A DNA stretch of 64,000 nucleotides from Flavobacteriales bacterium. GTDB lineage: Bacteria; Bacteroidota; Bacteroidia; Flavobacteriales_F; PHOS-HE28. Location: contig JADJWA010000001.1 of NCBI GenBank assembly GCA_016716605.1, positions 2,349,342-2,413,341 on the forward strand. The letters are read 5' to 3'. The notes below the pieces were generated by a model, which saw only the letters and a list, made by a program, of their open reading frames with translations, ran no database searches and had not been told where the DNA came from. Of this stretch, positions 1 to 64,000 are shown one piece after another (within the stretch, counting starts at the first letter, position 1; each line of letters begins with the position of its first letter). The position numbers were made by a program, and so were the translations under genes.

Positions 1-683
1 GCGTGCTGAAGAACTTCTCGGAGAAGTCGAGCAGCAATGCGGGGAAGTACCTGAAGGAGCTGGGCGTGGAGCTGCTGCTGAACAAGCGCGTGGTGAGCGG
101 CGATGATGACCACATCACCTTGGATGATGGCAGCGCCCTGGATACCAACACCGTGATCTGGGCGGCTGGGGTGAAGGGCGTGACCATTCCCGGATTGGAA
201 GCCGGCTTGAATGAGCGCGCGAGCCGATTCATGGTTGATCGCACCAATGCGATACAGGGCTTCAACGACATCCATGTGCTGGGCGACATGGCCTTGATGG
301 AAGAGCCCGCGTACCCCAAGGGACATCCGCAGGTGGCCACCGTGGCGATCCAGCAAGGCCGGCACCTGGCCAGGAATCTCATCCGCCGCGCGGAAGGGAA
401 GGAGCCCCTGCCGTTCAGCTATCGGGACAAGGGCAGCATGGCCGTGATCGGCCGGCGCAAGGCCGTGGTGGATATCGGCCAATGGAACTTCGGCGGCACC
501 ATGGCCTGGCTCCTGTGGATGCTGGTGCACGTGGCGCAGCTCGTGGGCTTCCGGAACCGCGCCGTGGTGCTCTTCAATTGGGGCTGGAAATACCTGAGCT
601 GGCGCAACACCATCCGCTTGATCGTGCGGCCCTACGTGCGCAAGGGCACCGCGGTGGCGCGGCCCTTCGTGGCGGTGGAGTAG
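1..683 (+). CDS. ndh: Type II NADH:quinone oxidoreductase (NDH-2), C-terminal fragment; 5' end lies outside the window
   Basis: Open frame from the window edge to the stop at 681-683. The translation (…VIWAAGVKG…HVLGDMA…) matches the second dinucleotide-binding and C-terminal membrane-anchor region of NDH-2. Confidence 0.7.
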   Translation, partial: VLKNFSEKSSSNAGKYLKELGVELLLNKRVVSGDDDHITLDDGSALDTNTVIWAAGVKGVTIPGLEAGLNERASRFMVDRTNAIQGFNDIHVLGDMALMEEPAYPKGHPQVATVAIQQGRHLARNLIRRAEGKEPLPFSYRDKGSMAVIGRRKAVVDIGQWNFGGTMAWLLWMLVHVAQLVGFRNRAVVLFNWGWKYLSWRNTIRLIVRPYVRKGTAVARPFVAVE

Positions 684-684
684 C

Positions 685-1989
685 GTGCGCCTCCGGCGCC
701 GGTCTACTTTCGCCCGCCTTCGCATGGACCGCCGACTCTTCATCCTCTGGTTCACCATCTTCATCGACCTGATCGGGTTCACGCTCTTCATCCCGGTGGT
801 GCCTTATTTCAGCGAAGCAGTTGGCGCGAGCGAGGATCTGGTGATGCTGAGCGCGGCGCTCTTCTCGCTCATGGTCTTCCTCTGCTCGCCCATCTGGGGC
901 AGCATGAGCGACCGCGTGGGGCGCCGTCCGGTGATCATGGTCTCCATCGTCATCACGGCCATCAGCTACATCGTCTTCTCTTACGCCACCAGCATCGTCC
1001 TGCTCTTCGTTTCGCGCTTCCTCACCGGCATCGGCAGCGGCAACATCGCCGCCGCGCAAGCCTACGTGAGTGATATGACCGAGCCGAAGGACCGCGCTAA
1101 GCGCATCGGGCTCATCATCGGCGCATCGTTCGGATTGGCCTTCGCATTCGGGCCCGCGATGGGTGGCTACGTCTTCCACCACATGGGCGGTATCGAGGCG
1201 GTGGGCTGGTTCGCCACAGGGCTGTGCCTGCTCAACCTCATCGGCGTGGTGTTCATGCTTCCTGAGTCATTGGCGAATCCCGATCGCGCGCGGCCCATCA
1301 ACTTCAAACCGGTGGCCAGCACCTTCCGCGCGCTCAGGGACCAGCGCTTCCGCGACATCTTCCTCATCGGATTCGTGTACATCACGGCCTTCAGCATGAT
1401 GAATGTGAGCATCGCTTTCCTCTGGATGCAGCGCTACCACCTCACGGTGGACCAGACGGGCCTCATGTTCAGCATGGTCGGCATCCTCAGCGCCGTTTCG
1501 CAGGGCGCTTTGGTGAGCGTGTTCCAGCGTTGGTGGGGCGAACGGCGCATGATGATCTATGGCTGCATCATGGTGGGGCTCGGCTTGGCGCTGATTCCCT
1601 TCGTTCCGGTGGGGGATCGCGCGGATGTGATCATGGGCGCGGATGGCCTGCCGGCCTCCATCGACCTCAGCCTTGCTTTCGTGCTGATGAGCCTTGTGCC
1701 GATGGTGCTCGGCGCCGTGGGCAATGCCTGCCTGAACCCGAGCCTGGTCTCGATCCTCAGTCGGAAATCAGGTCCCCATGAGCTAGGTGAAGTGATGGGC
1801 CAGAATCAGGGCTTCTCCTCACTGGGTCGCGTAGCGGGTCCTGCCATGGCCGGACCGCTGTATGCGTGGGGCGTGGATCTGCCCTTCATCGTGGGCGGCG
1901 TAGTCATGGTCGGCACCTTGGCGCTGGTGTTCCACTACCTCCGCACCAGCTACACGCCGCTGCACACCCCTTCCACGCTGGCCGATTAG
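685..1989 (+). CDS. MFS transporter (12-TM, efflux-type, motif A 'DRVGRRP')
   Basis: 434-aa ORF that is hydrophobic throughout and carries MFS signature motifs. The true start is probably the ATG at 724 (MDRRLF…), 12 bp downstream of a TACTTTCG promoter-like element. Confidence 0.8.
   Translation: MRLRRRSTFARLRMDRRLFILWFTIFIDLIGFTLFIPVVPYFSEAVGASEDLVMLSAALFSLMVFLCSPIWGSMSDRVGRRPVIMVSIVITAISYIVFSYATSIVLLFVSRFLTGIGSGNIAAAQAYVSDMTEPKDRAKRIGLIIGASFGLAFAFGPAMGGYVFHHMGGIEAVGWFATGLCLLNLIGVVFMLPESLANPDRARPINFKPVASTFRALRDQRFRDIFLIGFVYITAFSMMNVSIAFLWMQRYHLTVDQTGLMFSMVGILSAVSQGALVSVFQRWWGERRMMIYGCIMVGLGLALIPFVPVGDRADVIMGADGLPASIDLSLAFVLMSLVPMVLGAVGNACLNPSLVSILSRKSGPHELGEVMGQNQGFSSLGRVAGPAMAGPLYAWGVDLPFIVGGVVMVGTLALVFHYLRTSYTPLHTPSTLAD
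704..719 (+). promoter_or_regulatory. Candidate Bacteroidota -7 promoter element (CTACTTTCGCCCGCCT; TAnnTTTG-like)
   Basis: An identical 16-mer recurs at 17603-17618, and the 10-mer CTACTTTCGC recurs at 14461-14470. Each copy sits 12-27 bp upstream of a start codon. Confidence 0.45.
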
Positions 1990-2055
1990 ATTCGCCGCCC
2001 GCAACTCCACCATTCGCCATGTCGAGCGGAGCAACAACCCTCAACCCGAGATAGA

Positions 2056-2925
2056 ATGAGCGTGCTAGTCAACAAGAACTCGAAAGTGATCGTGCAAGGC
2101 TTCACCGGCAGCGAGGGCACCTTCCACGCTACGCAGATGATCGAGTATGGCACCAACGTGGTGGGCGGGGTAACGCCGGGCAAGGGCGGCCAGAAACACT
2201 TGGACCGTCCGGTTTTCGAGACCGTGAGCGAGGCAGTGAAGCAGACTGGCGCCAACGTGAGCATCATCTTCGTTCCGCCCGCCTTCGCTGCCGATGCGAT
2301 CATGGAAGCGGCTGAGGCCGGCATCAAGGTGATCGTGTGCATCACTGAAGGCATCCCCGTCAAGGACATGGTGGCCGCGCGCGAGTACCTGCACGGCAAG
2401 GATTGCACGCTCATCGGCCCCAACTGCCCGGGCGTGATCACGGCCGATGAATGCAAAGTGGGCATCATGCCGGGCTTCGTGTTCAAGAAGGGGAGCGTGG
2501 GCATCGTGAGCAAGAGCGGCACGCTCACCTACGAAGCGGCCGATCAAGTGGTGAAGGCCGGGCTCGGCATCACCACGGCCATCGGTATCGGTGGCGACCC
2601 GATCATCGGCACCACCACCCTGGAAGCCGTTCAGCTCTTCACCAACGACCCCGAGACCAAGGCCATCGTGATGATCGGCGAGATCGGCGGCGATCTGGAG
2701 ATCCAGGCCGCGCGGTGGATCAAGGCCAACTGCAAGAAGCCGGTGGTCGGCTTCATCGCGGGCGAGACCGCCCCGAAGGGACGCACCATGGGCCATGCAG
2801 GCGCCATCGTGAGTGGTGCCGATGAGAGCGCGGCGGCCAAGAAGGCGGTGATGCGCGAGTGCGGGATCCACGTGGTGGAGAGCCCGGCCAGCATCGGCGC
2901 CAAGGTGAAGGAGGTGCTGGGCTAG
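2056..2925 (+). CDS. sucD: Succinate--CoA ligase (ADP-forming) subunit alpha
   Basis: 289 aa with a CoA-binding N-terminus ([14 protein letters not shown]) and the conserved phospho-His loop region. The match is typical for SucD along its full length. Confidence 0.92.
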
Positions 2926-3015
2926 TCCAGCCTCGCATCGTGGTGCTGACGGCACGACACCTCAGCAGCGAATTGCCCTTGCAATGAGGGCGAGGAGGCA
3001 CCACCAAGCAGACCG

Positions 3016-3035
3016 ATTACCGGTTTTCTGGTATT
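3016..3035. promoter_or_regulatory. NarL/LuxR-type 7-2-7 inverted-repeat box (TACCGGT-TT-TCTGGTA), copy A
   Basis: Imperfect palindrome ATTACCGGTTTTCTGGTATT. It lies immediately upstream of the response-regulator gene. A near-identical copy is at 7589-7609. Confidence 0.5.
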
Positions 3036-3042
3036 TTCCCCG

Positions 3043-3747
3043 ATGCAGGCGGCATTGATTTTTGCCGCCATGCAGATGAAGATGAACACGTCGACCTTGC
3101 TGTTGGTGGATGATCAGTCGATGATGCTCGACGGCATTGAATCGCTGCTGGCCACGATGGATGAGGTGAAAGTGCTGGGCCGGTGCACTAACGGCAAGGA
3201 CGCGGTGGCCCAAGCGGAATTGCTGCGGCCGGACCTTGTGCTGATGGATGTGAACATGCCCGGCATGGACGGCATAGAGGCCACCAAGCGCCTGCTGAAG
3301 GTGAGCCCGTATAGCAAGGTGCTCATCTTGAGCATGTACGGCCACAAGGAGTTCGTTCTGGAGGTGATGGAAGCCGGTGCATGCGGCTACTTGCTGAAGA
3401 ATGCGGGGAAGCTTGAGCTCATGGAGGCCTTGCACATCGTGGCCACCGGCGGCAAGTACGTCGCGCGGGAATTGGCTGCGGTCATCGCGAACGGGGATCG
3501 CTTCAAGGACCGGCGTGGGGAGACACGCTATGGTGCCCTTTCCAAGCGCGAAGTGGACATCGTGCGATTGATCCTGCAGGAGCGCACTTCCCAGGAGATC
3601 GCCGAAACCCTATTCCTGAGCTCCGAAACGGTTGAGACGCACCGAAGGAACATTATGCATAAGCTTGACGTCCGCAATACCGCTGGCTTGGTGAAGTACG
3701 CCATGGAGCGGGGCTGGGGAAACAACAACGAGAGCACGAACCGATAA
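3043..3747 (+). CDS. LuxR/NarL-family response regulator (REC + HTH_LuxR)
   Basis: Receiver motifs LLLVDDQ and LVLMDVNMPGMDG are present, followed by a C-terminal LuxR HTH (LSKREVDIVRLILQERTSQEIAETLFLSSETVETHRRNIMHKL). Internal ATGs at 3070, 3076 and 3082 are alternative starts. Confidence 0.88.
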   Translation: MQAALIFAAMQMKMNTSTLLLVDDQSMMLDGIESLLATMDEVKVLGRCTNGKDAVAQAELLRPDLVLMDVNMPGMDGIEATKRLLKVSPYSKVLILSMYGHKEFVLEVMEAGACGYLLKNAGKLELMEALHIVATGGKYVARELAAVIANGDRFKDRRGETRYGALSKREVDIVRLILQERTSQEIAETLFLSSETVETHRRNIMHKLDVRNTAGLVKYAMERGWGNNNESTNR

Positions 3748-3758
3748 ACCAACGACCG

Positions 3759-4202
3759 ATGAGCTGGAACATCAATGATCCTGAGGCGGAAGTGAACGAA
3801 GAGTACCAGAGCAAGATCACGCATCCGAAGAACCAGTACTTCACCGGGGAGCGGGTGCTGGACCTTGAGAATCAGGTGATCACGTTGAAGTACGCGGAGC
3901 GCATCGGAGTGGACGAAGGAAGCGAGGATATTCAGCTGGGATTGGACCGTGCTGATGAAGAGGAGGATGAGCAATGGGTGCTCTATGTCGAAGTCGACCC
4001 GCCTGATCCGAAGTCCGAGAGCGCACGACGGAAGCCGGTGCGGATGTCAACTTCCGGCGGAGGCGGAGGCGATGAACAGCGCACGGTCGTGATCAAGAGC
4101 CCGGCTGAGGTGCGCTTGCGCGTTCGTTCAGCGAAGATCTCGTTCAAGCCGGCCATCAAGACCAAGCCGTTCCCCGATCCGGGCAAGCTCAAGCGGCCTT
4201 AG
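3759..4202 (+). CDS. Hypothetical acidic protein (147 aa), no recognisable domain
   Basis: Clean ORF with protein-like composition, 11 bp after the regulator stop. It has an acidic stretch (DEEEDEQ), a Gly5 run and a basic tail. Confidence 0.5.
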   Translation: MSWNINDPEAEVNEEYQSKITHPKNQYFTGERVLDLENQVITLKYAERIGVDEGSEDIQLGLDRADEEEDEQWVLYVEVDPPDPKSESARRKPVRMSTSGGGGGDEQRTVVIKSPAEVRLRVRSAKISFKPAIKTKPFPDPGKLKRP

Positions 4203-4216
4203 TCTTCCAAGCGGGT

Positions 4217-5512
4217 ATGAAGCATGCCGCGTTGATCGGCCACGCACTGCTCGCGGCCATGCCCTTGGTGTCGGTGCATGCCCAGATCAGCGAAAAGCCA
4301 ACCGGCGCATGCCTGCCGGACGCGATCGCATCGCTCTGTGATCGGTTGCTCCCGGCATCCGGGCATGTGCACATCACGGACGCTGATGGCAAGGTGCGTG
4401 CGTGCCCATGTGAACACCTACTTCGTGGCTCTCTGGATGAGCTGAATGCCCTGCGCGCCGTGCGAGACCGGCTGTCTGTGCAGCGAATGGATTCCCGCTG
4501 GAAGCATGCCACAACCGGGTCCAACCTTCCAGCGACGATCAACGACATTTTGATCGGGGTCGAGGAAGGCGAACCATTGGTGGAGGATACGAGCGTGTAC
4601 CTGGATGCGGCCTGGAGGTGCCCAGAGGAAAGCCGATTGCGACGGATCGTCACCGAGATCGCCCATCTGGAAACGATCGGTCGCGCGGTGACGGAGCGGT
4701 TCCAGTTCACGCTGGTGGTGCAACCGAACCCGGGCTGGGACGACCGTTTCATGCGCATCCTGCCCGCTGGCAGATCCGGTTGGTGGATCATCCGCATACC
4801 AGCGCCGTTGCTCTGGTCTCCGCACATGAGCGATGAGCTCCTGGTGTTCATGCTGCTTCATGAGATGGGCCATGCACTGGATGATTCCGAACCGGAACAG
4901 ATGATGGCATCGGAACTCATGTCGGATCACTGGGCAACAAGCGTTGGATTGACGGCCTATTACGGCGATGAGCGCGCTGCCGAGCTCCGCCCCCGCATCG
5001 CGCAGGATTTCCGTGAATATCACAAGGACATCTATACCCTCGAGACATTCGATCGGTCTTCCTGCGAAACCGGCCGCTTGAATGACTACCCACGACTCGC
5101 GTGCCGTTTGGAATGCATCCGTGACCCGCAGTGGGCCGCATCCGTGAGAGGTTCGGGTTTCACTTTCCCAGACTCGTGCTGGTCCACACGGCCATGTGGC
5201 CCGCGTTTCAATCCAGCTCGGGAGTGGGCGCGCGGTGATTGCTACCGTGCGGACGAGGGCGGAGGAAACCCCCTGGTCGGAGTGAGCGAACGGCTTGAAT
5301 CGCTCAACGAGCTGCATGGCGATCTGGATGGGAAGTTCTGTGAGCGACGCCCCGAACTTTGCGGGCTCAAGCAGCCGGAGCGCAACAAGCAGCTGGCGGC
5401 GGAGATCCGCTACTTGCGGATGCGAGAACGGCGCATCGAATCCCCGCTTGACCGATCGATCCGAAGACTGCGCAGGTTGAACACCGAGATTCTGCTCAAA
5501 GACAAGCCATGA
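4217..5512 (+). CDS. Hypothetical secreted Cys-rich protein with HExxH (HEMGH) zinc-binding-like motif
   Basis: N-terminal signal peptide (MKHAALIGHALLAAMPLVSVHAQ). The HEMGHALDD motif is present, and the stop overlaps the downstream kinase start by 4 bp (ATGA). It was chosen over the antisense shadow ORF 4418-5581. Confidence 0.5.
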   Translation: MKHAALIGHALLAAMPLVSVHAQISEKPTGACLPDAIASLCDRLLPASGHVHITDADGKVRACPCEHLLRGSLDELNALRAVRDRLSVQRMDSRWKHATTGSNLPATINDILIGVEEGEPLVEDTSVYLDAAWRCPEESRLRRIVTEIAHLETIGRAVTERFQFTLVVQPNPGWDDRFMRILPAGRSGWWIIRIPAPLLWSPHMSDELLVFMLLHEMGHALDDSEPEQMMASELMSDHWATSVGLTAYYGDERAAELRPRIAQDFREYHKDIYTLETFDRSSCETGRLNDYPRLACRLECIRDPQWAASVRGSGFTFPDSCWSTRPCGPRFNPAREWARGDCYRADEGGGNPLVGVSERLESLNELHGDLDGKFCERRPELCGLKQPERNKQLAAEIRYLRMRERRIESPLDRSIRRLRRLNTEILLKDKP

Positions 5513-7545
5513 TGCGTTGGTCCGCACGGTGCCTGGCGCTTGCCTTCGCGGCTCTTGCGCTTGCGCATCCATCCAGCGCACGCGATGCCTGGCCGTCGTT
5601 CGACCGCTTCACCACCTGCTTCAACCGCAACCAGCCTGATTCGCTCCGAGCGCTTGCTCAGGAATTGCGTGCTGCCAGCGATCCGTATGATCGGCACCTC
5701 GGCATCCTTGCGCTGGCCGGTGCCCAATTCCGCACCGATGACCTCGCGACATGCACGCGTACGCTCGATAGCCTCGAACGGGTCGTCGCACGAGATGCTT
5801 TGGCCGTTCGCGCGGTGGCCCAGCGCATCCGCTCCATGCTCATGAGCGCCGTGGGCGATCCGGAGCGTGGCGTGCTTGAGGCTGATCGCGGTCTCGCCTT
5901 GTTGAAGGGTGGGAAGCTGCCCGAGGAAGAAGTGGCCTTGATGGTCGTGCGCGCGGAGGCCCTCACGCAGCTGGATGATCTTGATGCCGCGCTCCATCAA
6001 TTCGCCGAAGCACAACGCCTCACTGCTGAGGTGAACTACCTCCGTGGCGAATGCCTGGTGCGCATCGGCTTAGGCAACATCCGCTACAAGCAGGGGCGCT
6101 ATGATGAGGCCTGGCAGGACTACCTGCGAACCTTCACCGTCGCATCAGCCAACGGTTTCGATAAGGTGGCCCAGAGCGCCTTGGGCAACCTGGGTGGCGT
6201 GGCCACCATGACCGGCAAGTACGACCTCGCCGTGCACCTCTACGACAGCCTGCTCACGCTGCTCGGCCCACGGAGCGCGGAATTGCGCGCGCGCCTGCAC
6301 GGGCAGAAGGGCTACGTGCTGATCGAGATGGAGGACTACTCTGCAGCGGTGCAAAGCTGCAAGCGCTCCATCGCGCTTTCCGACTCCATCGGCGATCTGC
6401 GAGGCAGCACCGATGTCTCGCATGACCTGGCTTATGCCATGTGGCAGCTCGGTGAACGCGATGGTGCGATGCGCTTGATGCACCAAATGCTCGCAACAGC
6501 GGTCCAGCGCAACTGGGCCGAACAGCAGCAGTACATCCACCTGGATCTGCACGACTGGTACAAGGAACTGGGCCGCAGTGAACAAGCGCTCCTGCACATG
6601 AGCCGCTACAGTGCGCTGTCCGATTCCCTTTCGCGTGTCCGTTTCTCGCAGCAGATCGCGCATTCGGAGATCGCCTTCGAGACGGAACGGAAAGAGCATC
6701 GGATCGCGGAGCAGGACCAGGCCCTGCGGATTGCCGAAGCAGAGGATCGCCGTAAATCCATGCAGCGCAACCTGTCCATAGCATTGGTCGCCGTGCTGCT
6801 GGTGGTCGCGGTGGTGCTCTGGCGGAGCCTTCGCATCCGCAGGAAGCTCGCCGCGCATGAGCGGGAGCTGCACGCCCAACGGGTTGACGAGCTCATGCAC
6901 CAGCAGGAGATCAAGGCCATCAATGCCATGCTGGAAGGGCAGGAGAAGGAGCGCGACCGCGTGGCCAAGGACCTGCACGACCGGTTGGGCAGCATGCTCA
7001 GCGCCATCAAGCACCAGGTCGGTGCACTGGAGCATGAGGTGCAATTGGTGCGTGCGGATCAGGGCACGCAATACACCAAGGTGAATCGCATGCTCGATGA
7101 AGCGGTGGGCGAAGTGCGCCGCATCTCGCACGACATGATTGCCGTCACGCTCTCGCGTTTCGGTTTGGGCAAGGCGCTGGAGGATCTCTGCGACACCGTG
7201 CGCATCAGTGGCCGCCTTGGGGTGGAGTTGCGGGTCTTCGGACTGGAGCAGCGCATGGACCGCTCGCTGGAGATCGTGGTGTACCGCATGGTGCAGGAAC
7301 TGGTGAGCAACGTGCTCAAGCATGCACAGGCCACCGAGCTGAGCGTGAACGTGACCCGCGAGCCGGGTCGATTGAGCGTGATGGTGATCGACGATGGCAA
7401 GGGCTTCGATGCCCAGGCCCAATCCGCAGGCATCGGCCTCGGCAACGTGCGTGCGCGTGCCGCCGCCATTGGTGCAGTTGTGCGCGTGGACAGCACACCC
7501 GGCAAAGGCACCACGGTGAGCGTGGAGTGCCCGATCGTGGAGTAG
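5509..7545 (+). CDS. TPR-repeat sensor histidine kinase (HisKA_3 H-box + HATPase_c)
   Basis: Signal peptide, then about 400 aa of TPR-like repeats and one TM helix (LSIALVAVLLVVAVVLW). The H-box is ERDRVAKDLHDRLGSMLSAI, NarX/DesK type. The C-terminus has ATPase G-boxes (GIGLGNVRARAAAIGAV). Confidence 0.85.
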   Translation: MMRWSARCLALAFAALALAHPSSARDAWPSFDRFTTCFNRNQPDSLRALAQELRAASDPYDRHLGILALAGAQFRTDDLATCTRTLDSLERVVARDALAVRAVAQRIRSMLMSAVGDPERGVLEADRGLALLKGGKLPEEEVALMVVRAEALTQLDDLDAALHQFAEAQRLTAEVNYLRGECLVRIGLGNIRYKQGRYDEAWQDYLRTFTVASANGFDKVAQSALGNLGGVATMTGKYDLAVHLYDSLLTLLGPRSAELRARLHGQKGYVLIEMEDYSAAVQSCKRSIALSDSIGDLRGSTDVSHDLAYAMWQLGERDGAMRLMHQMLATAVQRNWAEQQQYIHLDLHDWYKELGRSEQALLHMSRYSALSDSLSRVRFSQQIAHSEIAFETERKEHRIAEQDQALRIAEAEDRRKSMQRNLSIALVAVLLVVAVVLWRSLRIRRKLAAHERELHAQRVDELMHQQEIKAINAMLEGQEKERDRVAKDLHDRLGSMLSAIKHQVGALEHEVQLVRADQGTQYTKVNRMLDEAVGEVRRISHDMIAVTLSRFGLGKALEDLCDTVRISGRLGVELRVFGLEQRMDRSLEIVVYRMVQELVSNVLKHAQATELSVNVTREPGRLSVMVIDDGKGFDAQAQSAGIGLGNVRARAAAIGAVVRVDSTPGKGTTVSVECPIVE

Positions 7546-7588
7546 CTGGCAGGTTTCGCAAGTCGCTGCATCGCAGAGGCTTGCAGTG

Positions 7589-7609
7589 AATTACCGGTTT
7601 TCTGGTATT
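7589..7609. promoter_or_regulatory. NarL/LuxR-type 7-2-7 box, copy B (AATTACCGGTTTTCTGGTATT)
   Basis: The core is identical to the box at 3016-3035. It lies between the kinase stop (7545) and the giant adhesin start (7697). Confidence 0.5.
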
Positions 7610-7696
7610 GTGGTGGGATAGGGGCGCGGCGTGCTTTGTTCTCGTCCTGGTCGAGCACCGATTCGTGGTGCTTGACTAGCATCAAAAGCACCAACG

Positions 7697-10600
7697 ATGT
7701 CCCCACTCTACGCACGCTCCTTCCGCATCCTGATCATCGCAGTTTGCCTCCTTAGCGCATGCGTGCCCGTGGGCACGGAGGACCACATGCCTGAACGGAC
7801 CCCTCTGAAGTCGGTCGCACAAGCAGAGAGGCCGACGCCGTGGCTTCCGATCCTGGGCGCGGCTTCCTTCCAGCCCGATGGCCCGCAACTGCCCGAGTTA
7901 GAAGGCGCGGGCAACGCGGCTATCCCCGAATACTGGTATGCCAGCATCCAAGCCGATATCGCCGCCAGCGAGTACCACATCAACTGGCGTGAGGACCTGG
8001 GAGCGTACCAGAGTCCCAACCGCGCTCAGGACCTGCGGATCACCTACCGCCACGATGGCTTCCGCGTGCAACCCCGTGTCGATGGCGAGGCATGGGAGGT
8101 GGAGCTCACCCTGGATCGCATCGGTAAGCCGGGCGATTGGTCAACCCCGTCTGACTCAGCATCCATGAGGGCTGAGGGTACTACGCTTGTCGTAGACCAT
8201 GGCAACTTCACCATGGATTACCAAAACCGCGAGGAGGGGATGCGGCAGAACTTCGTAGTAAAGGACCGGCCGCGGGGGTATGGCAGCCTGGAGGTGCGGA
8301 TCAGGGCGACCAGCGAGTTGAAGGCCATCGACCAAGGGGGGGGGCACATTGCTTTCTGCGAAGCTGTGAACAACGGCTCGAGTTACACGCCAAGCGTCTG
8401 GTACAAGGACTTGCATGTGTGGGACGCTCAAGGCGATACGCTCGAAGCTTCTATGCACTTGGAGGGGGAATACATCGCTGTTACTGTAGTGGAGGAAGAT
8501 GCGGCCTATCCGATCACCATTGACCCCATTGTGACAAGCGCACCATGGATCGCGAATGGCTTGGTGCATAATCAGCAGTTCGGCTTTAGTGCAGTAATGG
8601 ATGGCGACCTGAACGGAGATGGGTACGATGATGCCATCATTGGGGCACCTGGCTACGCGAGCAGCATCACGGCCGGTCGGGTGTATGTCTATCACGGGTC
8701 ATATAGCGGGCTGCCATCAATTGCAACACTTACGCTCAATCCCACGGCAGGTACGAGCTGGTTCGGGAACAGCGTGGCATATGCGGGCGATGTGAACAAT
8801 GATGGATTTGACGATGTGATTATCGGTGCGGAAGGCTACAGCAATGGCCAGGCCAATGAAGGGCGGGCGTACGTCTACTATGGATCTGCGGCTGGGCTTA
8901 TCACGGCAGCCCCATGGACCGTCGAGAGCAATCAAGCGGGAGCCAATCTCGGTTCTAGTGTTGCAAGAGCGGGCGATGTGAACAACGATGGTTATGACGA
9001 CATCATCATTGGTGCAGAGGGATACAGCAATGGCCAAGCTGGTGAAGGTCGCTCATTCGTTCACCTTGGGTCCGCTGCTGGTGTTCAAGCCGCAGCAATA
9101 TGGTTCGCAGAAAGCAACGTAGCCTCCTCTAGGTTTGGATGCAGCGTTTCCTCCGCTGGAGATGTGAATGGAGATGGGTTTGACGATGTGGTCATTGGGG
9201 CATTGCTTTATAACAACGGTCAAGCAGGTGAAGGAGGGGCGTTTGTCTTTCACGGCTCGGCTCTTGGGCCATCGGCGACCCCGAATTGGAGCACTGAATC
9301 CAACCAGGTGAACGCATACATGGGCATCGATGTGAGCTGGGCAGGTGATGTGAACGGCGATGGATTCGATGATATCCTCGTTGGGTCAAGTGGATTCAAC
9401 GGCGGGCAAGCAGGTGAGGGTCGCGCTTCCGTTTTTCACGGGTCGGCGTCTGGTCTATCGGCCTTGGCGTCATGGACAATGGAGACCAATGTCGTGTTTG
9501 ACAGTTTCTCAAGTACGGTTGAAGGCGTTGGTGATGTGAACAGCGATGGATTCGCCGATGTATTTGTCGGATCCATGACGAGCGGAAAGGCGCGGATATA
9601 CGGCGGCTCAGCTGCTGGTCTCATGATCGTGCCGATATGGTCCGAGCCTTTCGTTTACTCGAATTTCGGTGCAAGTGGTGGATCCACAGGCGATGTGAAC
9701 GGAGATGGGTTCCTCGACCTCATTATTGGCACGGGCATTTATCCACATTCTAACACGCACGGAACTGCATTTGTCTTCATGGGTGGCCTGAACGGGTTCG
9801 GCTCAACGCTGGCCTGGTTCGAGGATGCGAATCAGACGAATGCGGGTTTAGGATTTTCTGTCAGTAGCGCGGGCGATGTCAACGGTGATGGCTTCAGCGA
9901 TGTCATCATTGGTGCACCCAGTTATGACCTCGGTCAGCTCGACGAAGGAGTGGCGTTTCTCTATCACGGATCAGCGAATGGCCTGTCTGGCGCGCCGATT
10001 CGAATACTACAGGGAAATGTGGCGAATGCGCGGTTCGGCGGTTGGGTTTCCACGGCTGGTGACGTCAATGCGGATGGATTCGCTGATGTGATCATCGGGG
10101 CCCCGCACTGGAACGGCTTGCAGGGGCGTGTTTACCTGTACTTGGGCTCATCGGCAAGTGTTCCGCTGGTCGAATCGTGGACGTACTCACCGGCAGCTGG
10201 ATTGATCTATTTCGGATTAAGGGTCTCTGCTGCTGGCGACATTGATGGGGATGGGTACAGTGATTTTCTTGTGGGCACTTTACCTGGTGCCTTTTATGTA
10301 TTCGAAGGCACTTCCACAGGAGTCCCTGGCATACCGACCGTAGTTAGCGGAGCAGGAATCGCCTTGTCTGGGGCAGGCGATGTGAATGGGGATGGTTACA
10401 GTGACGTGATAGCAGGTTGCGGATATTGCGGTGTTCCGATCAACTCAGGGTCGGCTTCGGTTTATTTGGGGTCGCCTGCGGGTCTTTCGGCCGTTGCCTC
10501 CTGGACGAACACGATGGGGCAGATCAACTCGTACTTTGGGATAAGCGTGAACTCCGCTGGAGATGTGAATGGTGACGGATATTCAGATGTTGTCATTGGA

Positions 10601-13309
10601 GCTTACGGCTATAGCAATGGACAGGCTGGCGAAGGATCCGCCTTCATCTTCCATGGGTCTTCAACAGGGTTGCCGGTGAACCCTGATGTAAGCATCGAAT
10701 CGAACCAGAGTGGGGCAAGTTTAGGCTGGGGCGTTGCATGCGCAGGAGACGTGGATGGCGATGGTTATAGCGAAGTGGTGATCGGTGCCCCGTACTTTGA
10801 TGCAGGCCAGCTCAATGAAGGCGCCGTGTTCATCTATCGTGGTGGATCTGCAGGTCTTGCGACCACAGCATTCTGGTCGGCCGAAAGCAACCAGAGCAAT
10901 GCGAACTTCGGCTGGAGCGTCTCAAGCGCCGGCGATGTCAATGGCGATGGGTACAGCGACATCGTGACGGGCACTCCATTTTATGATCGTGGCCAGGCAG
11001 ATGAGGGTGCGGCATTCCTCTATCACGGCAGCGCCTCCACACTTGCCGCTCAGGAAAGTTGGACCGCAGAGTGCGACCAGGCGAATGCGCAATATGGTTG
11101 GAGTGTCGCTACTGCTGGTGATGTGAATGGCGATGGGTTCAGTGATGTTCTCGTCGGAGCACCGCTTTTCGATAATGGCGAAGTAGATGAGGGAAGGGCC
11201 TTCATCTACAATGGCTCGCTTGCCGGTCCTGCAAGTTCCCCATCGTGGATCAATGAAGGTAACCAAGCAGGTGCCCGGTATGGTCATTCTTTGGCTGGGG
11301 CGGGGGATGTCAATGGTGACGGCTACAGTGATGTCATCATCGGGGCACCCCAGTATGACAATGGAGAGGTCGACGAAGGGCGAGCGTATGTTTATCTGGG
11401 CAGTGCAAGCGGCGTCGCTTTGCCCGCTTCGTGGACCACCGAAAGCAATCAAACCGGTGCGCAGCTCGGCTATAGTGTCGCGAGCGCTGGTGATGTCAAT
11501 GGTGACGCCTTCAGCGAGGTCATAGTTGGGTCACCATACTACGACAACGGCCAGATTGATGAGGGTATGGTGCAAGTATATCATGGTTCGCTAGTCGGCC
11601 TTTCCATTCTGCCGAATTGGTCGGCAGAGAGCAACCAAGTTGGGGCTCGCTTCGGGGAGAGCGTGGCAGGAGTCGGTAGCTTGAACAACGACCCTTTTGG
11701 AGACGTGGTCATCGGCGCCCCGGGCTGGGATAATGGCCATGTTGATGAAGGCAAGGCATACGGCTATCACGGTTCCATCGTCGGGCTGGCGGCTATTCCT
11801 GCTTGGCAAAGTGAGGGGCAGACCACGAACAGGCGATTCGGGCAGAGCGTCTCAAGTGTTGGCGATGTGAACGGTGATGGATTCAATGAGGTCCTGATTG
11901 GCGGTGCGAACGGTTCTTGGATCTATCACGGTGGAACTGCGGGAATAAGCCTGAGCCACACTACAACTGCACCTGCGTTCACCAGCAATGCGAGTTTACC
12001 CTTCGCAGGAAACCGTTGCGCCGGCGCGGGCGATGTGAACGGCGATGGTTATAGCGACGTGGTAACAGGGGAAATCACTTTCGACAACCCTCAGGTTGAT
12101 GAAGGGAGAACGATTGTGTCGCACGGTTCTCCCGGAGGTATTGGCCTGCTCCCAAATTGGGCCATGGAAAGCAATCAGGCGGGATCCGGTTTTGGGATTG
12201 CGGCCAGCAGTGCAGGCGATGTGAACGGTGACGGTTATGGTGATGTGATCGTAGGCGCCCACCTTTACGACAATGGTCAAGCGGATGAGGGTAGGGCGTT
12301 AATCATCTACGGGAACAATGGGACCGGATTAAGGCACAATATGCGCCTATACAACAACGATCTTGCTGCACCAATTAGTTCCGCCAATACCACTTCCGGT
12401 ACATTCGGGGCAGGCCTCTACGCGAAGCCCTTCCTTGGGAGCCAGTTCGTCAGGAGCGTATGGGAAACAAGGCTTCACGGCCAGGCATTCAGCAGTGGAG
12501 CTGGTCGGATCACGAACAGCACTGCGTCTACGGCTCAGCAAGTTGCAAGCGGCTCATCGGGAACCGGCGGGACTGAACGAAAAGATGTGGTCACCAAGCT
12601 ATCGGGCGGGGGGCCAGTGAACGCCACCCGCGTTCGCGCACGGCTCCGATACAGCATGGCCACCGCCATCACGGGCCAGGTGTTCGGCCCGTGGCGCTAC
12701 ATGCCCGGCTTCCACGACGGCCACGGCACGCACAACAACATTCCGCTTCCAGTGGAGCTTTTGTACCAGCAGGCAACCTGCGAGAGCAAACAGGTGCTGC
12801 TCGAATGGGCCACCGGCAGCGAACTCAACAACAGCCACTTCGTGGTGGAGCGGAGCGAGGAGGGCACGGAGTGGAAGGACGTGAGCGTGGTGCCGGGTGC
12901 CGGAACCAGTTTGCAATTGATTGAATACCGGTGGACAGATGATGATCCCTCGAATGCACAAGTGGTTTACTACAGGCTACGCCAGGTTGATCTGGATGGG
13001 CGTGAGGAAGTCTTCCAGATGATTCCTGTGGCGAATTGCGGCGGTAGCAGCGCAGTGATCACGGCCTACCCGAATCCGGCAACAGACCTGCTGCACGTTT
13101 CCATCAACGTTGCCGAAGCCATCGACGGCGGTCGCTTGGAATTGCGCGATGCCATGGCGCGTCCGGTCTACAGCAAGATCCTATCGGTTGAGGCTGGGCA
13201 GAGCACCATCCAATTCGACATGAGCGGGCTGGCGTCCGGGTCCTACCTGCTTCAGCTTACCGATGCGCGCGGCGCCACCGTGGACAAGATCCACGTGGTG
13301 AAGCTGTGA
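7697..13309 (+). CDS. Giant FG-GAP-repeat (integrin-alpha-like) surface protein with T9SS type-A C-terminal sorting domain
   Basis: 1870 aa. The N-terminus is lipoprotein-like (LLSAC). There are about 21 repeats of …AGDVNGDG(F/Y)xDV(I/V)IGAP…G…EGRAYVY.GS. The C-terminus is …YPNPATDLLHV…GSYLLQLTD…KIHVVKL. Confidence 0.85.
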   Translation: MSPLYARSFRILIIAVCLLSACVPVGTEDHMPERTPLKSVAQAERPTPWLPILGAASFQPDGPQLPELEGAGNAAIPEYWYASIQADIAASEYHINWREDLGAYQSPNRAQDLRITYRHDGFRVQPRVDGEAWEVELTLDRIGKPGDWSTPSDSASMRAEGTTLVVDHGNFTMDYQNREEGMRQNFVVKDRPRGYGSLEVRIRATSELKAIDQGGGHIAFCEAVNNGSSYTPSVWYKDLHVWDAQGDTLEASMHLEGEYIAVTVVEEDAAYPITIDPIVTSAPWIANGLVHNQQFGFSAVMDGDLNGDGYDDAIIGAPGYASSITAGRVYVYHGSYSGLPSIATLTLNPTAGTSWFGNSVAYAGDVNNDGFDDVIIGAEGYSNGQANEGRAYVYYGSAAGLITAAPWTVESNQAGANLGSSVARAGDVNNDGYDDIIIGAEGYSNGQAGEGRSFVHLGSAAGVQAAAIWFAESNVASSRFGCSVSSAGDVNGDGFDDVVIGALLYNNGQAGEGGAFVFHGSALGPSATPNWSTESNQVNAYMGIDVSWAGDVNGDGFDDILVGSSGFNGGQAGEGRASVFHGSASGLSALASWTMETNVVFDSFSSTVEGVGDVNSDGFADVFVGSMTSGKARIYGGSAAGLMIVPIWSEPFVYSNFGASGGSTGDVNGDGFLDLIIGTGIYPHSNTHGTAFVFMGGLNGFGSTLAWFEDANQTNAGLGFSVSSAGDVNGDGFSDVIIGAPSYDLGQLDEGVAFLYHGSANGLSGAPIRILQGNVANARFGGWVSTAGDVNADGFADVIIGAPHWNGLQGRVYLYLGSSASVPLVESWTYSPAAGLIYFGLRVSAAGDIDGDGYSDFLVGTLPGAFYVFEGTSTGVPGIPTVVSGAGIALSGAGDVNGDGYSDVIAGCGYCGVPINSGSASVYLGSPAGLSAVASWTNTMGQINSYFGISVNSAGDVNGDGYSDVVIGAYGYSNGQAGEGSAFIFHGSSTGLPVNPDVSIESNQSGASLGWGVACAGDVDGDGYSEVVIGAPYFDAGQLNEGAVFIYRGGSAGLATTAFWSAESNQSNANFGWSVSSAGDVNGDGYSDIVTGTPFYDRGQADEGAAFLYHGSASTLAAQESWTAECDQANAQYGWSVATAGDVNGDGFSDVLVGAPLFDNGEVDEGRAFIYNGSLAGPASSPSWINEGNQAGARYGHSLAGAGDVNGDGYSDVIIGAPQYDNGEVDEGRAYVYLGSASGVALPASWTTESNQTGAQLGYSVASAGDVNGDAFSEVIVGSPYYDNGQIDEGMVQVYHGSLVGLSILPNWSAESNQVGARFGESVAGVGSLNNDPFGDVVIGAPGWDNGHVDEGKAYGYHGSIVGLAAIPAWQSEGQTTNRRFGQSVSSVGDVNGDGFNEVLIGGANGSWIYHGGTAGISLSHTTTAPAFTSNASLPFAGNRCAGAGDVNGDGYSDVVTGEITFDNPQVDEGRTIVSHGSPGGIGLLPNWAMESNQAGSGFGIAASSAGDVNGDGYGDVIVGAHLYDNGQADEGRALIIYGNNGTGLRHNMRLYNNDLAAPISSANTTSGTFGAGLYAKPFLGSQFVRSVWETRLHGQAFSSGAGRITNSTASTAQQVASGSSGTGGTERKDVVTKLSGGGPVNATRVRARLRYSMATAITGQVFGPWRYMPGFHDGHGTHNNIPLPVELLYQQATCESKQVLLEWATGSELNNSHFVVERSEEGTEWKDVSVVPGAGTSLQLIEYRWTDDDPSNAQVVYYRLRQVDLDGREEVFQMIPVANCGGSSAVITAYPNPATDLLHVSINVAEAIDGGRLELRDAMARPVYSKILSVEAGQSTIQFDMSGLASGSYLLQLTDARGATVDKIHVVKL
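8560..12330 (+). repeat. About 21 tandem FG-GAP units (roughly 180 bp / 60 aa each) inside the giant CDS
   Basis: The GDVNGDG-centred motif was counted in the translation. The units have diverged at the nucleotide level. Confidence 0.8.
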
Positions 13310-13348
13310 GCCCTCGAGCGATCAACGGAACAGGAACGAACAAACCCC

Positions 13349-14374
13349 ATGGCCATGAACACACCCTTACGCGCTCTCTCATTCGCATTCGCGAGCGTCT
13401 GCGCGACAACCCTCGCCGCCCAGCCGACCTTGACCAGCTCCAACTACGTTCCGGTTTTCGGCATGGAGCGGGAGTATGAATGCGCCTCGATCGCTGATCC
13501 CGGTCCGGTCGGTGCCGATGCGATCTGGGATTTCTCCACCGTGGATCCGTTCTTCGACTGGGACATGAGCTATTACGATCACACGCAGGATCAGTACGCC
13601 GCCGATTTCCCCAACGCTACGCACGGCGGTAACGCAGTGCATGCCGATAACTTTTATTATGCCGCAAGTGCCACGGGCATCGAGATGCTCGGCTTCAAGT
13701 ACTACGACGCCGGGCTCAACCAGCCCTTCTTCGACCTGGCAACGGATCCCCTGCTGTTCCTGCCCTTCCCATGCGCATACGGCACAGCATGGGATGATGA
13801 TGGTGCGGGCACGTACCGTACTTATGAGACGGCCGGAGTGCGCACCTACGTGGCGAACATCACCGGAGAAGCAACCGGTTATGGCACGCTCATCCTGCCC
13901 AACGGCACCTACAATGATGTGCTGCGCGTGGATTGGGTGCGTTACATCAACGTGAACAACCTGGAGGTCGGCTACGAATGGACGATGTCATCGTTCTACC
14001 TGGCAGGTTTTCCGCTCCCTGTGGCGGAATGGGAGCGCAAGAAGACCTGGATCCTTGGAGAACTCCTGGATGATCCGTTGGAAGGCAAGTTCTGCTGGTT
14101 GCTCGATCCTGCGATGCAACTCGACAAGGATGAAGCGCCTTTCGCTTTCTCCGTCACCCCGAACCCGGCCGAGGACCAGGTCGTGGTGCAACTCGGGGTG
14201 GTGGACCCAGCCGCTGTGGTCAGCATCTCGGATGCGGCTGGCCGGTTGGTGATGCAGCGTCCGGCATCGGGCGATCGGTTGGTGCTGGACATTGCTGACC
14301 TGCAACCCGGCGCCTACCAGCTTTCCGTGATGACAGCCGGCACAGCGCAGGCGCGACAGTTCATCAAGCTGTAA
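13349..14374 (+). CDS. Hypothetical secreted protein with T9SS C-terminal sorting domain
   Basis: Signal peptide (MAMNTPLRALSFAFASVCATTLAAQ) and an aromatic-rich body. The C-terminus is …FSVTPNPAEDQVVVQL…GAYQLSVMT…QFIKL. Confidence 0.6.
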   Translation: MAMNTPLRALSFAFASVCATTLAAQPTLTSSNYVPVFGMEREYECASIADPGPVGADAIWDFSTVDPFFDWDMSYYDHTQDQYAADFPNATHGGNAVHADNFYYAASATGIEMLGFKYYDAGLNQPFFDLATDPLLFLPFPCAYGTAWDDDGAGTYRTYETAGVRTYVANITGEATGYGTLILPNGTYNDVLRVDWVRYINVNNLEVGYEWTMSSFYLAGFPLPVAEWERKKTWILGELLDDPLEGKFCWLLDPAMQLDKDEAPFAFSVTPNPAEDQVVVQLGVVDPAAVVSISDAAGRLVMQRPASGDRLVLDIADLQPGAYQLSVMTAGTAQARQFIKL

Positions 14375-14460
14375 GCAGTCCGGTCAGGACCGTGCGGGAG
14401 GCTCCCGCTCCTCGTCACGATCCGTAATGATCGGGCCCGATTCCCATGCACTTGCGGGCG

Positions 14461-14470
14461 CTACTTTCGC
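14461..14470 (+). promoter_or_regulatory. Candidate -7 promoter element CTACTTTCGC upstream of acnA
   Basis: Same motif as at 704 and 17603. It lies about 20 bp upstream of the acnA ATG. Confidence 0.4.
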
Positions 14471-14491
14471 GGCCGCAAATCCAGCCTATTG

Positions 14492-16765
14492 ATGAGCCAG
14501 ATCTTCGACTTGGAAATGATCCGCGCGGTCTATGGCCGCTACCCCGCCCGTATCGCCGCTGCCCGCAAAGCGGTTGGTAAGCCGCTCACCCTCTCGGAGA
14601 AGATCCTCTACGCCCATCTGTGGGACGGCGATGCGAAGACCGCCTTCGGCCGCGGCAAGGATTACGTCGATTTCGCGCCCGACCGTGTGGCCATGCAGGA
14701 CGCCACCGCGCAGATGGCCTTGCTGCAGTTCAGCACCACCGGCCGGAAGACCGTTGCTGTGCCCAGCACCGTGCATTGCGATCACCTGATCCAGGCGCGC
14801 GTGGGCGCGAAGCAGGATCTGCAGGACGCGCTGCTGAAGAGCAACGAGGTCTTCAACTTCCTCGAGAGCATCAGCAACAAATACGGCATCGGCTTCTGGA
14901 AGCCGGGCGCCGGCATCATCCACCAAGTGGTGCTGGAGCAGTACGCCTTCCCGGGCGGCATGATGATCGGCACCGACAGCCATACGGTGAACGCCGGTGG
15001 CCTGGGCATGATCGCCATCGGCGTGGGCGGTGCCGATGCCTGCGACGTGATGAGCGGCCTCGCTTGGGAACTCAAATGGCCCAAGCTCATCGGTGTGAAG
15101 CTCACCGGCAAGCTCAGCGGCTGGGCCAGTCCGAAGGATGTGATCCTGAAGGTGGCGGGCATCCTCACCGTGAAGGGCGGCACGGGCGCCATCGTGGAGT
15201 ATTTCGGCCCCGGCGCCGAGAGCATGAGCTGCACGGGCAAGGGCACCATTGCCAACATGGGCGCGGAGATCGGCGCCACCACCAGCACCTTCAGCTACGA
15301 CGACTCGATGAGCCGCTACCTGAAGGGAACCGGCCGCGCGGAAGTGGCCGCCATGGCCGATGCGATCAAGGAGCACCTGCAAGGCGATCCGGAGGTCTAT
15401 GCCGATCCGGCGAACTACTTCGATCAGGTCATCGAGATCAACCTGAGCGAATTGGAGCCCCATGTGAACGGTCCCTTCACGCCGGACCTGGCGCACCCCA
15501 TCAGCGAGTTCGCCGCAGCCGTGAAGAAGAACGGCTGGCCCGCCAAACTGGAAGTGGGCCTCATCGGATCATGCACCAACAGCAGCTACGAGGACCTTAC
15601 CCGCAGCGCCTCGCTCGCGCAGCAGGCCATCGACAAGAAGCTGAAGGCGAAGAGCGAATTCACCATCACGCCGGGCAGCGAAGTGGTCCGCTACACCGCT
15701 GAGCGCGATGGCCTGCTGAAGACCTTCGATGCCATGGGCGGCGTGGTGCTCGCGAATGCCTGCGGCCCATGCATCGGCCAGTGGGCGCGCCACACCGATG
15801 ACCCGAACCGGAAGAACTCGATCATCACCAGCTTCAACCGCAACTTCGCGAAGCGCAACGATGGCAATGCCAACACGCACGCCTTCGTCGCCAGTCCGGA
15901 GATCGTCACTGCGCTGGCCATCGCCGGAGATCTCACCTTCAATCCGCTCACCGATTCGCTGATCAACGAGGAGGGCGTGAGCGTGAAGCTTGATGAGCCG
16001 AAAGGCCTGGAGTTGCCCCCGAAGGGCTTCAGCGTGCAGGACCCCGGCTACAAGGCCCCCGCCGCCGATGGCAGCGCCGTGAAGGTGGAAGTGAAGCCCG
16101 ACAGCGAGCGCCTTCAGCTCCTCGAGCCCTTCCCCGCGTGGAACGGCAAGAACATCTCCGATGCCGTGGTGCTGATCAAGGCCAAGGGCAAGTGCACCAC
16201 CGACCATATCAGCATGGCCGGTCCTTGGCTGCGCTACCGCGGCCACTTGGACAACATCAGCAACAATACGCTGATCGGTGCCACCAACGCCTTCAATGGA
16301 GAGACCGACAAGGTGAAGAGCCAATTGACCGGCGAATACGGACCGGTACCGGCCACCCAGCGCGGCTACAAAGCCGCTGGCGTTCCCAGCATCATCGTGG
16401 GCGACCACAACTACGGCGAGGGCTCATCGCGTGAGCATGCCGCCATGCAGCCGCGCCACCTCGGCGTGAGCGCCGTACTGGTGAAGAGCTTCGCGCGCAT
16501 CCACGAGACCAATTTGAAGAAGCAGGGTATGCTCGCCCTCACCTTCGCCAACGAAGCCGATTACGACAAGATCCAGGAGGACGACCGCATCGACTTCACG
16601 GACCTCACCGCCTTCGCGCCGGGCAAGCCGCTGACCCTTGTCTTCAAGCACAAGGGCGGCAGCAGCGACACCATCGCCTGCAACCACACCTACAATGCCC
16701 AGCAGATCGAGTGGTTCAAGTCTGGCGGCGCGCTGAACATCATCCGGGCGCAGCAGAAGGGCTGA
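14492..16765 (+). CDS. acnA: Aconitate hydratase (aconitase A type)
   Basis: About 757 aa. The Fe-S ligand motifs IGSCTNSS and [10 protein letters not shown] and the [15 protein letters not shown] swivel-domain signature are present. The ORF table starts at TTG 14489; the ATG at 14492 is preferred. Confidence 0.92.
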
Positions 16766-16782
16766 GCTCATTCGCCATCTGA

Positions 16783-16812
16783 AATGAAGAAAGCCCCTCC
16801 GAAGAGGGGCTT
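16783..16812. terminator. Bidirectional rho-independent terminator between convergent acnA and the OMP gene
   Basis: Hairpin AAAGCCCCTC-CGAA-GAGGGGCTTT followed by TCCTTTG. Confidence 0.6.
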
Positions 16813-16835
16813 TCCTTTGTCACTGATCAACTCGA

Positions 16836-17495
16836 CTAGTTGTCCCAGCCGAAGAACCACATGAACGAGAGCTGATTCCCGGTATTCAGCGTGATCGTGG
16901 CGGCTTCGAATTCGGTATCGTCATCCTTGCTGATGTCCGTGAGGCCAAGGAAGCCGCGATACCCTACGCCCCAGCCGGCTTCGTTGATGTAACCAAGGCC
17001 GTAGGTCCAGCCGAAGTCCGTGCCGTTCAGGTAATCCTTGTACTTCTCCTTGATCTGATTTCCGCTCCCGTCAACGCTGTCGAATTCGCTTTCTCCATCA
17101 ACACTGGCACCGAGCAGGAATGCGAGGTAGGGTCCGGTCTCGAAGTACAGGCCGAAGTTCAAGCGGTAGCGCGCCTGGATCGGGACGCTGAGGTAGCTGA
17201 TGGAATAGGGCAGTGTTTCCGTGCCCCCGTTCGCATTGATCGTCTCGTACTTAGCGCCTTGGCCGCTGTACAGCAGCTCAGCGAGAATGGAGAAATTCCC
17301 ATTCCGACCTAGCCCGTAATTGGCGATTCCGCCCAGGTGCAGCCCGAGTTTGCTCTTGCTCACGTAACCGCTCTCGTTGCTTGGAAGATTGGTGATGTTC
17401 AACCCGGCCTTCGCGCCGAACTTCAGGCCCTCGCCTTGGGCCATTGCACCGGTGCCGATGGCCGCAGCGCTGAGGATGGTAAGCAGTCGTTTCAT
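16836..17495 (-). CDS. Outer-membrane beta-barrel protein (OMP_b-brl / opacity-porin-like)
   Basis: 219 aa from the MKRLLTILSAAAIGTGAMAQ signal peptide. The body is alternating amphipathic with aromatic girdles and a C-terminal aromatic residue. The ORF-table start at 17588 looks like a spurious extension. Confidence 0.65.
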   Translation of the reverse strand: MKRLLTILSAAAIGTGAMAQGEGLKFGAKAGLNITNLPSNESGYVSKSKLGLHLGGIANYGLGRNGNFSILAELLYSGQGAKYETINANGGTETLPYSISYLSVPIQARYRLNFGLYFETGPYLAFLLGASVDGESEFDSVDGSGNQIKEKYKDYLNGTDFGWTYGLGYINEAGWGVGYRGFLGLTDISKDDDTEFEAATITLNTGNQLSFMWFFGWDN

Positions 17496-17602
17496 GTGTT
17501 GTGATTTGTGTTTGGGCGGGCAATATAGGCTAGTCGTCTGTGCAGATGCACTGAGCTTGGGCACGGTGCTTGCCAAGCGCGCCCCCATCTTACGGGCACG
17601 CG

Positions 17603-17618
17603 CTACTTTCGCCCGCCT
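17603..17618 (+). promoter_or_regulatory. Candidate -7 promoter element (GCTACTTTCGCCCGCCTC)
   Basis: 16-mer identical to the one at 704-719. It lies 20 bp upstream of the OmpA-family gene ATG at 17639. Confidence 0.45.
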
Positions 17619-17638
17619 CGCATCTAAAGCACCAGCAC

Positions 17639-18802
17639 ATGCGCCATTTCACCATCGTTCTCGCATTCGCCGCCCTCAATTCCGCCTTGGCCCAGCCCAT
17701 CGACACCGCCCGCACCTGGGTGGTGAACGGCGACTTCGAGCAGTGGGAGGGCAAATCGAAGCTCAAGCGCCCGGGCGGCATCCAGTACGCCAAGGGCTGG
17801 AGCAGCGCCACCAGCAAGAAGGCCGACCTTTTCAGCGAGGTGGCCACGGTGGAGAGCACGGTGAGCACCCCAAAGAACTTCGCCGGCGAGCAGATGGCCC
17901 TGAGCGGCAGCAACTACGCCGGCGTGCGCTGGTGGAGCTACCAGAACAAGGAGCCGCGCACCTATATCCAGTCGCAGCTCAAGAGCAAGATGAAGAAGGA
18001 TTCGCTTTACTGCGTGCGCTTCTACGTGAGCCTCGGCGATCTGAGCAAGTACGCCACCGGCGAGCTCGGCGCCTGGTTCAGCAAGGACAAGACGGAGAAA
18101 GACGATCCCGCCAGCCTCACGTACGAGGTGACCGTGCCTAGCGTGCGCACCAAGATCTACAACGACATGTTCAGCTGGCAGGGCGTATGCGGTACCTACG
18201 AGAGCAAGGGCAACGAGGAGTGGATGATCATCGGGAACTTCGCCGCCACCGAGAAAACGGACAACACGAAGTCCAAGCGGCCCAAGGGCGAGACGCGTCC
18301 GCAGGTCTTCAGCGCCTACTACTACATCGACAATGTGGAGGTATATCCGGTGAAGAACCGCAATTCCTGCTCCTGCGAGCAGCTCAAGGATGCCGAGAGC
18401 GAGTACATCTTCAGCCGCAAGGGCGTCACCCCTCCCGGCCTGAAGCCGAAGGATCGGGCCGAGCGCCAGACCATTTATTTCAAGCGCTTCCAGCGCAACA
18501 TCGATCCCAGCATGGAGCCCTGGCTGGAGGACATCAAGAAGGCCATGACCGAGGATCCCGCCATGCGCATCGAGCTCACCGGCCACTTCGACGCCACCGA
18601 GATGGACCGCACGCGCATCCGCCCCGACCTGGCCGAACTCTCGAAGGAGCGCGCCGAGGCCGTTCGCGATGCGCTGGTGGAGATGGGCATCGATGCCGGG
18701 CGGATCACAGTGAGCCACAAGGATGCCAGCGAACCAGCCGATGACAGCGGCAACGAGGTGGGCATGAGCAAGAACCGGCGCGTTACCGTGGTGGTGAAGT
18801 AG
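17639..18802 (+). CDS. OmpA-family protein (N-terminal domain of unknown function + C-terminal OmpA peptidoglycan-binding domain)
   Basis: Signal peptide MRHFTIVLAFAALNSALAQ. The C-terminus (IELTGHFDATE…RAEAVRDALVEMGI…NRRVTVVVK) is OmpA_C-like. Confidence 0.75.
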   Translation: MRHFTIVLAFAALNSALAQPIDTARTWVVNGDFEQWEGKSKLKRPGGIQYAKGWSSATSKKADLFSEVATVESTVSTPKNFAGEQMALSGSNYAGVRWWSYQNKEPRTYIQSQLKSKMKKDSLYCVRFYVSLGDLSKYATGELGAWFSKDKTEKDDPASLTYEVTVPSVRTKIYNDMFSWQGVCGTYESKGNEEWMIIGNFAATEKTDNTKSKRPKGETRPQVFSAYYYIDNVEVYPVKNRNSCSCEQLKDAESEYIFSRKGVTPPGLKPKDRAERQTIYFKRFQRNIDPSMEPWLEDIKKAMTEDPAMRIELTGHFDATEMDRTRIRPDLAELSKERAEAVRDALVEMGIDAGRITVSHKDASEPADDSGNEVGMSKNRRVTVVVK

Positions 18803-18825
18803 GGGGCGTGAATGCCTTGGTGCGA

Positions 18826-18857
18826 GGTGCTAAGGTGCAGTGGTGCTAAGGTGCAAC
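18826..18857. repeat. Upstream arm of ~30-bp imperfect inverted repeat flanking the four-helix-bundle gene (tandem GGTGCTAAGGTGCA x2)
   Basis: The reverse complement of 19381-19412 matches this arm at 24 of 30 positions. Confidence 0.6.
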
Positions 18858-18931
18858 GGTGCGCTTGGCGTTGGCCGGGGACAGAAAGTCGTTCGCGGTG
18901 TGATTGCTAGCTTGCGTAAAAGCCCACGCAC

Positions 18932-19288
18932 ATGGCAGCCTTCAAGGACTTCGAGGAGATCGTCGCTTGGCAACGAGCAATCGACCTCAGTGCTTCGGTC
19001 TACCCACGGTTCAAAGACCATCGGGATTTCGGTTTCCGAGACCAGATCCTTCGGGCCAGTGTTTCCGTGGCGAACAACATCGCCGAGGGATTCAACAGCG
19101 GCTCGAACCGGAAGTTCCGCTTTTACCTGACCATTGCCAGAAGCTCGTGCGATGAAGTGCGTTCGATGGTGATCCTGGCCGAGCGGATCGGTTACTTGAA
19201 GAGGGAAGAGGTCGAGGTGCTTCGGACGGAGTGCATGCGGTTGAACGGAACCATCCTTTCGCTGATCAAATCCATGCGGGTGGACTGA
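18932..19288 (+). CDS. Four helix bundle protein (PF05635/TIGR02436; 23S-rRNA-IVS protein / DGR Avd-like)
   Basis: 118 aa with characteristic N- and C-terminal motifs (…FEEIVAWQRAIDL…ILRASVSVANNIAEGF…FYLTIARSSCDEV…). This family is highly recognisable in Bacteroidota. Confidence 0.85.
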   Translation: MAAFKDFEEIVAWQRAIDLSASVYPRFKDHRDFGFRDQILRASVSVANNIAEGFNSGSNRKFRFYLTIARSSCDEVRSMVILAERIGYLKREEVEVLRTECMRLNGTILSLIKSMRVD

Positions 19289-19380
19289 ATCAAGAGCTGG
19301 GCGGAGTGACTGGAGCCTTTGGCATATTAAGCTGGCTGGCCCTGATGAACGAATAGGATTAAGGCCCATCCAAGGCCGTT

Positions 19381-19412
19381 GTGCACCTTGGCACCCTGGC
19401 ACCTTGGCACTG
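19381..19412. repeat. Downstream arm of inverted repeat (GTGCACCTTGGCACCCTGGCACCTTGGCAC; 8-bp tandem units)
   Basis: Reverse complement of the 18826-18857 arm. It overlaps the 5' region of the next gene. Confidence 0.6.
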
Positions 19413-19423
19413 GAGCACCGTAC

Positions 19424-20788
19424 ATGAGCACGAAGAACGACCCCAAGGTCATCCGCGCATGGACCTTCTACGATTGGGCCAACTCAGTCTATTCGCTCAC
19501 GATCACGAGCGCGGTGTTCCCGATCTTCTATGCGGCCATCACCAAAGGCGAGGAAGGGGAAGATCTGGTGCTGAACAGCGCCATCGGCATCCCTGCTCAG
19601 TCGCTCTATTCGTATGCCCTCTCGGCGGGCTTCCTGATCGTGGCGGTGATCGCCCCCTTGCTCAGCGGCATCGCCGACAGCCGCGGCAACAAGCTCGCAT
19701 TCCTCAAGGGGTTCTGCTACCTCGGCGCAATGTCCTGCGCGGGCCTGGCTTTCTTCACCCTCGAAGGCATTTGGTGGGGCCTGGGCCTTGTGGCGCTTGC
19801 CTGCATCGGCTTCAGTGGCAGCCTCGTGTTCTACGATGCCTTCCTTGTTGATATCGCCGGCAAGGACCAACACGACAAGGTGAGCGCGCGCGGTTACACC
19901 ATGGGCTACATCGGTAGCGTGATCCTGCTCGTCATCAACCTGCTCATGGTGATGAAGCCCGATTGGTTCTCCCTGCCGAAGAGCATCACCATCGGCGATG
20001 TGACATACGGCGGCGTGCCAGCACGGGTCACCTTCATCACGGTCGGCCTCTGGTGGGCGGGCTTCGCGCAGATCGCTTTCCGTCGCCTGCCCAAGCGCAC
20101 GCCCGCAGCCGATGGCCGCGATGGCGTGCTCTGGAGCGGCTACCGTGAATTGCGCAAGGTGTGGCGGCAGCTCATGTCCACAGTAAGGCTGAAGCGCTAC
20201 CTGCTGGCCTTCTTCGTCTTCAACATGGGCATCCAAACGGTGATGTACCTCGCCGTGATCTTCGCCGAGCACGAGATCAAGACCGTGGACGAGTACGGTG
20301 AAGTGGCACCCATTGCACCGGAGAGCCTCATCATCAGCATCCTTCTCATCCAGCTGGTCGCGGCCCTCGGTGCTGCGCTCTTCGTGCGGCTCAGCGCGCG
20401 CTTCGGGAACATCCGCGCCCTGGCCATCGGCGTGGCGGTGTGGGTAGGCATCTGCACGGCCGCCTACTTCACGCGGTGGACGCATGAGTTCTACATCCTG
20501 GCAAGCTGCGTGGGCCTGGTGATGGGCGGTTGCCAAGCACTGGCCCGCAGCACCTACGCCAAGTTCCTGCCAGAAACGAATGACACGGCCTCCTACTTCA
20601 GTTTCTACGACGTGAGCTACTACGTGGGCACTGTGCTGGGCACCATGATCTTCGGCGTGGTGTTCCAGCTCACCAATGACCTGCGCAACACGGCGATCGC
20701 GTTGTGCACCTTCTTCATCCTAGGCCTTGTGTTACTGCTGCGCGTGCCGAAGGAGGAGGTGCGAATCTCAGAGGCCGGAGTGGCCTGA
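19424..20788 (+). CDS. MFS transporter, UMF1/Atg22-like family
   Basis: About 454 aa from MSTKND, with 12 predicted TM segments. The N-terminal region (…WTFYDWANSVYSLTITSAVFPIFY…) is typical of bacterial Atg22-like MFS permeases. Confidence 0.75.
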   Translation: MSTKNDPKVIRAWTFYDWANSVYSLTITSAVFPIFYAAITKGEEGEDLVLNSAIGIPAQSLYSYALSAGFLIVAVIAPLLSGIADSRGNKLAFLKGFCYLGAMSCAGLAFFTLEGIWWGLGLVALACIGFSGSLVFYDAFLVDIAGKDQHDKVSARGYTMGYIGSVILLVINLLMVMKPDWFSLPKSITIGDVTYGGVPARVTFITVGLWWAGFAQIAFRRLPKRTPAADGRDGVLWSGYRELRKVWRQLMSTVRLKRYLLAFFVFNMGIQTVMYLAVIFAEHEIKTVDEYGEVAPIAPESLIISILLIQLVAALGAALFVRLSARFGNIRALAIGVAVWVGICTAAYFTRWTHEFYILASCVGLVMGGCQALARSTYAKFLPETNDTASYFSFYDVSYYVGTVLGTMIFGVVFQLTNDLRNTAIALCTFFILGLVLLLRVPKEEVRISEAGVA

Positions 20789-20798
20789 GGCATCTTCC

Positions 20799-21620
20799 TC
20801 ACCCCAGCGCAACATCCAATATCATCATCACGATGAAGCCGCCGATGAAGCCGAGGGTGGCGATGTCGGTGTACTTATCCTGCTGCGTCTCGGGGATCAC
20901 CTCCTCCACCACCACGTAGATCATGGCGCCAGCGGCGAAGGCCAGCGCATACGGCAGCACGCTCTGCATATGGATCACGGCCACTGCCCCGATCACGCCG
21001 GCCACCGGTTCCACGATGGCGCTCAGCTGCCCGTACCAGAAGCTGCGCAGCTTGCTCACGCCTTGGCGGCGCAGGGGCATGCTCACCGCGAAGCCTTCCG
21101 GGAAGTTCTGCAGGCCGATGCCGATGGCCAGCGCCACCGCGCCGCCGATGCTGGCTTCGGGCATGCCCGCCGCCACGCCGCCGAAGAGCACGCCGACTGC
21201 CAGTCCCTCTGGGATGTTGTGCAAGGTGATCGCCAGCACCAGCAGGGTGGTGCGGTGCCAATTGGTATGCGGGCCTTCGCTGCGGCTGGGGTCGAAGTTG
21301 ATGTGGAGGTGGGGCAGCACCTTGTCCAGGGCGAAGAGGAAGAGGGCGCCGGCCGCGAATCCGATGGCGGGCGCGAGCCACGGGATGTTGCCGAGGCGCT
21401 CGCTGATCTCGATGCTGGGCGTGAGCAGGCTCCAGAAGCTGGCCGCTACCATCACGCCGCCGGTGAAGCCCAGCATGCCATCGAGCCATTTGCGCGAGGC
21501 ATTGCCGAAGAAGAAGACCAGGCCAGCGCCCGCTGCGGTGACGAGCCATGTAAAGGCGGTGGCTAGGAAGGCGCCCAGCACCGGGTCGATTCGCCCGAAG
21601 AAGTCGAGGATGTCGTTCAT
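20799..21620 (-). CDS. zupT: ZIP-family divalent metal (Zn/Mn) transporter
   Basis: 273 aa. It has the HNIPEGLAVG ZIP signature and eight TM helices. Confidence 0.85.
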   Translation of the reverse strand: MNDILDFFGRIDPVLGAFLATAFTWLVTAAGAGLVFFFGNASRKWLDGMLGFTGGVMVAASFWSLLTPSIEISERLGNIPWLAPAIGFAAGALFLFALDKVLPHLHINFDPSRSEGPHTNWHRTTLLVLAITLHNIPEGLAVGVLFGGVAAGMPEASIGGAVALAIGIGLQNFPEGFAVSMPLRRQGVSKLRSFWYGQLSAIVEPVAGVIGAVAVIHMQSVLPYALAFAAGAMIYVVVEEVIPETQQDKYTDIATLGFIGGFIVMMILDVALG

Positions 21621-22273
21621 GCGGATTCAACTTGCAGATGGTGGCTCACGTCCTTGCTAAGGCTGAAGGCGGCGCCGCGCTGCGGTTTCACATCCATGCT
21701 GCCATCGAAGGCATGCACCTCCTGGATCGCGAGCTCGCTGCCGATGCGCAGGCCTTTGGCGTCGAGCAGGCGCAGCAGGCCATCGGTGGTCTCGCTCACG
21801 GCGGCGATGCGCACCTGCTCGCCTGCCTTGCACGCGTCGAGGCGCTTGGTCCGGCGCTCGCGGATGCGGCCGTTACGGTCAGGGATGGGATCGCCATGAG
21901 GGTCAAAGGCCGGCTTGCCGAGGTAGGCATCGAGCTTGTCGGTGAGCTTTTCGCTGGCCACGTGCTCGAGCTGTTCGGCCACTTCGTGCACCTCGTCCCA
22001 GCCGAAGCCGAGGCGGTCCACCAGGAAGGTCTCCCAGAGCCGGTGCTTGCGCACGAGCTGCAAGGCGAGGGCCTGTCCCTTGGCCGTGAGCTTCACGCCG
22101 TAATAGGGCTCGTGCTTGAGCCAGCCCTTATCCGCGAGTTTCTTGAGCATGTCCGTGACGCTGCTCGCCTTGGTGCGCAGGCGCTCGGCGATGTCCTTGT
22201 TGGAGGCGCGGTCGGCCTCCTGCAAGAGGGCGTACACGGCCTTGATATGGTCCTCTTCGCTGCGGGTGAGCAT
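21617..22273 (-). CDS. DtxR/MntR-family metal-dependent transcriptional repressor with C-terminal FeoA/SH3-like domain
   Basis: The N-terminal HTH (…DHIKAVYALLQ…ASSVTDMLKKLADKGWL…) and the dimerisation/metal-site region are present. The gene overlaps zupT by 4 bp, so the two form an operon. Confidence 0.85.
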   Translation of the reverse strand: MLTRSEEDHIKAVYALLQEADRASNKDIAERLRTKASSVTDMLKKLADKGWLKHEPYYGVKLTAKGQALALQLVRKHRLWETFLVDRLGFGWDEVHEVAEQLEHVASEKLTDKLDAYLGKPAFDPHGDPIPDRNGRIRERRTKRLDACKAGEQVRIAAVSETTDGLLRLLDAKGLRIGSELAIQEVHAFDGSMDVKPQRGAAFSLSKDVSHHLQVESA

Positions 22274-22334
22274 GATTCTGCGTCAAAAGTAGAAAAAAAA
22301 TTAGACAGGACTAAATTCGTGATAGATTCGCGGC
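22274..22334. promoter_or_regulatory. AT-rich divergent promoter/operator island between the mntR-like gene and the TonB-dependent receptor gene
   Basis: The local AT-rich sequence, in a 62% GC context, is GTCAAAAGTAGAAAAAAAATTAGACAGGACTAAATTCGTGATAGATTCG. It includes an A8 run and three ATTCG direct repeats with about 11-bp phasing. Confidence 0.45.
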
Positions 22335-24569
22335 GTGATTCGCTGGTGGATAACCTCCTTCTTCGCGCTGGTCGCCGGGCAGGCCCTTGGCCAATGCGGG
22401 GTGAGGGGCGCCGTTCGCTCGGCAGAAGGACCCTTGCCTTTCGCGAGCGTGGCGGTGGAAGGGACCTCGCGCGGGACAGCGGCGGGCGCCGATGGCCGAT
22501 TCGAGTTGAGCGATATGCCATGCGGAAGCGTGCGGCTGATCTTCTCTGCCGTCGGCCACGCCCGAACGGCGAAGGCCTTCACCCTGGGTAACGGAACGCT
22601 TGATGGGGGCACGATCACCTTGGCCGCGACGAGCAATGAGCTTGACGAGGTGGTGGTCACGGGAACGATGAAGGAAGTGAGCCGCAGCGAGAGCCCGGTG
22701 CCGATCGAGGTGATCACGCCGAAGCTCTTCCGGCGCAATCCATCGCCCGCGCTCTTCGATGCGATCGGCATGGTGAACGGCGTGCGGCCGCAGATCAATT
22801 GCAGCGTGTGCAACACCGGCGACATCCATATCAACGGCATGGAAGGGCCCTACACCATGGTGCTCATCGATGGCATGCCCATCGTGAGCGGACTGAGCAC
22901 CGTGTATGGGCTGAGCGGCATCCCGCTGGGATTGATCGAGCGCGTGGAGGTGATGAAAGGACCGGGCTCGGCGCTCTACGGCAGCGAGGCCATGGGCGGC
23001 ATCATCAATGTTATCACCAAGGACCCTGCGCTGGCGCCTCGGCTCACGGCCGATGCGTTCACCACCGGCTGGAATGAGGTGAACGTTGATGCCGGCGTGC
23101 GATCGGGCAGAGCCGAAGGCCGCTTGAACAACCTCTTCGGCGTGAATGCCTTCTGGTACGATGACCCGCGCGATGAGAATGGGGACGGCTTCACCGACCT
23201 CGCCCTCAGCAAGCGCCTCAGCCTATTCAATAAGTTGAATCTCCGCAGGCCGGAACGACGCGTGGCGAGCGTAGCTGCGCGATACGTGCGCGAGGACCGC
23301 TGGGGCGGACAGATGGATTGGACGCCCGCCTTCCAAGGAGGCGACAGCATCTACGGCGAGAGCATCCTCACCGATCGCGTGGAGCTGATCGGGCAGTATC
23401 AGCTGCCCATCAAGCCGAAGGTGCTCGCACAGTTGAGCTTCAACCGGCACTTCCAGGACAGCTACTACGGCACCACGCGCTACACCGCTGATCAGCGCAT
23501 CCTATTCGGGCAGGCGTACTGGCAGCAGCGCATCGGCGCACAGCATGATTTGACCGCCGGAGCGGCGTACCGCTTCACCTACTATGACGATGGCACGCCA
23601 GCGACCCCATTGCCGCAACGTTCGCCATTGCCAGGCCTCTTCCTGCAGGACGAATGGCGCTTCGCCGATGCGCAGACCCTGCTGCTCGGATATCGCATCG
23701 ACCACGATCGTGTGCATGGGCTCGTGCATTCGCCACGCCTAGCCTACAAGTTCGCGCCGAGCGGGCGGTGGGCGGTGCGTGGCAGCTTCGGCACCGGATT
23801 CCGCGTGGTGAACCTCTTCACCGAGGACCACGCCGCCCTCACCGGCGCGCGCGAGGTGCTCATTACGGAGGAGCTCCGGCCTGAGCGTTCGCTCAATGGC
23901 ACGCTCAACGTGGTGCGCAGGTGGACCGGAGAGCGAAATGCACTCAGCCTCGATGGGCAGGTTTTCTACACATGGTTCAGCAACCGCATCGTGCCCGATT
24001 ACGATACCGACCCCGACCGCATCCTCTACGCCAACCTCGATGGTCATGGGGTATCCCAAGGCGCGGCGCTCACCGCCGAAGCCCGCATCGGCAAGTGGTT
24101 CCAGTTCATGGCAGGCATCACGTACATGGATGTTTACAATGAGGTCAGGGATGCGGATCGGGCGGTGATGCGGGTCGATCAGGTCTTCGCGCCGGATTGG
24201 TCGGGCACCTTCTCGGCGGGCATGAACCTGCCGAAGCGCTTCACGATCGATCTCACCGGCCAGTGGTACGGCCCGATGCGCTTGCCCGTGCTGCCTGACG
24301 ATTATCGGCCGGAATACAGCCCGACCCATGCCATCGCCAACGTGCAAGTGAAGAAGGTGCTGGGCGATGGGCTCGAATTCTATGGCGGGGTGAAGAACCT
24401 GTTCGATTTCGTGCCGCGCGACCCGCTGATGCGCCCCCATGACCCCTTCGATGCCAGCGCCAACGACCCGGTGGACAATCCCAACGGTTACAGCTTCGAT
24501 ACGGCGTACATCTACGCGCCCCTGCAGGGACGACGCTGGTTCCTCGGGCTGCGGTTCACGCTGGGGTGA
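22335..24569 (+). CDS. TonB-dependent receptor (carboxypeptidase-regulatory-like N-domain + plug + 22-strand barrel)
   Basis: 744 aa with a GTG start and a signal peptide. The plug region has TonB-box-like motifs, and the C-terminus is aromatic-rich. Confidence 0.85.
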   Translation: MIRWWITSFFALVAGQALGQCGVRGAVRSAEGPLPFASVAVEGTSRGTAAGADGRFELSDMPCGSVRLIFSAVGHARTAKAFTLGNGTLDGGTITLAATSNELDEVVVTGTMKEVSRSESPVPIEVITPKLFRRNPSPALFDAIGMVNGVRPQINCSVCNTGDIHINGMEGPYTMVLIDGMPIVSGLSTVYGLSGIPLGLIERVEVMKGPGSALYGSEAMGGIINVITKDPALAPRLTADAFTTGWNEVNVDAGVRSGRAEGRLNNLFGVNAFWYDDPRDENGDGFTDLALSKRLSLFNKLNLRRPERRVASVAARYVREDRWGGQMDWTPAFQGGDSIYGESILTDRVELIGQYQLPIKPKVLAQLSFNRHFQDSYYGTTRYTADQRILFGQAYWQQRIGAQHDLTAGAAYRFTYYDDGTPATPLPQRSPLPGLFLQDEWRFADAQTLLLGYRIDHDRVHGLVHSPRLAYKFAPSGRWAVRGSFGTGFRVVNLFTEDHAALTGAREVLITEELRPERSLNGTLNVVRRWTGERNALSLDGQVFYTWFSNRIVPDYDTDPDRILYANLDGHGVSQGAALTAEARIGKWFQFMAGITYMDVYNEVRDADRAVMRVDQVFAPDWSGTFSAGMNLPKRFTIDLTGQWYGPMRLPVLPDDYRPEYSPTHAIANVQVKKVLGDGLEFYGGVKNLFDFVPRDPLMRPHDPFDASANDPVDNPNGYSFDTAYIYAPLQGRRWFLGLRFTLG

Positions 24570-24603
24570 AGGCGCCCCGTTGAACAGCCGCTGTGGCCTG
24601 CGT

Positions 24604-25401
24604 TCAATCCTGCCGCTGCCAGTTGCGCTCGATCACCTCCAGCAATTCGTTGTGGATGGCGCTGTTGCTGGCCAGGATCTCCTCGTCGAATACTGGATCC
24701 TTGCTGGGGCGGAATCCGGTGACCTTGCCGCCAGCCTCGCGCACCAGCAGCACGCCAGCAGCCACATCCCAGCTATTGAGGCCATACTCATAGAAGGCCT
24801 CGAAACGGCCGCAGGCCACGTAGGCGAGATCGGCGGCTGCGCTGCCTAAGCGGCGGATGCCGCGCGTGCGGTGCATCAGCTCCCGCAGCAGATCCATGTA
24901 CTCCTGCTCATGGCCGAAGTCGTCGTATGGGAAGCCGGTGGCGAGCAGGCTGTCCTGCAAGGTGCTGCGCTCGCTCACGCGGATCGGCAGGCCGTTGAGA
25001 TAGGCCCCGCCGCCGCGCCAGGCCGTGAAGCGCTCATCGCGCGTGACCTCGTGCACCACGCCCAGCAGGGGCTCGGTGCCATCGAGCAAGGCGATGCTGA
25101 TGCAATAGCACGGCACGCCATGCACGAAGTTGGTGGTGCCATCGAGCGGGTCGATCACCCAGTTGAATCGCTCAGCCTGCTCGCCGCTCCCTTCTTCGGC
25201 GATGAAGCCTGCATCGGGAACGAGCTTCTCCAGCCCTTCTACCAGCCGGTCCTCGCTCACATGGTCCACATGGGTCACGAGGTTGTTGGCGCTCTTGGCG
25301 CTCACCCGTGCCTCGGTGAGCTTGCCCGATTCACTGCGGATGAACGAAGCGACATCAACGCTGAGCGCCGCGACCTGGTCCGTGAGCTTTCGAAGGTCCA
25401 T
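24604..25401 (-). CDS. suhB: Inositol monophosphatase family protein
   Basis: The WVIDPLDGTTNFVHG metal-binding motif and the second motif WDVAAG are present. Confidence 0.85.
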   Translation of the reverse strand: MDLRKLTDQVAALSVDVASFIRSESGKLTEARVSAKSANNLVTHVDHVSEDRLVEGLEKLVPDAGFIAEEGSGEQAERFNWVIDPLDGTTNFVHGVPCYCISIALLDGTEPLLGVVHEVTRDERFTAWRGGGAYLNGLPIRVSERSTLQDSLLATGFPYDDFGHEQEYMDLLRELMHRTRGIRRLGSAAADLAYVACGRFEAFYEYGLNSWDVAAGVLLVREAGGKVTGFRPSKDPVFDEEILASNSAIHNELLEVIERNWQRQD

Positions 25402-25446
25402 TCTCGTGGTTGTCTGTGTTCTGATGAGGCTATTCGAGCCAAGGGC

Positions 25447-26634
25447 TCAGGATGCGGCTGTGGTTGTGTTCCGGCGTCGCAGCCAGATGAGCCCTGCGAT
25501 CCCGGCGACCATCAGCGCGGAGGAGATGATCTCCGCCTGGGTGATGCTGCCCAGCACCGGTTCGTTCACCCTGATCTTCTCAATGAAGAAGCGCTCGAGG
25601 CCGTTGAGGAAAAGGAAGAGGAAGAAGATGCTGCCCGCTGGTTTCAACCGTTTGCGCAGGCCCCACAGCACGCCGAAGAGGAGCAGGCACATGATGGTCT
25701 CGTAGAGCGGCGTGGGATAAACGCCCGGTTCCAGATGCGTGCAATAGCCCTCGAAACAGGTGCCGTCGGTGATCGGCACGCCCTCGTATCCGCCGCGCTG
25801 CGGTCCCGTGACCGCATTCACGTTGTTCGGATAGTCGTAGCTCCACAGCCACGAGGGCATCCACGAGGGAGCGGGGTTCGTGTTGGCCACGCCCCAGTCG
25901 CCATCGCCGCTCACCTGGCAGCCGATGCGGCCAATGGCGTATGCGAGCATCACTCCGGGGGCTGCGGCATCGGTTCCGCTCCACGCAGGGATGCCGTTCC
26001 TGCGGAAGTAGCGGATCACCATCGCCCCTGCCACGATGAGCCCGCCGTACATGGTGAGCCCGGTGATGATATCATCGCCGGCGGGATCGGTGAGGAACGA
26101 GATGAATTGATCCGGATACTCGAGCCAATGGAAGAGCTTGGCGCCGATGAATCCCCAGATGGCTGCGGTCATGGTGATGTTGCCCGCGTGGTCCTGCGGC
26201 TGCACCAGCACTTGCTCGGTGCGCGGCTCGGCGAGCTTCGCTTTCTCCTTCGCGCGCCAGCGGAGCCAGGCCAGCAGCGCCCCCACTACGATGCCGCCGA
26301 TGAAACTGCCTTGGCCGCTGAGCAGGAAGCCCGGGAAGTCGGCGAGCACCTCCGAGGCGTTGCCGATGAAGTAGAGGCCTTTCCAGCCGAGGAGGAAGCC
26401 GAACAGGCCCTGGCCGACGAGTTCGCCGATGGTGGCTGGCTTGCCGATGGTGACCGTGCGCGTGGTCGGCTTCAGCAAGCCGAGGCCGGCCATGCGCCGC
26501 AGTTCCAGGCCCAGGGTCCAACTAGCGAAGATGAAGGCCACGGCCACGAAGAAGCCGAAGCTGTTGAGCGGGCGCAGGAAGGGGAGATCGACGCCGAAGA
26601 GGTCGAAGAAGGCGTGGTACAGGGTGGGGTACAT
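25447..26634 (-). CDS. lgt: Prolipoprotein diacylglyceryl transferase
   Basis: Lgt signature GRIGCQVSGDGDWGV plus multiple TM helices. The start was chosen at MYPTLYHAFF. The ORF table extends it to 26724 across the mtaB stop. Confidence 0.78.
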   Translation of the reverse strand: MYPTLYHAFFDLFGVDLPFLRPLNSFGFFVAVAFIFASWTLGLELRRMAGLGLLKPTTRTVTIGKPATIGELVGQGLFGFLLGWKGLYFIGNASEVLADFPGFLLSGQGSFIGGIVVGALLAWLRWRAKEKAKLAEPRTEQVLVQPQDHAGNITMTAAIWGFIGAKLFHWLEYPDQFISFLTDPAGDDIITGLTMYGGLIVAGAMVIRYFRRNGIPAWSGTDAAAPGVMLAYAIGRIGCQVSGDGDWGVANTNPAPSWMPSWLWSYDYPNNVNAVTGPQRGGYEGVPITDGTCFEGYCTHLEPGVYPTPLYETIMCLLLFGVLWGLRKRLKPAGSIFFLFLFLNGLERFFIEKIRVNEPVLGSITQAEIISSALMVAGIAGLIWLRRRNTTTAAS

Positions 26635-26638
26635 CAGG

Positions 26639-28036
26639 TCAGATGCTGGTTGAGGGTTGGAGGTTGAGCAGGTTGTGGGTTGAGCCCCAACTGACTGCCT
26701 CGCCTTCAACATGGCCATCGCCATCGAAGCGGATGAGCTTCATCGGAACGACGTTGTTCGCCATGGATGCTCTGTATGGCATCGTCACGCGCAGGTAGTT
26801 GTCGGTGTAGCCGAGCATGCGGCCATCGACCTCTTCCGCCTCGAAGAGCACGTTGCGCACGCTGCCCACATGGCGCTCGTAATGCGCGCGCTGAAGCTTG
26901 CTTCCGAGGATGCGCAGCTGCTTGGTGCGCTCCCGCCGGGTCTCCATTGGCACGATGTCGTCCATGCGCACGGCGGTGGTGTTGGCACGTTCGCTGTAGG
27001 TGAACACGTGCAGGTAGTCGATGGCCTGCGCGCGGATGAAGGCGTGGGTCTTCAGGAACTCCTCATCCGTTTCGCCGGGCGTACCGGTGATCACATCGGC
27101 GCCGATGCAGGCGTGGGGGAGGAGGGACTTGATGCGCGCGACGCGATCGGCATAGAGGGCGGTGTCGTAGCGGCGGCGCATGCGCTCCAGGATCACGTCG
27201 CTTCCGCTCTGCAAGGGCATGTGGAAATGCGGCATGAAGCGCTCGCTCTCCGCTACGAAGCCGATGACGGAATCGCTGCACAGGTTGGGCTCGATGCTGC
27301 TGATGCGGAAGCGGGCGATTCCTTCCACCTGGTCAAGCGCTTCGATGAGCCCGAGGAAGTCTTCGCCATGGCCACGTCCGAAATCGCCGGTGTTCACGCC
27401 CGTGAGCACGATCTCCTTCACGCCGGTTGCCGCAATCTTCTCAGCAATGGCCACCACCTCCGCGATGGTGCCACTGCGGCTTCGGCCGCGGGCGAGTGGG
27501 ATGGTGCAGAAGGAGCAGAAGTAGTCGCAGCCGTCCTGCACCTTGAGGAAAGTACGGGAGCGGTCACCTGAATTGTAGGAGGGGATGAACTTGCGTGTGT
27601 CCTTAATGGGTGAGAAGATCGCTTCGCCTAACGGCTCGCGATGACCGGCTTCGGCTGATGACAGACGCCGGTCGATGTGCGCGGCCAGATCGAACTTCTC
27701 ATTCGCGCCGAGCACGAGGTTGACGCCCGGGATGGCGGCGATCTCGGTCGGCTTCAGTTGGGCGTAGCAGCCCACAACGGCGATGAAGGCCTCGGGATTG
27801 ATCCGCTGGAAGCGCCGCACCCATTGGCGGCATTCTTTATCGGCATTCTCGGTGACGCTGCAAGTGTTGAGAACGAAGACATCGGGGCGCTCTTCCACTT
27901 TCACGCGCGCATAGCCTGCCTCATCCAGCGACCGTGCCAGGGTGCTGGTCTCGCTGAAGTTGAGCTTGCAGCCCAGGGTGTGGAAGGCGACGGTGCGAGG
28001 GGAACTCAAGGCGGCAGGGGCAGGCGCAGGAGGCAA
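26639..28036 (-). CDS. mtaB: Radical-SAM tRNA methylthiotransferase, MtaB-like (MiaB/RimO family)
   Basis: N-terminal MTTase domain (VAFHTLGCKLNFSETS…NTCSVTENADKECRQ), radical-SAM CxxxCxxC motif (CSFCTIP) and a C-terminal TRAM-like domain. Confidence 0.82.
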   Translation of the reverse strand: MPPAPAPAALSSPRTVAFHTLGCKLNFSETSTLARSLDEAGYARVKVEERPDVFVLNTCSVTENADKECRQWVRRFQRINPEAFIAVVGCYAQLKPTEIAAIPGVNLVLGANEKFDLAAHIDRRLSSAEAGHREPLGEAIFSPIKDTRKFIPSYNSGDRSRTFLKVQDGCDYFCSFCTIPLARGRSRSGTIAEVVAIAEKIAATGVKEIVLTGVNTGDFGRGHGEDFLGLIEALDQVEGIARFRISSIEPNLCSDSVIGFVAESERFMPHFHMPLQSGSDVILERMRRRYDTALYADRVARIKSLLPHACIGADVITGTPGETDEEFLKTHAFIRAQAIDYLHVFTYSERANTTAVRMDDIVPMETRRERTKQLRILGSKLQRAHYERHVGSVRNVLFEAEEVDGRMLGYTDNYLRVTMPYRASMANNVVPMKLIRFDGDGHVEGEAVSWGSTHNLLNLQPSTSI

Positions 28037-28174
28037 TTGTTCCGGCGCAGGTGTTCGTGGCGCGCGAAGGTAACGGGCTGCTGTTCAAAGGACTTTGCTA
28101 GGTTTAGGCATCCAAATTAAAAGCAGGCGTCTGCCAAGCATGCTCACGGCCCGCTGTGGGCAAAGCCAAACTCA

Positions 28175-30421
28175 ATGAAAGCACTCTTACGCGGAATCTT
28201 CCTGCTCCACCTCGCCCTGCTCTTGGCGTCATTGGATGCCCTGGCCATTACAGCGAACATCTCCGTGCAGACCTATCCTACCTGCAATTACCCCAGTGGG
28301 CAGTTGCTGGCATGGGCCACTGGGGGCGTGGGCCCATACACCTATATGTGGAGCACGGGTGAAACTACCGCCACCATCAGTGGTGTCACCCCGGGCTCGT
28401 ACTCGGTCACGGTGACCGACGCGCTGAGCGATCAGGCGACCGCGAACATCGATCTGGTTGGGCAGCCTTACGCCCTAACCGATCTTGGGAATGGCGGCCC
28501 GGAGGGGCTCTGCAATGCGATCACTGGTGTGGTGGTTGATGGACCGGGCATTGACACGTGGGGAGAGCCATACATGGGTCCCTTGCCCTATACCGTCAAT
28601 GGCCAGATGCTGCAGGAGTACATCTATTACGACTTCTTCGGCTCCTTGCCGCTGGATACATTCTATGTAGGCACGTGGTCGGCTGCGGGACAGTACGGAA
28701 CAGGCTTGAACTACACCTTCACCGATGGGGGCGGATGCTCGGGCACGCTTTACGAGTACATCGGCTATCCGGTCGAGTGGCCGGACCTCACCATTCTCGA
28801 CATTGAAGGCGCTTGCGCCAATGGGAGCAATGGGTCAATCACTTTCCAAACAGGCTTGGAGGGGCATAGCCAATCCACGCAGGTGAAGATCCAGGACTTC
28901 AACTTCAACCATATCGCCACTTTCGGGGCAGGCAGCCAGACGTACACGAACACCTATGCCTTGCTCCCTCCTGGCGATTACTTCCTCACGCAGTTCATGA
29001 GTGAATCGGACTTCCTGGTGAGCAGCGGCTGCCAGCAGACCACGCCATTCACCATCCCGGATCTGGGCAATGGCTGCGCGAACGTCCGGGGCGCGCCCTT
29101 CATGGACAACAACGAGGACTGCGCGCGCCAAGGGAATGAGCCTATCGTGCCTGGCGTGGTGCTCGAGATCCTGCCGGGGCCGACGTACGTGCTGAGCAAT
29201 AGCAATGGCTACAGCGTGAACCTGCCGAATGGCGCGTACACGATCGAGCAGCAGAGCGCCATCCTGGATGTGCATTGCAGTGGCGCGCCGATCCCATTCA
29301 CCCTCGCGGGCAGCCAGGCCCCGGTCACGGTGAACATACCCGACACGGCACTGGTACCGATGGATGCGGCCATCAGCATGGCCAGCGGTGCCGCACGGCC
29401 GGGCTTCGAGCTCGCATGCACCGCGCGCATGACCAACCTCACGCTGGCCAGCACGGGGAGCAGCACGCTCACGGTGACCTTCGACCCATTGCTGGGCTAC
29501 ATCTCGTCCACCCCTGCGGGCAATGTGGTCGGCAATACCATCACCTGGAGCATCCCTGCCTTCAGCTCATTCCAGGAGCGCGTGGTCCACATGCGCTTCC
29601 AAGTGCCGCCGGACATCATCCTGCTGGGCACAGACCTGCTCTTCGGCGGCAGCTTCGCCACTGGCAATGCCGATGCTGTGCCAGCGAACAACAGCGCATC
29701 GCTCATCACCACCATCACCGGCAGCTACGACCCGAACGACAAGACGGCGCGCACCAGCAGCGCATGGAGCGACGAGCTATTCTACATCGATGTGGATGAA
29801 TGGATCGACTACACCATCCGCTTCCAGAACACGGGCACGGATACCGCCTTCAATGTGGTGATCACGGACACGGTGCCGCCTGAGCTGGACCTGGCCACCC
29901 TCGTGGTCGGCGCGTCATCGCATCCCAACTCACTCTCCATCCGCGATGGCCGGGTGCTGCGATGGGCTTTCTACAACATCCAGCTGCCCGATAGCAACGT
30001 GAATGAGCCGCGCAGTCACGGATACGTCTCTTTCCGCATTCGTCCGCACCTGCCCATCGCGCCGGGCACCGTGATCGAGAACACCGCCAACATCTTCTTC
30101 GACTTCAACCCGCCAGTGATCACCGAGCCGAGCGTGTTGATGGCGGAGTACAGTACCGAAGTTGAGCCGAATAGAGCAACACCAGGACTCTACGTGTTCC
30201 CGAACCCAGCTACAGATCACCTCACCGTGGGCGGAATGGGTACGACCGATGTGATCAAGGAGATCCGATTGCGCGCAGTGGACGGCCGCATGTTGCGGAC
30301 TATCAATGTAGTTGGTAGCTCAGCGCGTCTGGAGGTGACTGACCTTTCCGCCGGCCTCTACGTGTTGGAGGTCATCTTGGTGACCGATAAGCGATGGACG
30401 ACCACGATCATCAAACCTTGA
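28175..30421 (+). CDS. Array paralog 1: secreted SprB-repeat / DUF11 protein with T9SS type-A CTD
   Basis: Signal peptide; SprB repeat (…GGVGPYTYMWSTGETTATISGVTPGSYSVTVTD…); C-x-V-x-G-x-F-D-N-D-C prealbumin-like module; two DUF11-like modules (ARPGFE…, SYDPNDK…DEWIDYTIRFQNTGTDTAF); and a CTD (LYVFPNPATDHLTV…LYVLEV…IIKP). Confidence 0.85.
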   Translation: MKALLRGIFLLHLALLLASLDALAITANISVQTYPTCNYPSGQLLAWATGGVGPYTYMWSTGETTATISGVTPGSYSVTVTDALSDQATANIDLVGQPYALTDLGNGGPEGLCNAITGVVVDGPGIDTWGEPYMGPLPYTVNGQMLQEYIYYDFFGSLPLDTFYVGTWSAAGQYGTGLNYTFTDGGGCSGTLYEYIGYPVEWPDLTILDIEGACANGSNGSITFQTGLEGHSQSTQVKIQDFNFNHIATFGAGSQTYTNTYALLPPGDYFLTQFMSESDFLVSSGCQQTTPFTIPDLGNGCANVRGAPFMDNNEDCARQGNEPIVPGVVLEILPGPTYVLSNSNGYSVNLPNGAYTIEQQSAILDVHCSGAPIPFTLAGSQAPVTVNIPDTALVPMDAAISMASGAARPGFELACTARMTNLTLASTGSSTLTVTFDPLLGYISSTPAGNVVGNTITWSIPAFSSFQERVVHMRFQVPPDIILLGTDLLFGGSFATGNADAVPANNSASLITTITGSYDPNDKTARTSSAWSDELFYIDVDEWIDYTIRFQNTGTDTAFNVVITDTVPPELDLATLVVGASSHPNSLSIRDGRVLRWAFYNIQLPDSNVNEPRSHGYVSFRIRPHLPIAPGTVIENTANIFFDFNPPVITEPSVLMAEYSTEVEPNRATPGLYVFPNPATDHLTVGGMGTTDVIKEIRLRAVDGRMLRTINVVGSSARLEVTDLSAGLYVLEVILVTDKRWTTTIIKP

Positions 30422-30426
30422 GAACA

Positions 30427-32670
30427 ATGATACCGACCCCTCCAGCCAAGGTCCTGCGTGGTTTGCTTGCGAGCATGTTCATGATCGGTGTTGTTCAGTT
30501 GCAGGCGATCATTGTGAACATCCAGATCACTGCGCACGAGAATTGTTCGTATGCCGATGGAGCCGCGCAAGCAAACGTGAGCGGAGGAGTGCCGCCATAC
30601 ACCTACCTCTGGAGCACGGGAGCCACCACGGCGTCCGTGATCGGACTGAGTGCAGGCCCGATCTCCGTGACCGTGACGGACAGCCAGAGCGACGAGGCCA
30701 CCGCCAACCATACCGTGACCTCTGGGGGGTACCAAATAGTGGCCACCAGCGGTGGTAGTCTGTGCCCTGGTGATCCGTACGGCGGCTACTTGCTCTTCGG
30801 CGGAGTGCCGAATGGCGCCGTCACATTCAGCACACCGTATTTCACGGGCATTTATATGGGTGAACCCATTTACTCCGCGTACTACACCGGCCCGTATGGT
30901 TACAACCCCATCGAACTGCAGTTCATGGATGCGAACGGATGTGCGGGTGTGCTTAGTAGCGGATACAGGCTGGGGCAGCCTACCTGGACCACACCAGTGA
31001 TACTTGATATTCAAGGTGCATGTGCTGGTGGGGCCAACGGGTCTTTACTGGCCGTATTGCAACATAGTCCGACCTATGCACGGACGTGGCATCAACTGAC
31101 CGATGGTGCGGGGACGCTCTTCGGCCCGAATGGAACGATCGTCGGTACGGGTGGAGGTACGTACGGACATTTCGCAACCGAGGCGAACGACCTCGTTCAG
31201 ACCTGGACAGGACTTGCAGCTGGGGATTACTGGTTGACGCAGGTTGCCAACTTCGCCCCGTTCTCCGGATGGATGCCCGGCGGAGGCTGCGGGGATTCGG
31301 TGATGGTGACGATCCCCGATCTGGGCCTTGGTTGCGGTAATGTGAATGGCACGGTGTATATGGACTACAACGAGGATTGCGTGATGGGCGCTGCGGGTTC
31401 AGAAACGCGCGTCCCTGGTGCGCTGCTCGAGTTCCAACCCGGTCCTTATTACACCACAGCGAATGGCAACGGTGCATACAGCATCAACCTGCCGAGTGGG
31501 CCTTACTCCGTGCAGCAGATCGCTGCCGACATCGCGCAGCATTGCCCGGCGCCACCTGCGCCGGTGAACGTGACCGGCACACAGACCTTGAACATCGCGG
31601 ACACTGCCTTGGTAACCATGGACGTGCAGGTGATGATGGCGAGCGGTCCGGCTAGACCGGGCTTCGAGTTGCGTTACACGATCGGCACGACCAACCTCAC
31701 ACCAGCAGCAAGCGGTGCAACGAGTACCGTCATGACCTTCGATCCTGCGGTCGCATTCCTTATTTCCACTCCCGCACCAAGCAGCGTAGTGGGGAACACG
31801 ATCACCTGGAACCAGGCTTCGTTGGGCGCCTTTGTGGAGCGTAGCATCCAGGTTCGCTTCCAAGTGCCGCCTGATGTAGGCCTGATCGGCACCGTTCTGA
31901 ACAGCACGGTCACCGTTTCCACAGCGAACACCGATGCCGTTCCTGCGAACAATGCAGTCGGGCATGCGGTAACGATCACTGCCAGCTTCGATCCGAACGA
32001 CAAGCAGGCCAATACGAGCTCACGCTACAGCGATGAGCTCTACTACATCGATGTGGACGAGTTCATCGACTACACCATCCGCTTCCAGAACACCGGGAAC
32101 GACACGGCCTTTACCGTCATCATCACGGACACGTTGCCGACAACGCTTGATCCCGCGTCCATCATCTGGGGAGCCGCATCGCACAATGTGATGCGCAGCC
32201 TGGTGGGGCAGGGGGTATTGAAGTTCATCTTCCCGAACATCCTGCTGCCAGACAGCAATGCGAACGAAACAGCCAGTCACGGCTTCGTGTCGTTCCGGAT
32301 CAGGCCGCACCTTCCCTTGCTACCCGGCACGGAGATCATCAACATAGCGAACATCTACTTCGACTTCAACCCGCCGGTGATCACCGAGCCGAGCGTGCTA
32401 ACGGCGGAGTTCAGTACGGGAACGCAGCGGCAGTCACTTGAAGCCATTCGCCTGCTGCCGAATCCAGCGAACGACCAGCTGTGGATCTCTTCGGATGGGA
32501 CCATCTATATGATCACCATCATCGCAGCCGACGGAAGAGAGGTTCTGCGCCGCAGAATGCGAACGACCAGCGGGACGATCGATGTCTCAGGACTTCGGGC
32601 AGGTTCGTTCTTCCTCGTTGCCATCTTGGATAATGGGAGCATCGCTCACGAACGCTTCATCAAACAATGA
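30427..32670 (+). CDS. Array paralog 2 (same architecture)
   Basis: Same domain order as paralog 1. The ATG lies 5 bp after the paralog 1 stop. The ORF-table start at 30394 overlaps the upstream gene and was rejected. Confidence 0.85.
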   Translation: MIPTPPAKVLRGLLASMFMIGVVQLQAIIVNIQITAHENCSYADGAAQANVSGGVPPYTYLWSTGATTASVIGLSAGPISVTVTDSQSDEATANHTVTSGGYQIVATSGGSLCPGDPYGGYLLFGGVPNGAVTFSTPYFTGIYMGEPIYSAYYTGPYGYNPIELQFMDANGCAGVLSSGYRLGQPTWTTPVILDIQGACAGGANGSLLAVLQHSPTYARTWHQLTDGAGTLFGPNGTIVGTGGGTYGHFATEANDLVQTWTGLAAGDYWLTQVANFAPFSGWMPGGGCGDSVMVTIPDLGLGCGNVNGTVYMDYNEDCVMGAAGSETRVPGALLEFQPGPYYTTANGNGAYSINLPSGPYSVQQIAADIAQHCPAPPAPVNVTGTQTLNIADTALVTMDVQVMMASGPARPGFELRYTIGTTNLTPAASGATSTVMTFDPAVAFLISTPAPSSVVGNTITWNQASLGAFVERSIQVRFQVPPDVGLIGTVLNSTVTVSTANTDAVPANNAVGHAVTITASFDPNDKQANTSSRYSDELYYIDVDEFIDYTIRFQNTGNDTAFTVIITDTLPTTLDPASIIWGAASHNVMRSLVGQGVLKFIFPNILLPDSNANETASHGFVSFRIRPHLPLLPGTEIINIANIYFDFNPPVITEPSVLTAEFSTGTQRQSLEAIRLLPNPANDQLWISSDGTIYMITIIAADGREVLRRRMRTTSGTIDVSGLRAGSFFLVAILDNGSIAHERFIKQ

Positions 32671-34856
32671 TCATGCGCCTCTTCCCGGTCGTTTTCGCGA
32701 TGCTCACCTTCCTTGGTGGGCATGCGATGTTCGTACAAGTGAATACCGTGATCCCTGAAACCTGCGGCAACAGCAATGGCCGGGTGGATGTTCAGGTGGG
32801 CGGAGGAGTGGAGCCGTATTCGTTCTCCTGGTCCAACGGTGCCACCTCGGAGGATCTGATGGACGTGCCGGGGGGCACCTATACCCTTACGGTCACGGAC
32901 GACCTGGGCGCACAGGCGAGTGAGCAAGTGACCGTACAGAGCTATGGGTTCCTGCCCTATCAGGAGGGAGGACAGTACTACCCGCTTCCGGATGGCATGG
33001 GCGGTATGATCTGGGGCGGCGCTTGCGCAGGCCAATGCAACGGCCAAATGGCCATGCCGCTGGAACTGTTCGGTGGCACGCCCCCCATTACGATTGATTG
33101 GAACGCGTCAAGCAACATCTCATGGGTGGGCATGACCCAGGACCTCATGCCCATTTACGGCGGCTTCTGTTTGGGCGAAACGGTGTCCTACACATACTCC
33201 GACGCGCTCGGATGCACTGGCTCCGGCTCGCACACCATCATCGGCGTGGACAGCGTGCCAAGCATTGCAGCGGTGCATGGCGCGTGCGCGGGCGGTGCCA
33301 ACGGCCGTGTCGAGATCCACTGCCAACAGATGCCATGGGTGCCGCCTACGATGAGGATCTTCCGGAATGGGAACCAGGTGGCCGCGCCGACCTATCCGTG
33401 GAACGCGCCACAGACGATCCAGGTGCAGGGTCTGCTCGCTGGCGATTACGAGCTCCGCATGGACTGGTACGGCGCCTGTCCGGCCGTTGTGCCGTTCACC
33501 GTTCCTGTGCTGACCGTGCCCTGCGGCACAGTGAGTGGGACGAACTTCCTCGATGACGATCAGGACTGCCAGCCGGGTGCGGGCGAGATCCGAATGCCTT
33601 ATCAGGTGCTCAACATCCAGCCAGTGGATGAGTGGGTGCTCACCGGAGGGAATGGCGAGTTCTTGTTCGCGCTGCCCAACGGCAACTATACGCTGGAGCA
33701 TACAGCACCTGGCATCGTGCCGCTGTGCCCATTGCCGCAGCCGATACCCTTTGCCGTGAATTCCAACGCCTCGGTGATCCAACTGGCTGATAGCAGCACG
33801 CTGCCCCTTGACATCGCCCTATACGCGGGTGGTGGTGTGGCACGGCCGGGTTTCACAACGACCCACCAGTTAACCGTAAGGAATCTCAGCGCGAAGCTCA
33901 GCGGTGCGGTGCAGGTAGTGCTCAACCATGATCCAGTGCTCAATTACCTATCGGCTTCGCCTACCCCGACCTCCGTCGCTGGCAGTACCCTCACATGGGA
34001 TCTGCCTCAGCTCACGGCCTTCGCTCAGCTTGGCATCTGGGTGCAGTACGATGTGCCTGTGGCCACAGCCCTCGGCACCGTGCTCGCTTCTTCCATCACG
34101 GCTGCTTGTGCCCTCGCGGACAACGACCTCTCGAACAATGCCATCGGTATCACGCAGGTGGTGACGGGCAGCTATGACCCCAATGACAAGACCGCGCGCA
34201 CAAGCTCGGGTTGGAGCGATGCGCTGTACTACCTGGATCAGGATGAATGGATCGACTACACGATCCGCTTCCAGAACACCGGCACCGATACGGCCTTCAC
34301 CGTGGTGATCACCGATACGCTCGCTGCGGAATTCGACATGGCGAGTTTTCATCAGGGCACGGCCTCGCATGCCTTCGATGTGGCATTCATGCCGGGCCGT
34401 GTGGTGGAGTGGACCTTCACTGATATCCTGCTTCCGGACAGCAATGTGAATGAGGCGGCGTCGCATGGACTGGTATCGTTCCGGATCCGACCCGTGCAAC
34501 CGCTATCGCCCGGCATCGTGATCGAGAACATCGCCAACATCTATTTCGATTTCAACCCGCCGGTGATCACCGAGCCGAGCGTGCTGGTGGCGGAGTTCTC
34601 CACAAGCGTGACGGAGCAGCATGGAAGCGGGCTCATGCTTGCACCGGTACCTGTGAGCGATCAGCTCTCGATTTCCAGTGCTCGGATGATCGAGCGGGTC
34701 AGCATCCTTGCCACCGATGGCCGCATGGTGAAACAAGCGAACCTGCGCGCGAGCAACGGTGGCATCGAAGTGAAGGAACTCACCAGCGGGGCTTATTTGC
34801 TGATCGCTGAATTCACCAACGGAACAACAGCACGCGAGCGATTCGTAAAGCACTGA
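32667..34856 (+). CDS. Array paralog 3
   Basis: Its start overlaps the previous stop (ATGA). It carries SprB, DUF11 and T9SS CTD motifs. Confidence 0.85.
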   Translation: MIMRLFPVVFAMLTFLGGHAMFVQVNTVIPETCGNSNGRVDVQVGGGVEPYSFSWSNGATSEDLMDVPGGTYTLTVTDDLGAQASEQVTVQSYGFLPYQEGGQYYPLPDGMGGMIWGGACAGQCNGQMAMPLELFGGTPPITIDWNASSNISWVGMTQDLMPIYGGFCLGETVSYTYSDALGCTGSGSHTIIGVDSVPSIAAVHGACAGGANGRVEIHCQQMPWVPPTMRIFRNGNQVAAPTYPWNAPQTIQVQGLLAGDYELRMDWYGACPAVVPFTVPVLTVPCGTVSGTNFLDDDQDCQPGAGEIRMPYQVLNIQPVDEWVLTGGNGEFLFALPNGNYTLEHTAPGIVPLCPLPQPIPFAVNSNASVIQLADSSTLPLDIALYAGGGVARPGFTTTHQLTVRNLSAKLSGAVQVVLNHDPVLNYLSASPTPTSVAGSTLTWDLPQLTAFAQLGIWVQYDVPVATALGTVLASSITAACALADNDLSNNAIGITQVVTGSYDPNDKTARTSSGWSDALYYLDQDEWIDYTIRFQNTGTDTAFTVVITDTLAAEFDMASFHQGTASHAFDVAFMPGRVVEWTFTDILLPDSNVNEAASHGLVSFRIRPVQPLSPGIVIENIANIYFDFNPPVITEPSVLVAEFSTSVTEQHGSGLMLAPVPVSDQLSISSARMIERVSILATDGRMVKQANLRASNGGIEVKELTSGAYLLIAEFTNGTTARERFVKH

Positions 34857-34862
34857 CCGATC

Positions 34863-37043
34863 ATGACCAAAGCATTACTCGGAACCACATTCCTACTCGC
34901 GAGCGCACAGGCCTTCGCGCTCACCGTGAATCTGCAAGTGCTGAACGAGACCTGCACCTATGCGAATGGGTCTGTGTATGCATCCGTCTCCGGCGGGGTG
35001 CCGCCCTATACCTACCTCTGGGGCGGCGGTGAGACCACGGAAGGAATAACCAACCTGAGCCCAGGTACCTACAGTGTTACCGTTACCGACTTCGTGGGCA
35101 CGCAAGTGACCGAGCAAGCCACCGTGATCAGCGTGGACTACGGAGCGTTCGACTACAACTTCCCGCACGCCTATTGCCCCGGCCAGAATTACCATGAGTT
35201 CTTCTTTCCCCCCCAGCCGACTGGGGTGCCAGCCGATGTGAGCCCCTGGTCCGCTTCGCAGGGGTTCATTGATGTGGTGCCGCCTCCGGCAGGTCCGGGC
35301 AACTATTACCTGAATCCCGGCCCGATCCCTCCAGGTAGCGGACAGATGGTGACCTTTTGGGATGTGAACGGATGCACCGGTACATTGAGCTTCACGGCGG
35401 GGTACCCGATCACTTCATGGCCCAGTTTCGCCGTGGTGGACGTGCAGGGCTCGTGCGCCAACGTGGCTTCGGGCCAGGTCACTTTCACCACTACTCCCGA
35501 ACCGACGACCGATACGTACTACATACTGAAATCCGAAGGGAGCAATGAGTTTGAGGGATGGGCGAACAATTTCCAATCGGTTGCTCCCAATGTGTATGCA
35601 TTCGTCGGCTTGGAACCCGGGAACTATTACCTGATGCACCGTCTGGGTATTACGCTTTCGTTGCTCCAGGGCGCTGGCTGTGCCTCGGACAGCATCTTGG
35701 TAACGATACCTGACCTGGGGCCCACTTGCGGCAGCATTTCCGGCAGCACCTACATGGATTACAACAGCGATTGCCTGGACACCGAAGCGAACGCTTCGAA
35801 CGTGGTAGTGGAGATCCAGCCGGGTCCCTATTACACCACCAGCGGCGGCAGCTATTTCGTGGTGGTGCCGAACGGCAGCTATACCATGACCACCAGCGCA
35901 CCTGCCATCGCACAGAGCTGCCCCGCAGCAGCCACTGTCAACGGCAACACGGCGATCGCCAACATCGGTCACCAGCCCACGATCCCGTTGGATGTGGCCA
36001 TCAGCCTGGCATCCGGCCCAGCGCGCCCCGGTTTCGAGCTGCACTACACCATGCACGTGGAGAACCTCTCGTCCTCATCGAGCGGTGCCACCACCACCAC
36101 GCTCACCTTCGATCCAGGGCTGACCTTCATCAGTGCAACGCCAACACCGGTGGTCAGCGGCAATACGCTCACCTGGAACCAATCGGCGCTCAGCCTCTTC
36201 CAGGACCGTGACTATTTCATCCGCCTGCAAGTGCCGCCGGATGTGGGCTTGATCGGAACGGACCTGCTCGCAAGCGCCGGAGTCTCCACGGCGAACACCG
36301 ATGGCGAGCTAAGCAATAACACCGCTTCTGCCGCGATCACGGTCACGGGCAGCTACGACCCGAACGACAAGACCGCATTCACCAGCACGCGCGCGAGCGA
36401 GTCTCTTTATTTCATCAATGAGGACGAGTGGATCGATTACGTGATCCGCTTCCAGAACACGGGTACGGATACGGCCTTTAACATCGTGGTCACGGACACG
36501 TTGCCACCCACCTTGGACCCAGCGACGATCTCACTGGTCACTGCATCGCACCAGCACACGTGGAACGTGCAAGGGCAAGGCACGCTCAAGTTCATATTCC
36601 CGAACATCCTGCTGCCGGACAGCAACGTGAACGAACCGCAGAGCCATGGGCTCATCAGCTTCCGCATCCGACCGCACTTGCCCATCGCTCCTGCCACTGT
36701 GATCGAGAACATCGCCAACATCTATTTCGACTTCAACCCGCCGGTGATCACCGAGCCCAGCGTTCTGGTGGCGGAGTTCAGCACGGGGATGGAGGAGATG
36801 AGCACGGACCACCTTCAAGTCTACCCCGTTCCGGCGCGAACACAATTGAACGTTCATTCGACCACACTGCTGACGCGGCTGTCGATCCTGACCTTGGATG
36901 GGCGCATGGTCCGCGAAGAGCCGATACAAGGACACCGCGCCTTGGTGGATCTGCAAGGGCTTCCTTCGGGTGCCTACCTCCTCCGGGTCACGGACACTGA
37001 AGGCAACCAGTTGCACCATTCATTCCTCATCGAGCACGAATAA
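34863..37043 (+). CDS. Array paralog 4
   Basis: 6-bp gap before the gene. Same architecture. It contains an in-frame C7 tract at about 35208-35214. Confidence 0.85.
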   Translation: MTKALLGTTFLLASAQAFALTVNLQVLNETCTYANGSVYASVSGGVPPYTYLWGGGETTEGITNLSPGTYSVTVTDFVGTQVTEQATVISVDYGAFDYNFPHAYCPGQNYHEFFFPPQPTGVPADVSPWSASQGFIDVVPPPAGPGNYYLNPGPIPPGSGQMVTFWDVNGCTGTLSFTAGYPITSWPSFAVVDVQGSCANVASGQVTFTTTPEPTTDTYYILKSEGSNEFEGWANNFQSVAPNVYAFVGLEPGNYYLMHRLGITLSLLQGAGCASDSILVTIPDLGPTCGSISGSTYMDYNSDCLDTEANASNVVVEIQPGPYYTTSGGSYFVVVPNGSYTMTTSAPAIAQSCPAAATVNGNTAIANIGHQPTIPLDVAISLASGPARPGFELHYTMHVENLSSSSSGATTTTLTFDPGLTFISATPTPVVSGNTLTWNQSALSLFQDRDYFIRLQVPPDVGLIGTDLLASAGVSTANTDGELSNNTASAAITVTGSYDPNDKTAFTSTRASESLYFINEDEWIDYVIRFQNTGTDTAFNIVVTDTLPPTLDPATISLVTASHQHTWNVQGQGTLKFIFPNILLPDSNVNEPQSHGLISFRIRPHLPIAPATVIENIANIYFDFNPPVITEPSVLVAEFSTGMEEMSTDHLQVYPVPARTQLNVHSTTLLTRLSILTLDGRMVREEPIQGHRALVDLQGLPSGAYLLRVTDTEGNQLHHSFLIEHE

Positions 37044-37051
37044 CCGCCGCC

Positions 37052-39301
37052 ATGAAACAACTCAACGCATTCGTCTTCTGCGCGCTGATCAGTTCGCCCG
37101 CGCTTTCCGTCACGGTGACCATACAGATGTACATACCGGCATTCTGCACGTACCCGACCGGATCGATCTACGCGCAGCCGCAAGGCGGGACGGAGCCTTA
37201 CACCTATTCCTGGAGCACGGGCTCCACGGACTCGTGGCTGAACGATCTGGTAGCGGGCACTTACAGTGTCACCGTAACGGACGCGAACCTGGAACAGGCC
37301 ACCGCGGAATTCACGCTCACGGCCTCTCCTTTTGAAGCGTGGGTGGATGGCATGGTCGGCTGCCCGGACCAAATGCTCGGCCCTCCATTCCGGATGCTCG
37401 GACAGGCTAGCATTTACAATACGGGCGTTCCTCCATTGACCTTGTCCGGGAATTATGTCTCGGATGTGATCGATGGTCCGAATGGCTACGCCGCCTTGTA
37501 TGTGGGCAACTTCGATATGTGGCCTCCTGCTGGCACACCGCTCTCCATCGCTTTCACCGATGCCAATGGTTGTCCGGGAACGATCTACGGGCAGGTTCCG
37601 CAGCCGCCTGCGCACCCTGATCGGCAAGTGCTCATGGTGGATGCTGCGTGCGCCGCCGAATTCAATGGCAGCGCTCTGGTGCAGGTGGATGAAGCGCCCA
37701 ACGATGACCCCTACCTCTTGCGGCTCATCCGTGATGGTGCGGACGCCGGTGATCTCCAGACACAGTCCACGATTGGCCAGATGTTCGGCCAGATCCCGCA
37801 CAACATTTTGCGTCAGAATCTCGCACCGGGGGAGTACGCGTTGGTCTCGTCGCCGAGATTCGAGGACTCCGCTTACGAATGGCTTGAAGGGTACTTCTTC
37901 GTATCCGAGGATTACTGCACGGACACCGTGTGGTTCACCGTGCCTGAGATGCCGGGACCCTGTGGCACGCTGAAGGGCACCGTCTATATGGACGATAACC
38001 AGGATTGCATCATGGCGGGCCTCGAGACGCGCGTGCCGAACGAGGTGATGCTGATCGAACCTGGAGGCTACACTGCGATGTCCGGGGCCAATGGATACTA
38101 CCAGGTCAACCTGCCCACCGGGTCCTACACGGTCGAACAAGCTTCTGCCGTGCTCGACGAGCATTGCATCGGAGGGCCGATCCCATTCAACCTGGGAAGC
38201 AACGGGCAATCCGTGACGCAGAACATGGGCGATACGGTACTCGTGCCGCGTGACATTGAGCTTTTCATCGGTTCAGGCCCGGCACGCCCTGGCTTCAACT
38301 ACAACCTGTGCCTGCACATCCATCACGAGACGCTCGGCGGAACCGGCACGCTCACCGTGTCCTGCACCTTCGATCCGGCGCTCACCTTCACCAGTGCCAG
38401 CCCGACGCCCGTGGTGAACGGCAACACCCTCACCTGGACGCTCGCGCAGCTCATCTCATTCGGCAATCGGCACATCAACGTGAACCTGCAGGTGCCGCCG
38501 AACCCGGCCTTGATCGGCACCGAACTCATGCACAGCGCCACGGCGAGCATCGCGCAGCCCGAAACGAACCTGACCAACAACAGCGCGGTGCATCTGCGCA
38601 CCGTGACCGGCAGCTACGACCCCAATGACAAGCTGGCCACCACCAGCAGCCAGTTGAGCGACGCGCTCTACTACATCGATCAGGACGAGTGGATCGACTA
38701 CACCATCCGATTCCAGAACACGGGAACGGACACGGCCTTCAACGTGGTGATCACCGACACGCTGCCGCCGACGCTCGATCCCGGCACCTTCGAGCTCGGG
38801 CCGCGCTCGCACAGCTGCATCACGCAAATGGCTGGTCAAGGCATCGTGCGCTTCATCTTCAACAACATCCAGTTGCCGGACAGCAACGTGAACGAGCCTG
38901 CTTCGCATGGCCTTGTGCAGTTCCGGATCAAGCCGCACCTGCCTATCGCGCCCGTCACGGTGATCGAGAATATCGCTAGCATCTTCTTCGACTTCAACCC
39001 ACCGGTGATCACCGAGCCGAGTGTGTTGGTGGCGGAGTTCAGTACACGCGTACAGGAAGAGGGTCAAGAGGAGCTTCGAGTCTTCCCGAACCCAGCGAGC
39101 GATGAACTCACCGTGATGCTGAGCGAACCAGCCAATGGCCACATTCGGGTCATGGAGATGGATGGACGAGTGGTGACGGAACAGCGGATGACCGGTCCAA
39201 GTGTCACGTTGGATGTTTCACGCCTTTCCACCGGCGCGTACATGCTGGAAGTACTTGAAGGATCGGGTGGGCGGAGGCTTTCGCGTTTCGTTCGACAGTA
39301 A
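37052..39301 (+). CDS. Array paralog 5
   Basis: Same architecture, with the CTD …LRVFPNPASDELTV…AYMLEV…FVRQ. Confidence 0.85.
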   Translation: MKQLNAFVFCALISSPALSVTVTIQMYIPAFCTYPTGSIYAQPQGGTEPYTYSWSTGSTDSWLNDLVAGTYSVTVTDANLEQATAEFTLTASPFEAWVDGMVGCPDQMLGPPFRMLGQASIYNTGVPPLTLSGNYVSDVIDGPNGYAALYVGNFDMWPPAGTPLSIAFTDANGCPGTIYGQVPQPPAHPDRQVLMVDAACAAEFNGSALVQVDEAPNDDPYLLRLIRDGADAGDLQTQSTIGQMFGQIPHNILRQNLAPGEYALVSSPRFEDSAYEWLEGYFFVSEDYCTDTVWFTVPEMPGPCGTLKGTVYMDDNQDCIMAGLETRVPNEVMLIEPGGYTAMSGANGYYQVNLPTGSYTVEQASAVLDEHCIGGPIPFNLGSNGQSVTQNMGDTVLVPRDIELFIGSGPARPGFNYNLCLHIHHETLGGTGTLTVSCTFDPALTFTSASPTPVVNGNTLTWTLAQLISFGNRHINVNLQVPPNPALIGTELMHSATASIAQPETNLTNNSAVHLRTVTGSYDPNDKLATTSSQLSDALYYIDQDEWIDYTIRFQNTGTDTAFNVVITDTLPPTLDPGTFELGPRSHSCITQMAGQGIVRFIFNNIQLPDSNVNEPASHGLVQFRIKPHLPIAPVTVIENIASIFFDFNPPVITEPSVLVAEFSTRVQEEGQEELRVFPNPASDELTVMLSEPANGHIRVMEMDGRVVTEQRMTGPSVTLDVSRLSTGAYMLEVLEGSGGRRLSRFVRQ

Positions 39302-39313
39302 CAACCACTAGTC

Positions 39314-41587
39314 ATGAAGAACATTCCGAGCCGTGTCCGCTGGTGCATCGTATGGAGCTGTGCGCTCCTGTTCGCCAGCATAGATGGGCAGGCGCTCACT
39401 GTGAGCCTTCAAGTCATCCAGGCCGACATCTGCGGGCAGGGCGCCGGTATGCTTGAGGCCAGCGCTTCGGGTGGCACGGAGCCTTACCAGTATGATTGGT
39501 ACCGGATCGTGAACGAGATCCCCGAGGTGTACTGCTTGGACTGTGGTGCGAACATCCAGGACCTGCCGGGCGACAACACCTACAAAGTGGTCGTGACGGA
39601 TGCCCTTGCCCTGATGGCCGAGCAGACCGCATCCATCAGCGTTGATATGTTGTGGGGAATGACGGATTATTTGAACGTATTCGCGTACGTGGCTGGCGAG
39701 CTTCCCTATATGAAGGTGTACGTGGGGGGGGCATGGGGGCAACTGGGACCTGGAAGCAGCGCAGTGGTTGAAGTGACCGGCGCGGATCTCTACGAGGAAC
39801 CTGTTTTCCCGGGTTCCGGGCTCGGGAACTGGTGGTTCAGGCCCAATGCTCCTTCCGGCATGGTCACGGTCACTTACACGTTCACCGGTGGCCAGTGCGT
39901 CGCTCAAGAAGCTTTCACTGTGCCTCCGCCGGTCGTGATCCCCGATATGGTGGTACTGGACGTTCAAGGCTCATGCTCCAACGCAGCGACAGGGAGTGTG
40001 ACCATAGCGCTCAGCAATGGTGTTACAGGGCAAAGCACACTCCTGCCATGGCTTGGTGGGGCCTATTCGCCACCCGGCCAGTACGTTCCGGTCCTTCTGA
40101 ATGGGACGACCGTCACGCTGGAGAATTTGTATCCCGGAGTGGATTCGTTCTTCGTGTCCGGCAATCTCAATTCCGCGTCACCCGGCAACCTGGGCTTTCC
40201 GTATGGTTGCGTCGGCTCCGTCCAATTCACGATCCCGAACCTTGGACCTACTTGCGGTCGTGTTCAAGGCAAGGTCTTCATGGACAACAACCTCGATTGC
40301 GCCATTCAAGGAGTTGAACCGGGCGTACCGGATGTGGTGTTGGAGGTGGTTCCGGGGCCGTACTATTCCAATACGGGCAGTAGCGGTCAGTACCAATTGC
40401 ACCTCCCGAACGGCAGCTACTCAGCGGCGCTCATCAGCAGCGTCGTGGAAGAGCAGTGCACGGGCTCTGCCATTCCCTTCACCATCGCCGGTAACACGGC
40501 CACCGTGAACATGCCGTCCATATCGCTGGTACCCTTGGATGCGAACATCGCCCTTGCCGGCGGTGCAGCACGGCCTGGCTTCGAGTACCACGTGGGACTC
40601 GCTACGCGCAACCTGACACCAGCGCCGAGCGGTGCTATTACCGTTACTATGGACTTCGACCCTGCGCTGGGCTTCATCAGCGCTACGCCAGCACCCACCA
40701 CGGTGCTGGGTAATACGCTCACATGGGATCAGCCGGAGTTCACGCCCTTTCAACAGCGTTCCATTCAAGTGCGTTTGCAGATCCCACCGGATGTCGGTCT
40801 CATCGGTACCGATCTGATCACCACGGCCAGTGTTGCAACACTCAACGCCGATACTGATCCTTCCAACAACACGACCACATTGGTGCGAACGGTCACGGGC
40901 AGCTTCGACCCCAACGACAAACTCGCGCGGACGAGCAGTGGCCAGAGCGCTGCTCTCTACTTCATCGATCAGGACGAGTGGATCGATTACACCATCCGCT
41001 TCCAGAACACCGGCACGGATACCGCCTTCCACATCATCGTTACCGATACGCTGCCCGGGACACTCGATCCTTCAACGCTGGTGATCGGCGCCGCATCGCA
41101 TCCGTTCACCTGGCAGCTCCGCGAGCAAGGCACATTGAAGTTCAGGTTCTTCGACATCCTGCTTCCGGACAGCAACGTGAACGAAGCCGCGAGCCATGGT
41201 TTCGTTTCGTTCCGCATCCGTCCGCGCATGCCCGTGTTGCCGGGTATGGTGATCGAGAACACCGCCAACATCTACTTCGACTTCAACCCGCCGGTGATCA
41301 CCGAACCGAGCGTGCTGGTGGCGGAGTTCAGTACGGGGGTGGCACAGCAGCGGAGCAGTGCGATCTCCTTGGCACCGGTGCCTGCGAGCGATGAGTTGAT
41401 CGTGACCAGTGGCGATGCAATGTCGAACGTGTTGATCCTGGCCGCCGATGGCCGTGAGGTGATGCGCATGAGCGCGCGATCACCGCACCTACGCATCGAC
41501 CTGAACGGTTTGAAGAGCGGGGCCTACCTGCTCATAGCGGAACTCCAGCACGGAACAACGGCGCGCGAGCGCTTCATCAAACAATGA
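39314..41587 (+). CDS. Array paralog 6
   Basis: Same architecture. It contains an in-frame G8 tract at about 39724-39731. Confidence 0.85.
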   Translation: MKNIPSRVRWCIVWSCALLFASIDGQALTVSLQVIQADICGQGAGMLEASASGGTEPYQYDWYRIVNEIPEVYCLDCGANIQDLPGDNTYKVVVTDALALMAEQTASISVDMLWGMTDYLNVFAYVAGELPYMKVYVGGAWGQLGPGSSAVVEVTGADLYEEPVFPGSGLGNWWFRPNAPSGMVTVTYTFTGGQCVAQEAFTVPPPVVIPDMVVLDVQGSCSNAATGSVTIALSNGVTGQSTLLPWLGGAYSPPGQYVPVLLNGTTVTLENLYPGVDSFFVSGNLNSASPGNLGFPYGCVGSVQFTIPNLGPTCGRVQGKVFMDNNLDCAIQGVEPGVPDVVLEVVPGPYYSNTGSSGQYQLHLPNGSYSAALISSVVEEQCTGSAIPFTIAGNTATVNMPSISLVPLDANIALAGGAARPGFEYHVGLATRNLTPAPSGAITVTMDFDPALGFISATPAPTTVLGNTLTWDQPEFTPFQQRSIQVRLQIPPDVGLIGTDLITTASVATLNADTDPSNNTTTLVRTVTGSFDPNDKLARTSSGQSAALYFIDQDEWIDYTIRFQNTGTDTAFHIIVTDTLPGTLDPSTLVIGAASHPFTWQLREQGTLKFRFFDILLPDSNVNEAASHGFVSFRIRPRMPVLPGMVIENTANIYFDFNPPVITEPSVLVAEFSTGVAQQRSSAISLAPVPASDELIVTSGDAMSNVLILAADGREVMRMSARSPHLRIDLNGLKSGAYLLIAELQHGTTARERFIKQ

Positions 41588-43800
41588 GGACCATGACCTT
41601 GCAGCAGACCCGAAGTGCCGCCACCATGGCTGCTATCTGCCTCGCGTTCGTCTCGAATGCTGCCACGGCGTACATCACCGTGATGAAGCCGGAGACTTGC
41701 GGCAACTCGAACGCCGAGCTTTCCTGCAACATCAGCGGCAGCGGAGCGGTGGCGCCCTATACCTACTTGTGGAGCAACGGTTCCACCACGCAGATGCTCA
41801 CCGGCGTACCGGGAGGCGCTTACTCGGTCACCATAACCGATGCGGTGGGTACACCGTTCACAGCGAACGCCACAGTGGAGAGCCTGAGCGCGCTACCCTT
41901 CGATGGTGATATCAACTACTATCCGAGCTACGGCTCGTTCTACGACATAACAGGCTTCACGGGCGGGGCGTGCGCGGGGCAGTGCAATGGAATGCTCAGC
42001 ATGCCCATGGTCTCCTTGGGCGGCACGGCTCCTTTCACCGTTGATTTTAGCGTGGCTGCGAACTATGAGGGGCTCGACACCTATGGCTTCCCGTATTACT
42101 CCGGCTTCTGCGCAGGTGAGTTCGTGACCTATACCATCACCGATGCGTTCGGCTGCCAGGGCTCCGGTTTGTTCACGGTACACACCACCGACGAGACCGC
42201 ACTGCCGTCATTGAACGGGGTCGAAGGTGCTTGCGCCGGATCTGACATCGGAAGTATCTCCCTTTACCAGGACTGGGGATATTCCAGGTTCCAGCTCTAT
42301 TCCAACAGCACGGGCAACCCTATTGGCAACGAAGTGGAACTCGTTGAATTCACCCCGCACGAGTACGAGGATCTGCCTCCAGGGGATTACACCTTGCAGG
42401 CATACCCCATGTTGGGCCAGTGCCTGTTCACGCCGGTTTTCAACGTTCCCGACCTGGGTCCCGGCTGCACGACGGTGGAAGGCAATGCGTGGTTCGATCA
42501 GGATGGCGACTGCGTGTGGGATGGTGGCGAGGTGGGCGTGCCGGGGAGCGTTATGGTGATCCAGCCCGGAACGCAATACGCGATCACGGGAGGCAATGGG
42601 CACTACAGTTTCAATCTGGCAGCGGGCAATTACACCATCGCGCAGACCAACCCCACGCTTGTTCCCTATTGTCCGGTAACGCAGCCCGTGCCTTTCACGG
42701 TGAACGGGCCCATCGCCAACATCGATTGGGCCAACAACAGCACCGCACCGCTCGACCTGCGCGCGAACATCAACTCCACATGGGCACGGCCGGGTTTCTC
42801 GCACAGGATCTCTGGCGGTGCGGCCAACAACACGGTGCAGGCCACGGGAGCCGTGGAGGTTATCATGACGATCGACCCGACGCTGGACTTCGTGAGCGCC
42901 ACGCCGACACCGACCTCGACCGCAGGCAACGTGTTCACCTGGCAGATCGCCGAGTTGGACTACTTCGGCGCGCAGGGTTTCATCATCTGGACGACTGTGC
43001 CTGTTGGCACGCCGCTGGGCACGGTGCTCAACCATAGCATCAGTGTTTCCAGTGCGAACACCGACACCTACGTGGCGAACAACACGGATAGCGAGACAAG
43101 AGTGGTATCGGGCAGCTACGACCCGAACGACAAGACCGCTGCGACCAGCTCGCACCTGAGCGATGCTCTTTATTTCATCAACGAGGACGAATGGATCGAT
43201 TACACCATCCGTTTCCAGAACACGGGCACGGCGGAGGCTTTCTTCATCACCATCACCGATACGCTGCCGGAGGAACTGGACATGACAACGTTCCAGATGG
43301 CCTTGGCCTCGCATGCACACACCTACACTTTCAAACCCGGTCGCGTGGTGGAGTGGTTCTTCGATGCCATCAACCTTCCGGACAGCACGACGGACCTTGC
43401 CGGAAGTCAGGGCTTCTTGAAGTTCAGGATCAAGCCTGTGCAGCCTTTGCTAGCAGGAACGGTTCTCACCAACACAGCGAACATCTACTTCGACTTCAAT
43501 GAAGCGGTGATCACCGAGCCGAGCGTGCTGGTGGCGGAGTTCAGTACGGGGGTGGAGGAGGTGAGCACAACCAATTTGCGGCTTTCGCCGGTGCCGGTCA
43601 TTGATCAGCTGAATATTGCTTCGTCCAACGAGATCCGATCGGTGCGGATCGTGGCTGCTGACGGGAGAGATGTGGCCCAGCGGACGGTCTGGGCATCCGT
43701 CGCCAGCATCGACGTCTCTATGTTGAATGCAGGCGCTTACCTGCTCATCGCTACCATGATCGACGGAAGTGCCGTACGCGAGCGCTTCCTTAAACCTTGA
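41584..43800 (+). CDS. Array paralog 7
   Basis: ATGA overlap with paralog 6. Same architecture. The pre-CTD block varies here: FDFNEAVITEPSVL instead of FDFNPPVITEPSVL. Confidence 0.85.
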   Translation: MRTMTLQQTRSAATMAAICLAFVSNAATAYITVMKPETCGNSNAELSCNISGSGAVAPYTYLWSNGSTTQMLTGVPGGAYSVTITDAVGTPFTANATVESLSALPFDGDINYYPSYGSFYDITGFTGGACAGQCNGMLSMPMVSLGGTAPFTVDFSVAANYEGLDTYGFPYYSGFCAGEFVTYTITDAFGCQGSGLFTVHTTDETALPSLNGVEGACAGSDIGSISLYQDWGYSRFQLYSNSTGNPIGNEVELVEFTPHEYEDLPPGDYTLQAYPMLGQCLFTPVFNVPDLGPGCTTVEGNAWFDQDGDCVWDGGEVGVPGSVMVIQPGTQYAITGGNGHYSFNLAAGNYTIAQTNPTLVPYCPVTQPVPFTVNGPIANIDWANNSTAPLDLRANINSTWARPGFSHRISGGAANNTVQATGAVEVIMTIDPTLDFVSATPTPTSTAGNVFTWQIAELDYFGAQGFIIWTTVPVGTPLGTVLNHSISVSSANTDTYVANNTDSETRVVSGSYDPNDKTAATSSHLSDALYFINEDEWIDYTIRFQNTGTAEAFFITITDTLPEELDMTTFQMALASHAHTYTFKPGRVVEWFFDAINLPDSTTDLAGSQGFLKFRIKPVQPLLAGTVLTNTANIYFDFNEAVITEPSVLVAEFSTGVEEVSTTNLRLSPVPVIDQLNIASSNEIRSVRIVAADGRDVAQRTVWASVASIDVSMLNAGAYLLIATMIDGSAVRERFLKP

Positions 43801-43803
43801 ACC

Positions 43804-46026
43804 ATGCGTGCTTTCTCCCTTCTCGCCTCATTCGCCTTGGCGACCGGTGCATCCGCGTTCAACATCCAGTTGACACCCTATCCCGAGACATGCGGTAACG
43901 GCAATGGATACGTGACCGTGTACATCGATGGGCCGGCGATGGAACCGCTCACATATGCTTGGTCGGACGGGTCAGATGGTCCGGAGCTCATGAATGTGGG
44001 CGCTGGCACCTACAGCCTCACCGTCACTGACTTCTTTGGTGAATGGGCGACCGCCCAGGTGACCGTGATCAACCAGCCAGGGCTCACCAGCATCGGCGGT
44101 GGGCAAGTGAGTTATGGCGTTGATGATCTGTTCGGCCACACCGGCGTGGCCTGCCCGGGAGCGTGCAACGGAGCCCGCTATATGTACTTTTTCGACGGAA
44201 CGGCTCCATACACCGTGACATGGTCGGACCCATCCGTCACCTTCTACGCCAACTTCTTGGGCATGCCTGTTTTCACGGATTTCTGTTCCGGGACCGTGTA
44301 TGACTACACCGTGACGGACGCCTTCGGTTGCCCTGGAAGCGGCAGCTTCATCGACACCTTGATCAACCCGGCCTATCCATCGGAGATCACTTTGGTTGAA
44401 GGTGCGTGCGGCGGTGGGGCGAATGGAGCGATCGAGATCTGGATCAACCCGGCATGGTTCGATGGTGGCGGGAATTGGCTATCGCTTTGGCAGGGTGGGG
44501 TGGACATCACCTTGCAAGTGGGCTATCAATTCCTCGGTGGCAACATAATCCGTTATTCTGCATTGGCGCCTGGTGCCTATGAGTACCGGCGGATCGCTGG
44601 CTCACCAGGATTGCCGTCTGAGTGCATGGAGATCATTCCTTTCGTGATCGAGGACCTCGGTTCAGCTTGCGGGAATGTTTCGGGCACCTTGTTCATCGAT
44701 CATGACCAGGATTGCATACAGGGTGCGAACGATCCTGGCGTGCCCTTCAGAGTCCTGAACATCGAGCCCGGGTCGGAACTGGCCATTACCAGTACGCACG
44801 GGGAGTACTCCCGGAATCTTCCGCTCGGTTCATACACCCTGGCGCCGAGCGGATCCGATCTCTATCCGCTGTGCCCATCCTCTTCGCCAGTCCCATTCGA
44901 CTTGACCGTTCCTGTTCCGCTGGCGGTGCTAGACCTGGCGGACAGCAGCCTGGTCGATCTGGATCTGGAGACGTTCATTTCAGCTGGTCCGGCCAGGCCG
45001 GGATTCGTTCATCAAGTGCAGGGGCAGGTGCGCAACATGAGTGGGCAGCTATCCTCATCAGTGGATGCCACCTTCACCTTCGACCCATCGCTGTCGTTCA
45101 TCGGCGCCGCGCCGACACCGACAAGCGTGGTGGGTAACGTGATCATATGGAGCGACCTGCCGCCGATGGTCGGCTTTGACATGCTCGACTTCTCCGTCGT
45201 ACTGCAGGTTCCACCGGATCCCGGACTGCTCGGAACCGCCATCACACACGTTCTCGAAGCGACGCAATCGTTCACAGAAGCCGATCCAGGCAACAACATG
45301 GCAACTTGGAACGATGTGATCACGGGCAGCTACGACCCCAACGACAAGCTCGCTCGGACCAGCAGTGGCCAAAGTGACTCGCAGTACTTCATTGCACAGG
45401 ATGAATGGATCGACTACACGATCCGGTTCCAGAATACGGGAACGGATACGGCCTTCACGGTCGTGATCACCGATACGCTTTCAGCATGGCTGGACATGGC
45501 CACGTTCGAGCAGGGCGCGGCATCGCACGGGTTCAGCATCCGGTTCAAACCCGGGAGGGTGGTGGAATGGCGCTTTGCCGGCATCGCGCTTCCCGATAGC
45601 ACCACAGACGAGGTAGCGAGCCATGGATTCGTCACCTTCCGCATCTGGCCGCAATTGCCATTGTTGCCCGGCACCGTGATCGAGAACATCGCGAACATTT
45701 ACTTCGACTTCAACCCGCCGGTGATCACCGAGCCGAGCGTGCTGGTGGCGGAGTTCAGCACGGGGGTGAATGATGCATTGCCTTCTGAAGCATTGCTGAG
45801 CCCGAACCCTGCGATGGACCGTGTGCGCTTGAGCGAGGCATCGGTCGCGGCCAAGGTGCTCCGGTGGGAAGTCGTTTCCTCTTCGGGTGCGACCTTGGAA
45901 CAAGGCAGCGGCCCCATCCCCGCGTCGGGGATCGCCATCGGGCACTTGGAGGATGGCGCATACTTCCTGCGCATGCACACGGTGAATGAGACCCGCAACG
46001 AACGCTTCATCAAGATCGGCCAATGA
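43804..46026 (+). CDS. Array paralog 8
   Basis: 3-bp gap before the gene. Same architecture. Confidence 0.85.
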   Translation: MRAFSLLASFALATGASAFNIQLTPYPETCGNGNGYVTVYIDGPAMEPLTYAWSDGSDGPELMNVGAGTYSLTVTDFFGEWATAQVTVINQPGLTSIGGGQVSYGVDDLFGHTGVACPGACNGARYMYFFDGTAPYTVTWSDPSVTFYANFLGMPVFTDFCSGTVYDYTVTDAFGCPGSGSFIDTLINPAYPSEITLVEGACGGGANGAIEIWINPAWFDGGGNWLSLWQGGVDITLQVGYQFLGGNIIRYSALAPGAYEYRRIAGSPGLPSECMEIIPFVIEDLGSACGNVSGTLFIDHDQDCIQGANDPGVPFRVLNIEPGSELAITSTHGEYSRNLPLGSYTLAPSGSDLYPLCPSSSPVPFDLTVPVPLAVLDLADSSLVDLDLETFISAGPARPGFVHQVQGQVRNMSGQLSSSVDATFTFDPSLSFIGAAPTPTSVVGNVIIWSDLPPMVGFDMLDFSVVLQVPPDPGLLGTAITHVLEATQSFTEADPGNNMATWNDVITGSYDPNDKLARTSSGQSDSQYFIAQDEWIDYTIRFQNTGTDTAFTVVITDTLSAWLDMATFEQGAASHGFSIRFKPGRVVEWRFAGIALPDSTTDEVASHGFVTFRIWPQLPLLPGTVIENIANIYFDFNPPVITEPSVLVAEFSTGVNDALPSEALLSPNPAMDRVRLSEASVAAKVLRWEVVSSSGATLEQGSGPIPASGIAIGHLEDGAYFLRMHTVNETRNERFIKIGQ

Positions 46027-48245
46027 CCAGGAACAGGACCCTCTCCTTCGCGCTCGCACTATTCGGATCGTTACGCATCGTAGCACTGCAAGTGGATGTG
46101 ATCAACCCCGTCCAATCAGCGTGCGGCTATCCGACTGGCATCATGGAAGCCTTGATCAGTGGCGGTGTTCCGCCGTACACGATCGCGTGGAACACGGGCG
46201 CCACCACAGAGATCATCACGGGTCTGTTGCCCGGCACCTACAGCGTAACGGTGACGGATTTCGTGGGTACGCAGGCTTTCGGGCAAGGCGATGTGGGCGT
46301 GACCAACATGCAGCAAGGCGGACAGACGTACGCCAACCTCGCGCATTGCCCTGGAGGATTTCCCATGGCGGAGCTCACGCTGTTCAATCAAGCCCAATAC
46401 GGTGCATACATCTGGGGTGCGCCACCGTTCACGATCACCGGACCCGCAGAGGTCCAAGGTGTTTCCGTGGTGCAATGCACGAATTGCTCCGGCATGGATT
46501 CCCTGGTCCGTGTTGAGATGAACGTTCCCTCGGGATCCTTTCAGACGATCACCTGGGAGGATGCGAACGGCTGCCCCGGCGAGAGCCAGGTGGTCATGAG
46601 CACGGAGGCGGTGTGGCCCAGTGTCTTTGTGTACGACGTGCAGGGATCGTGCGCAGGCGGCAACAACGGGACCTTCGCTTTCTCGGTCAGTCCGCTATCG
46701 TCTCAATTGATGACCCTGCGCATCTACCGGCCGAGCGGCAACTTGCTCTCGTCGGTTCCTATCGGACCAGGCACGGCCGGTGCGCATGGCCAGCTTTCTC
46801 CGGGGACCTATGTGCTGAAGGTCGTTGCCGAGACCAACGGTCCTTTCGATGATGAGCTCTGCTGGGACCAGACCGTCGCAGTGATCGACGACTTGGGCAA
46901 CGGCTGCGCGAATGTGAACGGTCCGGTCTTCATCGATGGCAATGCCAACTGCACCTGGCAGTTCAACGAGAACAAGATCCCGCAGGCCATCGTGGAGTTC
47001 ACGCCCGGGCCTTACTATGCCACCTCGAACGCCATCAGCGGCTACAGCACGAACCTGCCGCTCGGCACCTACGACCACACGGTGATCCATCCCGGTGCAC
47101 AGCAGGAATGCCCCGGTCCCTTCACGTTGGATGGCTCACAGAGCAGCGTGACCAGGCCGATCGGCTGTTCATCGCTTTTCCCGCTGGATGCCCAGGTGAC
47201 CGGATGCAACGGACCGGCACGACCCGGCTTCCAGCTCTTGTATGGGCTGAACCTTCGCAACAACACGGCTGCGAACGCAGGTGCCAGCACGCTCACCTTC
47301 GAGTTCGATCCGGTGCTGAGCTTCGTTTCGGCATCGCCCACGCCGTCGTCGGTGGTTGGCAACACCGTCACATGGAGCCTGACTGGCATTGGCGCTTATG
47401 CGAGCACCTATCGCTTCGTGCATTTACAGGTGCCACCGGACATCGGTCTCATCGGCACCACGCTCAATGCCACAGCCACGGTTTCCACCACGAACACCGA
47501 TGCTGTTCCGGCCAACAATGCGTGGACATCGCAGCAAACCGTCACGGCCAGCTACGACCCCAACGACAAACTGGCAAGCACCAGCACCGGCCAAAGCGAT
47601 GAGGTGTACTTCATCGATCAAGATGAATGGATCGACTACGTGATCCGATTCCAGAACACCGGCACGGACACCGCTTTCCATGTGGTGGTCACCGACACGC
47701 TGCCATCCACTCTTGATCCAGCCACCATCGAGGTGGGCGCGGCCTCGCACGCGATGAACTGGAACCTCACCGGCCATGGCATCCTGCGGTTCAACTTCCC
47801 GAATATCCTGCTGCCCGATAGCAACGTGAACGAGCCCGCGAGCCACGGATTCGTGGGCTTCCGCGTTAGGCCTCGATTGCCGATCGAGCCAGGCACCCTC
47901 ATCGAGAACATCGCCAACATCTATTTCGACTATAACCCGCCGGTGATCACCGCGCCGAGCGTGCTGGTGGCGGAGTTCAGCACGGGGGTGGGGGAGGCCC
48001 GTGCGCAGGAGCTGGTTCTGATGCCCAACCCGACGAATGGCGAACTGCAGGTGCAGTTGCCTGAGCAAGGACATGACGGAGGTACCATCCGCATACTTGC
48101 CATGGACGGACGTGCTGTGCTTGAACTGCGGTCCAACGATAACCGAACCCTTCTGGACCTTTCCGGTCTTGGCGCTGGACCTTACCTGTTGGAATGGACC
48201 AGTATCGGCGGTACACGGGTGCTGAGGCCCTTCGTGCGACAATGA
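46023..48245 (+). CDS. Array paralog 9
   Basis: ATGA overlap with paralog 8. Same architecture. Confidence 0.85.
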   Translation: MTRNRTLSFALALFGSLRIVALQVDVINPVQSACGYPTGIMEALISGGVPPYTIAWNTGATTEIITGLLPGTYSVTVTDFVGTQAFGQGDVGVTNMQQGGQTYANLAHCPGGFPMAELTLFNQAQYGAYIWGAPPFTITGPAEVQGVSVVQCTNCSGMDSLVRVEMNVPSGSFQTITWEDANGCPGESQVVMSTEAVWPSVFVYDVQGSCAGGNNGTFAFSVSPLSSQLMTLRIYRPSGNLLSSVPIGPGTAGAHGQLSPGTYVLKVVAETNGPFDDELCWDQTVAVIDDLGNGCANVNGPVFIDGNANCTWQFNENKIPQAIVEFTPGPYYATSNAISGYSTNLPLGTYDHTVIHPGAQQECPGPFTLDGSQSSVTRPIGCSSLFPLDAQVTGCNGPARPGFQLLYGLNLRNNTAANAGASTLTFEFDPVLSFVSASPTPSSVVGNTVTWSLTGIGAYASTYRFVHLQVPPDIGLIGTTLNATATVSTTNTDAVPANNAWTSQQTVTASYDPNDKLASTSTGQSDEVYFIDQDEWIDYVIRFQNTGTDTAFHVVVTDTLPSTLDPATIEVGAASHAMNWNLTGHGILRFNFPNILLPDSNVNEPASHGFVGFRVRPRLPIEPGTLIENIANIYFDYNPPVITAPSVLVAEFSTGVGEARAQELVLMPNPTNGELQVQLPEQGHDGGTIRILAMDGRAVLELRSNDNRTLLDLSGLGAGPYLLEWTSIGGTRVLRPFVRQ

Positions 48246-48276
48246 TGATCCTGATGCGAAACCTGGTTGAATTACC

Positions 48277-50973
48277 ATGATGAACAAGATCCTCTTGAGC
48301 ATTATCTGCTTGGTCGGCCACCTGACCGCAGCAGCCGTTACCGTGAATATCTCGGTGAACTGGCAACCGCTGTGTACCGGCGCCAATGGTGAATTGAGCG
48401 CGTATGCAAGTGGAGGGGTGGGTCCATACACGTTCCTGTGGTCGAATGGGGCAACCAGCGAGACGATATCGAACCTGGAAGCCGGTACCTATAGCGTTAC
48501 CGTGACCGATGGCAACAGCGACCAAGCGACAGATGAGATCGAGTTGACCTCCATCGACTACTCGGACCCCAACTATTCGGGTTGGGGCACCAGGCCGTAT
48601 TGTCCCGGGGTGTATCCGGATGCGCCGTTCATCATCATCGTACCCGAGCTGAGCATGGTTCAATGGGGTCCACCACCGTACTTCCTGAACGGCGAGTTCA
48701 TGGATGTGGTCAACCCGTTCGAAAATTGGACGAACTACCTGGGCGCCGTGCCGGGAACTCCCGGGGTCACCTACAACATAACCTTCCAGGATGGCAATGG
48801 ATGCACGGGCCAATGGCCTGTAACTCCTGTTGGTCCGGTCCAATGGCCGGTGCTGGGGATCCTCAATATCCAGGGCTCCTGCGACAACTTCGACACAGGC
48901 AGCATCACGATCGCTTACGGCGGCACCAACGCCACCGAGACCAGTTACACGCTGGAGAATGTGAGCATCCAACAGATGATAGTGGCGCCTGGCAATGGGC
49001 AGTGGTTGGGGCCGAACCCCGGTACGATACAGCTCAACGAACTCCCTCCGGGTGATTACCGCTTCAGGCAGCGCATCATCGGACTGTGGGAAAGCCCCGA
49101 GTGTTACGATGAGCTCTTGTTCACCATTCCCGACCTGGGTCCCACTTGCGGCAGAGTGCAAGGACAGGCCTTCGTGGATTACAACGAGAACTGCACCAGG
49201 CAGTCGAACGAACCGTTCGCGCCGGGGCAGATCATTGAAGTGTTGCCGGGGCCCTATTACGCGACCACGGCCGGGTCGGGAGCGTATTCGCTGATACTCC
49301 CCTTCGGCAACTACACCTTGACCCAGCAAAGCACCCAGCTGGCCGAGCATTGTGCCGGTGGCCCGATCCCCTTCACCATCGCCGCATCACCGAACATCGT
49401 CACCCGCAACCTGCCGGACACCTCGTTGGTGGGCCTTGATGTGCAAGCCATGCTCAGCAGCGGTGCTGCCCGGCCTGGGTTCGAATTCCAGTACGCCATC
49501 AACGTGCGCAACCTGACCCCAGCGGCAAGCGGCGCCACCACGGTCACGTTCACCTTCGACCCCACCCTTACTTACCTCTCCGCCACGCCCACCCCCAGCA
49601 GTGTAAGCGGCAACACCATCACGTGGAACCAAGCCCAACTCACGGCATGGCAGTCGCGCAGTTACACCATCAGCTTCCAGGTACCGCCCGATGTGGGACT
49701 GCTGGGTTATGAATTGATGGCCACGGCCAACGTTTCCACCACCAATTCAGACGGCAACCCGGCCAACAACAGCGCCACCAACCTGCGCACCATCACCGGC
49801 GCATACGACCCCAATGACAAGCTCGCCTATACCAGCAGCGGCAGCACCGATGTTTGGGATATCAACGACGACGAGTGGATCGATTACACCATCCGCTTCC
49901 AGAACACCGGGACGGACACGGCCTTCCATGTGGTGATCACCGACACGCTGCCTGCCAATCTTGATCCGGGAAGCATCGTCATGGGAGCTGCCTCGCACAC
50001 GTTCTCGTGGGAATTACACGGCGAAGGAACACTGAAGTTCTACTTCCCGAGCATCCTGCTGCCCGACAGCAACATCAACGAGCCGCGCAGCCACGGCCTC
50101 GTCGGTTTCCGTATCCGCCCGCGATTGCCGCTATTGCCCGGCGATGAGATCGAGAACATCGCCAACATCTACTTCGACTTCAACCCGCCGGTGATCACCG
50201 AGCCGAGCGTGCTTGTAGTGCCTCTGCCAGGCGCGCTGGTGGCACCGCGCGTGCTGCTCGGTGGCCCATACGTGCAGGCCACGCAGCGTATGAACGATGG
50301 CCTGCGCACCGCTGGCCTGGTTCCGCTCGCCGAACCATACAGTGCACTCGGCTACAACCATGTCGGCGGTGGGGGAGAGAGCGTTGCACCGGCCGTGCTG
50401 GCAGTCACGGGCGACAACGCCATCGTGGATTGGGTGGTGGTTGAACTGCGCAGTGCCACGTCGCCCTATTCGGTGCTGGCCACGCGCAGCGCATTGGTGC
50501 AGCGCGATGGGGATGTGGTGGCCACGAATGGTACCGGTCCGATCACGTTCAGCCAGGGGAATGGCAACTACCGGATCGCCATCCGGCACCGCAACCACTT
50601 GGGGGCCATGACCAATGCCGCTGTGACCTTGAACACGAGCACGGCCACGCTGGTGGACCTTTCGGTTCCGGCCACGGCCACCTATGGCACCAGCGCGCGC
50701 AAAGCCGTGGGCACCCGCATGGTGCTTTGGAGCGGTGACATCAATTTTGACGGAATCGTGAAGTATGTCGGCTCAAACAATGACCGTGACCCCATCCTGA
50801 CTGCAATAGGGGGCAGCACGCCCACCACGGTGGTGAGCGGCTCCTATCATGGGACGGACGTGAACCTCGATGGACAGCTGAAGTACGTCGGAACGAACAA
50901 CGACCGCGACATCATCCTGCAGACCATCGGGGGCTCGGTGCCTACCGCGGTCCGACATGAGCAACTGCCTTAA
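48277..50973 (+). CDS. Array paralog 10: same N-terminal/DUF11 body, but the T9SS CTD is replaced by a ~250-aa tail with two D-x-N-x-D-G-x-V-K-Y-V-G Ca-binding-like repeats
   Basis: 898 aa. It is colinear with paralogs 1-9 up to …FDFNPPVITEPSVLV. After that it diverges (VPLPGALVAPRVLLGGPY…DINFDGIVKYVGSNNDRD…DVNLDGQLKYVGTNNDRD…). Confidence 0.8.
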   Translation: MMNKILLSIICLVGHLTAAAVTVNISVNWQPLCTGANGELSAYASGGVGPYTFLWSNGATSETISNLEAGTYSVTVTDGNSDQATDEIELTSIDYSDPNYSGWGTRPYCPGVYPDAPFIIIVPELSMVQWGPPPYFLNGEFMDVVNPFENWTNYLGAVPGTPGVTYNITFQDGNGCTGQWPVTPVGPVQWPVLGILNIQGSCDNFDTGSITIAYGGTNATETSYTLENVSIQQMIVAPGNGQWLGPNPGTIQLNELPPGDYRFRQRIIGLWESPECYDELLFTIPDLGPTCGRVQGQAFVDYNENCTRQSNEPFAPGQIIEVLPGPYYATTAGSGAYSLILPFGNYTLTQQSTQLAEHCAGGPIPFTIAASPNIVTRNLPDTSLVGLDVQAMLSSGAARPGFEFQYAINVRNLTPAASGATTVTFTFDPTLTYLSATPTPSSVSGNTITWNQAQLTAWQSRSYTISFQVPPDVGLLGYELMATANVSTTNSDGNPANNSATNLRTITGAYDPNDKLAYTSSGSTDVWDINDDEWIDYTIRFQNTGTDTAFHVVITDTLPANLDPGSIVMGAASHTFSWELHGEGTLKFYFPSILLPDSNINEPRSHGLVGFRIRPRLPLLPGDEIENIANIYFDFNPPVITEPSVLVVPLPGALVAPRVLLGGPYVQATQRMNDGLRTAGLVPLAEPYSALGYNHVGGGGESVAPAVLAVTGDNAIVDWVVVELRSATSPYSVLATRSALVQRDGDVVATNGTGPITFSQGNGNYRIAIRHRNHLGAMTNAAVTLNTSTATLVDLSVPATATYGTSARKAVGTRMVLWSGDINFDGIVKYVGSNNDRDPILTAIGGSTPTTVVSGSYHGTDVNLDGQLKYVGTNNDRDIILQTIGGSVPTAVRHEQLP

Positions 50974-51182
50974 GTGAAGAATTGACCGGCACAAGCAACC
51001 ATTTCCTTGCCGCCCGTCATTGGAGTGCTCTTACCCAAAGACCCGCACCATGGACCGCACCGTGCCTTCGGCAAGCAAGACCCGCACCTCGGACCGCTCC
51101 GCCCTGATCCGCACCAGCATGCTCCTCTTCGCCCTGCTGGCCGTGGCCTCGTTCGCGCTCGCCCGCGTAGTGGCCTAGCCCC

Positions 51183-52145
51183 TCACGGGAGCCTCGGCTC
51201 TGGCAGCCAGCCGCGCCGCTCCAGCGTATCGATCAGCGCTGCATTGAACAGCTCCACGCCCGCCTGATTCAGGTGCCCCTTCGTGAAGAAGTGAAGGCTG
51301 TCTGAGAGTTCCACCTTCCCGTTCATGTTGATGTACCGCCCGCTCGCTGCCATGCGCCGTTCGAATGCGTCGTGGTCCGAGAAGCCGTTCTCATAATACC
51401 AGCGGGTCATCGGCGCCTCAACGAGGATCACCTCCACGCCTTCCTCGCGCAGAGCTTTCAGCATCCGCTCAAAGGCATTCCATTGTATCGGCAGCGGTTC
51501 CACCGGCTCGCGTTTCAGGCTCCCCTTCGGATCGAAGTTCCCCGACCTGCGCTCCACGAAGCCGCCATCGATGTAGGCATCCATGCCGCGGACCCGCGCT
51601 TCCGGCAGCCGTTCATCGGCACCAGTGGCTTGCCTCACCAGGCCATAGGCGAGGGCGTTCCATGTGAGCACATCGCGCAAGCGCAGCGCCATGCCTAGAG
51701 TATGCGCGTCGATCGGCCGGTTGGCGATCATATCGATTGCGGACTCGATGCCGTCAGACCGGAAGGGGTTCGGATGCACTTCCACGATGACCAGCTTCGG
51801 CTTCAACCGGGACAGATGGGCCATCGCCAGCAACTCCGATTGCAGCAAGGATTGCGCGGAGGAGCCGAGGTTGAAGGACGTGTAGCCATGCTCCAGCCAG
51901 AAGCGCGGATCGAAGCCTCGGTAGGCGTGCGAACTGCCCATGAACACGATATCGACGGGTGGATGCTGAGCGAGTTCCTTCATCCGTGTGCGCTGGTGGC
52001 CGTATCCATTCAAGGGGTAACGGATATTCGGCGTGTAGGCATTGGGCAATGCGACGCTGAATAGGGTGAGCAGCACCGGGTAAAGGGCCGCGGTGAACAG
52101 GCCGAAGCCCAGCACGCGCAGCAGGAAGGGGAGGAGGGCGCGCAT
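51183..52145 (-). CDS. Hypothetical periplasm-facing partner protein of the MBOAT acyltransferase (DltD/AlgJ/AlgX-like SGNH-type, tentative)
   Basis: 320 aa with an N-terminal TM anchor. It overlaps the MBOAT stop by 1 bp, an arrangement typical of MBOAT plus accessory-protein pairs. Confidence 0.5.
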   Translation of the reverse strand: MRALLPFLLRVLGFGLFTAALYPVLLTLFSVALPNAYTPNIRYPLNGYGHQRTRMKELAQHPPVDIVFMGSSHAYRGFDPRFWLEHGYTSFNLGSSAQSLLQSELLAMAHLSRLKPKLVIVEVHPNPFRSDGIESAIDMIANRPIDAHTLGMALRLRDVLTWNALAYGLVRQATGADERLPEARVRGMDAYIDGGFVERRSGNFDPKGSLKREPVEPLPIQWNAFERMLKALREEGVEVILVEAPMTRWYYENGFSDHDAFERRMAASGRYINMNGKVELSDSLHFFTKGHLNQAGVELFNAALIDTLERRGWLPEPRLP

Positions 52146-53584
52146 CAGAACTGGAAGTAGATGAAGGGCACTTCGCCCACGGCCATGTAGATGCCAATGA
52201 CCGCGATCAGCAGCGCATAGAAGCCCCAGCGAAGCGGCCAGGGCCAGCGCATTCCCTGGCGCTCCAACGCGAACTGCTGCTCACGTCCGATCCATTCGAT
52301 CAGCACGAAGAAGCCGATGAGCCACGGGAGCGGCGCGTATTCGAAGACGGGCCGGTGGAAGAGGGAAGGAGAGAGCATGCCCGCGAGATAGTCGAAGGCC
52401 TGATCGAGATCCGCCGCGCGGAAGAAGACCCAGGCGATGCAGGTGAGCAGGAAGGTGAACCCGATCCGCAAGGCCTCGCCCGGCGTGGGGAGCCTGCGCC
52501 CGGCAGCAACGATCTCCAGGTGCTGGCGGTTGGCCCCGCGCAGCAGCAATGGCAGGAAGTACAGCGCATTCAACGCGCCCCACGCGATGAAGGTCCAATT
52601 GGCACCGTGCCAGAAGCCGCTGACGAGGAAGATGATGAAGGTGTTGCGCACCGCCATCCACCGGCCGCCCTTGCTGCCGCCGAGCGGGATGTACAGGTAG
52701 TCGCGGAACCAGGTGCTGAGGCTGATGTGCCAGCGGCGCCAGAATTCCGCCATGTCGCGCGAGAAGTAGGGGAAAGCGAAGTTGCGCATGAGCGAGAAGC
52801 CGAAGAGCCGTGCGCAGCCGATGGCGATGTCGCTGTATCCGCTGAAGTCGCCGTAGATTTGGAAGGCGAAGAGCACCGCGCCGAGCAGGAGCGTGCTGCC
52901 GCCCATGGCTTCATGTTGCCCGAAGATGCGGTCCACCTCCAGCGCGCAGTTGTCGGCGATCACCAGCTTCTTGAAGAGGCCCCAGAGCATCTGGCGCAAT
53001 CCGTCGGCGGCCTTGGCCCGGTCGAAGCGCTGGAGCACGGCGAATTGCGGCAGCAAGTTGGTGGCGCGCTCGATCGGTCCGGCAACGAGCTGCGGGAAGA
53101 AGCTCACGTACGCCGCGAAGGCCACCGGATCCCGCGATGGTGCGAGCTGCCTCCGGTACACATCGATCGAGTAGCTCAGGGTCTGGAAGGTGTAGAAGCT
53201 GATGCCGACCGGGAGGATGATATCGAGCCGTGCCGCCGCGATGGGCATGCCCAGGAAGGTGAAGGCGCTGGCGAATTCAGCGGCGAAGAAGTTGAAGTAC
53301 TTGAAGAAGCCCAGCAGGCCGAGGTTCACCACCAGGCTCGTGGCGAGCAGGGCCTTGCGCCTTGAAGGCTCTTCCGCGCGATCCAAAGAACGGCCCACGG
53401 CATAGTCCACCACGGTGCTGAAGGCGAGCAGGGAGAGGAAGCGCCAATCCCACCAGCCGTAGAACACATAGCTGGCTGCCAGCAGGATCAGGTTGCGGCG
53501 CGCGAGGCTCGTGCCGCCGGCCAGCCAATAGAGCAGGAAGACGACCGGCAGGAAGACGGCGAAATCGAGCGAATTGAAGAGCAT
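52145..53584 (-). CDS. MBOAT-family membrane-bound O-acyltransferase (AlgI/DltB-like)
   Basis: 479 aa and multi-TM. The conserved His lies in …FLVSGFWHGANWTF…. The N-terminus MLFNSLDFAVFLPVVFLLYW is typical of AlgI/DltB. Confidence 0.85.
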   Translation of the reverse strand: MLFNSLDFAVFLPVVFLLYWLAGGTSLARRNLILLAASYVFYGWWDWRFLSLLAFSTVVDYAVGRSLDRAEEPSRRKALLATSLVVNLGLLGFFKYFNFFAAEFASAFTFLGMPIAAARLDIILPVGISFYTFQTLSYSIDVYRRQLAPSRDPVAFAAYVSFFPQLVAGPIERATNLLPQFAVLQRFDRAKAADGLRQMLWGLFKKLVIADNCALEVDRIFGQHEAMGGSTLLLGAVLFAFQIYGDFSGYSDIAIGCARLFGFSLMRNFAFPYFSRDMAEFWRRWHISLSTWFRDYLYIPLGGSKGGRWMAVRNTFIIFLVSGFWHGANWTFIAWGALNALYFLPLLLRGANRQHLEIVAAGRRLPTPGEALRIGFTFLLTCIAWVFFRAADLDQAFDYLAGMLSPSLFHRPVFEYAPLPWLIGFFVLIEWIGREQQFALERQGMRWPWPLRWGFYALLIAVIGIYMAVGEVPFIYFQF

Positions 53585-53729
53585 GCCCGGCGGAATGCGA
53601 TGATGCGGCCAAAGATGGCCGAAAGCCCCGGGATCAGGCTAGGCGAGAATGGGGGCGTGGGCCGGGGCGGGCCTCGGCCCACCCCCCACCCTAAAGGGGA
53701 GATTCCCAATAGGCTCTTACTTTCGGACC

Positions 53730-54134
53730 ATGCCTGCCGTTGAACGCGTATGCCTGGAGTGCGGGGAGAAGATCGCGGGGCGCACCGATAAGCGCTTCTG
53801 CAGCGATGCCTGCCGCAACCTTTATCACTACCACACCAACAACGCGCCCATCAACTATGTGCGCAACGTGGTGAATGCCTTGAAGCGCAACCGGCGGATC
53901 CTATCCGAGCTGAACACCGGGCCGGAGGGCAAGACCAAGGTGCATCGCGACAAGCTGATCGAGAAGGGCTACACCTTCACCTACCACACCAACACGCACC
54001 GCACCAAGGCTGGCAATACCTACGTGTTCTGCTTCGAGCAGGGCTTCCTGGAACTGGGCGAGAATTGGTTCATGCTGGTGCGCCGCGACGAGTACCTGGA
54101 GCGCTCTGGCGACATCGCGCGCCGGGAGAACTGA
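53730..54134 (+). CDS. Hypothetical zinc-ribbon protein (CxxC…CxxxC)
   Basis: 134 aa from MPAVERVCLECGEK…CSDACRN. A TACTTTCG -7-like element lies 5-10 bp upstream. Confidence 0.55.
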   Translation: MPAVERVCLECGEKIAGRTDKRFCSDACRNLYHYHTNNAPINYVRNVVNALKRNRRILSELNTGPEGKTKVHRDKLIEKGYTFTYHTNTHRTKAGNTYVFCFEQGFLELGENWFMLVRRDEYLERSGDIARREN

Positions 54135-54139
54135 GCCGG

Positions 54140-54265
54140 TCAGCTCGCGGCCCAGATCAGCAGCACGATCATGCCCAGGATCATCAGGGCGAAGAGCACA
54201 GGGCCGCCGATCTCGTTCTGTTCGGCCTCTTCAGGGAAATGACCTTCGAATTGGTGGTCGCTCAT
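54140..54265 (-). CDS. Small hydrophobic protein (41 aa), tentative
   Basis: MSDHQFEGHFPEEAEQNEIGGPVLFALMILGMIVLLIWAAS has a single TM helix. Confidence 0.3.
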   Translation of the reverse strand: MSDHQFEGHFPEEAEQNEIGGPVLFALMILGMIVLLIWAAS

Positions 54266-54347
54266 GGCGCGGTCCGGGTATGGTCCGGGTCGGTGCCAAA
54301 TATAGACGCGGCCGCGAACAGCCATTGCGAGCCTGGAGGCCGGCGCC

Positions 54348-54539
54348 TCAGTTTAGGCTGAAGGTGGGCTGGCGAAGCACCATGCGGGCGATCACGGGAC
54401 TCTCGTTGGCGCGCATGCGGCTGATCAGGGCATGCACTTGCTCGTCAAGTTCGCGGTCGCTGAGTTTCGCCAGGTCCTTGTACACGGGCAAGCTGCTCTT
54501 GCTCTTCAGGATGAGCGCTATTTTATACGTGCGTGACAT
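54348..54539 (-). CDS. Small hypothetical protein (63 aa)
   Basis: MSRTYKIALILKSKSSLPVYKDLAKLSDRELDEQVHALISRMRANESPVIARMV… has protein-like composition. The upstream ORF-table extension is R/G/P-rich and looks like GC-rich noncoding sequence. Confidence 0.35.
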   Translation of the reverse strand: MSRTYKIALILKSKSSLPVYKDLAKLSDRELDEQVHALISRMRANESPVIARMVLRQPTFSLN

Positions 54540-54789
54540 GGTTCCAGGTAGTAGACGAAGTACAGGCCTATGGGGATGCCTTGCGCCCAAGCCGGAACCA
54601 CCCGATTCGAGGAAAGGCCGTGACCGCAAGAGGAAGGGAGCTAGCGCGACGGGGAACCCGCCGCCGCCTCGATCCGGGGCTCGATGACCATGGTCCATGG
54701 CTCCTCCCTGCAGTAGGGCGATCCGTGAATGGGTGGGCTTCCGGGCTAGCCGCGCTCGCCCGTGCCGCGCTTGGCCCACCTGGTTGAAG

Positions 54790-54816
54790 AAAAGCCCTGA
54801 TGACATCGTCATCAGA
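54790..54816 (-). terminator. Rho-independent terminator downstream of tRNA-Pro (minus strand)
   Basis: Hairpin CTGATGAC-ATC-GTCATCAG. On the minus strand it is followed by GGCTTTTCTTC. Confidence 0.55.
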
Positions 54817-54828
54817 GCTTGGCTCTTG

Positions 54829-54903
54829 TCGGGGTGAGTGGATTCGAACCACCGACCTCGTCGTCCCGAACGACGCGCGCTAACCGGGCTGCGCTACACC
54901 CCG
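54829..54903 (-). tRNA. tRNA-Pro (anticodon CGG), 75 nt, no encoded CCA
   Basis: Folds by hand into a cloverleaf: acceptor CGGGGTG/CACCCCG, D-arm GCGC…GCGC, anticodon stem CGTCG/CGACG with loop TTCGGGA (G37), and T-arm GGTGG-TTCGAAT-CCACT. Confidence 0.85.
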
Positions 54904-54937
54904 AACTGGAAAGGGGGCCAAATATAGACGGGGGCGC

Positions 54938-55624
54938 TCAGGCCTCGAAGGTGTAGCCGATCCCTTTCACGGTGCGGATGCGGTCGTCGCCGATCTTCTC
55001 GCGCAGTTTGCGGATGTGCACGTCGATGGTCCGGTCGCCCACGAAGAGCTCACTGCCCCACACCTCGTTGTAGATGGCCTCACGCTTGAACACCTTGCCG
55101 GGCTTGCTCATGAGCAGCACCAGCAGCTCGAATTCCTTCTTCGGAAGGTGCATTTCCTGCTCACCCACCTTCACCACCACCTTCTCCAGGTCCACCCGCA
55201 CCCCGTTGGCCTCGATGTACTGCTGGTCGGGCCTTTCGGAGCTGGTGCGCTTCAGCAGGGCCTTCACCTTGCTCACGAACACCTTGGGCCGCAAGGGTTT
55301 GGTGATGAAATCATCCGCGCCGGCCTCAAAGCCCGCGATCTGGGTGTAATCCTCCCCGCGCGCCGTGAGGAAGGTGATGATCGTGTTCTTGAATTCGGGC
55401 AGCTGCCGGAGCTGATTGCAAACCTCCACGCCGTCCATGCCGGGCATCATGATATCCAGCACGATCAGATCGGGCCGCACGGCCTTGGCCACCTTCATGG
55501 CATCGTGCCCGTTCGATGCACTGGAAACCGCGAAGCCTTCGCGCTCGAGATTGTACTTCAGCAGTTCGATGATATCCGGCTCATCGTCCACCAGGAGTAC
55601 TTTGGGATTGAGTGTTCCAGCCAT
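54938..55624 (-). CDS. OmpR/PhoB-family response regulator (REC + winged-helix)
   Basis: Receiver motifs KVLLVDDEPD and LIVLDIMMPGMDG are present, with a C-terminal winged helix (…VHIRKLREKIGDDRIRTVKGIGYTFE). The ATG (MAGTLNPKV) was chosen as start; a TTG at 55666 is an alternative. Confidence 0.85.
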   Translation of the reverse strand: MAGTLNPKVLLVDDEPDIIELLKYNLEREGFAVSSASNGHDAMKVAKAVRPDLIVLDIMMPGMDGVEVCNQLRQLPEFKNTIITFLTARGEDYTQIAGFEAGADDFITKPLRPKVFVSKVKALLKRTSSERPDQQYIEANGVRVDLEKVVVKVGEQEMHLPKKEFELLVLLMSKPGKVFKREAIYNEVWGSELFVGDRTIDVHIRKLREKIGDDRIRTVKGIGYTFEA

Positions 55625-55755
55625 GTGCGGATTGCTGGCGGCAAAGGTGCCGGGTGAGGTCGGCAACCGTGTTAAGGCGCGATCAAATGTAGGTTAAGGC
55701 CCTTGGGTGCTCCAGCGTCCTTGGTGGTGCGCTCGCGCTACATTCGCGGCCATAA

Positions 55756-55828
55756 GCGGGAGTAGCTCAGTTGGTAGAGCATCAGCTTCCCAAGCTGAGG
55801 GTCGCGGGTTCGAATCCCGTTTCCCGCT
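55756..55828 (+). tRNA. tRNA-Gly (anticodon CCC), 73 nt, discriminator U
   Basis: Acceptor GCGGGAG/TTCCCGC, D-arm GCTC-AGTTGGTA-GAGC, anticodon stem TCAGC/GCTGA with loop TTCCCAA, and T-arm GCGGG-TTCGAAT-CCCGT. Confidence 0.85.
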
Positions 55829-55831
55829 CAA

Positions 55832-55858
55832 GGCCCCAATCTGTTTGGGGCCTTTCAA
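55832..55858 (+). terminator. Rho-independent terminator after tRNA-Gly
   Basis: Hairpin GGCCCCAA-TCTG-TTTGGGGCC followed by TTTCAATT. Confidence 0.6.
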
Positions 55859-55916
55859 TTCAAAAAAGGGACCCAAGCCCTCCTAGTCAGGCCATGCATC
55901 CTATTGGCGACCAACG

Positions 55917-56603
55917 GTGCGAACGCTTGAACGCATGAAATCGATCCAAGGTCGCCATTCGCGCTTCGCACCACTGCTGCTGGTGCTCCACCTGCTGGCT
56001 GCTTGCTCATCCGCCAATTCAGAATCCATCATCCATCCCGACATGAATCCCGCTCCCGCAACCAACACCGATACCATCACCCTCGGCGCCGGTTGCTTCT
56101 GGTGCGTGGAAGCCGTGTTCAGTGAATTGAAGGGCGTGCTCTCCGTGACCAGTGGCTACATGGGCGGCCACGTGAAGAACCCCGGCTACAAGGAGGTCTG
56201 CGCCGGCACCACCGGGCATGCCGAGGTGGCGCAGCTTGTCTTCGATCCTTCCATGGTCACCTTATCAGAGATCCTCGAGGTTTTCTGGCAGACGCACGAC
56301 CCCACCACGCTCAACCGGCAGGGCGCTGATGTGGGCACCCAATACCGTTCGGCCATTTTCTGGCACACCGGAGCGCAACGCGACGTGGCCGAGGACCTCA
56401 AGAAGCGGCTCGATGCCAGCGGCGCATTCCCTGCGCCGATCGTGACCGAGGTTATCGAAGCCAGCATCTTCTACAAGGCCGAGGATTACCACCAGGATTA
56501 CTACGCGCTGAACGGTTCGCAGGGCTATTGCCAGATGGTGATCCGCCCCAAGCTCGAGAAGTTCCGCAAGGTCTTCGCCGATAAGCTGAAGCAGCCCAAG
56601 TGA
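55917..56603 (+). CDS. msrA: Peptide-methionine (S)-S-oxide reductase, secreted/lipoprotein form
   Basis: Active-site motif GAGCFWCVEAVF is present. The N-terminus looks like a lipoprotein signal (LLAACSS). The ORF has a GTG start, and an ATG at 55935 is an alternative. Confidence 0.88.
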   Translation: MRTLERMKSIQGRHSRFAPLLLVLHLLAACSSANSESIIHPDMNPAPATNTDTITLGAGCFWCVEAVFSELKGVLSVTSGYMGGHVKNPGYKEVCAGTTGHAEVAQLVFDPSMVTLSEILEVFWQTHDPTTLNRQGADVGTQYRSAIFWHTGAQRDVAEDLKKRLDASGAFPAPIVTEVIEASIFYKAEDYHQDYYALNGSQGYCQMVIRPKLEKFRKVFADKLKQPK

Positions 56604-57088
56604 GCGAAGTCACAATGCCGCACCGGGAGCCAAGGGATCTTCGCGGCATGTCGAAGCGCAGCGCGGCGTACAGCATCTTCCGGTTCAAATGCCCGCATTG
56701 CCGGGAGGGCGAATTCTTCGTGGACCGTAATCCGTACCACCTCTCGACGGTGGGCGATGTGCGCGAAGCATGTCCGGTGTGTGAGCGGAAGTTCACGCCG
56801 GAGCCGGGTTTCTATTACGGCGGCATGTACGTGGCCTACGCGCTCGCGGTGGCCACCGGGACCAGCATTTTCGTGGCCACGCTCGTGCTCTGGCCTTCGG
56901 CATCGGTAGGTGCGAAGGCCGGGTCGGTGGCCGTCGGCCTGGTGGTCCTTGGCCCTTGGCTCTACGCCGTTTCGAAGACCACCTGGGCCAATCTCTTCAT
57001 GCGCTACAAAGGCGTTGCCATCACCGAGGCCGAGCATCGCTATGCCGCTGGGCGGACCAATGCTTCCGATGGGCCTTCCCGCGGGTGA
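56600..57088 (+). CDS. DUF983-like zinc-ribbon membrane protein
   Basis: CPHC…CPVC precedes two TM helices. The start overlaps the msrA stop (GTGA). Confidence 0.55.
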   Translation: MSEVTMPHREPRDLRGMSKRSAAYSIFRFKCPHCREGEFFVDRNPYHLSTVGDVREACPVCERKFTPEPGFYYGGMYVAYALAVATGTSIFVATLVLWPSASVGAKAGSVAVGLVVLGPWLYAVSKTTWANLFMRYKGVAITEAEHRYAAGRTNASDGPSRG

Positions 57089-57094
57089 CCGCGC

Positions 57095-57832
57095 TCACTC
57101 GTAGTTCACCTCCATCGTCTCGCCTTCCGCCCCCTCGATGGGCATCTGCTCGGCATCGATCATCTGTCCTCCTCCGCCTGGGTCCATATAGTCGTTGATC
57201 AGGAAGACCACCTGATCGGGAATCTTATCGGAGTGCGCGCCCACGTCGCTGTATTCGGAATGCTCGCCCACCAGGTCCATGATCCGGTCCGATGGCAGGC
57301 GCTCGCTCAAGGGCGGCCCCATCGCGGTCTGGCGGTTCTGCCATTCCACCATCACCAGGTAGCGCGGGTACTTCATGCCGGCGCGCATGCGCTTGAGGAA
57401 ATCGGTCTTGTCCTGGATGCCCACGAAGCGGTGGCCGATGAAGGCCATGTCGGCTTCTTCATTCTTGATCCCTGGATCCCCCACCGGCACGGCACGGATG
57501 CGCAGGCGGTCGTCGCCGAGGCCCATCTCCTTCTTCTTCGCTTCGAGCGCCGCTGCCTTGTCCGCATCGTTCACCACCGCGATGACGTTCGCGCCGGCAG
57601 CGATGAACTTGAAGGTCCAGTAGCCATCATCGGCGAAGAGGTCGGCGATCGTGAGGTGCGCGATGTTGCCCATCATGCCGATCAGCACCTCGGGCTTCTG
57701 CCAGGCATCGCGCGGGGTGGCGTTGGGCACCGGCGCGGTGCTCTGCTGGTCGGCGGTGACGGTGGTGGGGTCATCGGTGCTGCCGTTGCATGAGGCGAGC
57801 AGGGCAATGGAGCAGAGTGCGGCGAATCGCAT
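57095..57832 (-). CDS. Hypothetical lipoprotein
   Basis: Lipobox LLASC after MRFAALCSIA. The ORF-table start at 57856 is an alternative. No confident domain was recognised. Confidence 0.5.
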   Translation of the reverse strand: MRFAALCSIALLASCNGSTDDPTTVTADQQSTAPVPNATPRDAWQKPEVLIGMMGNIAHLTIADLFADDGYWTFKFIAAGANVIAVVNDADKAAALEAKKKEMGLGDDRLRIRAVPVGDPGIKNEEADMAFIGHRFVGIQDKTDFLKRMRAGMKYPRYLVMVEWQNRQTAMGPPLSERLPSDRIMDLVGEHSEYSDVGAHSDKIPDQVVFLINDYMDPGGGGQMIDAEQMPIEGAEGETMEVNYE

Positions 57833-57987
57833 GGCAATGTTCGTTCGGGGCGCCAAATTAGAGCGGGGCCAAGGGCAATCGTTCCTTCTTCGGTGCCAAG
57901 AGGGTCCGTGCCCGTTGCTCGAGTATCCCGCTGCGTGCGTCCACCGATGGTCAGGGATGAGGACGGATTCCGGTCTGTGGGAGGGTC

Positions 57988-58037
57988 GATGCGCAAGCCA
58001 GCGGCATCAGGCAGCACGTCTTCTGGCCTTGCGCATC
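57988..58037. promoter_or_regulatory. 12-bp-arm inverted repeat (GATGCGCAAGCC…GGCCTTGCGCATC) upstream of the MarR gene; TTGCGC recurs three times
   Basis: Palindromic arms seen directly in the sequence. It lies about 90 bp upstream of the MarR ATG and is a candidate operator or RNA hairpin. Confidence 0.35.
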
Positions 58038-58128
58038 CGCGGTTCTCGGAATCGGCCAAAGCGCAGGAATGGTTGCGCGAATTGAGAGCGGATGCCCGCC
58101 TACATTCGCTGACGCAAGCCGAACCACC

Positions 58129-58608
58129 ATGCCGGGCATCGATCGCGAGCTGAAGAGCCGGTTCACCAGTGAGCAGCAGAAGGCCATGCTCAACCTGCTG
58201 TCCACCGCCAATTGGATCCGCTCGCTCCAAGCCCTGCGCTTCAAGCCCTACGGCATCAGTGCACAGCAGTACAACATCCTGCGCATCCTGCGCGGCGCCA
58301 TGGATCCAGCCCATGCGATTGAGTCCGAAGGCGGTCGCATGAAGGCGCAGAGCATCAAGGAGCGCATGATCGACCGCGCGCCCAACGCCACCCGCCTCAC
58401 CGACAAGCTCATTGCCAAAGGACTGGTGAAGCGTGAACGCTGTGATTCGGACGGCCGGGTGATCTATGTGCGCATCACGCCCAAGGGCCTCGCCTTGCTC
58501 GCGCGCATCGATGCCCAGGATCAAGGCGGATTCGAGGATCTCCTGAAAGGCCTGAATGAGGCCGACGCCCTATCGATCAACCGCATCCTCGACGCGTGGC
58601 GCGGGTGA
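58129..58608 (+). CDS. MarR-family transcriptional regulator
   Basis: Winged HTH region …QQYNILRILRGA…RLTDKLIAKGLVKRERCDSDGRVIYVRITPKG… is present. The start is at MPGIDREL. Confidence 0.8.
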   Translation: MPGIDRELKSRFTSEQQKAMLNLLSTANWIRSLQALRFKPYGISAQQYNILRILRGAMDPAHAIESEGGRMKAQSIKERMIDRAPNATRLTDKLIAKGLVKRERCDSDGRVIYVRITPKGLALLARIDAQDQGGFEDLLKGLNEADALSINRILDAWRG

Positions 58609-58721
58609 GCTCGCCCTCCATGGTCAAGTTCAGATGAGATTGATTGCGGACGCCAGGCGCTCTCCTGACGCGCGCTCTTGCAAAGGGCCGGCAACGCGCT
58701 TCAACCTTCAGGCTTGGAGCC

Positions 58722-60029
58722 TCACGGCTTCCGTTCCTCGTTGATGGGCCGCTCCCAGAGCAACTGCCCTTCGGCGTCGAATACGCGGATCGTCATCACC
58801 CGCTCCTTGCGCTTGCCACTGAAGCTGAGCGTGGCGAAGTTCCGCTGCTCCACCAAGGTGCCCTCCACTCGATGCACGTTGGTCTCCTTCGGCCTATGGA
58901 CCCCGCTGGTGAGCGGTGAGCAGGTGAGGTCGTACAGCTTGCGCCCATCCTTCAGCTCCATGGCGCTCAGTTCCGTGAAGTGGCGGTCGCCGGTTAAGAA
59001 GACCACGCCGCGGATACCATCTTCCTCGATCCGCTTCAGGAGACGGTCGCGTTCGGCTGGATAGTTGGCGTAGGTCTCATAGATGGCCGCGCTGTTCAGC
59101 ACCTGGCTGCCTATGGCCACCACCTTGAACGCGGCATCACTGTACTTGAGGGCGCGGATGAGCCAATCGATCTGCGCCTCGCCGAGCAGCGCCGTGGGCG
59201 ACGTCTTCAGATTGGCGGGGGTCCGGTGCGTGCGGTCATCGAGGAGGAAGAAATCGGCATCGGCGTAGCTGAAAGAGGTGACCGCACCTGTAACGCCCGG
59301 CGCACCGCAGGTCGGATTGGGCCAGAAAAGGTCGAAGCATTCCAGCGCGACGGCGCCGTTGATCCAGGAGCCATCGGCATCGTTGGGCCCGAAGTCGTGA
59401 TCGTCCCAGATGGCGTAGTGCCCGCCGATGCGCAGGAGCTGCTGCAATTCCGGGGTGGAACGCGTGTGGGTGTATCGGTGCAGGTAGCCGCTGCGTGTTC
59501 CCCAATCCGGTTCCCGCAAGTAGATGTTGTCGCCGAGCCAGAGCATCGCCTCCGGCTGTTTGGCGGCAATGGCGCCGAAGATCCCATAGCCGCCACCATA
59601 GGGTGTGCCCGGACGATCGTAGTCGGGCTCGTTGATGTACGCGCAACTTCCTAGCGCCACGCTGAAGGCCGGTGGGTCGCCCCGGTGCTTCCACAAGGGC
59701 TGCGTCCTGAATGAAAGTGCCTCGGTCAGGGCGGGTTCGCCGTTCACGATGGGCCGATAGCGGTAATCCGTGCCCGGCACCAAACCGTCGAGGTTGAAGT
59801 CGAGGCAGTGGGCCTGCCAACTCTCGCTATCCAGCACGGGTGTGCGCATCACGCTATCCGGACTGCTCGCCTTCCAATATTCCATCAGCGCAGAGCAGGG
59901 CCCTTGGCATTGCATCCATACCGCAGCGGCCAGCATGTCCACATGGCCGAGCATGGGACCATTGATGGGGGGCTGGGCGCACACGGTTCCGCTCGTGAGC
60001 AGCACGATCGGGAAAGCGATTCGGCGCAT
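58722..60029 (-). CDS. PhoD-like alkaline phosphatase / metallophosphoesterase
   Basis: Signal peptide; GDNIY and WDDHDFGPND metallophosphatase motifs; and a PhoD-like N-terminal domain. Confidence 0.78.
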   Translation of the reverse strand: MRRIAFPIVLLTSGTVCAQPPINGPMLGHVDMLAAAVWMQCQGPCSALMEYWKASSPDSVMRTPVLDSESWQAHCLDFNLDGLVPGTDYRYRPIVNGEPALTEALSFRTQPLWKHRGDPPAFSVALGSCAYINEPDYDRPGTPYGGGYGIFGAIAAKQPEAMLWLGDNIYLREPDWGTRSGYLHRYTHTRSTPELQQLLRIGGHYAIWDDHDFGPNDADGSWINGAVALECFDLFWPNPTCGAPGVTGAVTSFSYADADFFLLDDRTHRTPANLKTSPTALLGEAQIDWLIRALKYSDAAFKVVAIGSQVLNSAAIYETYANYPAERDRLLKRIEEDGIRGVVFLTGDRHFTELSAMELKDGRKLYDLTCSPLTSGVHRPKETNVHRVEGTLVEQRNFATLSFSGKRKERVMTIRVFDAEGQLLWERPINEERKP

Positions 60030-60256
60030 GGGGGCAAGGTAGGAGGGCGATCGGGCGTGCCACTGCTGGGAGCAGGGGCATCGCAACTGAATCGCGTGGT
60101 TCGTTCAGGTTCATCCTCGGCCTTGGACTGCCCCGCAACAACTCAGCAGCCTCGCGTAGGCCGTGTCGCATTCGGGCGAACGCTGAAGGAGCCGTTGCGA
60201 TGGTGTGGCCAAGGGAGCAGCACCTGCGCGAGCAACGGGTACATTCGCCCCCAATC

Positions 60257-60269
60257 TGGAATGATTCCA
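60257..60269. promoter_or_regulatory. Perfect 13-bp palindrome TGGAATGATTCCA, 8 bp upstream of the LuxR-type regulator start
   Basis: Palindrome seen directly in the sequence. It is a candidate operator or start-proximal element. Confidence 0.4.
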
Positions 60270-60276
60270 AAGAGGA

Positions 60277-60960
60277 ATGAAGCGAATCAAGCTCGTACTG
60301 GCGGATCCTGGCGAACTCACCCTTGTAGGGCTGCGGTGCATTTTCGATTTGGTCGAGGATGTTGAGGTGCTCGGCTCAGCGCGCGACCCGATTTCGCTCA
60401 AGGCTTTGCTGGTGAGGCATCGTCCTGATGTGGCGCTGATCGATCCGGGTTCCTACGCATTCGCCGCACGCGACATCCGCGAAGGCTTGAAGCGGTCACC
60501 CCGTACGCGATTCGTGGCCATCACCAACGAGCCTTCGGCCCTGATGCTGATGAGCGCCGTGAAGGCGGGCGCCACCGCGTACGTGAAGAAGGATTGCGAC
60601 CTGCAGGAGATCCGCGATGCTGTGCAGGCCGCTGCCGAAGGCAAGCGTTTCTTCTGCGGCAAGGTGCTGGAGACCTTGCGCCGTGCAGGGCACGACGCGG
60701 ATCGATTCACAGAGGAGCCCATGACCTGCGCGCCGATGGTGCTCAGCAAGCGCGAGTGCGAGGTGATCGGGCTGATCGCCGAGGGGAGATCCTGCACGCG
60801 GATCGCGGAGCAGCTGCATCTGAGCGCGCACACGGTGATCACCCACCGCAAGAACATCATGCAGAAACTGGGCGTGAACAGCACAGCCGCCGTGGTTCTC
60901 TTCGCCGTGAAGAACGGCTTGGCCAGTCCCAATCACTTCCTTTTCAACGAGGGGATCTAA
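60277..60960 (+). CDS. LuxR/NarL-family response regulator with atypical receiver (acidic pair replaced: LVLADPG)
   Basis: Receiver-like N-domain with Asp at DVALIDPGS. The C-terminal LuxR HTH is LSKRECEVIGLIAEGRSCTRIAEQLHLSAHTVITHRKNIMQKLGV. No kinase gene is adjacent. Confidence 0.82.
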   Translation: MKRIKLVLADPGELTLVGLRCIFDLVEDVEVLGSARDPISLKALLVRHRPDVALIDPGSYAFAARDIREGLKRSPRTRFVAITNEPSALMLMSAVKAGATAYVKKDCDLQEIRDAVQAAAEGKRFFCGKVLETLRRAGHDADRFTEEPMTCAPMVLSKRECEVIGLIAEGRSCTRIAEQLHLSAHTVITHRKNIMQKLGVNSTAAVVLFAVKNGLASPNHFLFNEGI

Positions 60961-60983
60961 GGGCCCTGTCACAACTTCGCCGC

Positions 60984-61853
60984 ATGCGGGAGCTCATTGC
61001 GGAGATCGGGGGAAGCTCATCGCGATGGGCGCTGCTGCAAGGCGCGGGCAACGATGCAGTGGTGCCGTTCCCCGGCGAATCGATGCCAGGGTACAATCCG
61101 GTGAGCGGCGATGCGGCCGTTTTCGCGCAAGGCATTGAGGCCTATCTGCAGGGCCGGCTGCCGGGAGCGCTGGAGGCGGATCGAATCTCCGCATATGGCG
61201 CCGGATGCGGTACTCCTGAGCGCGCCGCGCGCATGGAATCGGCGCTGCGCCAGCTCTGGCCATCGGCCCGGATCGAGGTGCGCACCGATCTGGAAGGGGC
61301 GGCGCGCGGCCTTTGGGGCGCCGATCAAGGGCTGATCATGGTGCTGGGCACCGGTTCGAGCGTGGGCTGGTGGGATGGCTCCGCGCTTCACCAGCCGTTC
61401 CCATCACTGGGCTATGTGCTCGGCGATGAAGGCAGCGGCGCTGACATCGGGCGTGCGCTCCTACAGGATGCCTTCTACCGACGCATGCCCGAGGCGCTTC
61501 GCGAGCAGCTCTTCGGCCCGGATGGCCCCGATCTGCGTGAGGTGCTCGATGCCGTTCATCGTTCGGCCTTTCCCTCGCGTGCGTTGGCCGCCTACACGCA
61601 GAAGCTGGCACCCTTGTCCGATGGTCCGTACGTGCGCGAGCTGGTCATGTCGCGCTTCCAGGCCTTCATCGAGGCCTTTAAGCCGTTCCATGGGCATGAC
61701 CAGACCGCTGTGGTGCGCGCCACGGGATCCGTGGCATGGGGCTTCAGCCCGATCCTTTCGGCCTGCCTGCTCGATCACGGGATGGAACTGCTGGGCGTTG
61801 AGCGTGATCCGCTCAGCGGGCTGGTGCGGTGGCATCGGGGGCGGACCGGCTGA
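60984..61853 (+). CDS. BadF/BadG/BcrA/BcrD-type ATPase (N-acetylglucosamine-kinase-like)
   Basis: Motifs LIMVLGTGSSVGWWDG and GYVLGDEGSGADIGRALL are present. The ORF table (60594 start) fuses it with an out-of-frame overlap of the upstream gene. Confidence 0.75.
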   Translation: MRELIAEIGGSSSRWALLQGAGNDAVVPFPGESMPGYNPVSGDAAVFAQGIEAYLQGRLPGALEADRISAYGAGCGTPERAARMESALRQLWPSARIEVRTDLEGAARGLWGADQGLIMVLGTGSSVGWWDGSALHQPFPSLGYVLGDEGSGADIGRALLQDAFYRRMPEALREQLFGPDGPDLREVLDAVHRSAFPSRALAAYTQKLAPLSDGPYVRELVMSRFQAFIEAFKPFHGHDQTAVVRATGSVAWGFSPILSACLLDHGMELLGVERDPLSGLVRWHRGRTG

Positions 61854-64000
61854 TCGGCTTCATCAAGCGTTGAAGTCGCGCGAACGCCGCCGCATTCACT
61901 GGCCCGTGCACCGATCGGAGCACCCGTTCGCGCTCGACCCGGGTAAGGTGCCAGCTCAGGGATATGCGCTCATCCGCATCGTGCCAGAGCTGCACATCGA
62001 TCACTTCGAGCGGAGCGCGGCCCGCGGGGTCGAGGAGCCGGAGCATCAGGTCGTAATCCTGGTCCTGAACGCGCACGAAGTTGTCGTACACGCTGCCGAT
62101 GGGGTCGATCGCGCGTCCCAGCAGCGAACCGCTGCTCGCCTGAACCTCGAGCTGCTTCTGGGTGTCGCGCAGCTGAAGGAGCACCACGCCGCTGGTGTTC
62201 GCCTCGATCCAAGCCTTGAATGCGCTCAGCCAGGCCATGGTCACCCGGTAGCCGTAATTGTCGCGGACACCGGCGTCCATCACGCGCATGGGCGGCTGGC
62301 TCGGCAGCGTGGTCACGGGCGTGATGTACGGGAAGCTCGCGCTCATGCGAAGCGCGCTGCTGAGCTTGAGGCTGTCCGGGGCGTGTTCGGCGAATAGCCT
62401 GCGGAATTCGATGGCTTCGGCCTGGCTCTCGGACTGCACGCGGGCCTGAGGGGCTATGCTGGTGAGAAAGGCGGCGTCGTGGGCGGCGATCACCAAGCGA
62501 CGCCCATCGTTGATGCTGGTGGGGCTCACTACGAGGAGCGGTGTGCGCCCCTGGCGCTCGGCCTCGGCCATGGCACCCAATCGGATATCGAGCATGCCGC
62601 GCGTGTGCGTATTGAGCCTGCGCTCGAAGGCGGTGGCGCGGTCGCGCGTGTAACGGTGCCCGCCATAGCTGAAGCTGCGGTAGCGGATGAACATGTCGTT
62701 GGTGACGAAGCTGAAGGCCACCGGATTGAGCATGTCGCCGCTGATCTCGTCGAGCACCGCGTGACTGAAGCGCTCGTTGGCGCCGCGCCCGCGCTCGGCC
62801 CACTCGAATTGGCGGTAGTATGCCGCGCCGATCAGCCCGCCCGAGGAACCGGTCATCAGGGCGGTGCGCTGCATCAAGGTGCCGCCCAGGATGCTGTCCG
62901 CAACCTGCAGGCTGCGGTAGGTCCAGAGCATGCTGCGAAGGCCTCCGCCGCTGGTGTTGATGATCAAGAGCTTCGGCTTGCCGGTGGCATCGGCGAAGCG
63001 CATGTTGGCGGCCTTCCAGCGCTCGAGCACGTCGATCATGGCACGCGCGTCGCGACCGGCGGCAGCGGTGTCGTTCGCAAGGCCGGTGATGACCGAACGC
63101 TCGTACCGGGCAGGCGCAGCGCCATAGTCGAGGCCGTAGGCATGCGTGTCGTACAGGAAGCGCTCGGTGCGGTGGCTGATGAAGTTGATTCCGATGATCA
63201 CGGCGATGATCACCGTGCCGGTCCATCCTTGCAACCAGCTGAAGAGGGCGCTCACCAGCATGAGCACGATGGTGAAGAGCAGGAAGGCGCTGGCCCCAGC
63301 GGGAATGGCGAAGAGCGCGACCTCGCTGAAAGCACCGAGCAGGATGAATGTGAGCACCAGCACCAGTTCGAAGATGGTGCCGTTGATGTGGTTCTGCCAG
63401 AGCACGTCGCGGAGGAGCTCCTGGTCATAGTGGGCGCTGCTGCGAGCCAGCATGATCCGGAGCCGGGGCGTGAGGTAGGTCTCCACGCGCCATTTCTCGG
63501 CTCGTTGCTGGCGTCGCAGCCAGCGCATGGCCTTGCGGCGCTCGCTCTTGCGCACCGGCGGTGCATCGTGCTGCGGCCCCAGGATGTCCATGAGCGGCTC
63601 CTCCGGCCGGTACTCGTCGGCGGGGCGGCCAAGCAGCTTCACGATGTCGGTATTGGTGCGCGTGAAGTAGAGGAGGGCCAGTCCGAGGAAGCCGAGCATG
63701 CCCGCCATGAAGCCCAGCAGGTGCAGCAGCACGCGCGGCATGGGCACCAGCTCCTGGGTGTATTGGAAGCGTGCCGCGCACCAGAGGTAAGTGAGCACGA
63801 AGAGCGCCGGGATGAGGGCGTTGTTGACGTTGAACTTGAGGAAGGGCCGCGCGATGGTGGCGATGAAGGGGAAACGGTACGCATGCATCACGTAGCTGTA
63901 CAGGTTGAAGGCCGTGATGAACCCGCCGAGGGCGAAGCCGGTGATCAGGTGCGAGAGGAAATCGACCCGGCCGAAGTATTCCGGGAAGAGGAAGAGGTAG
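61813..64000 (-). CDS. Patatin-like phospholipase family membrane protein; 5' end probably beyond the window
   Basis: Oxyanion motif NTSGGGLRS and GxSxG motif TGSSGG are present, preceded by N-terminal multi-TM segments. The frame stays open and hydrophobic (…FGRVDFLSHLITGFALGGFITAFNLYSYV-MHAYRF…) from 63891 to the window edge. Confidence 0.75.
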   Translation of the reverse strand, partial: YLFLFPEYFGRVDFLSHLITGFALGGFITAFNLYSYVMHAYRFPFIATIARPFLKFNVNNALIPALFVLTYLWCAARFQYTQELVPMPRVLLHLLGFMAGMLGFLGLALLYFTRTNTDIVKLLGRPADEYRPEEPLMDILGPQHDAPPVRKSERRKAMRWLRRQQRAEKWRVETYLTPRLRIMLARSSAHYDQELLRDVLWQNHINGTIFELVLVLTFILLGAFSEVALFAIPAGASAFLLFTIVLMLVSALFSWLQGWTGTVIIAVIIGINFISHRTERFLYDTHAYGLDYGAAPARYERSVITGLANDTAAAGRDARAMIDVLERWKAANMRFADATGKPKLLIINTSGGGLRSMLWTYRSLQVADSILGGTLMQRTALMTGSSGGLIGAAYYRQFEWAERGRGANERFSHAVLDEISGDMLNPVAFSFVTNDMFIRYRSFSYGGHRYTRDRATAFERRLNTHTRGMLDIRLGAMAEAERQGRTPLLVVSPTSINDGRRLVIAAHDAAFLTSIAPQARVQSESQAEAIEFRRLFAEHAPDSLKLSSALRMSASFPYITPVTTLPSQPPMRVMDAGVRDNYGYRVTMAWLSAFKAWIEANTSGVVLLQLRDTQKQLEVQASSGSLLGRAIDPIGSVYDNFVRVQDQDYDLMLRLLDPAGRAPLEVIDVQLWHDADERISLSWHLTRVERERVLRSVHGPVNAAAFARLQRLMKPISRSAPDATAPAR

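Follow-up and report, generated by a model that had tools for sequence, protein, structure and literature searches.

A conserved promoter-linked box precedes a NarL/FixJ-family two-component operon and the adjacent T9SS surface-protein gene in a Flavobacteriales bacterium

The 20-base sequence ATTACCGGTTTTCTGGTATT, which is found twice in the window (the whole 64-kb stretch of DNA analysed here), is, judged from sequence comparison, a conserved promoter-linked box. We propose, with a probability of about 0.6, that it is the operator of the NarL/FixJ-family regulator encoded at 3070-3747, which would activate its own operon and the adjacent FG-GAP/T9SS gene. Support comes from the observed duplication of the box, the conservation of the motif and its constant position, its linkage to regulator orthologues and from targets whose products are secreted. 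Because the box is conserved before the regulator gene as well as before genes behind the kinase gene, the reading that fits best is autoregulation combined with control of the adhesin gene next to the operon. A sequence-only reading had already suggested such a regulon, and comparative genomics now adds a conserved cis-element tied to the system; the suggested extension to the paralog array further downstream gained no support, as a matrix scan gave nothing above background elsewhere in the 64 kb.

Results

The two-component operon and the genes behind it

The features of the locus, by position in the window, are:

3016..3035, + strand: box 1, predicted operator, ATTACCGG-TTTT-CTGGTATT; exact 20-mer, matrix score 27.5 bits
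3057..3064, + strand: predicted sigma-A -7 box GATTTTTG of the regulator promoter, from the 25-nt spacing
3070..3747, + strand: NarL/FixJ-family response regulator, REC + GerE HTH, 225 aa (Pfam)
3759..4202, + strand: 147-aa acidic operon protein, function unassigned; starts 11 nt after the regulator gene
4217..5512, + strand: 431-aa secreted Cys-rich operon protein; its translation shows a signal peptide and an HEMGH (HExxH) motif
5509..7545, + strand: sensor histidine kinase (Pfam; hydropathy)
7590..7609, + strand: box 2, predicted operator for transcription of the FG-GAP gene; exact 20-mer, matrix score 30.5 bits
7631..7638, + strand: predicted -7 box GTGCTTTG of the FG-GAP promoter, from the 25-nt spacing seen at box 1 and in orthologues
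7697..13309, + strand: 1870-aa FG-GAP repeat protein, predicted target (Pfam; N-terminus)
13349..14374, + strand: 341-aa T9SS-sorted protein (Pfam, NCBIfam)

The earlier gene calls for the regulator, the kinase and the FG-GAP T9SS protein were confirmed by Pfam. The regulator combines a receiver domain (Response_reg, 3.4e-25) with a C-terminal four-helix HTH of the GerE/LuxR type (GerE, 1.7e-16), the two features that define the NarL/FixJ family, and its nearest solved full-length structures are VraR (3.5e-36) and NarL (2.8e-34). It is not NarL itself, scoring 143.5 bits against an NCBIfam equivalog cut-off of 250, and all other named NCBIfam equivalogs stayed under their cut-offs. Across 14 regulator orthologues the acidic pocket and the phosphoacceptor Asp of the receiver do not vary (D14, D15 and, in VLMDVNMP, D60 by alignment numbering), nor do S88 and K110, and the recognition helix TVETHRRNI(M/F)HKLD is highly conserved. 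The M-to-F exchange within this helix in the L209 clade, which coincides with the variant box of that clade, was considered as a case of protein-site co-variation and dropped, the residue not being base-contacting by analogy with NarL. The start codon is most likely the ATG at 3070, as in P0003, a 225-aa protein sourced from NCBI, and in agreement with orthologue N-termini.

The 147-aa protein has no Pfam or NCBIfam match, and orthologous loci carry small ORFs in place of its gene. Only two homologues of the 431-aa protein were found; it is 80% identical to the copy in locus L001, compared with 95-99% for the adjacent genes. Neither protein has an exact-sequence record, nor has the regulator when read from 3043. 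The kinase gene overlaps the preceding gene by 4 nt and therefore belongs to the same operon. Its product consists of a signal peptide, a TPR domain outside the cytoplasm, a single TM helix (about aa 417-445), HisKA_3 (4.9e-10) with the H-box DLHDRLG, and HATPase_c (5.3e-14), and is thus a HisKA_3 sensor kinase. The FG-GAP protein carries a signal peptide of the lipoprotein type and, at its C-terminus, a T9SS sorting domain. The 341-aa gene begins 39 nt past the FG-GAP stop with no matrix match of its own upstream, and is possibly co-transcribed with the FG-GAP gene.

Two copies of the box, each facing a gene

An exact search of the whole window bore out the duplication, with two + strand copies at 3016-3035 and 7590-7609; the first position is as previously given, while the second copy starts at 7590 and not at 7589. 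There is no third copy in the window even with three mismatches allowed, and none is expected by chance (0 from 100 dinucleotide shuffles). With the regulator starting at 3070 and not at 3043, the last base of box 1 lies 34 nt, rather than 8 nt, 5′ of the ATG. The first base of box 2 is 44 nt past the kinase stop codon (7545) and its last base 87 nt 5′ of the FG-GAP ATG (7697), which agrees with the earlier placement of this copy between the HisKA_3 kinase gene and the FG-GAP gene. Two candidate similarities were set aside. Matches to a 16-mer with 2-3 mismatches in the paralog array represent one coding position multiplied by paralogy, on the opposite strand, and the sequence CTTGCArTGA found 5′ of both boxes stands at different distances from them (29 nt vs 0 nt) and was taken as chance.

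A box that occurs just past a gene end, as both copies do, might simply be an RNA hairpin, such as one that terminates sucD and the kinase operon, or else a functionless dispersed repeat. ACCGG-UUUU-CUGGU can pair as a 6-bp hairpin, and at box 1 a scan for terminators picked out another stem-loop that overlaps this one (3010-3026, then TCTGGTATTT). However, the calculated energies of -6.6 and -8.5 kcal/mol are no better than those of shuffled sequences (z = -0.8 and -1.2), the target site in L210 cannot form a hairpin (z = +0.8), and box 2 is not followed by the U-tract of an intrinsic terminator. It is also the sequence and not just the pairing that is conserved. As to a repeat of the REP or MITE kind, the window contains only two copies, both on the + strand, intergenic and facing a gene, and the same intergenic, gene-facing placement recurs in 10 related loci. 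The sequence-only reading had named a common dispersed repeat unrelated to promoters as the outcome that would overturn it; as far as the window scan goes, the two gene-facing copies speak against this. Neither a hairpin nor a repeat would explain the fixed distance to a TTTG described below or the constant orientation toward the downstream gene, and we consider this the least probable of the readings.

The box follows the regulator through related genomes

Ten loci with regulator orthologues (L004, L005, L007, L208, L209, L210, L025, L043, L105 and L016) were examined, and all ten have the box 5′ of the regulator gene (regulator identity 55-99%). The core GGTTTTCnGGTATT is present at this position in L004 (78% regulator identity), L005 (69%), L210 (68%), L007 (67%), L208 (66%) and L209 (63%), which were retrieved by orthology of the regulator and not by the motif, and most of these loci have extra copies of the box before the one to three genes behind the kinase gene. 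In L209 a box-preceded FG-GAP giant lies behind the two-component system, and the box again stands 5′ of an FG-GAP giant in CP129489.1, a complete genome of a distant MAG with 63% regulator identity. In the close relatives L001 and L016 the DNA after the kinase gene has been replaced and the box retained, homology among close relatives ending either right ahead of the box or right behind it. The non-regulator genes preceded by a box belong to few families (FG-GAP giants, a ~450-aa T9SS protein, a ~214-aa Cys-rich protein and others), and most of their products have a signal-peptide-like N-terminus.

A matrix built solely from 15 sites in other genomes scored 30.5 bits at box 2 and 27.5 bits at box 1; the next best match in the window, at 10.6, falls inside the range of shuffle maxima (6.4-12.7, 20 shuffles). 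The conserved unit reads AAwTCAnGGTTTTCCGGTATTK, followed after 25 nt by TTTG or TTCG. A metagenome scan with generic receiver-domain peptides returned NarL-type paralogues of 30-41% identity, none of them orthologous, and their 80 loci, 558 kb in all, served as a negative control; they contained neither the exact core nor a canonically placed copy. A contig scan for the core plus TTTG returned at least 120 stretches, and most of the matches listed were chance occurrences inside genes of unrelated phyla. No Rfam family lies near any copy of the motif, and limited keyword and motif-string searches of the literature found no description of it.

These comparisons bear on the identity of the binding protein. 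A different and widely conserved Bacteroidota factor could recognize the box and control the two-component operon together with many other genes: AAAACTACTGGTTTTCCGGTATTGT followed after 24 nt by TTTG is present in Aurantibacter, other Flavobacteriaceae, Urechidicola and Niabella, most of these sites have no NarL-type regulator gene within the 8-kb tile, and one precedes a small-RNA-like unit downstream of htpG. On the other hand, all of the ten orthologous loci have the site directly 5′ of this very regulator gene, and the remaining sites cluster right behind the gene of its kinase. The Niabella site adjoins a TPR-HisKA_3 kinase gene, distant regulon members are to be expected for any regulator, and the size and dyad of the site suit a GerE-type dimer. 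A foreign factor thus seems quite improbable to us, and we infer that the regulator itself binds the box.

The box is an asymmetric element

The box in the window consists of the inverted heptamers TACCGGT-TT-TCTGGTA, with the 2-bp spacer of 7-2-7 geometry. Read equivalently in an 8-4-8 arrangement, as ATTACCGG-TTTT-CTGGTATT, 6 of 8 positions pair. The inverted heptamer pair reported previously is therefore real in its geometry, although its pairing is imperfect, with 5 of 7 positions complementary. Its description as a classic NarL box did not hold: TACCGGT and TACCAGA match the NarL consensus TACYYMT at only 5/7 and 4/7 positions, and the left heptamer varies between orthologues (TCAGGGT, TCACGGT, TACGGGT, TCCCGGT, TCATGGT). 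A perfect 7-2-7 box, TCATGGT-TT-ACCATGA, does exist in L209, where TATCATGG-TTTA-CCATGATT has 8 complementary pairs flanking the central TT and where, compared with the other lineages, both halves have changed in concert.

The conserved element is asymmetric. Its right half GGTTTTCCGGTATT is nearly invariant among orthologues and its left half variable and much less conserved, which makes recognition by a symmetric dimer a proposal only. Since the invariant half overlaps the -33 region, contacts with RNA polymerase may explain part of its conservation. The best dyad register also differs by half a base pair among lineages, and this we counted against the operator reading.

A fixed distance to the promoter

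A TTTG lies exactly 25 nt past the box at 11 of 15 independent sites, with TTCG at three and TTAG at one, and both boxes in the window have the TTTG at the same 25-nt spacing. The stretch between the -7 element and the ATG, by comparison, varies between 10 and 121 nt in non-regulator genes despite the fixed spacing to the box. This invariance links the box with a -7 element of the promoter. While the earlier reading of the box captured a real element, it overlooked this wider promoter layout. A scan for sigma-70 promoters found none, as would be expected given that Bacteroidota promoters differ.

The Flavobacterium -7 box covers positions -12 to -5 (PMC9723704), and we derived the predicted transcription start sites from this location. 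The regulator transcript would begin at ~3069, 1 nt before the ATG at 3070, so the mRNA is predicted to be leaderless or nearly so, and the FG-GAP transcript would begin at ~7643, giving a 5′ UTR of ~54 nt. With its centre at ~-43.5 from the predicted start site, the box would extend from about -53 to -34 and overlap the -33 TTG, the position of a class II activator; the fixed distance to the core promoter that characterizes such activator sites holds for the 15 independent sites and for the two in the window. At box 2 the 3′ TATTG provides the -33 TTG (7608-7610), as at other target-gene sites, and this TTG stands 20 nt 5′ of the -7 8-mer, within the ~19-21 nt spacing of the Bacteroidota sigma-A consensus. 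However, regulator promoters have TTT and not TTG at -33, and the TA of TAnnTTTG is missing at most sites.

The strict spacing of two conserved blocks, one of them with a nearly invariant right half, might also suggest that an alternative sigma factor recognizes the whole as its promoter without any activator, and L208 does have an ECF-type sigma gene ~5 kb upstream. We judge this very unlikely. The downstream block resembles the TTTG of the sigma-A type and stands at sigma-A spacing from a TTG (PMC9723704), the upstream block of ~20 bp with dyad features is far longer than a -35 element, and the loci examined do not share a sigma gene in their surroundings. By eye, neither the sigma-54 (TGGCAC-N5-TTGC) nor the ECF (GGAAC-N16-17-CGT) consensus fits.

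Whether occupancy of the box turns these promoters on or off is a separate matter. Promoter occlusion is a common mode of action for LuxR/GerE-type proteins, and this general knowledge, along with the overlap between the box and the -33 TTG at target promoters, would allow the same regulator to act as a repressor that, until the signal releases it, silences the surface-protein genes and, by negative autoregulation, its own operon. However, the core promoters look weak, with the TA mostly absent and TTT at the regulator -33, which is typical of activator-dependent promoters, and the centre at ~-43.5 is near the site at about -41.5/-42.5 from which class II activators classically act. Repression is in our view unlikely, and the effect of the regulator is presumably activation.

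Discussion

We have combined these data in a mechanism for the activating regulator. The TPR-domain kinase (5509-7545) would detect an extracytoplasmic cue and phosphorylate the regulator, which could then dimerise on the imperfect ~20-bp dyad ATTACCGG-TTTT-CTGGTATT. At about -53 to -34 this dyad would abut or overlap the -33 element of a weak Bacteroidota sigma-A promoter, and from such a class II position the regulator may activate its own operon, comprising the regulator gene, the 147-aa gene, the 431-aa gene and the kinase gene. This would amount to positive autoregulation via a near-leaderless mRNA. The second target would be the adjacent FG-GAP/T9SS surface-protein gene, probably together with the 341-aa gene behind it.

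The proposed circuit resembles several known systems without being identical to any of them. NarL and NarP of E. coli bind operators of inverted TACYYMT heptamers with a 2-bp spacer. The regulator described here belongs to the same family (REC + GerE HTH), the inner 16 bp of the box form a 7-2-7 inverted repeat and the outer TAC...GTA is common to both. In contrast to NarL/NarP operators, the conserved unit has a greater length of about 21 bp plus the TTG, is asymmetric and is not conserved in its left heptamer, and the locus in the window is without nitrate-related context. A second comparison is with class II activation of the LuxR type, in which the 20-bp lux box is centred at about -42.5, and with other GerE-family dimer sites (TraR, DosR, VraR/LiaR). 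Like these sites, the present box is a ~20-bp imperfect palindrome by the upstream promoter element of a weak core promoter, with a presumed dimeric HTH binder. It differs in that the promoter is of the Bacteroidota sigma-A type (-33 TTG / -7 TAnnTTTG) and not -35/-10, with a start site that is predicted, and in that the regulator is controlled by phosphorylation and not by an autoinducer.

In Porphyromonas gingivalis, the TPR-sensor kinase system FimS/FimR governs fimbrial adhesin genes. Here, too, a Bacteroidota system has an extracytoplasmic TPR sensor and surface adhesin genes as its (predicted) targets, and the kinase sensor region weakly matches NCBIfam FimS (32 bits, cut-off 600). The systems are nevertheless non-orthologous, the present one pairing a HisKA_3 core with a NarL-type regulator and having T9SS cargo, not fimbriae, as targets. 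The logic of the circuit, an autoregulated two-component system with neighbouring targets, is a textbook one of an ordinary kind, and the system in the window is most likely an autoregulated NarL-family regulon of known type.

A more far-reaching and tentative idea is that the box is a portable promoter-operator module that heads interchangeable T9SS cargo cassettes behind a conserved TPR-kinase/NarL-type system, and that this arrangement is conserved in Flavobacteriaceae and Chitinophagaceae. A module-like motif in these families also appears before a candidate small RNA. If true, the portable module would represent a widespread, undescribed Bacteroidota regulon for remodelling of the cell surface. 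To our knowledge, beyond PorXY/SigP little has been described of how environmental Bacteroidota control their T9SS cargo and adhesins, and we know of almost no operators or regulons assigned to the abundant TPR-HisKA_3/LuxR-type systems of this phylum. The motif AAwTCAnGGTTTTCCGGTATTK, 25 nt ahead of a -7 TTTG, offers a concrete candidate operator for such a system. It could be used for the prediction of targets in MAGs, and it provides an uncultured wastewater lineage of the Flavobacteriales with a predicted regulon of secreted proteins.

Results

The duplicated 20-mer and its surroundings

The 20-mer ATTACCGGTTTTCTGGTATT occurs twice in the window, on the plus strand at 3016-3035 (box 1, upstream of the regulator gene) and at 7590-7609 (box 2, upstream of the FG-GAP gene). 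The sequence-only reading had recognized both copies, the second with a coordinate off by one (7589). A third copy is absent from the window even at three mismatches, and 100 dinucleotide-preserving shuffles contained none. The genes at the locus (window G+C ~60%) are listed below; Pfam bore out the earlier plus-strand gene calls.

Genes around the two boxes
685-1989, +, MFS transporter (Pfam)
2056-2925, +, sucD (Pfam)
3070-3747, +, regulator, a NarL/FixJ-family response regulator with REC and GerE domains (Pfam)
between regulator and kinase genes, +, 147-aa protein (no Pfam match)
4217-5512, +, 431-aa protein (no Pfam or NCBIfam family)
5509-7545, +, sensor kinase with TPR, HisKA_3 and HATPase domains (Pfam)
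7697-13309, +, FG-GAP protein of 1870 aa with a T9SS sorting domain (Pfam)
3′ of the FG-GAP gene, +, 341-aa T9SS protein, then aconitase (Pfam)

The four genes from regulator to kinase are spaced by gaps of 11 and 14 nt and a 4-nt overlap and are therefore considered an operon. Its first gene had been thought to start at 3043; the product length of 225 aa and the N-termini of orthologues point to ATG 3070 as the start. The kinase carries a signal peptide and an extended TPR region, and a single TM helix separates these from its cytoplasmic HisKA_3 core. The 431-aa protein is secreted, with a signal peptide, a Cys-rich sequence and an HEMGH (HExxH) motif, and has only two homologues in a search of 5.8 billion proteins. 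Since it is 80% identical to its copy in L001, a near-identical locus, versus 99% for the regulator, 147-aa and sucD products and 95.6% for the kinase, its gene is locally fast-evolving. Rfam also detects two tRNA genes, at 54829-54903 (-) and 55756-55828 (+), unrelated to the box.

The two intergenic regions are alike only within the 20-mer; the CTTGCArTGA sequence common to both lies at differing distances and looks like chance. A matrix was built from 15 foreign sites in loci fetched via proteins, not via the motif, leaving out pattern-scan sites, in which the pattern is fixed by the way they were found. With this matrix the window sites score 30.5 and 27.5 bits, while the third-best match (10.6 bits) lies inside a coding sequence and shuffled windows give maximum scores of 6.4-12.7. 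Only two sites exceed the shuffle range, and the window therefore has exactly two. The downstream paralog array (28175-50973) comprises ten or eleven tandem genes for proteins of ~730-900 aa; both paralogs tested with Pfam have the SprB repeat, DUF11 and DUF7619; a T9SS sorting domain was additionally detected in one of them, the first array member (28175-30421). Matches to the 16-mer with two or three mismatches in this array represent one coding position repeated by paralogy. As the matrix scan of the window finds no box site there, the suggestion that the box also controls the array is unsupported.

Conservation of the box and apparent exchange of its predicted target genes

The regulator is identical to the database protein P0003 (225 aa) from a Flavobacteriales MAG, and other Flavobacteriales MAGs encode numerous orthologues with 63-99% identity. 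Its receiver residues and recognition helix are conserved across these orthologues; the relatives of known structure that match it best are VraR and NarL, and no NCBIfam equivalog cut-off is reached. Loci of relatives were fetched via proteins and not via the motif. L001 and L002, from wastewater metagenomes, are near-identical to the window; regulator identity is 78% in L004, 69% in L005/L006, 68% in L210, 67% in L007, 66% in L208 and 63% in L209 (complete genome CP129489.1). The order MFS, sucD, regulator, small ORFs, kinase is retained in several of these loci. L209 has two tandem TPR-HisKA_3 kinase genes (13447-15480) behind one regulator gene, likewise L007, so the kinase is duplicated in some lineages.

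A copy of the box precedes the regulator gene in every protein-fetched locus, and most loci have one to three extra copies before genes 3′ of the kinase gene. The core GGTTTTCnGGTATT is nearly invariant in the foreign sites, with AAwTCA on its 5′ side and G/T on its 3′ side. TTTG follows exactly 25 nt after the core in 11 of the 15, TTCG taking its place in three and TTAG in one. A protein-based metagenome scan yielded only non-orthologous NarL-type regulators (paralogs of 30-41% identity); in the 80 loci surrounding them, 558 kb in all, we found neither an exact core nor anything at the canonical place of the box.

Genes preceded by the motif
Regulator gene: 10 loci
FG-GAP giants: window and L209; one cluster with the ~450-aa T9SS protein
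~450-aa T9SS protein: L005, L016, L024, L026, L043 and L210; clusters with the FG-GAP giants
~214-aa Cys-rich protein: 3 loci
'ASGNWNALGTWEQ' family: includes a 4546-aa giant
Protein with Big_1 (faint match) and Fib_succ_major domains

Most of the non-regulator products have a signal-peptide-like N-terminus. In L016, where the regulator is 99% and the aligned DNA 94.6% identical to the window, the alignment ends at the kinase stop codon, position 7546 (L016 break region 6993-7064), and is followed by a different secreted-protein gene with its own box. The L001 alignment ends at 7613, 4 nt past box 2 (L001 break region 8332-8414), and then diverges; L001 keeps the box although a different secreted-protein gene comes next. 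From these alignments, the cargo genes 3′ of the two-component system seem to be exchanged as cassettes, each with a box at its head.

Discussion

The best-supported explanation of the sequence data is an autoregulated two-component system that would also control the adjacent adhesin gene via a common predicted operator box. This was the main idea of the sequence-only reading; the box is conserved before the regulator gene and, in most loci, before genes that follow the kinase.

The predicted promoter geometry can be described from the Flavobacterium sigma-A -7 box TAnnTTTG, which occupies -12 to -5 (PMC9723704). Placing the window TTTG sequences at this position predicts TSSs at ~3069 (regulator operon) and ~7643 (FG-GAP gene). 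Relative to these predicted TSSs, each 20-mer spans about -53 to -34 and is centred near -43.5, which would correspond to a class II activator site; in box 2 the TTG of TATTG falls at -35 to -33. The core elements are weak, with TA mostly missing and with TTT, not TTG, at -33 of the regulator promoters, which fits activator dependence. Because in six lineages (window 3057-3072; L004, L005, L209, L210 and L043) a distance of 4-6 nt separates TTTG from the annotated regulator ATG, the regulator mRNA is predicted to have no leader or almost none; leaderless mRNAs are a minority in flavobacteria (5.5%; PMC9723704). In the non-regulator genes the ATG follows 10-121 nt after TTTG, and this variable distance indicates that TTTG is tied to the box and not to the start codon. 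The box could instead belong to an alternative-sigma promoter, but a sigma-A-type downstream element and the lack of any conserved sigma-factor gene nearby in the fetched loci argue against it. A role as a terminator or at the RNA level is unlikely, since hairpins of the window boxes are no better than those of shuffles (z = -0.8 and -1.2) and the hairpin is absent at an L210 target site.

As for an operator, the window box can be written ATTACCGG-TTTT-CTGGTATT, with 6/8 positions complementary and a dyad centre identical to that of the 7-2-7 heptamer pair described earlier as classic NarL. That label fails at the sequence level, as neither heptamer matches the NarL consensus TACYYMT. Nor is the left heptamer conserved among orthologous loci, its TACC being replaced by TCAC, TACG, TCCC, TCAG or TCAT. 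The L209 boxes read TATCATGG-TTTA-CCATGATT in front of the regulator gene, where 8 complementary pairs flank the central TT, and AATCATGG-TTTA-CCATTATT in front of the FG-GAP gene, both halves being altered together relative to other lineages. For the most frequent variant, AATTCAGGGTTTTCCGGTATT, the dyad fits best in a register displaced by half a base pair, and its left half is the weaker one. Given these patterns, we describe the box as a probable imperfect dyad of ~20 bp whose right half is dominant. Such a dyad is compatible with a predicted GerE-type dimer, the promoter-proximal half-site being also constrained by the -33 region.

In a scan of a contig collection, the extended motif was also present in other Bacteroidota among the matches listed, which suggests a broadly conserved regulator-operator pair. 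The same distribution could also be explained by another, widely conserved factor binding the box. In two Aurantibacter assemblies and one Flavobacteriaceae MAG, again among the matches listed, the motif lies downstream of htpG, where together with a -7 TTTG it precedes a ~75-nt unit:

L109, 2660-2785
L039, 1372-1495
L035, 6070-6194, minus strand

The 5′ hairpin of the unit varies and shows compensatory changes; CCATTAACTATAGCTATAGT is invariant, an intrinsic terminator is present and Rfam gives no match. The unit is a candidate small RNA, and the motif would drive it. In Niabella defluvii (L091, CP079215.1, plus strand ~6357-6400) the extended motif lies ~40 nt upstream of a divergent TPR-HisKA_3 kinase gene and points at a small lipoprotein-like ORF.

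Keyword and motif-string searches of the literature gave no earlier description of the motif, a weak sign of novelty at their limited coverage. The proposed autoregulated circuit is of a well-known kind; the present analysis is useful mainly because it predicts a specific operator and a regulon in a Bacteroidota lineage that is uncultured.

Follow-up and report, generated by a model that had tools for sequence, protein, structure and literature searches.

Inverted arrays of 7-8-nt units bracket a four-helix-bundle gene that forms an insertion unit between OmpA-like and MFS genes

A segment of a 64,000-nucleotide stretch of Flavobacteriales DNA (GCA_016716605.1 JADJWA010000001.1:2349342-2413341, referred to as the window in the rest of the text) behaves as a single insertion unit when filled and empty alleles of the same gene junction are compared. 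The unit, 18805-19430, carries a gene for a four-helix-bundle (4HB) protein between inverted arrays of short tandem units. The reading that we favor, to which we assign a probability of roughly 0.5, is that it is a cassette of the type found as intervening sequences (IVSs) in rRNA, residing here in an mRNA operon, and that its arms would pair in read-through RNA. All steps of this reading that concern the transcript are inferred.

Results

A PF05635 gene lies between two inverted 8-nt arrays

The first-pass annotation, made from the sequence alone, placed a PF05635-type gene at 18932-19288 between inverted repeats, in an intergenic region bounded by an OmpA-like gene and an MFS gene. An HMM match confirmed the gene and its coordinates, and domain matches confirmed both neighbors. 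The 118-aa product matches the PF05635 family HMM (23S_rRNA_IVP; E=9.3e-28, 97 bits compared to a cut-off of 33.8) and TIGR02436, 'four helix bundle protein' (1e-27, 96.5 bits compared to a cut-off of 24), and its alignment contains the conserved motif ..RAsvSvanNIAEG.. ('NIAEG'). By sequence match alone, it also corresponds to PDB entries 2GSC (E=7.6e-12) and 2RLD, each of which was deposited with 5 chains. The features of the region are listed below in window coordinates; L001 and L026 are the homologous loci of two relatives.

17570-18802, + strand: upstream host gene coding for an OmpA-domain protein
18805-19430, + strand: whole cassette block, 626 nt; a 90-nt spacer takes its place in the closest empty relative, L026
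18819-18865, + strand: G-rich array of the left arm, with GGTGCnnn repeated six times in tandem (a single unit of 7 nt and five of 8 nt)
18866-18876, + strand: inner non-repetitive extension of the left arm; predicted partner 19363-19379 (MFE structure)
18907-18917, + strand: promoter-like box CTAGCTTGCGT, containing TAGCTTGC, 14 nt upstream of the ATG
18932-19288, + strand: 4HB gene (PF05635 / TIGR02436, 118 aa), supported by HMM matches, structure matches and dN/dS
19289-19348, + strand: decayed remnant of a Trp-rich C-terminal tail (L001 counterpart ..SWAPWLVPFASWVGWV; 67% identity to L001)
19363-19381, + strand: inner non-repetitive part of the right arm (AAGGCCCATCCAAGGCCGT), paired in MFE structures; 80% identity to L001
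19382-19422, + strand: C-rich array of the right arm, with nnnGCACC repeated five times in tandem, inverse to the left array
19424-20788, + strand: downstream host gene coding for an Atg22-like MFS transporter

The left array reads GGTGCGA GGTGCTAA GGTGCAGT GGTGCTAA GGTGCAAC GGTGCGCT and was called by TRF both with period 8 (4.8 copies) and with period 16 (2.3 copies). The right array (period 8, 3.5 copies) ends 1 nt before the MFS start codon at 19424. An inverted-repeat search paired 18827-18855 with 19382-19410 (29 nt, 83% complementary) and, in extended form, 18826-18862 with 19383-19419 (37 nt, 73% complementary). Hand alignment of the 30-nt arms bore out the earlier count of 24 matches in 30 positions, and the arms are complementary, their failure to be so having been named in advance as grounds for refutation. 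The earlier description of the arms as 14- and 12-nt units, each present twice, held only in part, as an 8-nt period describes them better. The Trp-rich tail is cut off in the window by the TGA at 19286-19288 and contains two more in-frame stops.

An arm match arising by chance, or from generic REP-like repeats unrelated to the gene, is all but excluded. In its favor, short repeats rich in G+C abound at a genomic G+C content of 61%. Against it, the motif is restricted to the arms: GGTGCYAAGGTGC with at most one mismatch occurs 5 times in 64 kb, always within the two arms (0.32 occurrences expected), and none of 100 shuffles reached 5 occurrences. The inverted-repeat score of 36 was not reached at any of 500 random pseudo-gene positions. 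Within the 64-kb window, we found no other period-8 array (at least 3 copies, TRF score of at least 36), no other tandem array of period 5 to 9 with a comparable score, no dispersed further copy of the arms and no second 4HB gene; these searches concern the window only and not the whole genome. Moreover, as shown below, the layout recurs at homologous genes in four phyla and the arrays are conserved above neutral spacers. Ubiquitous REP-like repeats, which would also have refuted the first-pass proposal, are therefore not what is seen within the window.

We also considered that the cassette could be a remnant or a part of a diversity-generating retroelement (DGR), with the 4HB protein as its Avd accessory factor, a possibility raised by the first-pass annotation. 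PF05635 is a Pfam family that resembles Avd, the DGR accessory variability determinant, which has a homologous four-helix-bundle fold and pentameric relatives (PMC10053308; 2GSC). DGRs contain a reverse transcriptase together with template and variable repeats (TR/VR), whereas the window cassette lacks all three: tblastn for a reverse transcriptase returned nothing below E=1.5 in the window, no such domain was present in the ten large ORFs scanned with Pfam, and a blastn of the window against itself revealed no TR/VR-like repeat pair involving 18-20 kb. With neither a reverse transcriptase nor a TR/VR pair, the cassette is not a DGR. Its direct neighbors, the OmpA-like and MFS genes, and the absence of any tblastn match in a phage collection likewise speak against this explanation, which we regard as practically ruled out. 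A PADLOC search for defence systems gave no match. Rfam detected no rRNA in 18000-20000 and, at E<=1, no family over the window region except a chance match to RsmY (15 bits) upstream.

The cassette replaces a short spacer at the OmpA-MFS junction

The gene order OmpA-4HB-MFS is found as in the window in L001-L004, L034, L035, L037 and L038, while the OmpA gene lies directly beside the MFS gene in L026, L027-L033, L039 and L040. Empty sites, for which the first-pass annotation had proposed a search, thus exist in relatives (L026, L039 and others). In a blastn comparison with L026, whose neighboring genes are 84-86% identical to those of the window, homology ends at 18804 and restarts at 19431; L026 has only its positions 2418-2507 in between (90 nt compared to 626 nt). 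A second pair gave the same picture, with 612 nt in the filled L038 compared to 90 nt in the empty L039 between flanks that are 92-94% identical. The points where filled and empty alleles diverge are no more than 15 nt from the left arm and 8 nt from the right arm. These comparisons show that 18805-19430 behaves as one insertion unit.

Empty sites carry a GC-rich hairpin of 10-17 bp after the OmpA gene and a TAC(C/A)TTG box 8-15 nt before the MFS ATG. The window, L001, L002, L004 and L038 have neither the hairpin nor the box; L003 and L035, also filled, retain the box. In the window, 18803-18818 folds merely into a short 5-bp stem with G-U pairs and does not form a hairpin of the empty-site type. 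The cassette has therefore taken the place of a hairpin-plus-promoter spacer at this junction. A sigma-70 promoter scan, using a tool that does not cover Bacteroidota promoters, reported nothing in the window region or in the empty site, and a strict terminator scan called neither anything in the window region nor the empty-site hairpin.

As a separate observation, the empty-site hairpins and the -7-like box of the MFS gene share AAGG..CCTT / ACCTT with the arm units. It is conceivable that the repeat unit was copied from the target site; cassettes retain their units across unrelated contexts, which speaks against such copying, and we neither adopt nor exclude it.

No target-site duplication was detected at the window junction, where no direct repeat flanks the arms, and there is no clean excision scar, the empty alleles L026 and L039 carrying 90 nt of unrelated sequence. 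On the MFS tree, filled loci are mixed with empty ones, the 4HB protein groups roughly match the clades of that tree, and the window-type cassette was found at the OmpA-MFS junction only. The mixing of states and the host-like grouping fit long-standing vertical inheritance in which the cassette was lost repeatedly or alleles were replaced. The cassette of the window lineage is thus likely an old, vertically inherited resident, site-specific re-insertion not being excluded.

Protein, arrays and internal box are under purifying selection

Comparison of the window with L001 revealed strong constraint on the 4HB gene (dS ~1.3, dN/dS 0.046, 62% of synonymous sites different). Spacers are only 31-47% identical between the two loci. 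The left array has 68% identity, compared to 44% in the spacers beside it, with invariant GGTGC cores, and the right array 79%. The CTAGCTTGCGT box is identical at 11 of 11 positions between flanking spacers of 44-47% identity. These degrees of conservation indicate that protein, arrays and box are all functional in the window lineage, where all three are under purifying selection. In L004 and L038, the 4HB genes are frameshifted and the arrays are kept. Between the window and L001, the innermost spacer changed from TAA:TTG to CAT:ATG, and a minimum of one A-U to U-A difference there is fully compensatory.

The box contains TAGCTTGC, which resembles the -7 promoter box of Bacteroidota (consensus TAnnTTTG). 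It is a possible internal promoter of the 4HB gene, a function that is inferred only.

The arms are predicted to pair in a long stem

The first-pass annotation suggested folding the transcript to look for a long stem between the arms. In the predicted fold of 18803-19430 (628 nt), 18819-18876 pairs with 19363-19419 (z = -5.4). The arms folded alone formed 50 inter-arm pairs at -83.3 kcal/mol, compared to -53.5 +/- 3.4 kcal/mol when the right arm was shuffled. The window cassette hence meets the IVS criterion of a long enclosing stem formed by terminal complementary sequences. Pairing continues past the repeats into unique sequence in the window, and it does so in another cassette, L121. The sense hairpin is more stable than the antisense hairpin by 14 kcal/mol in the window and by 17.5 kcal/mol in L108, an IVS in rRNA described below.

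The difference between strands does not extend to the family. Since RNAduplex energies computed on 220 x 280-nt flanks were inflated and uninformative, we relied on local arm alignment and on hairpin folds of the arms only. The sense strand was the more stable one in only 13 of 26 loci. Mismatches between arms comprised 29 G-U and 26 A-C oppositions, and the other 81 fit a random 1:1:4 spectrum. With no excess of G-U and sense hairpins favored in just half of the loci, selection on pairing of the sense RNA is undetectable family-wide.

Inverted arrays with a 7- or 8-nt period recur around homologous genes

A scan of one genome per species yielded 25 loci with relatives of the gene, all in Bacteroidota-type MAGs or genomes, and tblastn against plasmids added loci from Cyanobacteriota, Gemmatimonadota and Riemerella. 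Most of the 25 loci have tandem 7-8-nt units upstream of the gene and their reverse complement downstream. The units vary by locus (AGTCGAC, GACTTTC, GGAGTGCC, GTCTTGCG, GTGTGAAT, GGTGTTTA and others); the plasmid search added GGGAACA/TGTTCCC, GGGAAAA/TTTTCCC, AGGGTGT/ACACCCT, CAGGAGT, GGCAGAA/TTCTGCC, GGGCAGGA/CTCCTGCC and GGTTCAAG/CTTGAACC. Across 42 homologous loci from at least four phyla (Bacteroidota, Cyanobacteriota, Gemmatimonadota and the 23S rRNA IVS of Azospirillum), an arm-alignment score of at least 27 was reached by 26 loci, compared to 15 of 500 random positions (3%), and a score of at least 36 by 18 loci, compared to none of the 500. Arms have a 7-nt period at 13 loci and an 8-nt period at 12; TRF gave a median of 4.4 units per arm. 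Cassette lineages differ in their unit, and the two arms of any one cassette share it.

The G-rich arm comes first in all 26 strong loci. This polarity reads identically on both strands and is thus a property of the inverted repeat rather than of gene orientation. From genus to genus, a given protein type comes with a given unit type, and cassettes within a single strain, Nostoc ATCC 53789, differ in both. In compact cyanobacterial cassettes, the arms lie 1-33 nt from the start and stop codons, leaving no room for an internal promoter, so that both arms must lie on the host transcript. By our tally, the gene is co-oriented with both neighbors in about 11 of 13-14 independent annotated contexts. 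About 85% of the upstream neighbors at MAG loci are on the same strand, a value only modestly above background and obtained with an error-prone ORF caller, to which we give little weight. Rfam matched no family at gathering score in 20 homologous loci. The window 4HB protein is matched by 9,621 cluster representatives (50% identity).

The family-wide rule of 7-8-nt units goes beyond the first-pass annotation, and the conserved promoter-like box inside the arms is a caveat to its interpretation.

This architecture could also be explained if the arrays were binding sites, on RNA or on double-stranded DNA, for an oligomer of the cassette's own 4HB protein, with one 7-8-nt unit per subunit. The protein would then autoregulate, package or protect its own locus or transcript, and complementarity of the arms would be secondary. 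This rival is possible, and there are no binding data. Several points support it. Each unit combines an invariant 5-nt core with variable spacers of 2-3 nt, and the period is limited to 7 or 8 across four phyla. The median of 4.4 units per arm compares with the 5 chains of 2GSC and 2RLD, the former of which is described as a homopentamer (PMC4990558). Protein type tracks unit type, as noted above, including within Nostoc ATCC 53789; mismatches between arms are random and not wobble-biased; and the left array lies upstream of the promoter-like box, in an operator-like position. Avd, which is related, binds nucleic acids, and arrays of 7-bp heptads serve as operators for small repressors such as omega of pSM19035. 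The binding partner of the cyanobacterial heptamer repeats is explicitly unknown (10.1101/2022.06.06.494920).

Other points weigh against array binding. Common descent of whole cassettes explains the link between protein and unit equally well, and the arms pair through non-repetitive sequence too. On a single RNA, a protein that binds single strands would be unable to recognize the G-rich array as well as the C-rich one. Finally, ORF-less inverted arrays occur with no 4HB gene nearby.

A 23S rRNA IVS has the same anatomy

Locus L108, on plasmid p2 of Azospirillum lipoferum, lies in a genuine bacterial LSU/23S rRNA (Rfam, 2165 bits). In its helix-45 region, this rRNA contains an inserted homologous ORF flanked by arms of 7-nt units (CAGAGGA CGGATGA... 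/ ...TCCGTCC TCTGTCT). The arms of this 23S IVS are made of 7-nt tandem units exactly like those of the cassettes outside rRNA.

The window cassette shares several properties with published ORF-bearing 23S IVSs. Those of Leptospira, Coxiella burnetii ('S23p'), Brucella and Xanthomonas encode proteins of the same PF05635 family, sizes are similar (428-444 nt for IVSs, 626 nt for the window cassette), and both kinds of element are patchily distributed among relatives. The Coxiella IVS, which contains a PF05635 ORF, is bounded by a 28-bp stem that is cut by RNase III (PMC4990558), compared to a predicted stem of ~50 bp for the window cassette.

There are also differences. IVSs lie within rRNA, whereas the window cassette lies between genes for OmpA-domain and Atg22/MFS proteins and so does not meet the criterion of location in an rRNA helix. 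Its arms consist of explicit tandem arrays of 8-nt units, which the IVS literature that we searched does not mention. Selection on the window 4HB protein is strongly purifying, whereas the ORF in Coxiella is reported to be decaying and untranslated. Unlike IVSs, the window cassette has a conserved internal promoter-like box, and RNase III cutting in it is inferred by analogy only.

Cassettes occur in unrelated contexts

In cyanobacteria, one and the same type of cassette has different surroundings, and homology between L111 and L116 covers precisely the span from one arm to the other. L121 and L119 match in their ORF and arm units, and L121 has an ISL3 element between the left arm and the ORF. 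L124 contains a 297-nt ORF-less inverted-array element inside its 4HB ORF, with a possible 4-nt duplication (ATTA); L106 is the intact counterpart. ORF-less pairs of inverted arrays are also present in cyanobacterial plasmids, where no 4HB gene neighbors them. Cassettes are located inside cas operons, conjugation operons and rRNA, and PF05635 genes were noted previously in cas loci (PMC3936711) and in CPR rRNA insertions (PMC11270868).

These findings bear on a further possibility, that a mobile DNA element, RAYT- or foldback-like, has the arms as its terminal inverted repeats, the RNA stem being a by-product that does no more than allow the element to persist within rRNA and operons. It is favored by the recurrence of the same cassette in unrelated contexts with homology ending at the arms, by the ORF-less elements, by the location in cas and conjugation operons and in rRNA, by the scatter of filled and empty loci over the host tree, and by the terminal inverted repeats that lie at the ends of the insert. 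Against it, the sole ORF encodes a 118-aa bundle in which neither a transposase nor a nuclease motif can be recognized, and the neighbors that were scanned have no transposase domain. The window junction has no target-site duplication or excision footprint, the window-type cassette occurs at a single junction with 4HB groups that fit vertical inheritance, and unit sequences are too divergent between cassettes for one trans-acting enzyme. We consider this rival possible.

The first-pass suggestion of a self-contained insertion is supported by the filled/empty junctions, by the arm-to-arm homology across genera and by the Azospirillum IVS L108. As for the accompanying suggestion of a processing cassette akin to 23S IVSs, the kinship is supported and processing by RNase III is inferred by analogy.

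Discussion

The anatomy shared with a true rRNA IVS, together with the published cutting of IVSs by RNase III, leads to the RNA-level model that we favor. In this model, the cassette, ordered as a G-rich 7-8-nt array, the 4HB gene and the inverse C-rich array, would be an IVS-type element. Transcription of the OmpA-like gene would probably continue through the cassette into the MFS gene, an inference drawn from the replacement of the hairpin-plus-promoter spacer. On the read-through transcript, the two arms are predicted to form a helix of ~50 bp. By analogy with IVSs, RNase III may cut this helix, which would free a 4HB RNA with base-paired ends and separate the host messages. Any unit could pair with any unit of the opposite arm, so that slippage would lengthen or shorten the stem without destroying it; such tolerance might account for the arms always being tandem repeats, an inference for which we claim no more than plausibility.

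The family-wide architecture, the filled/empty boundaries at the arms, the anatomy of L108, the lost hairpin and box, the closeness of the arms to host stop and start codons, the stem that continues past the repeats, the compensatory change, the more stable sense hairpin of the window and L108, the lack of room for a promoter in compact cyanobacterial cassettes and the frequent co-orientation with both neighbors support the RNA model, and the lack of a family-wide wobble or strand signal counts against it. If the TAGCTTGC box inside the arms were the main promoter, the 4HB transcript would lack the left arm, which would also count against it. A plain requirement for a stem leaves unexplained the 7- or 8-nt period, the invariant 5-nt core with variable spacers and the G-first polarity. 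If inverted ends were kept for another reason, survival in an rRNA helix might simply follow from them. The RNA model, array binding and transposon ends need not be mutually exclusive.

Other known systems resemble the cassette in part. In RAYT/REPIN systems, a REP-associated tyrosine transposase gene lies between inverted REP sequences. The likeness consists in a small single gene bracketed by inverted short repeats and in ORF-less pairs scattered in some genomes. The window 4HB protein, however, is not an HUH/Y1 transposase, its arms are tandem 7-8-nt units rather than single palindromes of ~35 nt, and, unlike REPINs, the arms have no dispersed copies in the 64-kb window. In Drosophila, foldback (FB) transposons have long inverted termini made of tandem short units, with optional central ORFs. 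The analogy is structural only, since these eukaryotic elements are much larger and share no sequence relationship with the cassette.

Heptamer tandem repeats (STRR; TAACTGA-type) occur in cyanobacteria, Beggiatoaceae and some Bacteroidetes, in intergenic regions beside start codons, and their function and partner are unknown (PMC4679880; 10.1101/2022.06.06.494920). The arms of cyanobacterial 4HB cassettes resemble such arrays, and phyla are shared. The published repeats, though, are direct arrays upstream of many kinds of genes, and the literature that we searched reports no link between them and PF05635 genes or an inverted partner array.

Stem-bounded IVSs that bear an ORF, PF05635 genes in cas loci and CPR rRNA insertions, and kinship with Avd were already known. 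In the literature searched, which was limited by the searchable library, we found no account of such cassettes outside rRNA, nor of arms made of 7-8-nt tandem units with fixed polarity.

A bolder reading, which we consider unlikely, would join several of these threads. PF05635 proteins would be sequence-reading array binders, with one 7-8-nt unit per pentamer subunit, and 4HB cassettes would be autonomous members of an ancient mobile family. ORF-less descendants that fold into hairpins of inverted arrays in cyanobacterial plasmids, ORF-bearing rRNA IVSs and the many orphan 4HB genes of Bacteroidota and Cyanobacteria would then form one family, from which the Avd of DGRs would be a domesticated offshoot.

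The function of the very large PF05635 family is unknown, and rRNA IVSs and DGRs are the only contexts in which it has been studied. If the arm-gene-arm cassette is its native form, rRNA IVSs would be one special landing site of a general element, and the 4HB genes in CRISPR-cas and conjugation operons would probably be insertions rather than accessory subunits. The 7-8-nt arrays would then be a candidate ligand for a family with solved structures and no known function, and the 4HB proteins a testable candidate for the binder of cyanobacterial heptamer repeats. For the host, the cassette rewires an operon, as the hairpin and promoter between two genes are removed and a predicted long dsRNA structure is substituted for them.

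Variants of the cassette at the OmpA/MFS junction

The four-helix-bundle (4HB) protein encoded in the cassette is lengthened by a Trp/Pro-rich tail of ~19 aa (..APWLVPxASWLG..) in six orthologues at the OmpA/MFS junction (L001, L002, L003, L004, L037 and L038), a type of tail that is absent from typical members of the family.

Window 19289-19348; L001 492-551: region of the Trp/Pro-rich tail of the 4HB protein
L004 3001-3353; L038 ~2010-2400: frameshifted 4HB genes in orthologous cassettes

Three in-frame stops truncate the tail in the window, and it is likewise decayed in two other filled alleles, L034 and L035. Besides its frameshift, the 4HB gene of L038 is without an ATG. Both arrays are nevertheless retained in L004 and L038 despite the frameshifted genes; these loci could be cassettes in decay or, alternatively, assembly errors.

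At the empty junction, GC-rich hairpins are found in L026 (2430-2468), L030, L031, L032 and L039 (e.g. GGAAGGCGCC..GGCGCCTTCC), and these have AAGG..CCTT in common with the arm units of filled alleles. This sharing may mean that the cassette inserted into the loop of a hairpin, or that the arms collapsed to a short hairpin. A further allele of the junction, L036, carries at 1431-2501 another insert of ~1 kb without a 4HB gene, which we read from the sequence alone as coding for putative small membrane proteins; a TM2-like GIHRFYLG motif occurs in one of them. The OmpA/MFS junction seems to be a variable site or a repeated landing site.

Other repeats in the window

At 28121-50973 (+) in the window, about nine paralogous genes of roughly 730-900 aa each follow in succession; they carry SprB repeat, DUF11, DUF7619 and Por_Secre_tail (T9SS sorting) domains, and their mutual identity is 67-75% over 450-840 nt. 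At ~8780-12070, imperfect internal repeats recur about every 186 nt, at 62-80% identity, and apparently lie inside one long coding region, which likely codes for a repetitive-domain protein.

Cassette layouts at other loci

L006, L007 and L009 (Flavobacteriales MAGs), about 2750-3650: doubled array layout
L108 1147-1616 (Azospirillum lipoferum 4B plasmid AZO_p2, NC_016586.1 ~14335-14804): unannotated intervening sequence (~470 nt) interrupting a 23S rRNA gene
L124 209-505 (Nostoc sp. ATCC 53789 pNsp_b): ORF-less element of 297 nt with inverted GGGAAAG/CTTTCCC arrays
L121 12960-15540 (Nostoc PCC 7120 plasmid gamma): cassette region with an ISL3 insertion

In the three Flavobacteriales MAGs, an AAGTCGG array, 30 nt and a GACTT array precede the 4HB gene, and the same series follows it, leading to a truncated second copy. 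Two local array hairpins bracket each gene here, instead of one long-range stem around it. The arms of the Azospirillum intervening sequence are tandem 7-mers, and no in-frame start codon is obvious for the PF05635-type ORF inside.

The ORF-less element of L124 interrupts a 4HB gene, whose two fragments each bear the annotation 'four helix bundle protein'; a possible 4-nt duplication (ATTA) lies on either side of the element. In L121, an ISL3 transposase element separates the left arm (12997-13033) from the 4HB ORF. Exterior to the heptamer arrays lies a unique, perfect inverted repeat of 18 bp (GGCAACTTTTGGTGATCT / AGATCACCAAAAGTTGCC), perhaps an earlier hairpin that received the cassette.

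Cassettes in cas loci

23S_rRNA_IVP (PF05635) genes within cas loci have been regarded as possibly CRISPR-associated (PMC3936711). Two cyanobacterial loci carry a 4HB cassette with arrays between co-directional cas genes, in the order cas6/4HB/cas4 in Pseudanabaena (L110) and cmr2/4HB/cmr3 in Picosynechococcus (L118). The layout of L110 is atypical, with 17 AAAGCTA units 5′ of the gene and 10 AAAGCCA units 3′ in direct orientation, the inverse array being located further upstream. The arrays around both genes suggest that these 4HB genes are cassette insertions.

Follow-up and report, generated by a model that had tools for sequence, protein, structure and literature searches.

The DNA analysed is a single stretch of 64 kb, referred to here as the window, from an uncultured, high-GC Flavobacteriales group that is common in wastewater-type metagenomes. 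Positions 28175-50973 of its plus strand are occupied by ten open reading frames (g1 to g10) that are homologous over their full length, share 34-46% pairwise amino acid identity and are paralogous far beyond chance. None of the ten is truncated or interrupted, each has its start codon and a signal peptide, and their products range from 726 to 898 aa; a preliminary description of the locus had set the lower end of this range at 729 aa, but the shortest product is that of g4. The features of the locus are as follows.

26639-28036, minus strand: MiaB/RimO-like gene, left neighbour of the array
28037-28174, between divergent genes: upstream intergenic region of 138 bp between the MiaB/RimO-like gene and g1; candidate promoter region
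28175-30421, plus strand: g1, 748 aa; DUF7619 at residues 519-651; PF18962 match of 31.8 bits (cut-off 27)
30427-32670, plus strand: g2, 747 aa (758 aa in the longest open reading frame, which begins at 30394); shared architecture; type A CTD with a TIGR04183 match of 30.2 bits (cut-off 23)
32667-34856, plus strand: g3, 729 aa; shared architecture; ATGA overlap with g2
34863-37043, plus strand: g4, 726 aa; shared architecture; NCBI protein MBK9148035.1
37052-39301, plus strand: g5, 749 aa; shared architecture; best CTD match of the ten (PF18962, 44.2 bits)
38950-39052, plus strand: crossover zone in g5, at the end of DUF7619 (FDFNPPVITEPSVLVAEFST) and the CTD junction
39314-41587, plus strand: g6, 757 aa; shared architecture; CTD under the curated cut-offs; missing from the locus of the closest relative (L032)
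41584-43800, plus strand: g7, 738 aa; shared architecture; ATGA overlap with g6; L032 keeps the CTD end only
43804-46026, plus strand: g8, 740 aa; shared architecture; no SprB match; CTD under cut-off
46023-48245, plus strand: g9, 740 aa; shared architecture; ATGA overlap with g8
48277-50973, plus strand: g10, 898 aa; head and stalk as in the others, without a T9SS CTD; NCBI protein MBK9148041.1, "DUF11 domain-containing protein"
50218-50970, plus strand: tail of g10, the C-terminal 251 aa; X-module plus dockerin-like dyad, in place of the type A CTD
51050-51178, plus strand: small open reading frame, 42 aa, 76 bp 3' of g10 (LIRTSMLLFALLAVASFALA)

From g1 to g10, successive genes are separated by +5, -4, +6, +8, +12, -4, +3, -4 and +31 bp, and the three junctions g2/g3, g6/g7 and g8/g9 are ATGA overlaps; the open reading frame coordinates thus bear out the earlier account of ten same-strand genes spaced by -4 to +31 bp. 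Tight packing is found family-wide: across 115 junctions of related arrays the median gap is 5 bp. The sole sizeable non-coding stretch upstream of the array is the 138-bp region, which holds a near-match to the Bacteroidota -7 box (TAGGTTTA) at 28100-28107. The exact box, TAnnTTTG, occurs neither in this region nor inside the array, which lends support of a purely negative kind to a single unit. Sigma-70-like promoter sites within the array are rarer than in shuffled sequences, a weak test in a Bacteroidota genome of 60% GC, and terminator-like sites, by a similarly weak test, lie within shuffle expectation with no excess. That nothing rises above shuffle expectation in these scans is as expected for Bacteroidota. 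Judged from sequence, a single polycistronic unit read from the 138-bp region is plausible.

The order IMPase-Lgt-MiaB, then the array, then the small open reading frame is conserved in relatives. The 42-aa product of the last has a basic N-terminus and one hydrophobic helix, and its gene lies directly after the final array gene, whatever the copy number, in eight related loci (L032, L050, L041, L028, L030, L039, L033, and L037). Its stop position is conserved, and substitutions number 42/22/61 at codon positions 1/2/3, a bias towards position 3; the unit may end with this gene. A linkage between the array and the FG-GAP giant encoded at 7697-13309 was considered and ruled out, since the latter lies 15 kb off, beyond aconitase, transporter and other housekeeping genes, and the neighbours in relatives are IMPase, Lgt, and MiaB-like genes.

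The ten proteins have a common order of Sec-type signal peptide, SprB-type Ig domain, small and highly variable domain, second, SprB-like Ig domain (Ig2), transthyretin-like domain, DUF11, DUF7619 and, in g1-g9, a type A CTD. Signal peptides can be read from all ten sequences, in each of which a basic n-region is followed by a hydrophobic stretch and then by a cleavage-type motif of small residues, and the AF2 model places a helix at residues 3-16 ahead of the first strand. Pfam profile searches support the SprB and DUF11 calls made at the outset. The SprB profile (PF13573, cut-off 28 bits) is matched above cut-off in g2, g3, g4, and g10 and at a sub-cut-off 20-27 bits in g1, g5, g6, g7, and g9, with no match by profile search in g8; the ten segments themselves are homologous, their PDB matches are Ig-like phage decoration domains, and Ig2 is related to the SprB Ig by hhalign at a probability of 91%. 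Weak CarboxypepD_reg/SdrD_B matches are also returned by Pfam. Two DUF11-like modules had been described: the first is DUF11 (PF01345), passing its cut-off in nine of the ten and combining the profile match with the CLIPPER fold, but the second now has a Pfam family of its own, DUF7619 (PF24595), which is matched in all ten over nearly the whole profile at 134.7-146 bits (cut-off 27, E ~1e-40).

A type A CTD had been ascribed to every protein, which holds for g1-g5, g7, and g9 but fails for g10, where neither Pfam nor NCBIfam finds one. PF18962 reaches at least 27 bits in g1, g2, g3, g4, g5, and g9, and TIGR04183 at least 23 bits in g2, g3, g4, g5, g7, and g9. The CTDs of g6 (18.2 and 20.5 bits) and g8 (17.8 and 19.4 bits) fall under both curated cut-offs and align over their full length with the others. 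No T9SS machinery genes lie within the 64-kb window, whose sole other sign of T9SS use is two further CTD-bearing proteins encoded at 7697-14374.

Conservation is uneven along the proteins. Mean identity among the ten is 31% in the N-terminal half and 49% in the C-terminal half, in line with the divergence of the N-terminal halves seen earlier, and the best-conserved segment is the stalk domain, the CTD being only 32% identical; g3, g7, and g8 form one subclade. The longest exact run common to paralogs is 50 nt and lies within the DUF7619/CTD-junction segment. The variable head (residues 91-290 of g10) matches no Pfam family at E<=10 and no known adhesive or lectin family, and a "binding" role of the heads is proposed from the architecture. 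Foldseek comparison of the whole model with the PDB gave only generic multi-Ig proteins (such as integrins, complement, and titin) at a TM of ~0.1.

In fibrillar adhesins, Por_secre_tail is found together with DUF7619 and DUF11, two stalk domains whose isopeptide bond is predicted or proven (PMC12617251), and each array protein is therefore of a known kind. The published DUF7619 triad of L7WFS8 consists of K657, D695, and N764, at a spacing of K+38 and K+107 (PMC12617251). In the array, K523, D565, and N636 (g1 numbering) show no variation among the ten paralogs or across 63 homologues, all lie in β-strands of the predicted model, and are spaced K+42 and K+113, near the published values when matched by profile coordinates rather than by direct alignment. 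An isopeptide bond formed by these residues would stiffen the membrane-proximal part of the stalk. Residues 368-523 contain no invariant or near-invariant lysine that could serve DUF11, K523 being the only invariant lysine of the protein, and one isopeptide per protein is therefore predicted; some DUF11 domains are indeed without the bond (PMC12617251). It is somewhat probable that each protein is a rod of about seven β-sandwich domains of the "fibrillar adhesin" type. The adhesins surveyed in PMC12617251 have the same DUF11/CLIPPER and DUF7619 stalk and Por_secre_tail sorting domain, but their stalks are long tandem repeats, whereas here the stalk is short, with each domain present once, the DUF11 lacks the conserved lysine, and the head lacks a known adhesive domain. 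Ten-gene arrays are outside the subject of that survey, and no paper describing such arrays was found in the literature; the impression that this is not a described system thus stands for the arrays, but not for the protein architecture.

Flavobacteria often release their type A CTD proteins instead of anchoring them, and the ten proteins might accordingly be soluble, exported by the T9SS into the medium, where their heads would capture polymers or nutrients with no attachment to the cell. The heads, which match no adhesin family, and the polymer-rich activated-sludge-type metagenomes from which the organism comes would both suit such scavenging. Surface-anchored fibrillar adhesins, however, typically have a rigid stalk of several domains, one of them of the isopeptide type (PMC12617251); the structural neighbours include adhesins and pilins anchored to the cell wall, and the dockerin-like tail of g10 suggests tethering. 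Release of the whole set is accordingly unlikely, though it is the alternative to be taken most seriously. In Porphyromonas gingivalis, type A CTD cargo is anchored through A-LPS (PMC9143113).

Comparison with related genomes reveals how variable the set is. The same chromosomal slot holds 1, 2, 3, 4, 6, 8 or more, or at least 12 copies, and 175 array members fall into 84 head types, in shuffled order. The closest relative, an independent assembly (L032), retains the order g3, g4, g5, g8, g9, g10, with 89-95% identity of the nucleotide sequence; its proteins are 92-97% identical (93% for g3, 97% for g4 and g8), and it is without g6 and most of g7. Elsewhere the orthologue of g8 in L060 is 92% identical and that of g1 in L001 is 91% identical, and orthologues of g1, g2, g6, and g7 are present in other assemblies. 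These comparisons bear on the possibility that the array is an assembly artefact, a repeat mis-assembled or artificially expanded in what is, after all, a metagenome-assembled genome (MAG), a class in which related long-read loci do contain frameshifted copies. The copies are too different to collapse or expand (34-46% amino acid identity, with exact runs of at most 50 nt), the ten reading frames are intact, the six-gene order is found in the independent assembly L032, and orthologues of the remaining four are found in other assemblies; the probability of an artefact is negligible.

The variation also bears on whether the ten products form an obligate heteromeric fibre or coat, co-assembling in fixed proportions as in pilus or S-layer operons, which the preliminary description had offered as one function. 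Such an assembly fits poorly with a slot that holds anything from one to at least 12 copies, with the absence of g6 and most of g7 in the closest relative, and with the reshuffled head types. Furthermore, g1-g9 each carry their own signal peptide and CTD, as expected for independent cargo, and the similarity to cohesin is generic for CnaA/CARDB-like sandwiches. A heteromeric structure is thus very unlikely, whereas the other function offered, a panel of heads that share one type of stalk, agrees with the evidence.

Orthologue comparisons give an omega of 0.11-0.19 in every domain, indicating purifying selection; diversifying selection on the heads was ruled out by their omega of 0.15. Among paralogs, identity at four-fold synonymous sites reaches 0.525 in DUF7619, where saturation would give 0.344, and all other regions are saturated. 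Local constraint on codons or nucleotides, instead of gene conversion, might explain part of this excess. Recent duplication of the array genes is ruled out by this saturation outside DUF7619, and the same saturation, together with the 34-46% identity, indicates that heads are not exchanged between paralogs.

The two-gene gain or loss that separates the array from L032 maps to a crossover at the conserved DUF7619/CTD junction, where a hybrid gene in L032 turns from g5-like to g7-like inside the zone listed above for g5 (partner zone in g7 at about 43452-43554), as seen both in the blastn overlap and in the informative-site track. Unequal homologous recombination, and probably gene conversion too, would remodel the repertoire within the conserved part of the stalk. 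Recombination between paralogs in the 3' segment and the very high diversity of heads across genomes might also bring to mind phase or antigenic variation, in which a single expressed copy receives sequence from the others by recombination, or in which a promoter is switched. The array consists, however, of ten full-length copies with start codons and signal peptides, whose heads are under purifying selection between orthologues and do not move between paralogs. No inverted repeats bracket the 138-bp upstream region, and no invertase or recombinase gene lies within the 64-kb window. Variation of this kind is hardly credible, and the earlier rejection of a silent cassette archive is upheld by the intact copies, the omega values and the lack of invertible-promoter repeats and of a recombinase.

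The most novel element of the array is the dockerin-like tail of g10. It has the fold of an X-module followed by a dockerin, resembles the cellulosomal X-module/dockerin dyad, contains two DxNxDGxxKYxGxxNDRD repeats, and ends in VPTAVRHEQLP. Neither Pfam nor NCBIfam has a model for the module, and the tail has no Pfam match at E<=10, the Pfam dockerin models included; a search for a cohesin partner with the cohesin region of carrier P0171 gave nothing. For these two reasons, no Pfam match and no cohesin partner found, it is named dockerin-like rather than dockerin. Its closest likeness is to XDoc, the C-terminal X-module/type II dockerin dyad of the Clostridium thermocellum scaffoldin CipA (PDB 3KCP, 5G5D), from which it differs in lacking a Pfam dockerin match, in its longer loop, DxNxDGxxKYxGxxNDRD, and in its host, a Gram-negative member of the Bacteroidota with an outer membrane.

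The module is strictly C-terminal and strongly conserved, with 119 aligned carriers 53-64% identical to the g10 copy, and is found on thousands of unrelated secreted proteins, including subtilases, PKD/GEVED/BACON proteins, β-propellers, and lipases. In none of the 129 carriers examined is a type A T9SS CTD recorded, and in a near-orthologue of g10 a type A CTD replaces the tail at exactly the same junction. In place of the CTD route, g10 presumably uses this tail for tethering to a cohesin-like partner. It can be proposed, tentatively, that the tail belongs to an undescribed class of C-terminal modules that sort or anchor proteins in Flavobacteriales, which would imply that a large surface proteome of a Gram-negative phylum is tethered in the cohesin-dockerin manner; g10 might then dock to a scaffold on the surface or to those neighbours that are anchored by a CTD.

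Among known systems, the tandem arrangement recalls the sdrC-sdrD-sdrE locus of Staphylococcus aureus, a three-gene adhesin locus of the MSCRAMM Sdr family in a Gram-positive, whose products are anchored by sortase through LPXTG; its spacing is not known to be operon-like. The present array encodes predicted T9SS cargo and has ten genes, and homology to Sdr proteins is limited to the transthyretin/CnaB-like fold. SprB and RemA of Flavobacterium johnsoniae are gliding-motility adhesins, and SprB, a giant protein consisting mostly of repeats, is the source of the SprB repeat PF13573. Array proteins likewise are Flavobacteriia surface proteins, predicted to be exported by the T9SS, with an N-terminal Ig-like SprB repeat, but they are about 740 aa long, their SprB-type domains number one or two, and their CTD is of type A. 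SprB has a type B CTD and requires a PorP/SprF-like partner (PMC9143113), and no sprF-like gene is adjacent to the array. Finally, the KLIKK array of Tannerella forsythia is, like the present one, an array of T9SS cargo genes in one Bacteroidota locus, and in both a strikingly conserved C-terminal region follows divergent or unrelated N-terminal functional parts (PMC4404884). Close relatives either have the KLIKK array as a whole or lack it (PMC4404884), and the KLIKK proteins are proteases that differ in catalytic class and whose genes each have an inhibitor gene as partner (PMC9890683). The present array differs in having no catalytic domain and no interleaved gene, and in that its stalk, not its CTD, is best conserved.

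Taken together, the preliminary description is confirmed in part as an observation and supported in part as an interpretation, and we consider, with a probability of about 0.6, that the array is a co-expressed repertoire of binding proteins evolving by birth and death. On this reading the ten genes would be co-transcribed from the 138-bp region 5' of g1, and Sec would carry the products through the inner membrane and the T9SS through the outer one. With the CTD cut off, the protein would be tethered by its C-terminus, or released, and the variable N-terminal head would therefore face outward. A cell could thus display different binding specificities together, for example for floc, polymer and cell surfaces in activated sludge.

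Attachment of cells to flocs and particles bears on sludge settling and polymer turnover. More broadly, the array offers a concrete model, open to testing, of the way in which a T9SS surface repertoire may be built and remodelled, with independent heads on a shared isopeptide-type stalk and a conserved coding segment that serves as the recombination site at which units are added, removed and reshuffled and C-terminal tails are swapped. The tail swap of g10 is a natural experiment in which a type A CTD and an undescribed dockerin-like module occupy equivalent positions on the same body. If the latter is truly a second sorting or anchoring route, inventories of the Bacteroidota secretome centred on the T9SS would miss thousands of proteins.

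On a 3.66-Mb contig of this NCBI metagenome-assembled Flavobacteriales genome, ten long open reading frames (g1 to g10, numbered 5' to 3') make up the array. The array is read here, with a probability of about 0.6, as encoding fibrillar-adhesin-like proteins of T9SS type that are expressed together as a repertoire; this repertoire would undergo birth-and-death evolution, and recombination at the junction between the conserved stalk and the T9SS type A C-terminal domain (CTD) would remodel it. The genes are probably co-transcribed, and their products are presumably secreted, displayed at the surface and engaged in binding.

Features of the array and its surroundings
Upstream of the array, minus strand: radical-SAM MiaB/RimO-like gene, lgt, inositol monophosphatase (IMPase) gene and TonB-dependent receptor gene
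28175-50973, plus strand: ten long ORFs, g1 to g10, of 748, 747, 729, 726, 749, 757, 738, 740, 740 and 898 aa
51050-51178, plus strand: 42-aa ORF, 76 bp after g10, with a basic N-terminus and one hydrophobic (transmembrane-like) helix
53649-54134, plus strand: ORF for a 161-aa cysteine-rich (CxxC ... CxxxC) protein without a signal peptide
Downstream, convergent with the array: DltD/SGNH-like gene and MBOAT acyltransferase gene

The ten tightly spaced same-strand paralogs of the preliminary description are real: pairwise identity is 34-46% over full-length alignments, g3, g7 and g8 form a subclade, and the gaps, with g2 started at 30427 (758 aa if started at its first ATG), are +5, -4, +6, +8, +12, -4, +3, -4 and +31 bp, with ATGA overlaps at three junctions. 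The size range needs correction from 729-898 aa, the shortest protein (g4) having 726 aa. A family profile search found no additional members in the window, and NCBI labels both g4 (MBK9148035.1) and g10 (MBK9148041.1) as 'DUF11 domain-containing protein'. No Shine-Dalgarno-like sequence is evident 5' of the array starts, as is usual in Bacteroidota. Only 138 bp of non-coding DNA lie 5' of g1, where no bracketing inverted repeats were found but a sequence close to the Bacteroidota -7 box, TAGGTTTA, occurs at 28100; sigma-70 and terminator scans gave nothing above chance. Exact TAnnTTTG boxes stand 5' of several other genes of the window (GC about 60%) and nowhere in the 22.8-kb array. Intergenic minus-strand copies at 22284-22291, 54919-54926 and 55684-55691 each stand just 5' of a minus-strand gene (for a DtxR-like repressor, an ORF without a name, and a response regulator of OmpR type), and they suggest that this genome, with its 60% GC, still uses a Bacteroidota-type -7 box.

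The rest of the window carries housekeeping and regulatory genes; neither a recombinase nor a mobile element nor any T9SS component was found there. The preliminary description had proposed a search of other Bacteroidota for similar arrays beside FG-GAP giants; arrays do occur in relatives, but the giant FG-GAP protein with a CTD (7697-13309) lies 15 kb away, beyond aconitase and transporter genes, and no synteny links the two. This 1,870-aa FG-GAP repeat protein and an adjoining 341-aa protein (7697-14374, plus strand) both bear type A CTDs, and 5' of the pair (3043-7545, plus strand) are genes for a LuxR-type response regulator and a TPR-histidine kinase. The 42-aa ORF has no nameable match; in eight related loci it immediately follows the final array gene, irrespective of copy number or downstream content, with its stop position kept and substitutions skewed to the third codon position in a coding-like manner, and it may close the array unit as its last gene. 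The 161-aa protein matches no Pfam family; at two related loci (L028 and L041) the array and small ORF are immediately followed by homologues of 87% identity, and the MBOAT pair is absent.

A single domain order ending in a CTD had been assigned to all ten proteins, and this holds in part. In Pfam, DUF7619 (PF24595) is found in every protein (E about 1e-40), DUF11 scores above the cut-off in nine and the SprB repeat in four, with five below it and none in g8; transthyretin-clan matches (CarboxypepD_reg, SdrD_B) are weak. The CTD exceeds a curated cut-off (Por_Secre_tail or TIGR04183) in seven (g1-g5, g7, g9), falls below in g6 and g8, and is absent from g10 by either profile (Pfam, NCBIfam), which is the second correction to that description. 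The AlphaFold2 model of g10, for which 63 homologues were used, is confident (pLDDT 86.9, pTM 0.70) and all-beta after the signal helix, with sandwiches at approximately 22-90, 91-190, 193-284, 291-383, 389-505 and 515-647 followed by a tail. The third domain (Ig2) is related to the first, SprB-type Ig with 91% probability in profile-profile comparison, and PDB matches of the first include Ig-like phage decoration domains. Mean identity is 31% in the N-terminal half vs 49% in the C-terminal half, and the earlier account of a diverged N-half was therefore right; the sharpest contrast is between the variable head (residues 96-290) and DUF7619.

Mean identity among the ten paralogs, by domain
SprB Ig: 40%
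Variable domain: 23%
Ig2: 24.5%
Transthyretin-like domain: 38%
DUF11: 43%
DUF7619: 67%
CTD: 32%

DUF7619 goes back to a survey published in 2025 on intramolecular isopeptide bonds, which defined it as a predicted CnaA-like isopeptide domain with Lys, Asp and Asn at K657, D695 and N764 of L7WFS8 and solved the structure of a DUF11 ('CLIPPER') domain (9IFR); such isopeptide domains form fibrillar-adhesin stalks and co-occur with Por_secre_tail (PMC12617251). In the array proteins, K523, D565 and N636 (g1 numbering) lie in predicted strands and are invariant in all ten paralogs and in a 63-sequence alignment, and an isopeptide bond probably forms. Since neither DUF11 nor the transthyretin-like module has a conserved Lys, one bond per protein is predicted. 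The closest known systems are isopeptide-stalk fibrillar adhesins, with which the array proteins agree in stalk and CTD; in the head, residues 91-290 of g10 match no Pfam family at E<=10. The protein type is therefore known, whereas a literature search found no paper describing such arrays, so that the claim of an undescribed system stands for the arrangement only; the sdrCDE locus and the KLIKK array are organisational analogues.

A scan of species-representative genomes gave at least 463 family loci, from which 69 distinct loci were kept. All of these derive from MAGs of uncultured organisms; almost all carry the label Flavobacteriales, and for many the source is a wastewater plant. Same-strand arrays of 2 to at least 11 copies are common among them, and tight packing is a family trait, because 115 related-array junctions have a median gap of 5 bp (86 within -4 to +35 bp, 14 with ATGA overlaps). 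Synteny of the chromosomal slot (IMPase-Lgt-MiaB-like / array) extends to at least 20 loci, whose slot content varies.

Content of the slot in related loci
L050: one gene and a 3' remnant
L033: two genes
L030: three genes
L009: four genes
L028 and L041: six genes each
L032: eight or more genes
L005 and L060 (overlapping stretches of one contig): at least twelve genes

At L050 (6420-9401), the slot of a close relative, a g4-like 3' remnant (DUF7619 end and CTD) abuts the upstream intergenic region and is followed by a single g5 orthologue; it looks like a deletion scar of an array collapsible to one gene. Heads of 175 near-complete members cluster into 84 types at 50% identity or more, and composition and order both differ between loci (e.g., g4, t5, g9, g10, g8, ..., g6 in L060; t17, g2, g1 in L001). 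The preliminary description had allowed for a heteromeric fibre or coat; because copy number and order vary in this way, an obligate ten-part heteromer is unlikely.

The closest relative, L032, is 89-95% identical in nucleotides and keeps g3, g4, g5, g8, g9 and g10 in order; g6 is missing from it, as is most of g7. In L032 the two alignment blocks share 437 bp, and informative sites in its hybrid gene switch from g5-like to g7-like at approximately 38950-39052 (g5 coordinates), within the FDFNPPVITEPSVLVAEFST segment at the DUF7619/CTD junction, a pattern characteristic of unequal homologous recombination among the paralogs. The longest exact runs common to paralogs, up to 50 nt, lie in this segment. 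A large excess of synonymous identity is confined to DUF7619 (four-fold-site identity 0.525 vs 0.344 expected at saturation; DUF11 0.40, other regions saturated); it fits gene conversion, although local nucleotide-level constraint may lie behind it. Orthologue dS is mosaic within single genes, from 0 to more than 2 (e.g., a swapped CTD in g3).

Pooled omega between window and L032 orthologues is 0.107 for SprB, 0.146 for the head, 0.122 for the transthyretin-like domain, 0.164 for DUF11, 0.112 for DUF7619 and 0.19 for the C-terminus, with similar values in more distant pairs. A cassette archive, which had already been argued against, is unlikely because the genes are intact and under purifying selection. 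Heads are diverse between paralogs and conserved within each orthologous lineage, a pattern that would be expected for distinct, maintained specificities. Given this conservation (head omega 0.146), neither an antigenic arms race nor decaying silent copies would be expected.

The last 251 residues of g10 have no Pfam or NCBIfam match even at E<=10. As a query, this tail module alone retrieved 1,780 proteins; in 119 aligned carriers it is 53-64% identical to the g10 copy and always ends in ...VPT..R..QLP, while the N-terminal regions that precede it are of unrelated types (delta-60/DUF5122 propellers, PKD, LamG, a cohesin domain, S8 peptidase, Kelch, GGxGRGD repeats). With a threshold of E<=1e-30, an exhaustive profile search matched 4,581 representative proteins, and in 147 of the best 150 of these (266-3,228 aa; exceptions P0141, P0283 and P0361) the match reaches the last residue. 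Pfam scans of nine long carriers found subtilase, MopE-like, HYR, BACON/PKD/lipase, GEVED/PKD and Kelch domains; Por_Secre_tail was found in none of the nine, nor in any of 120 carriers among the matches listed. An L060 near-orthologue of the g10 body (86% identity, residues 1-647) has a normal CTD in place of the tail, and the two tails have therefore been exchanged at the same junction as the crossover site. The tail-bearing member is the last family gene in the window array and in six of nine related arrays with at least two members. Modelled alone with very high confidence (pLDDT 95.6, pTM 0.92), the tail has the fold of cellulosomal XDoc, its closest known counterpart, but it falls outside that sequence family. 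A search with the cohesin region of carrier P0171 found no cohesin-like partner; we infer a tethering module that would need one, and it is this dockerin-like C-terminal module of g10 that holds the greatest potential interest.
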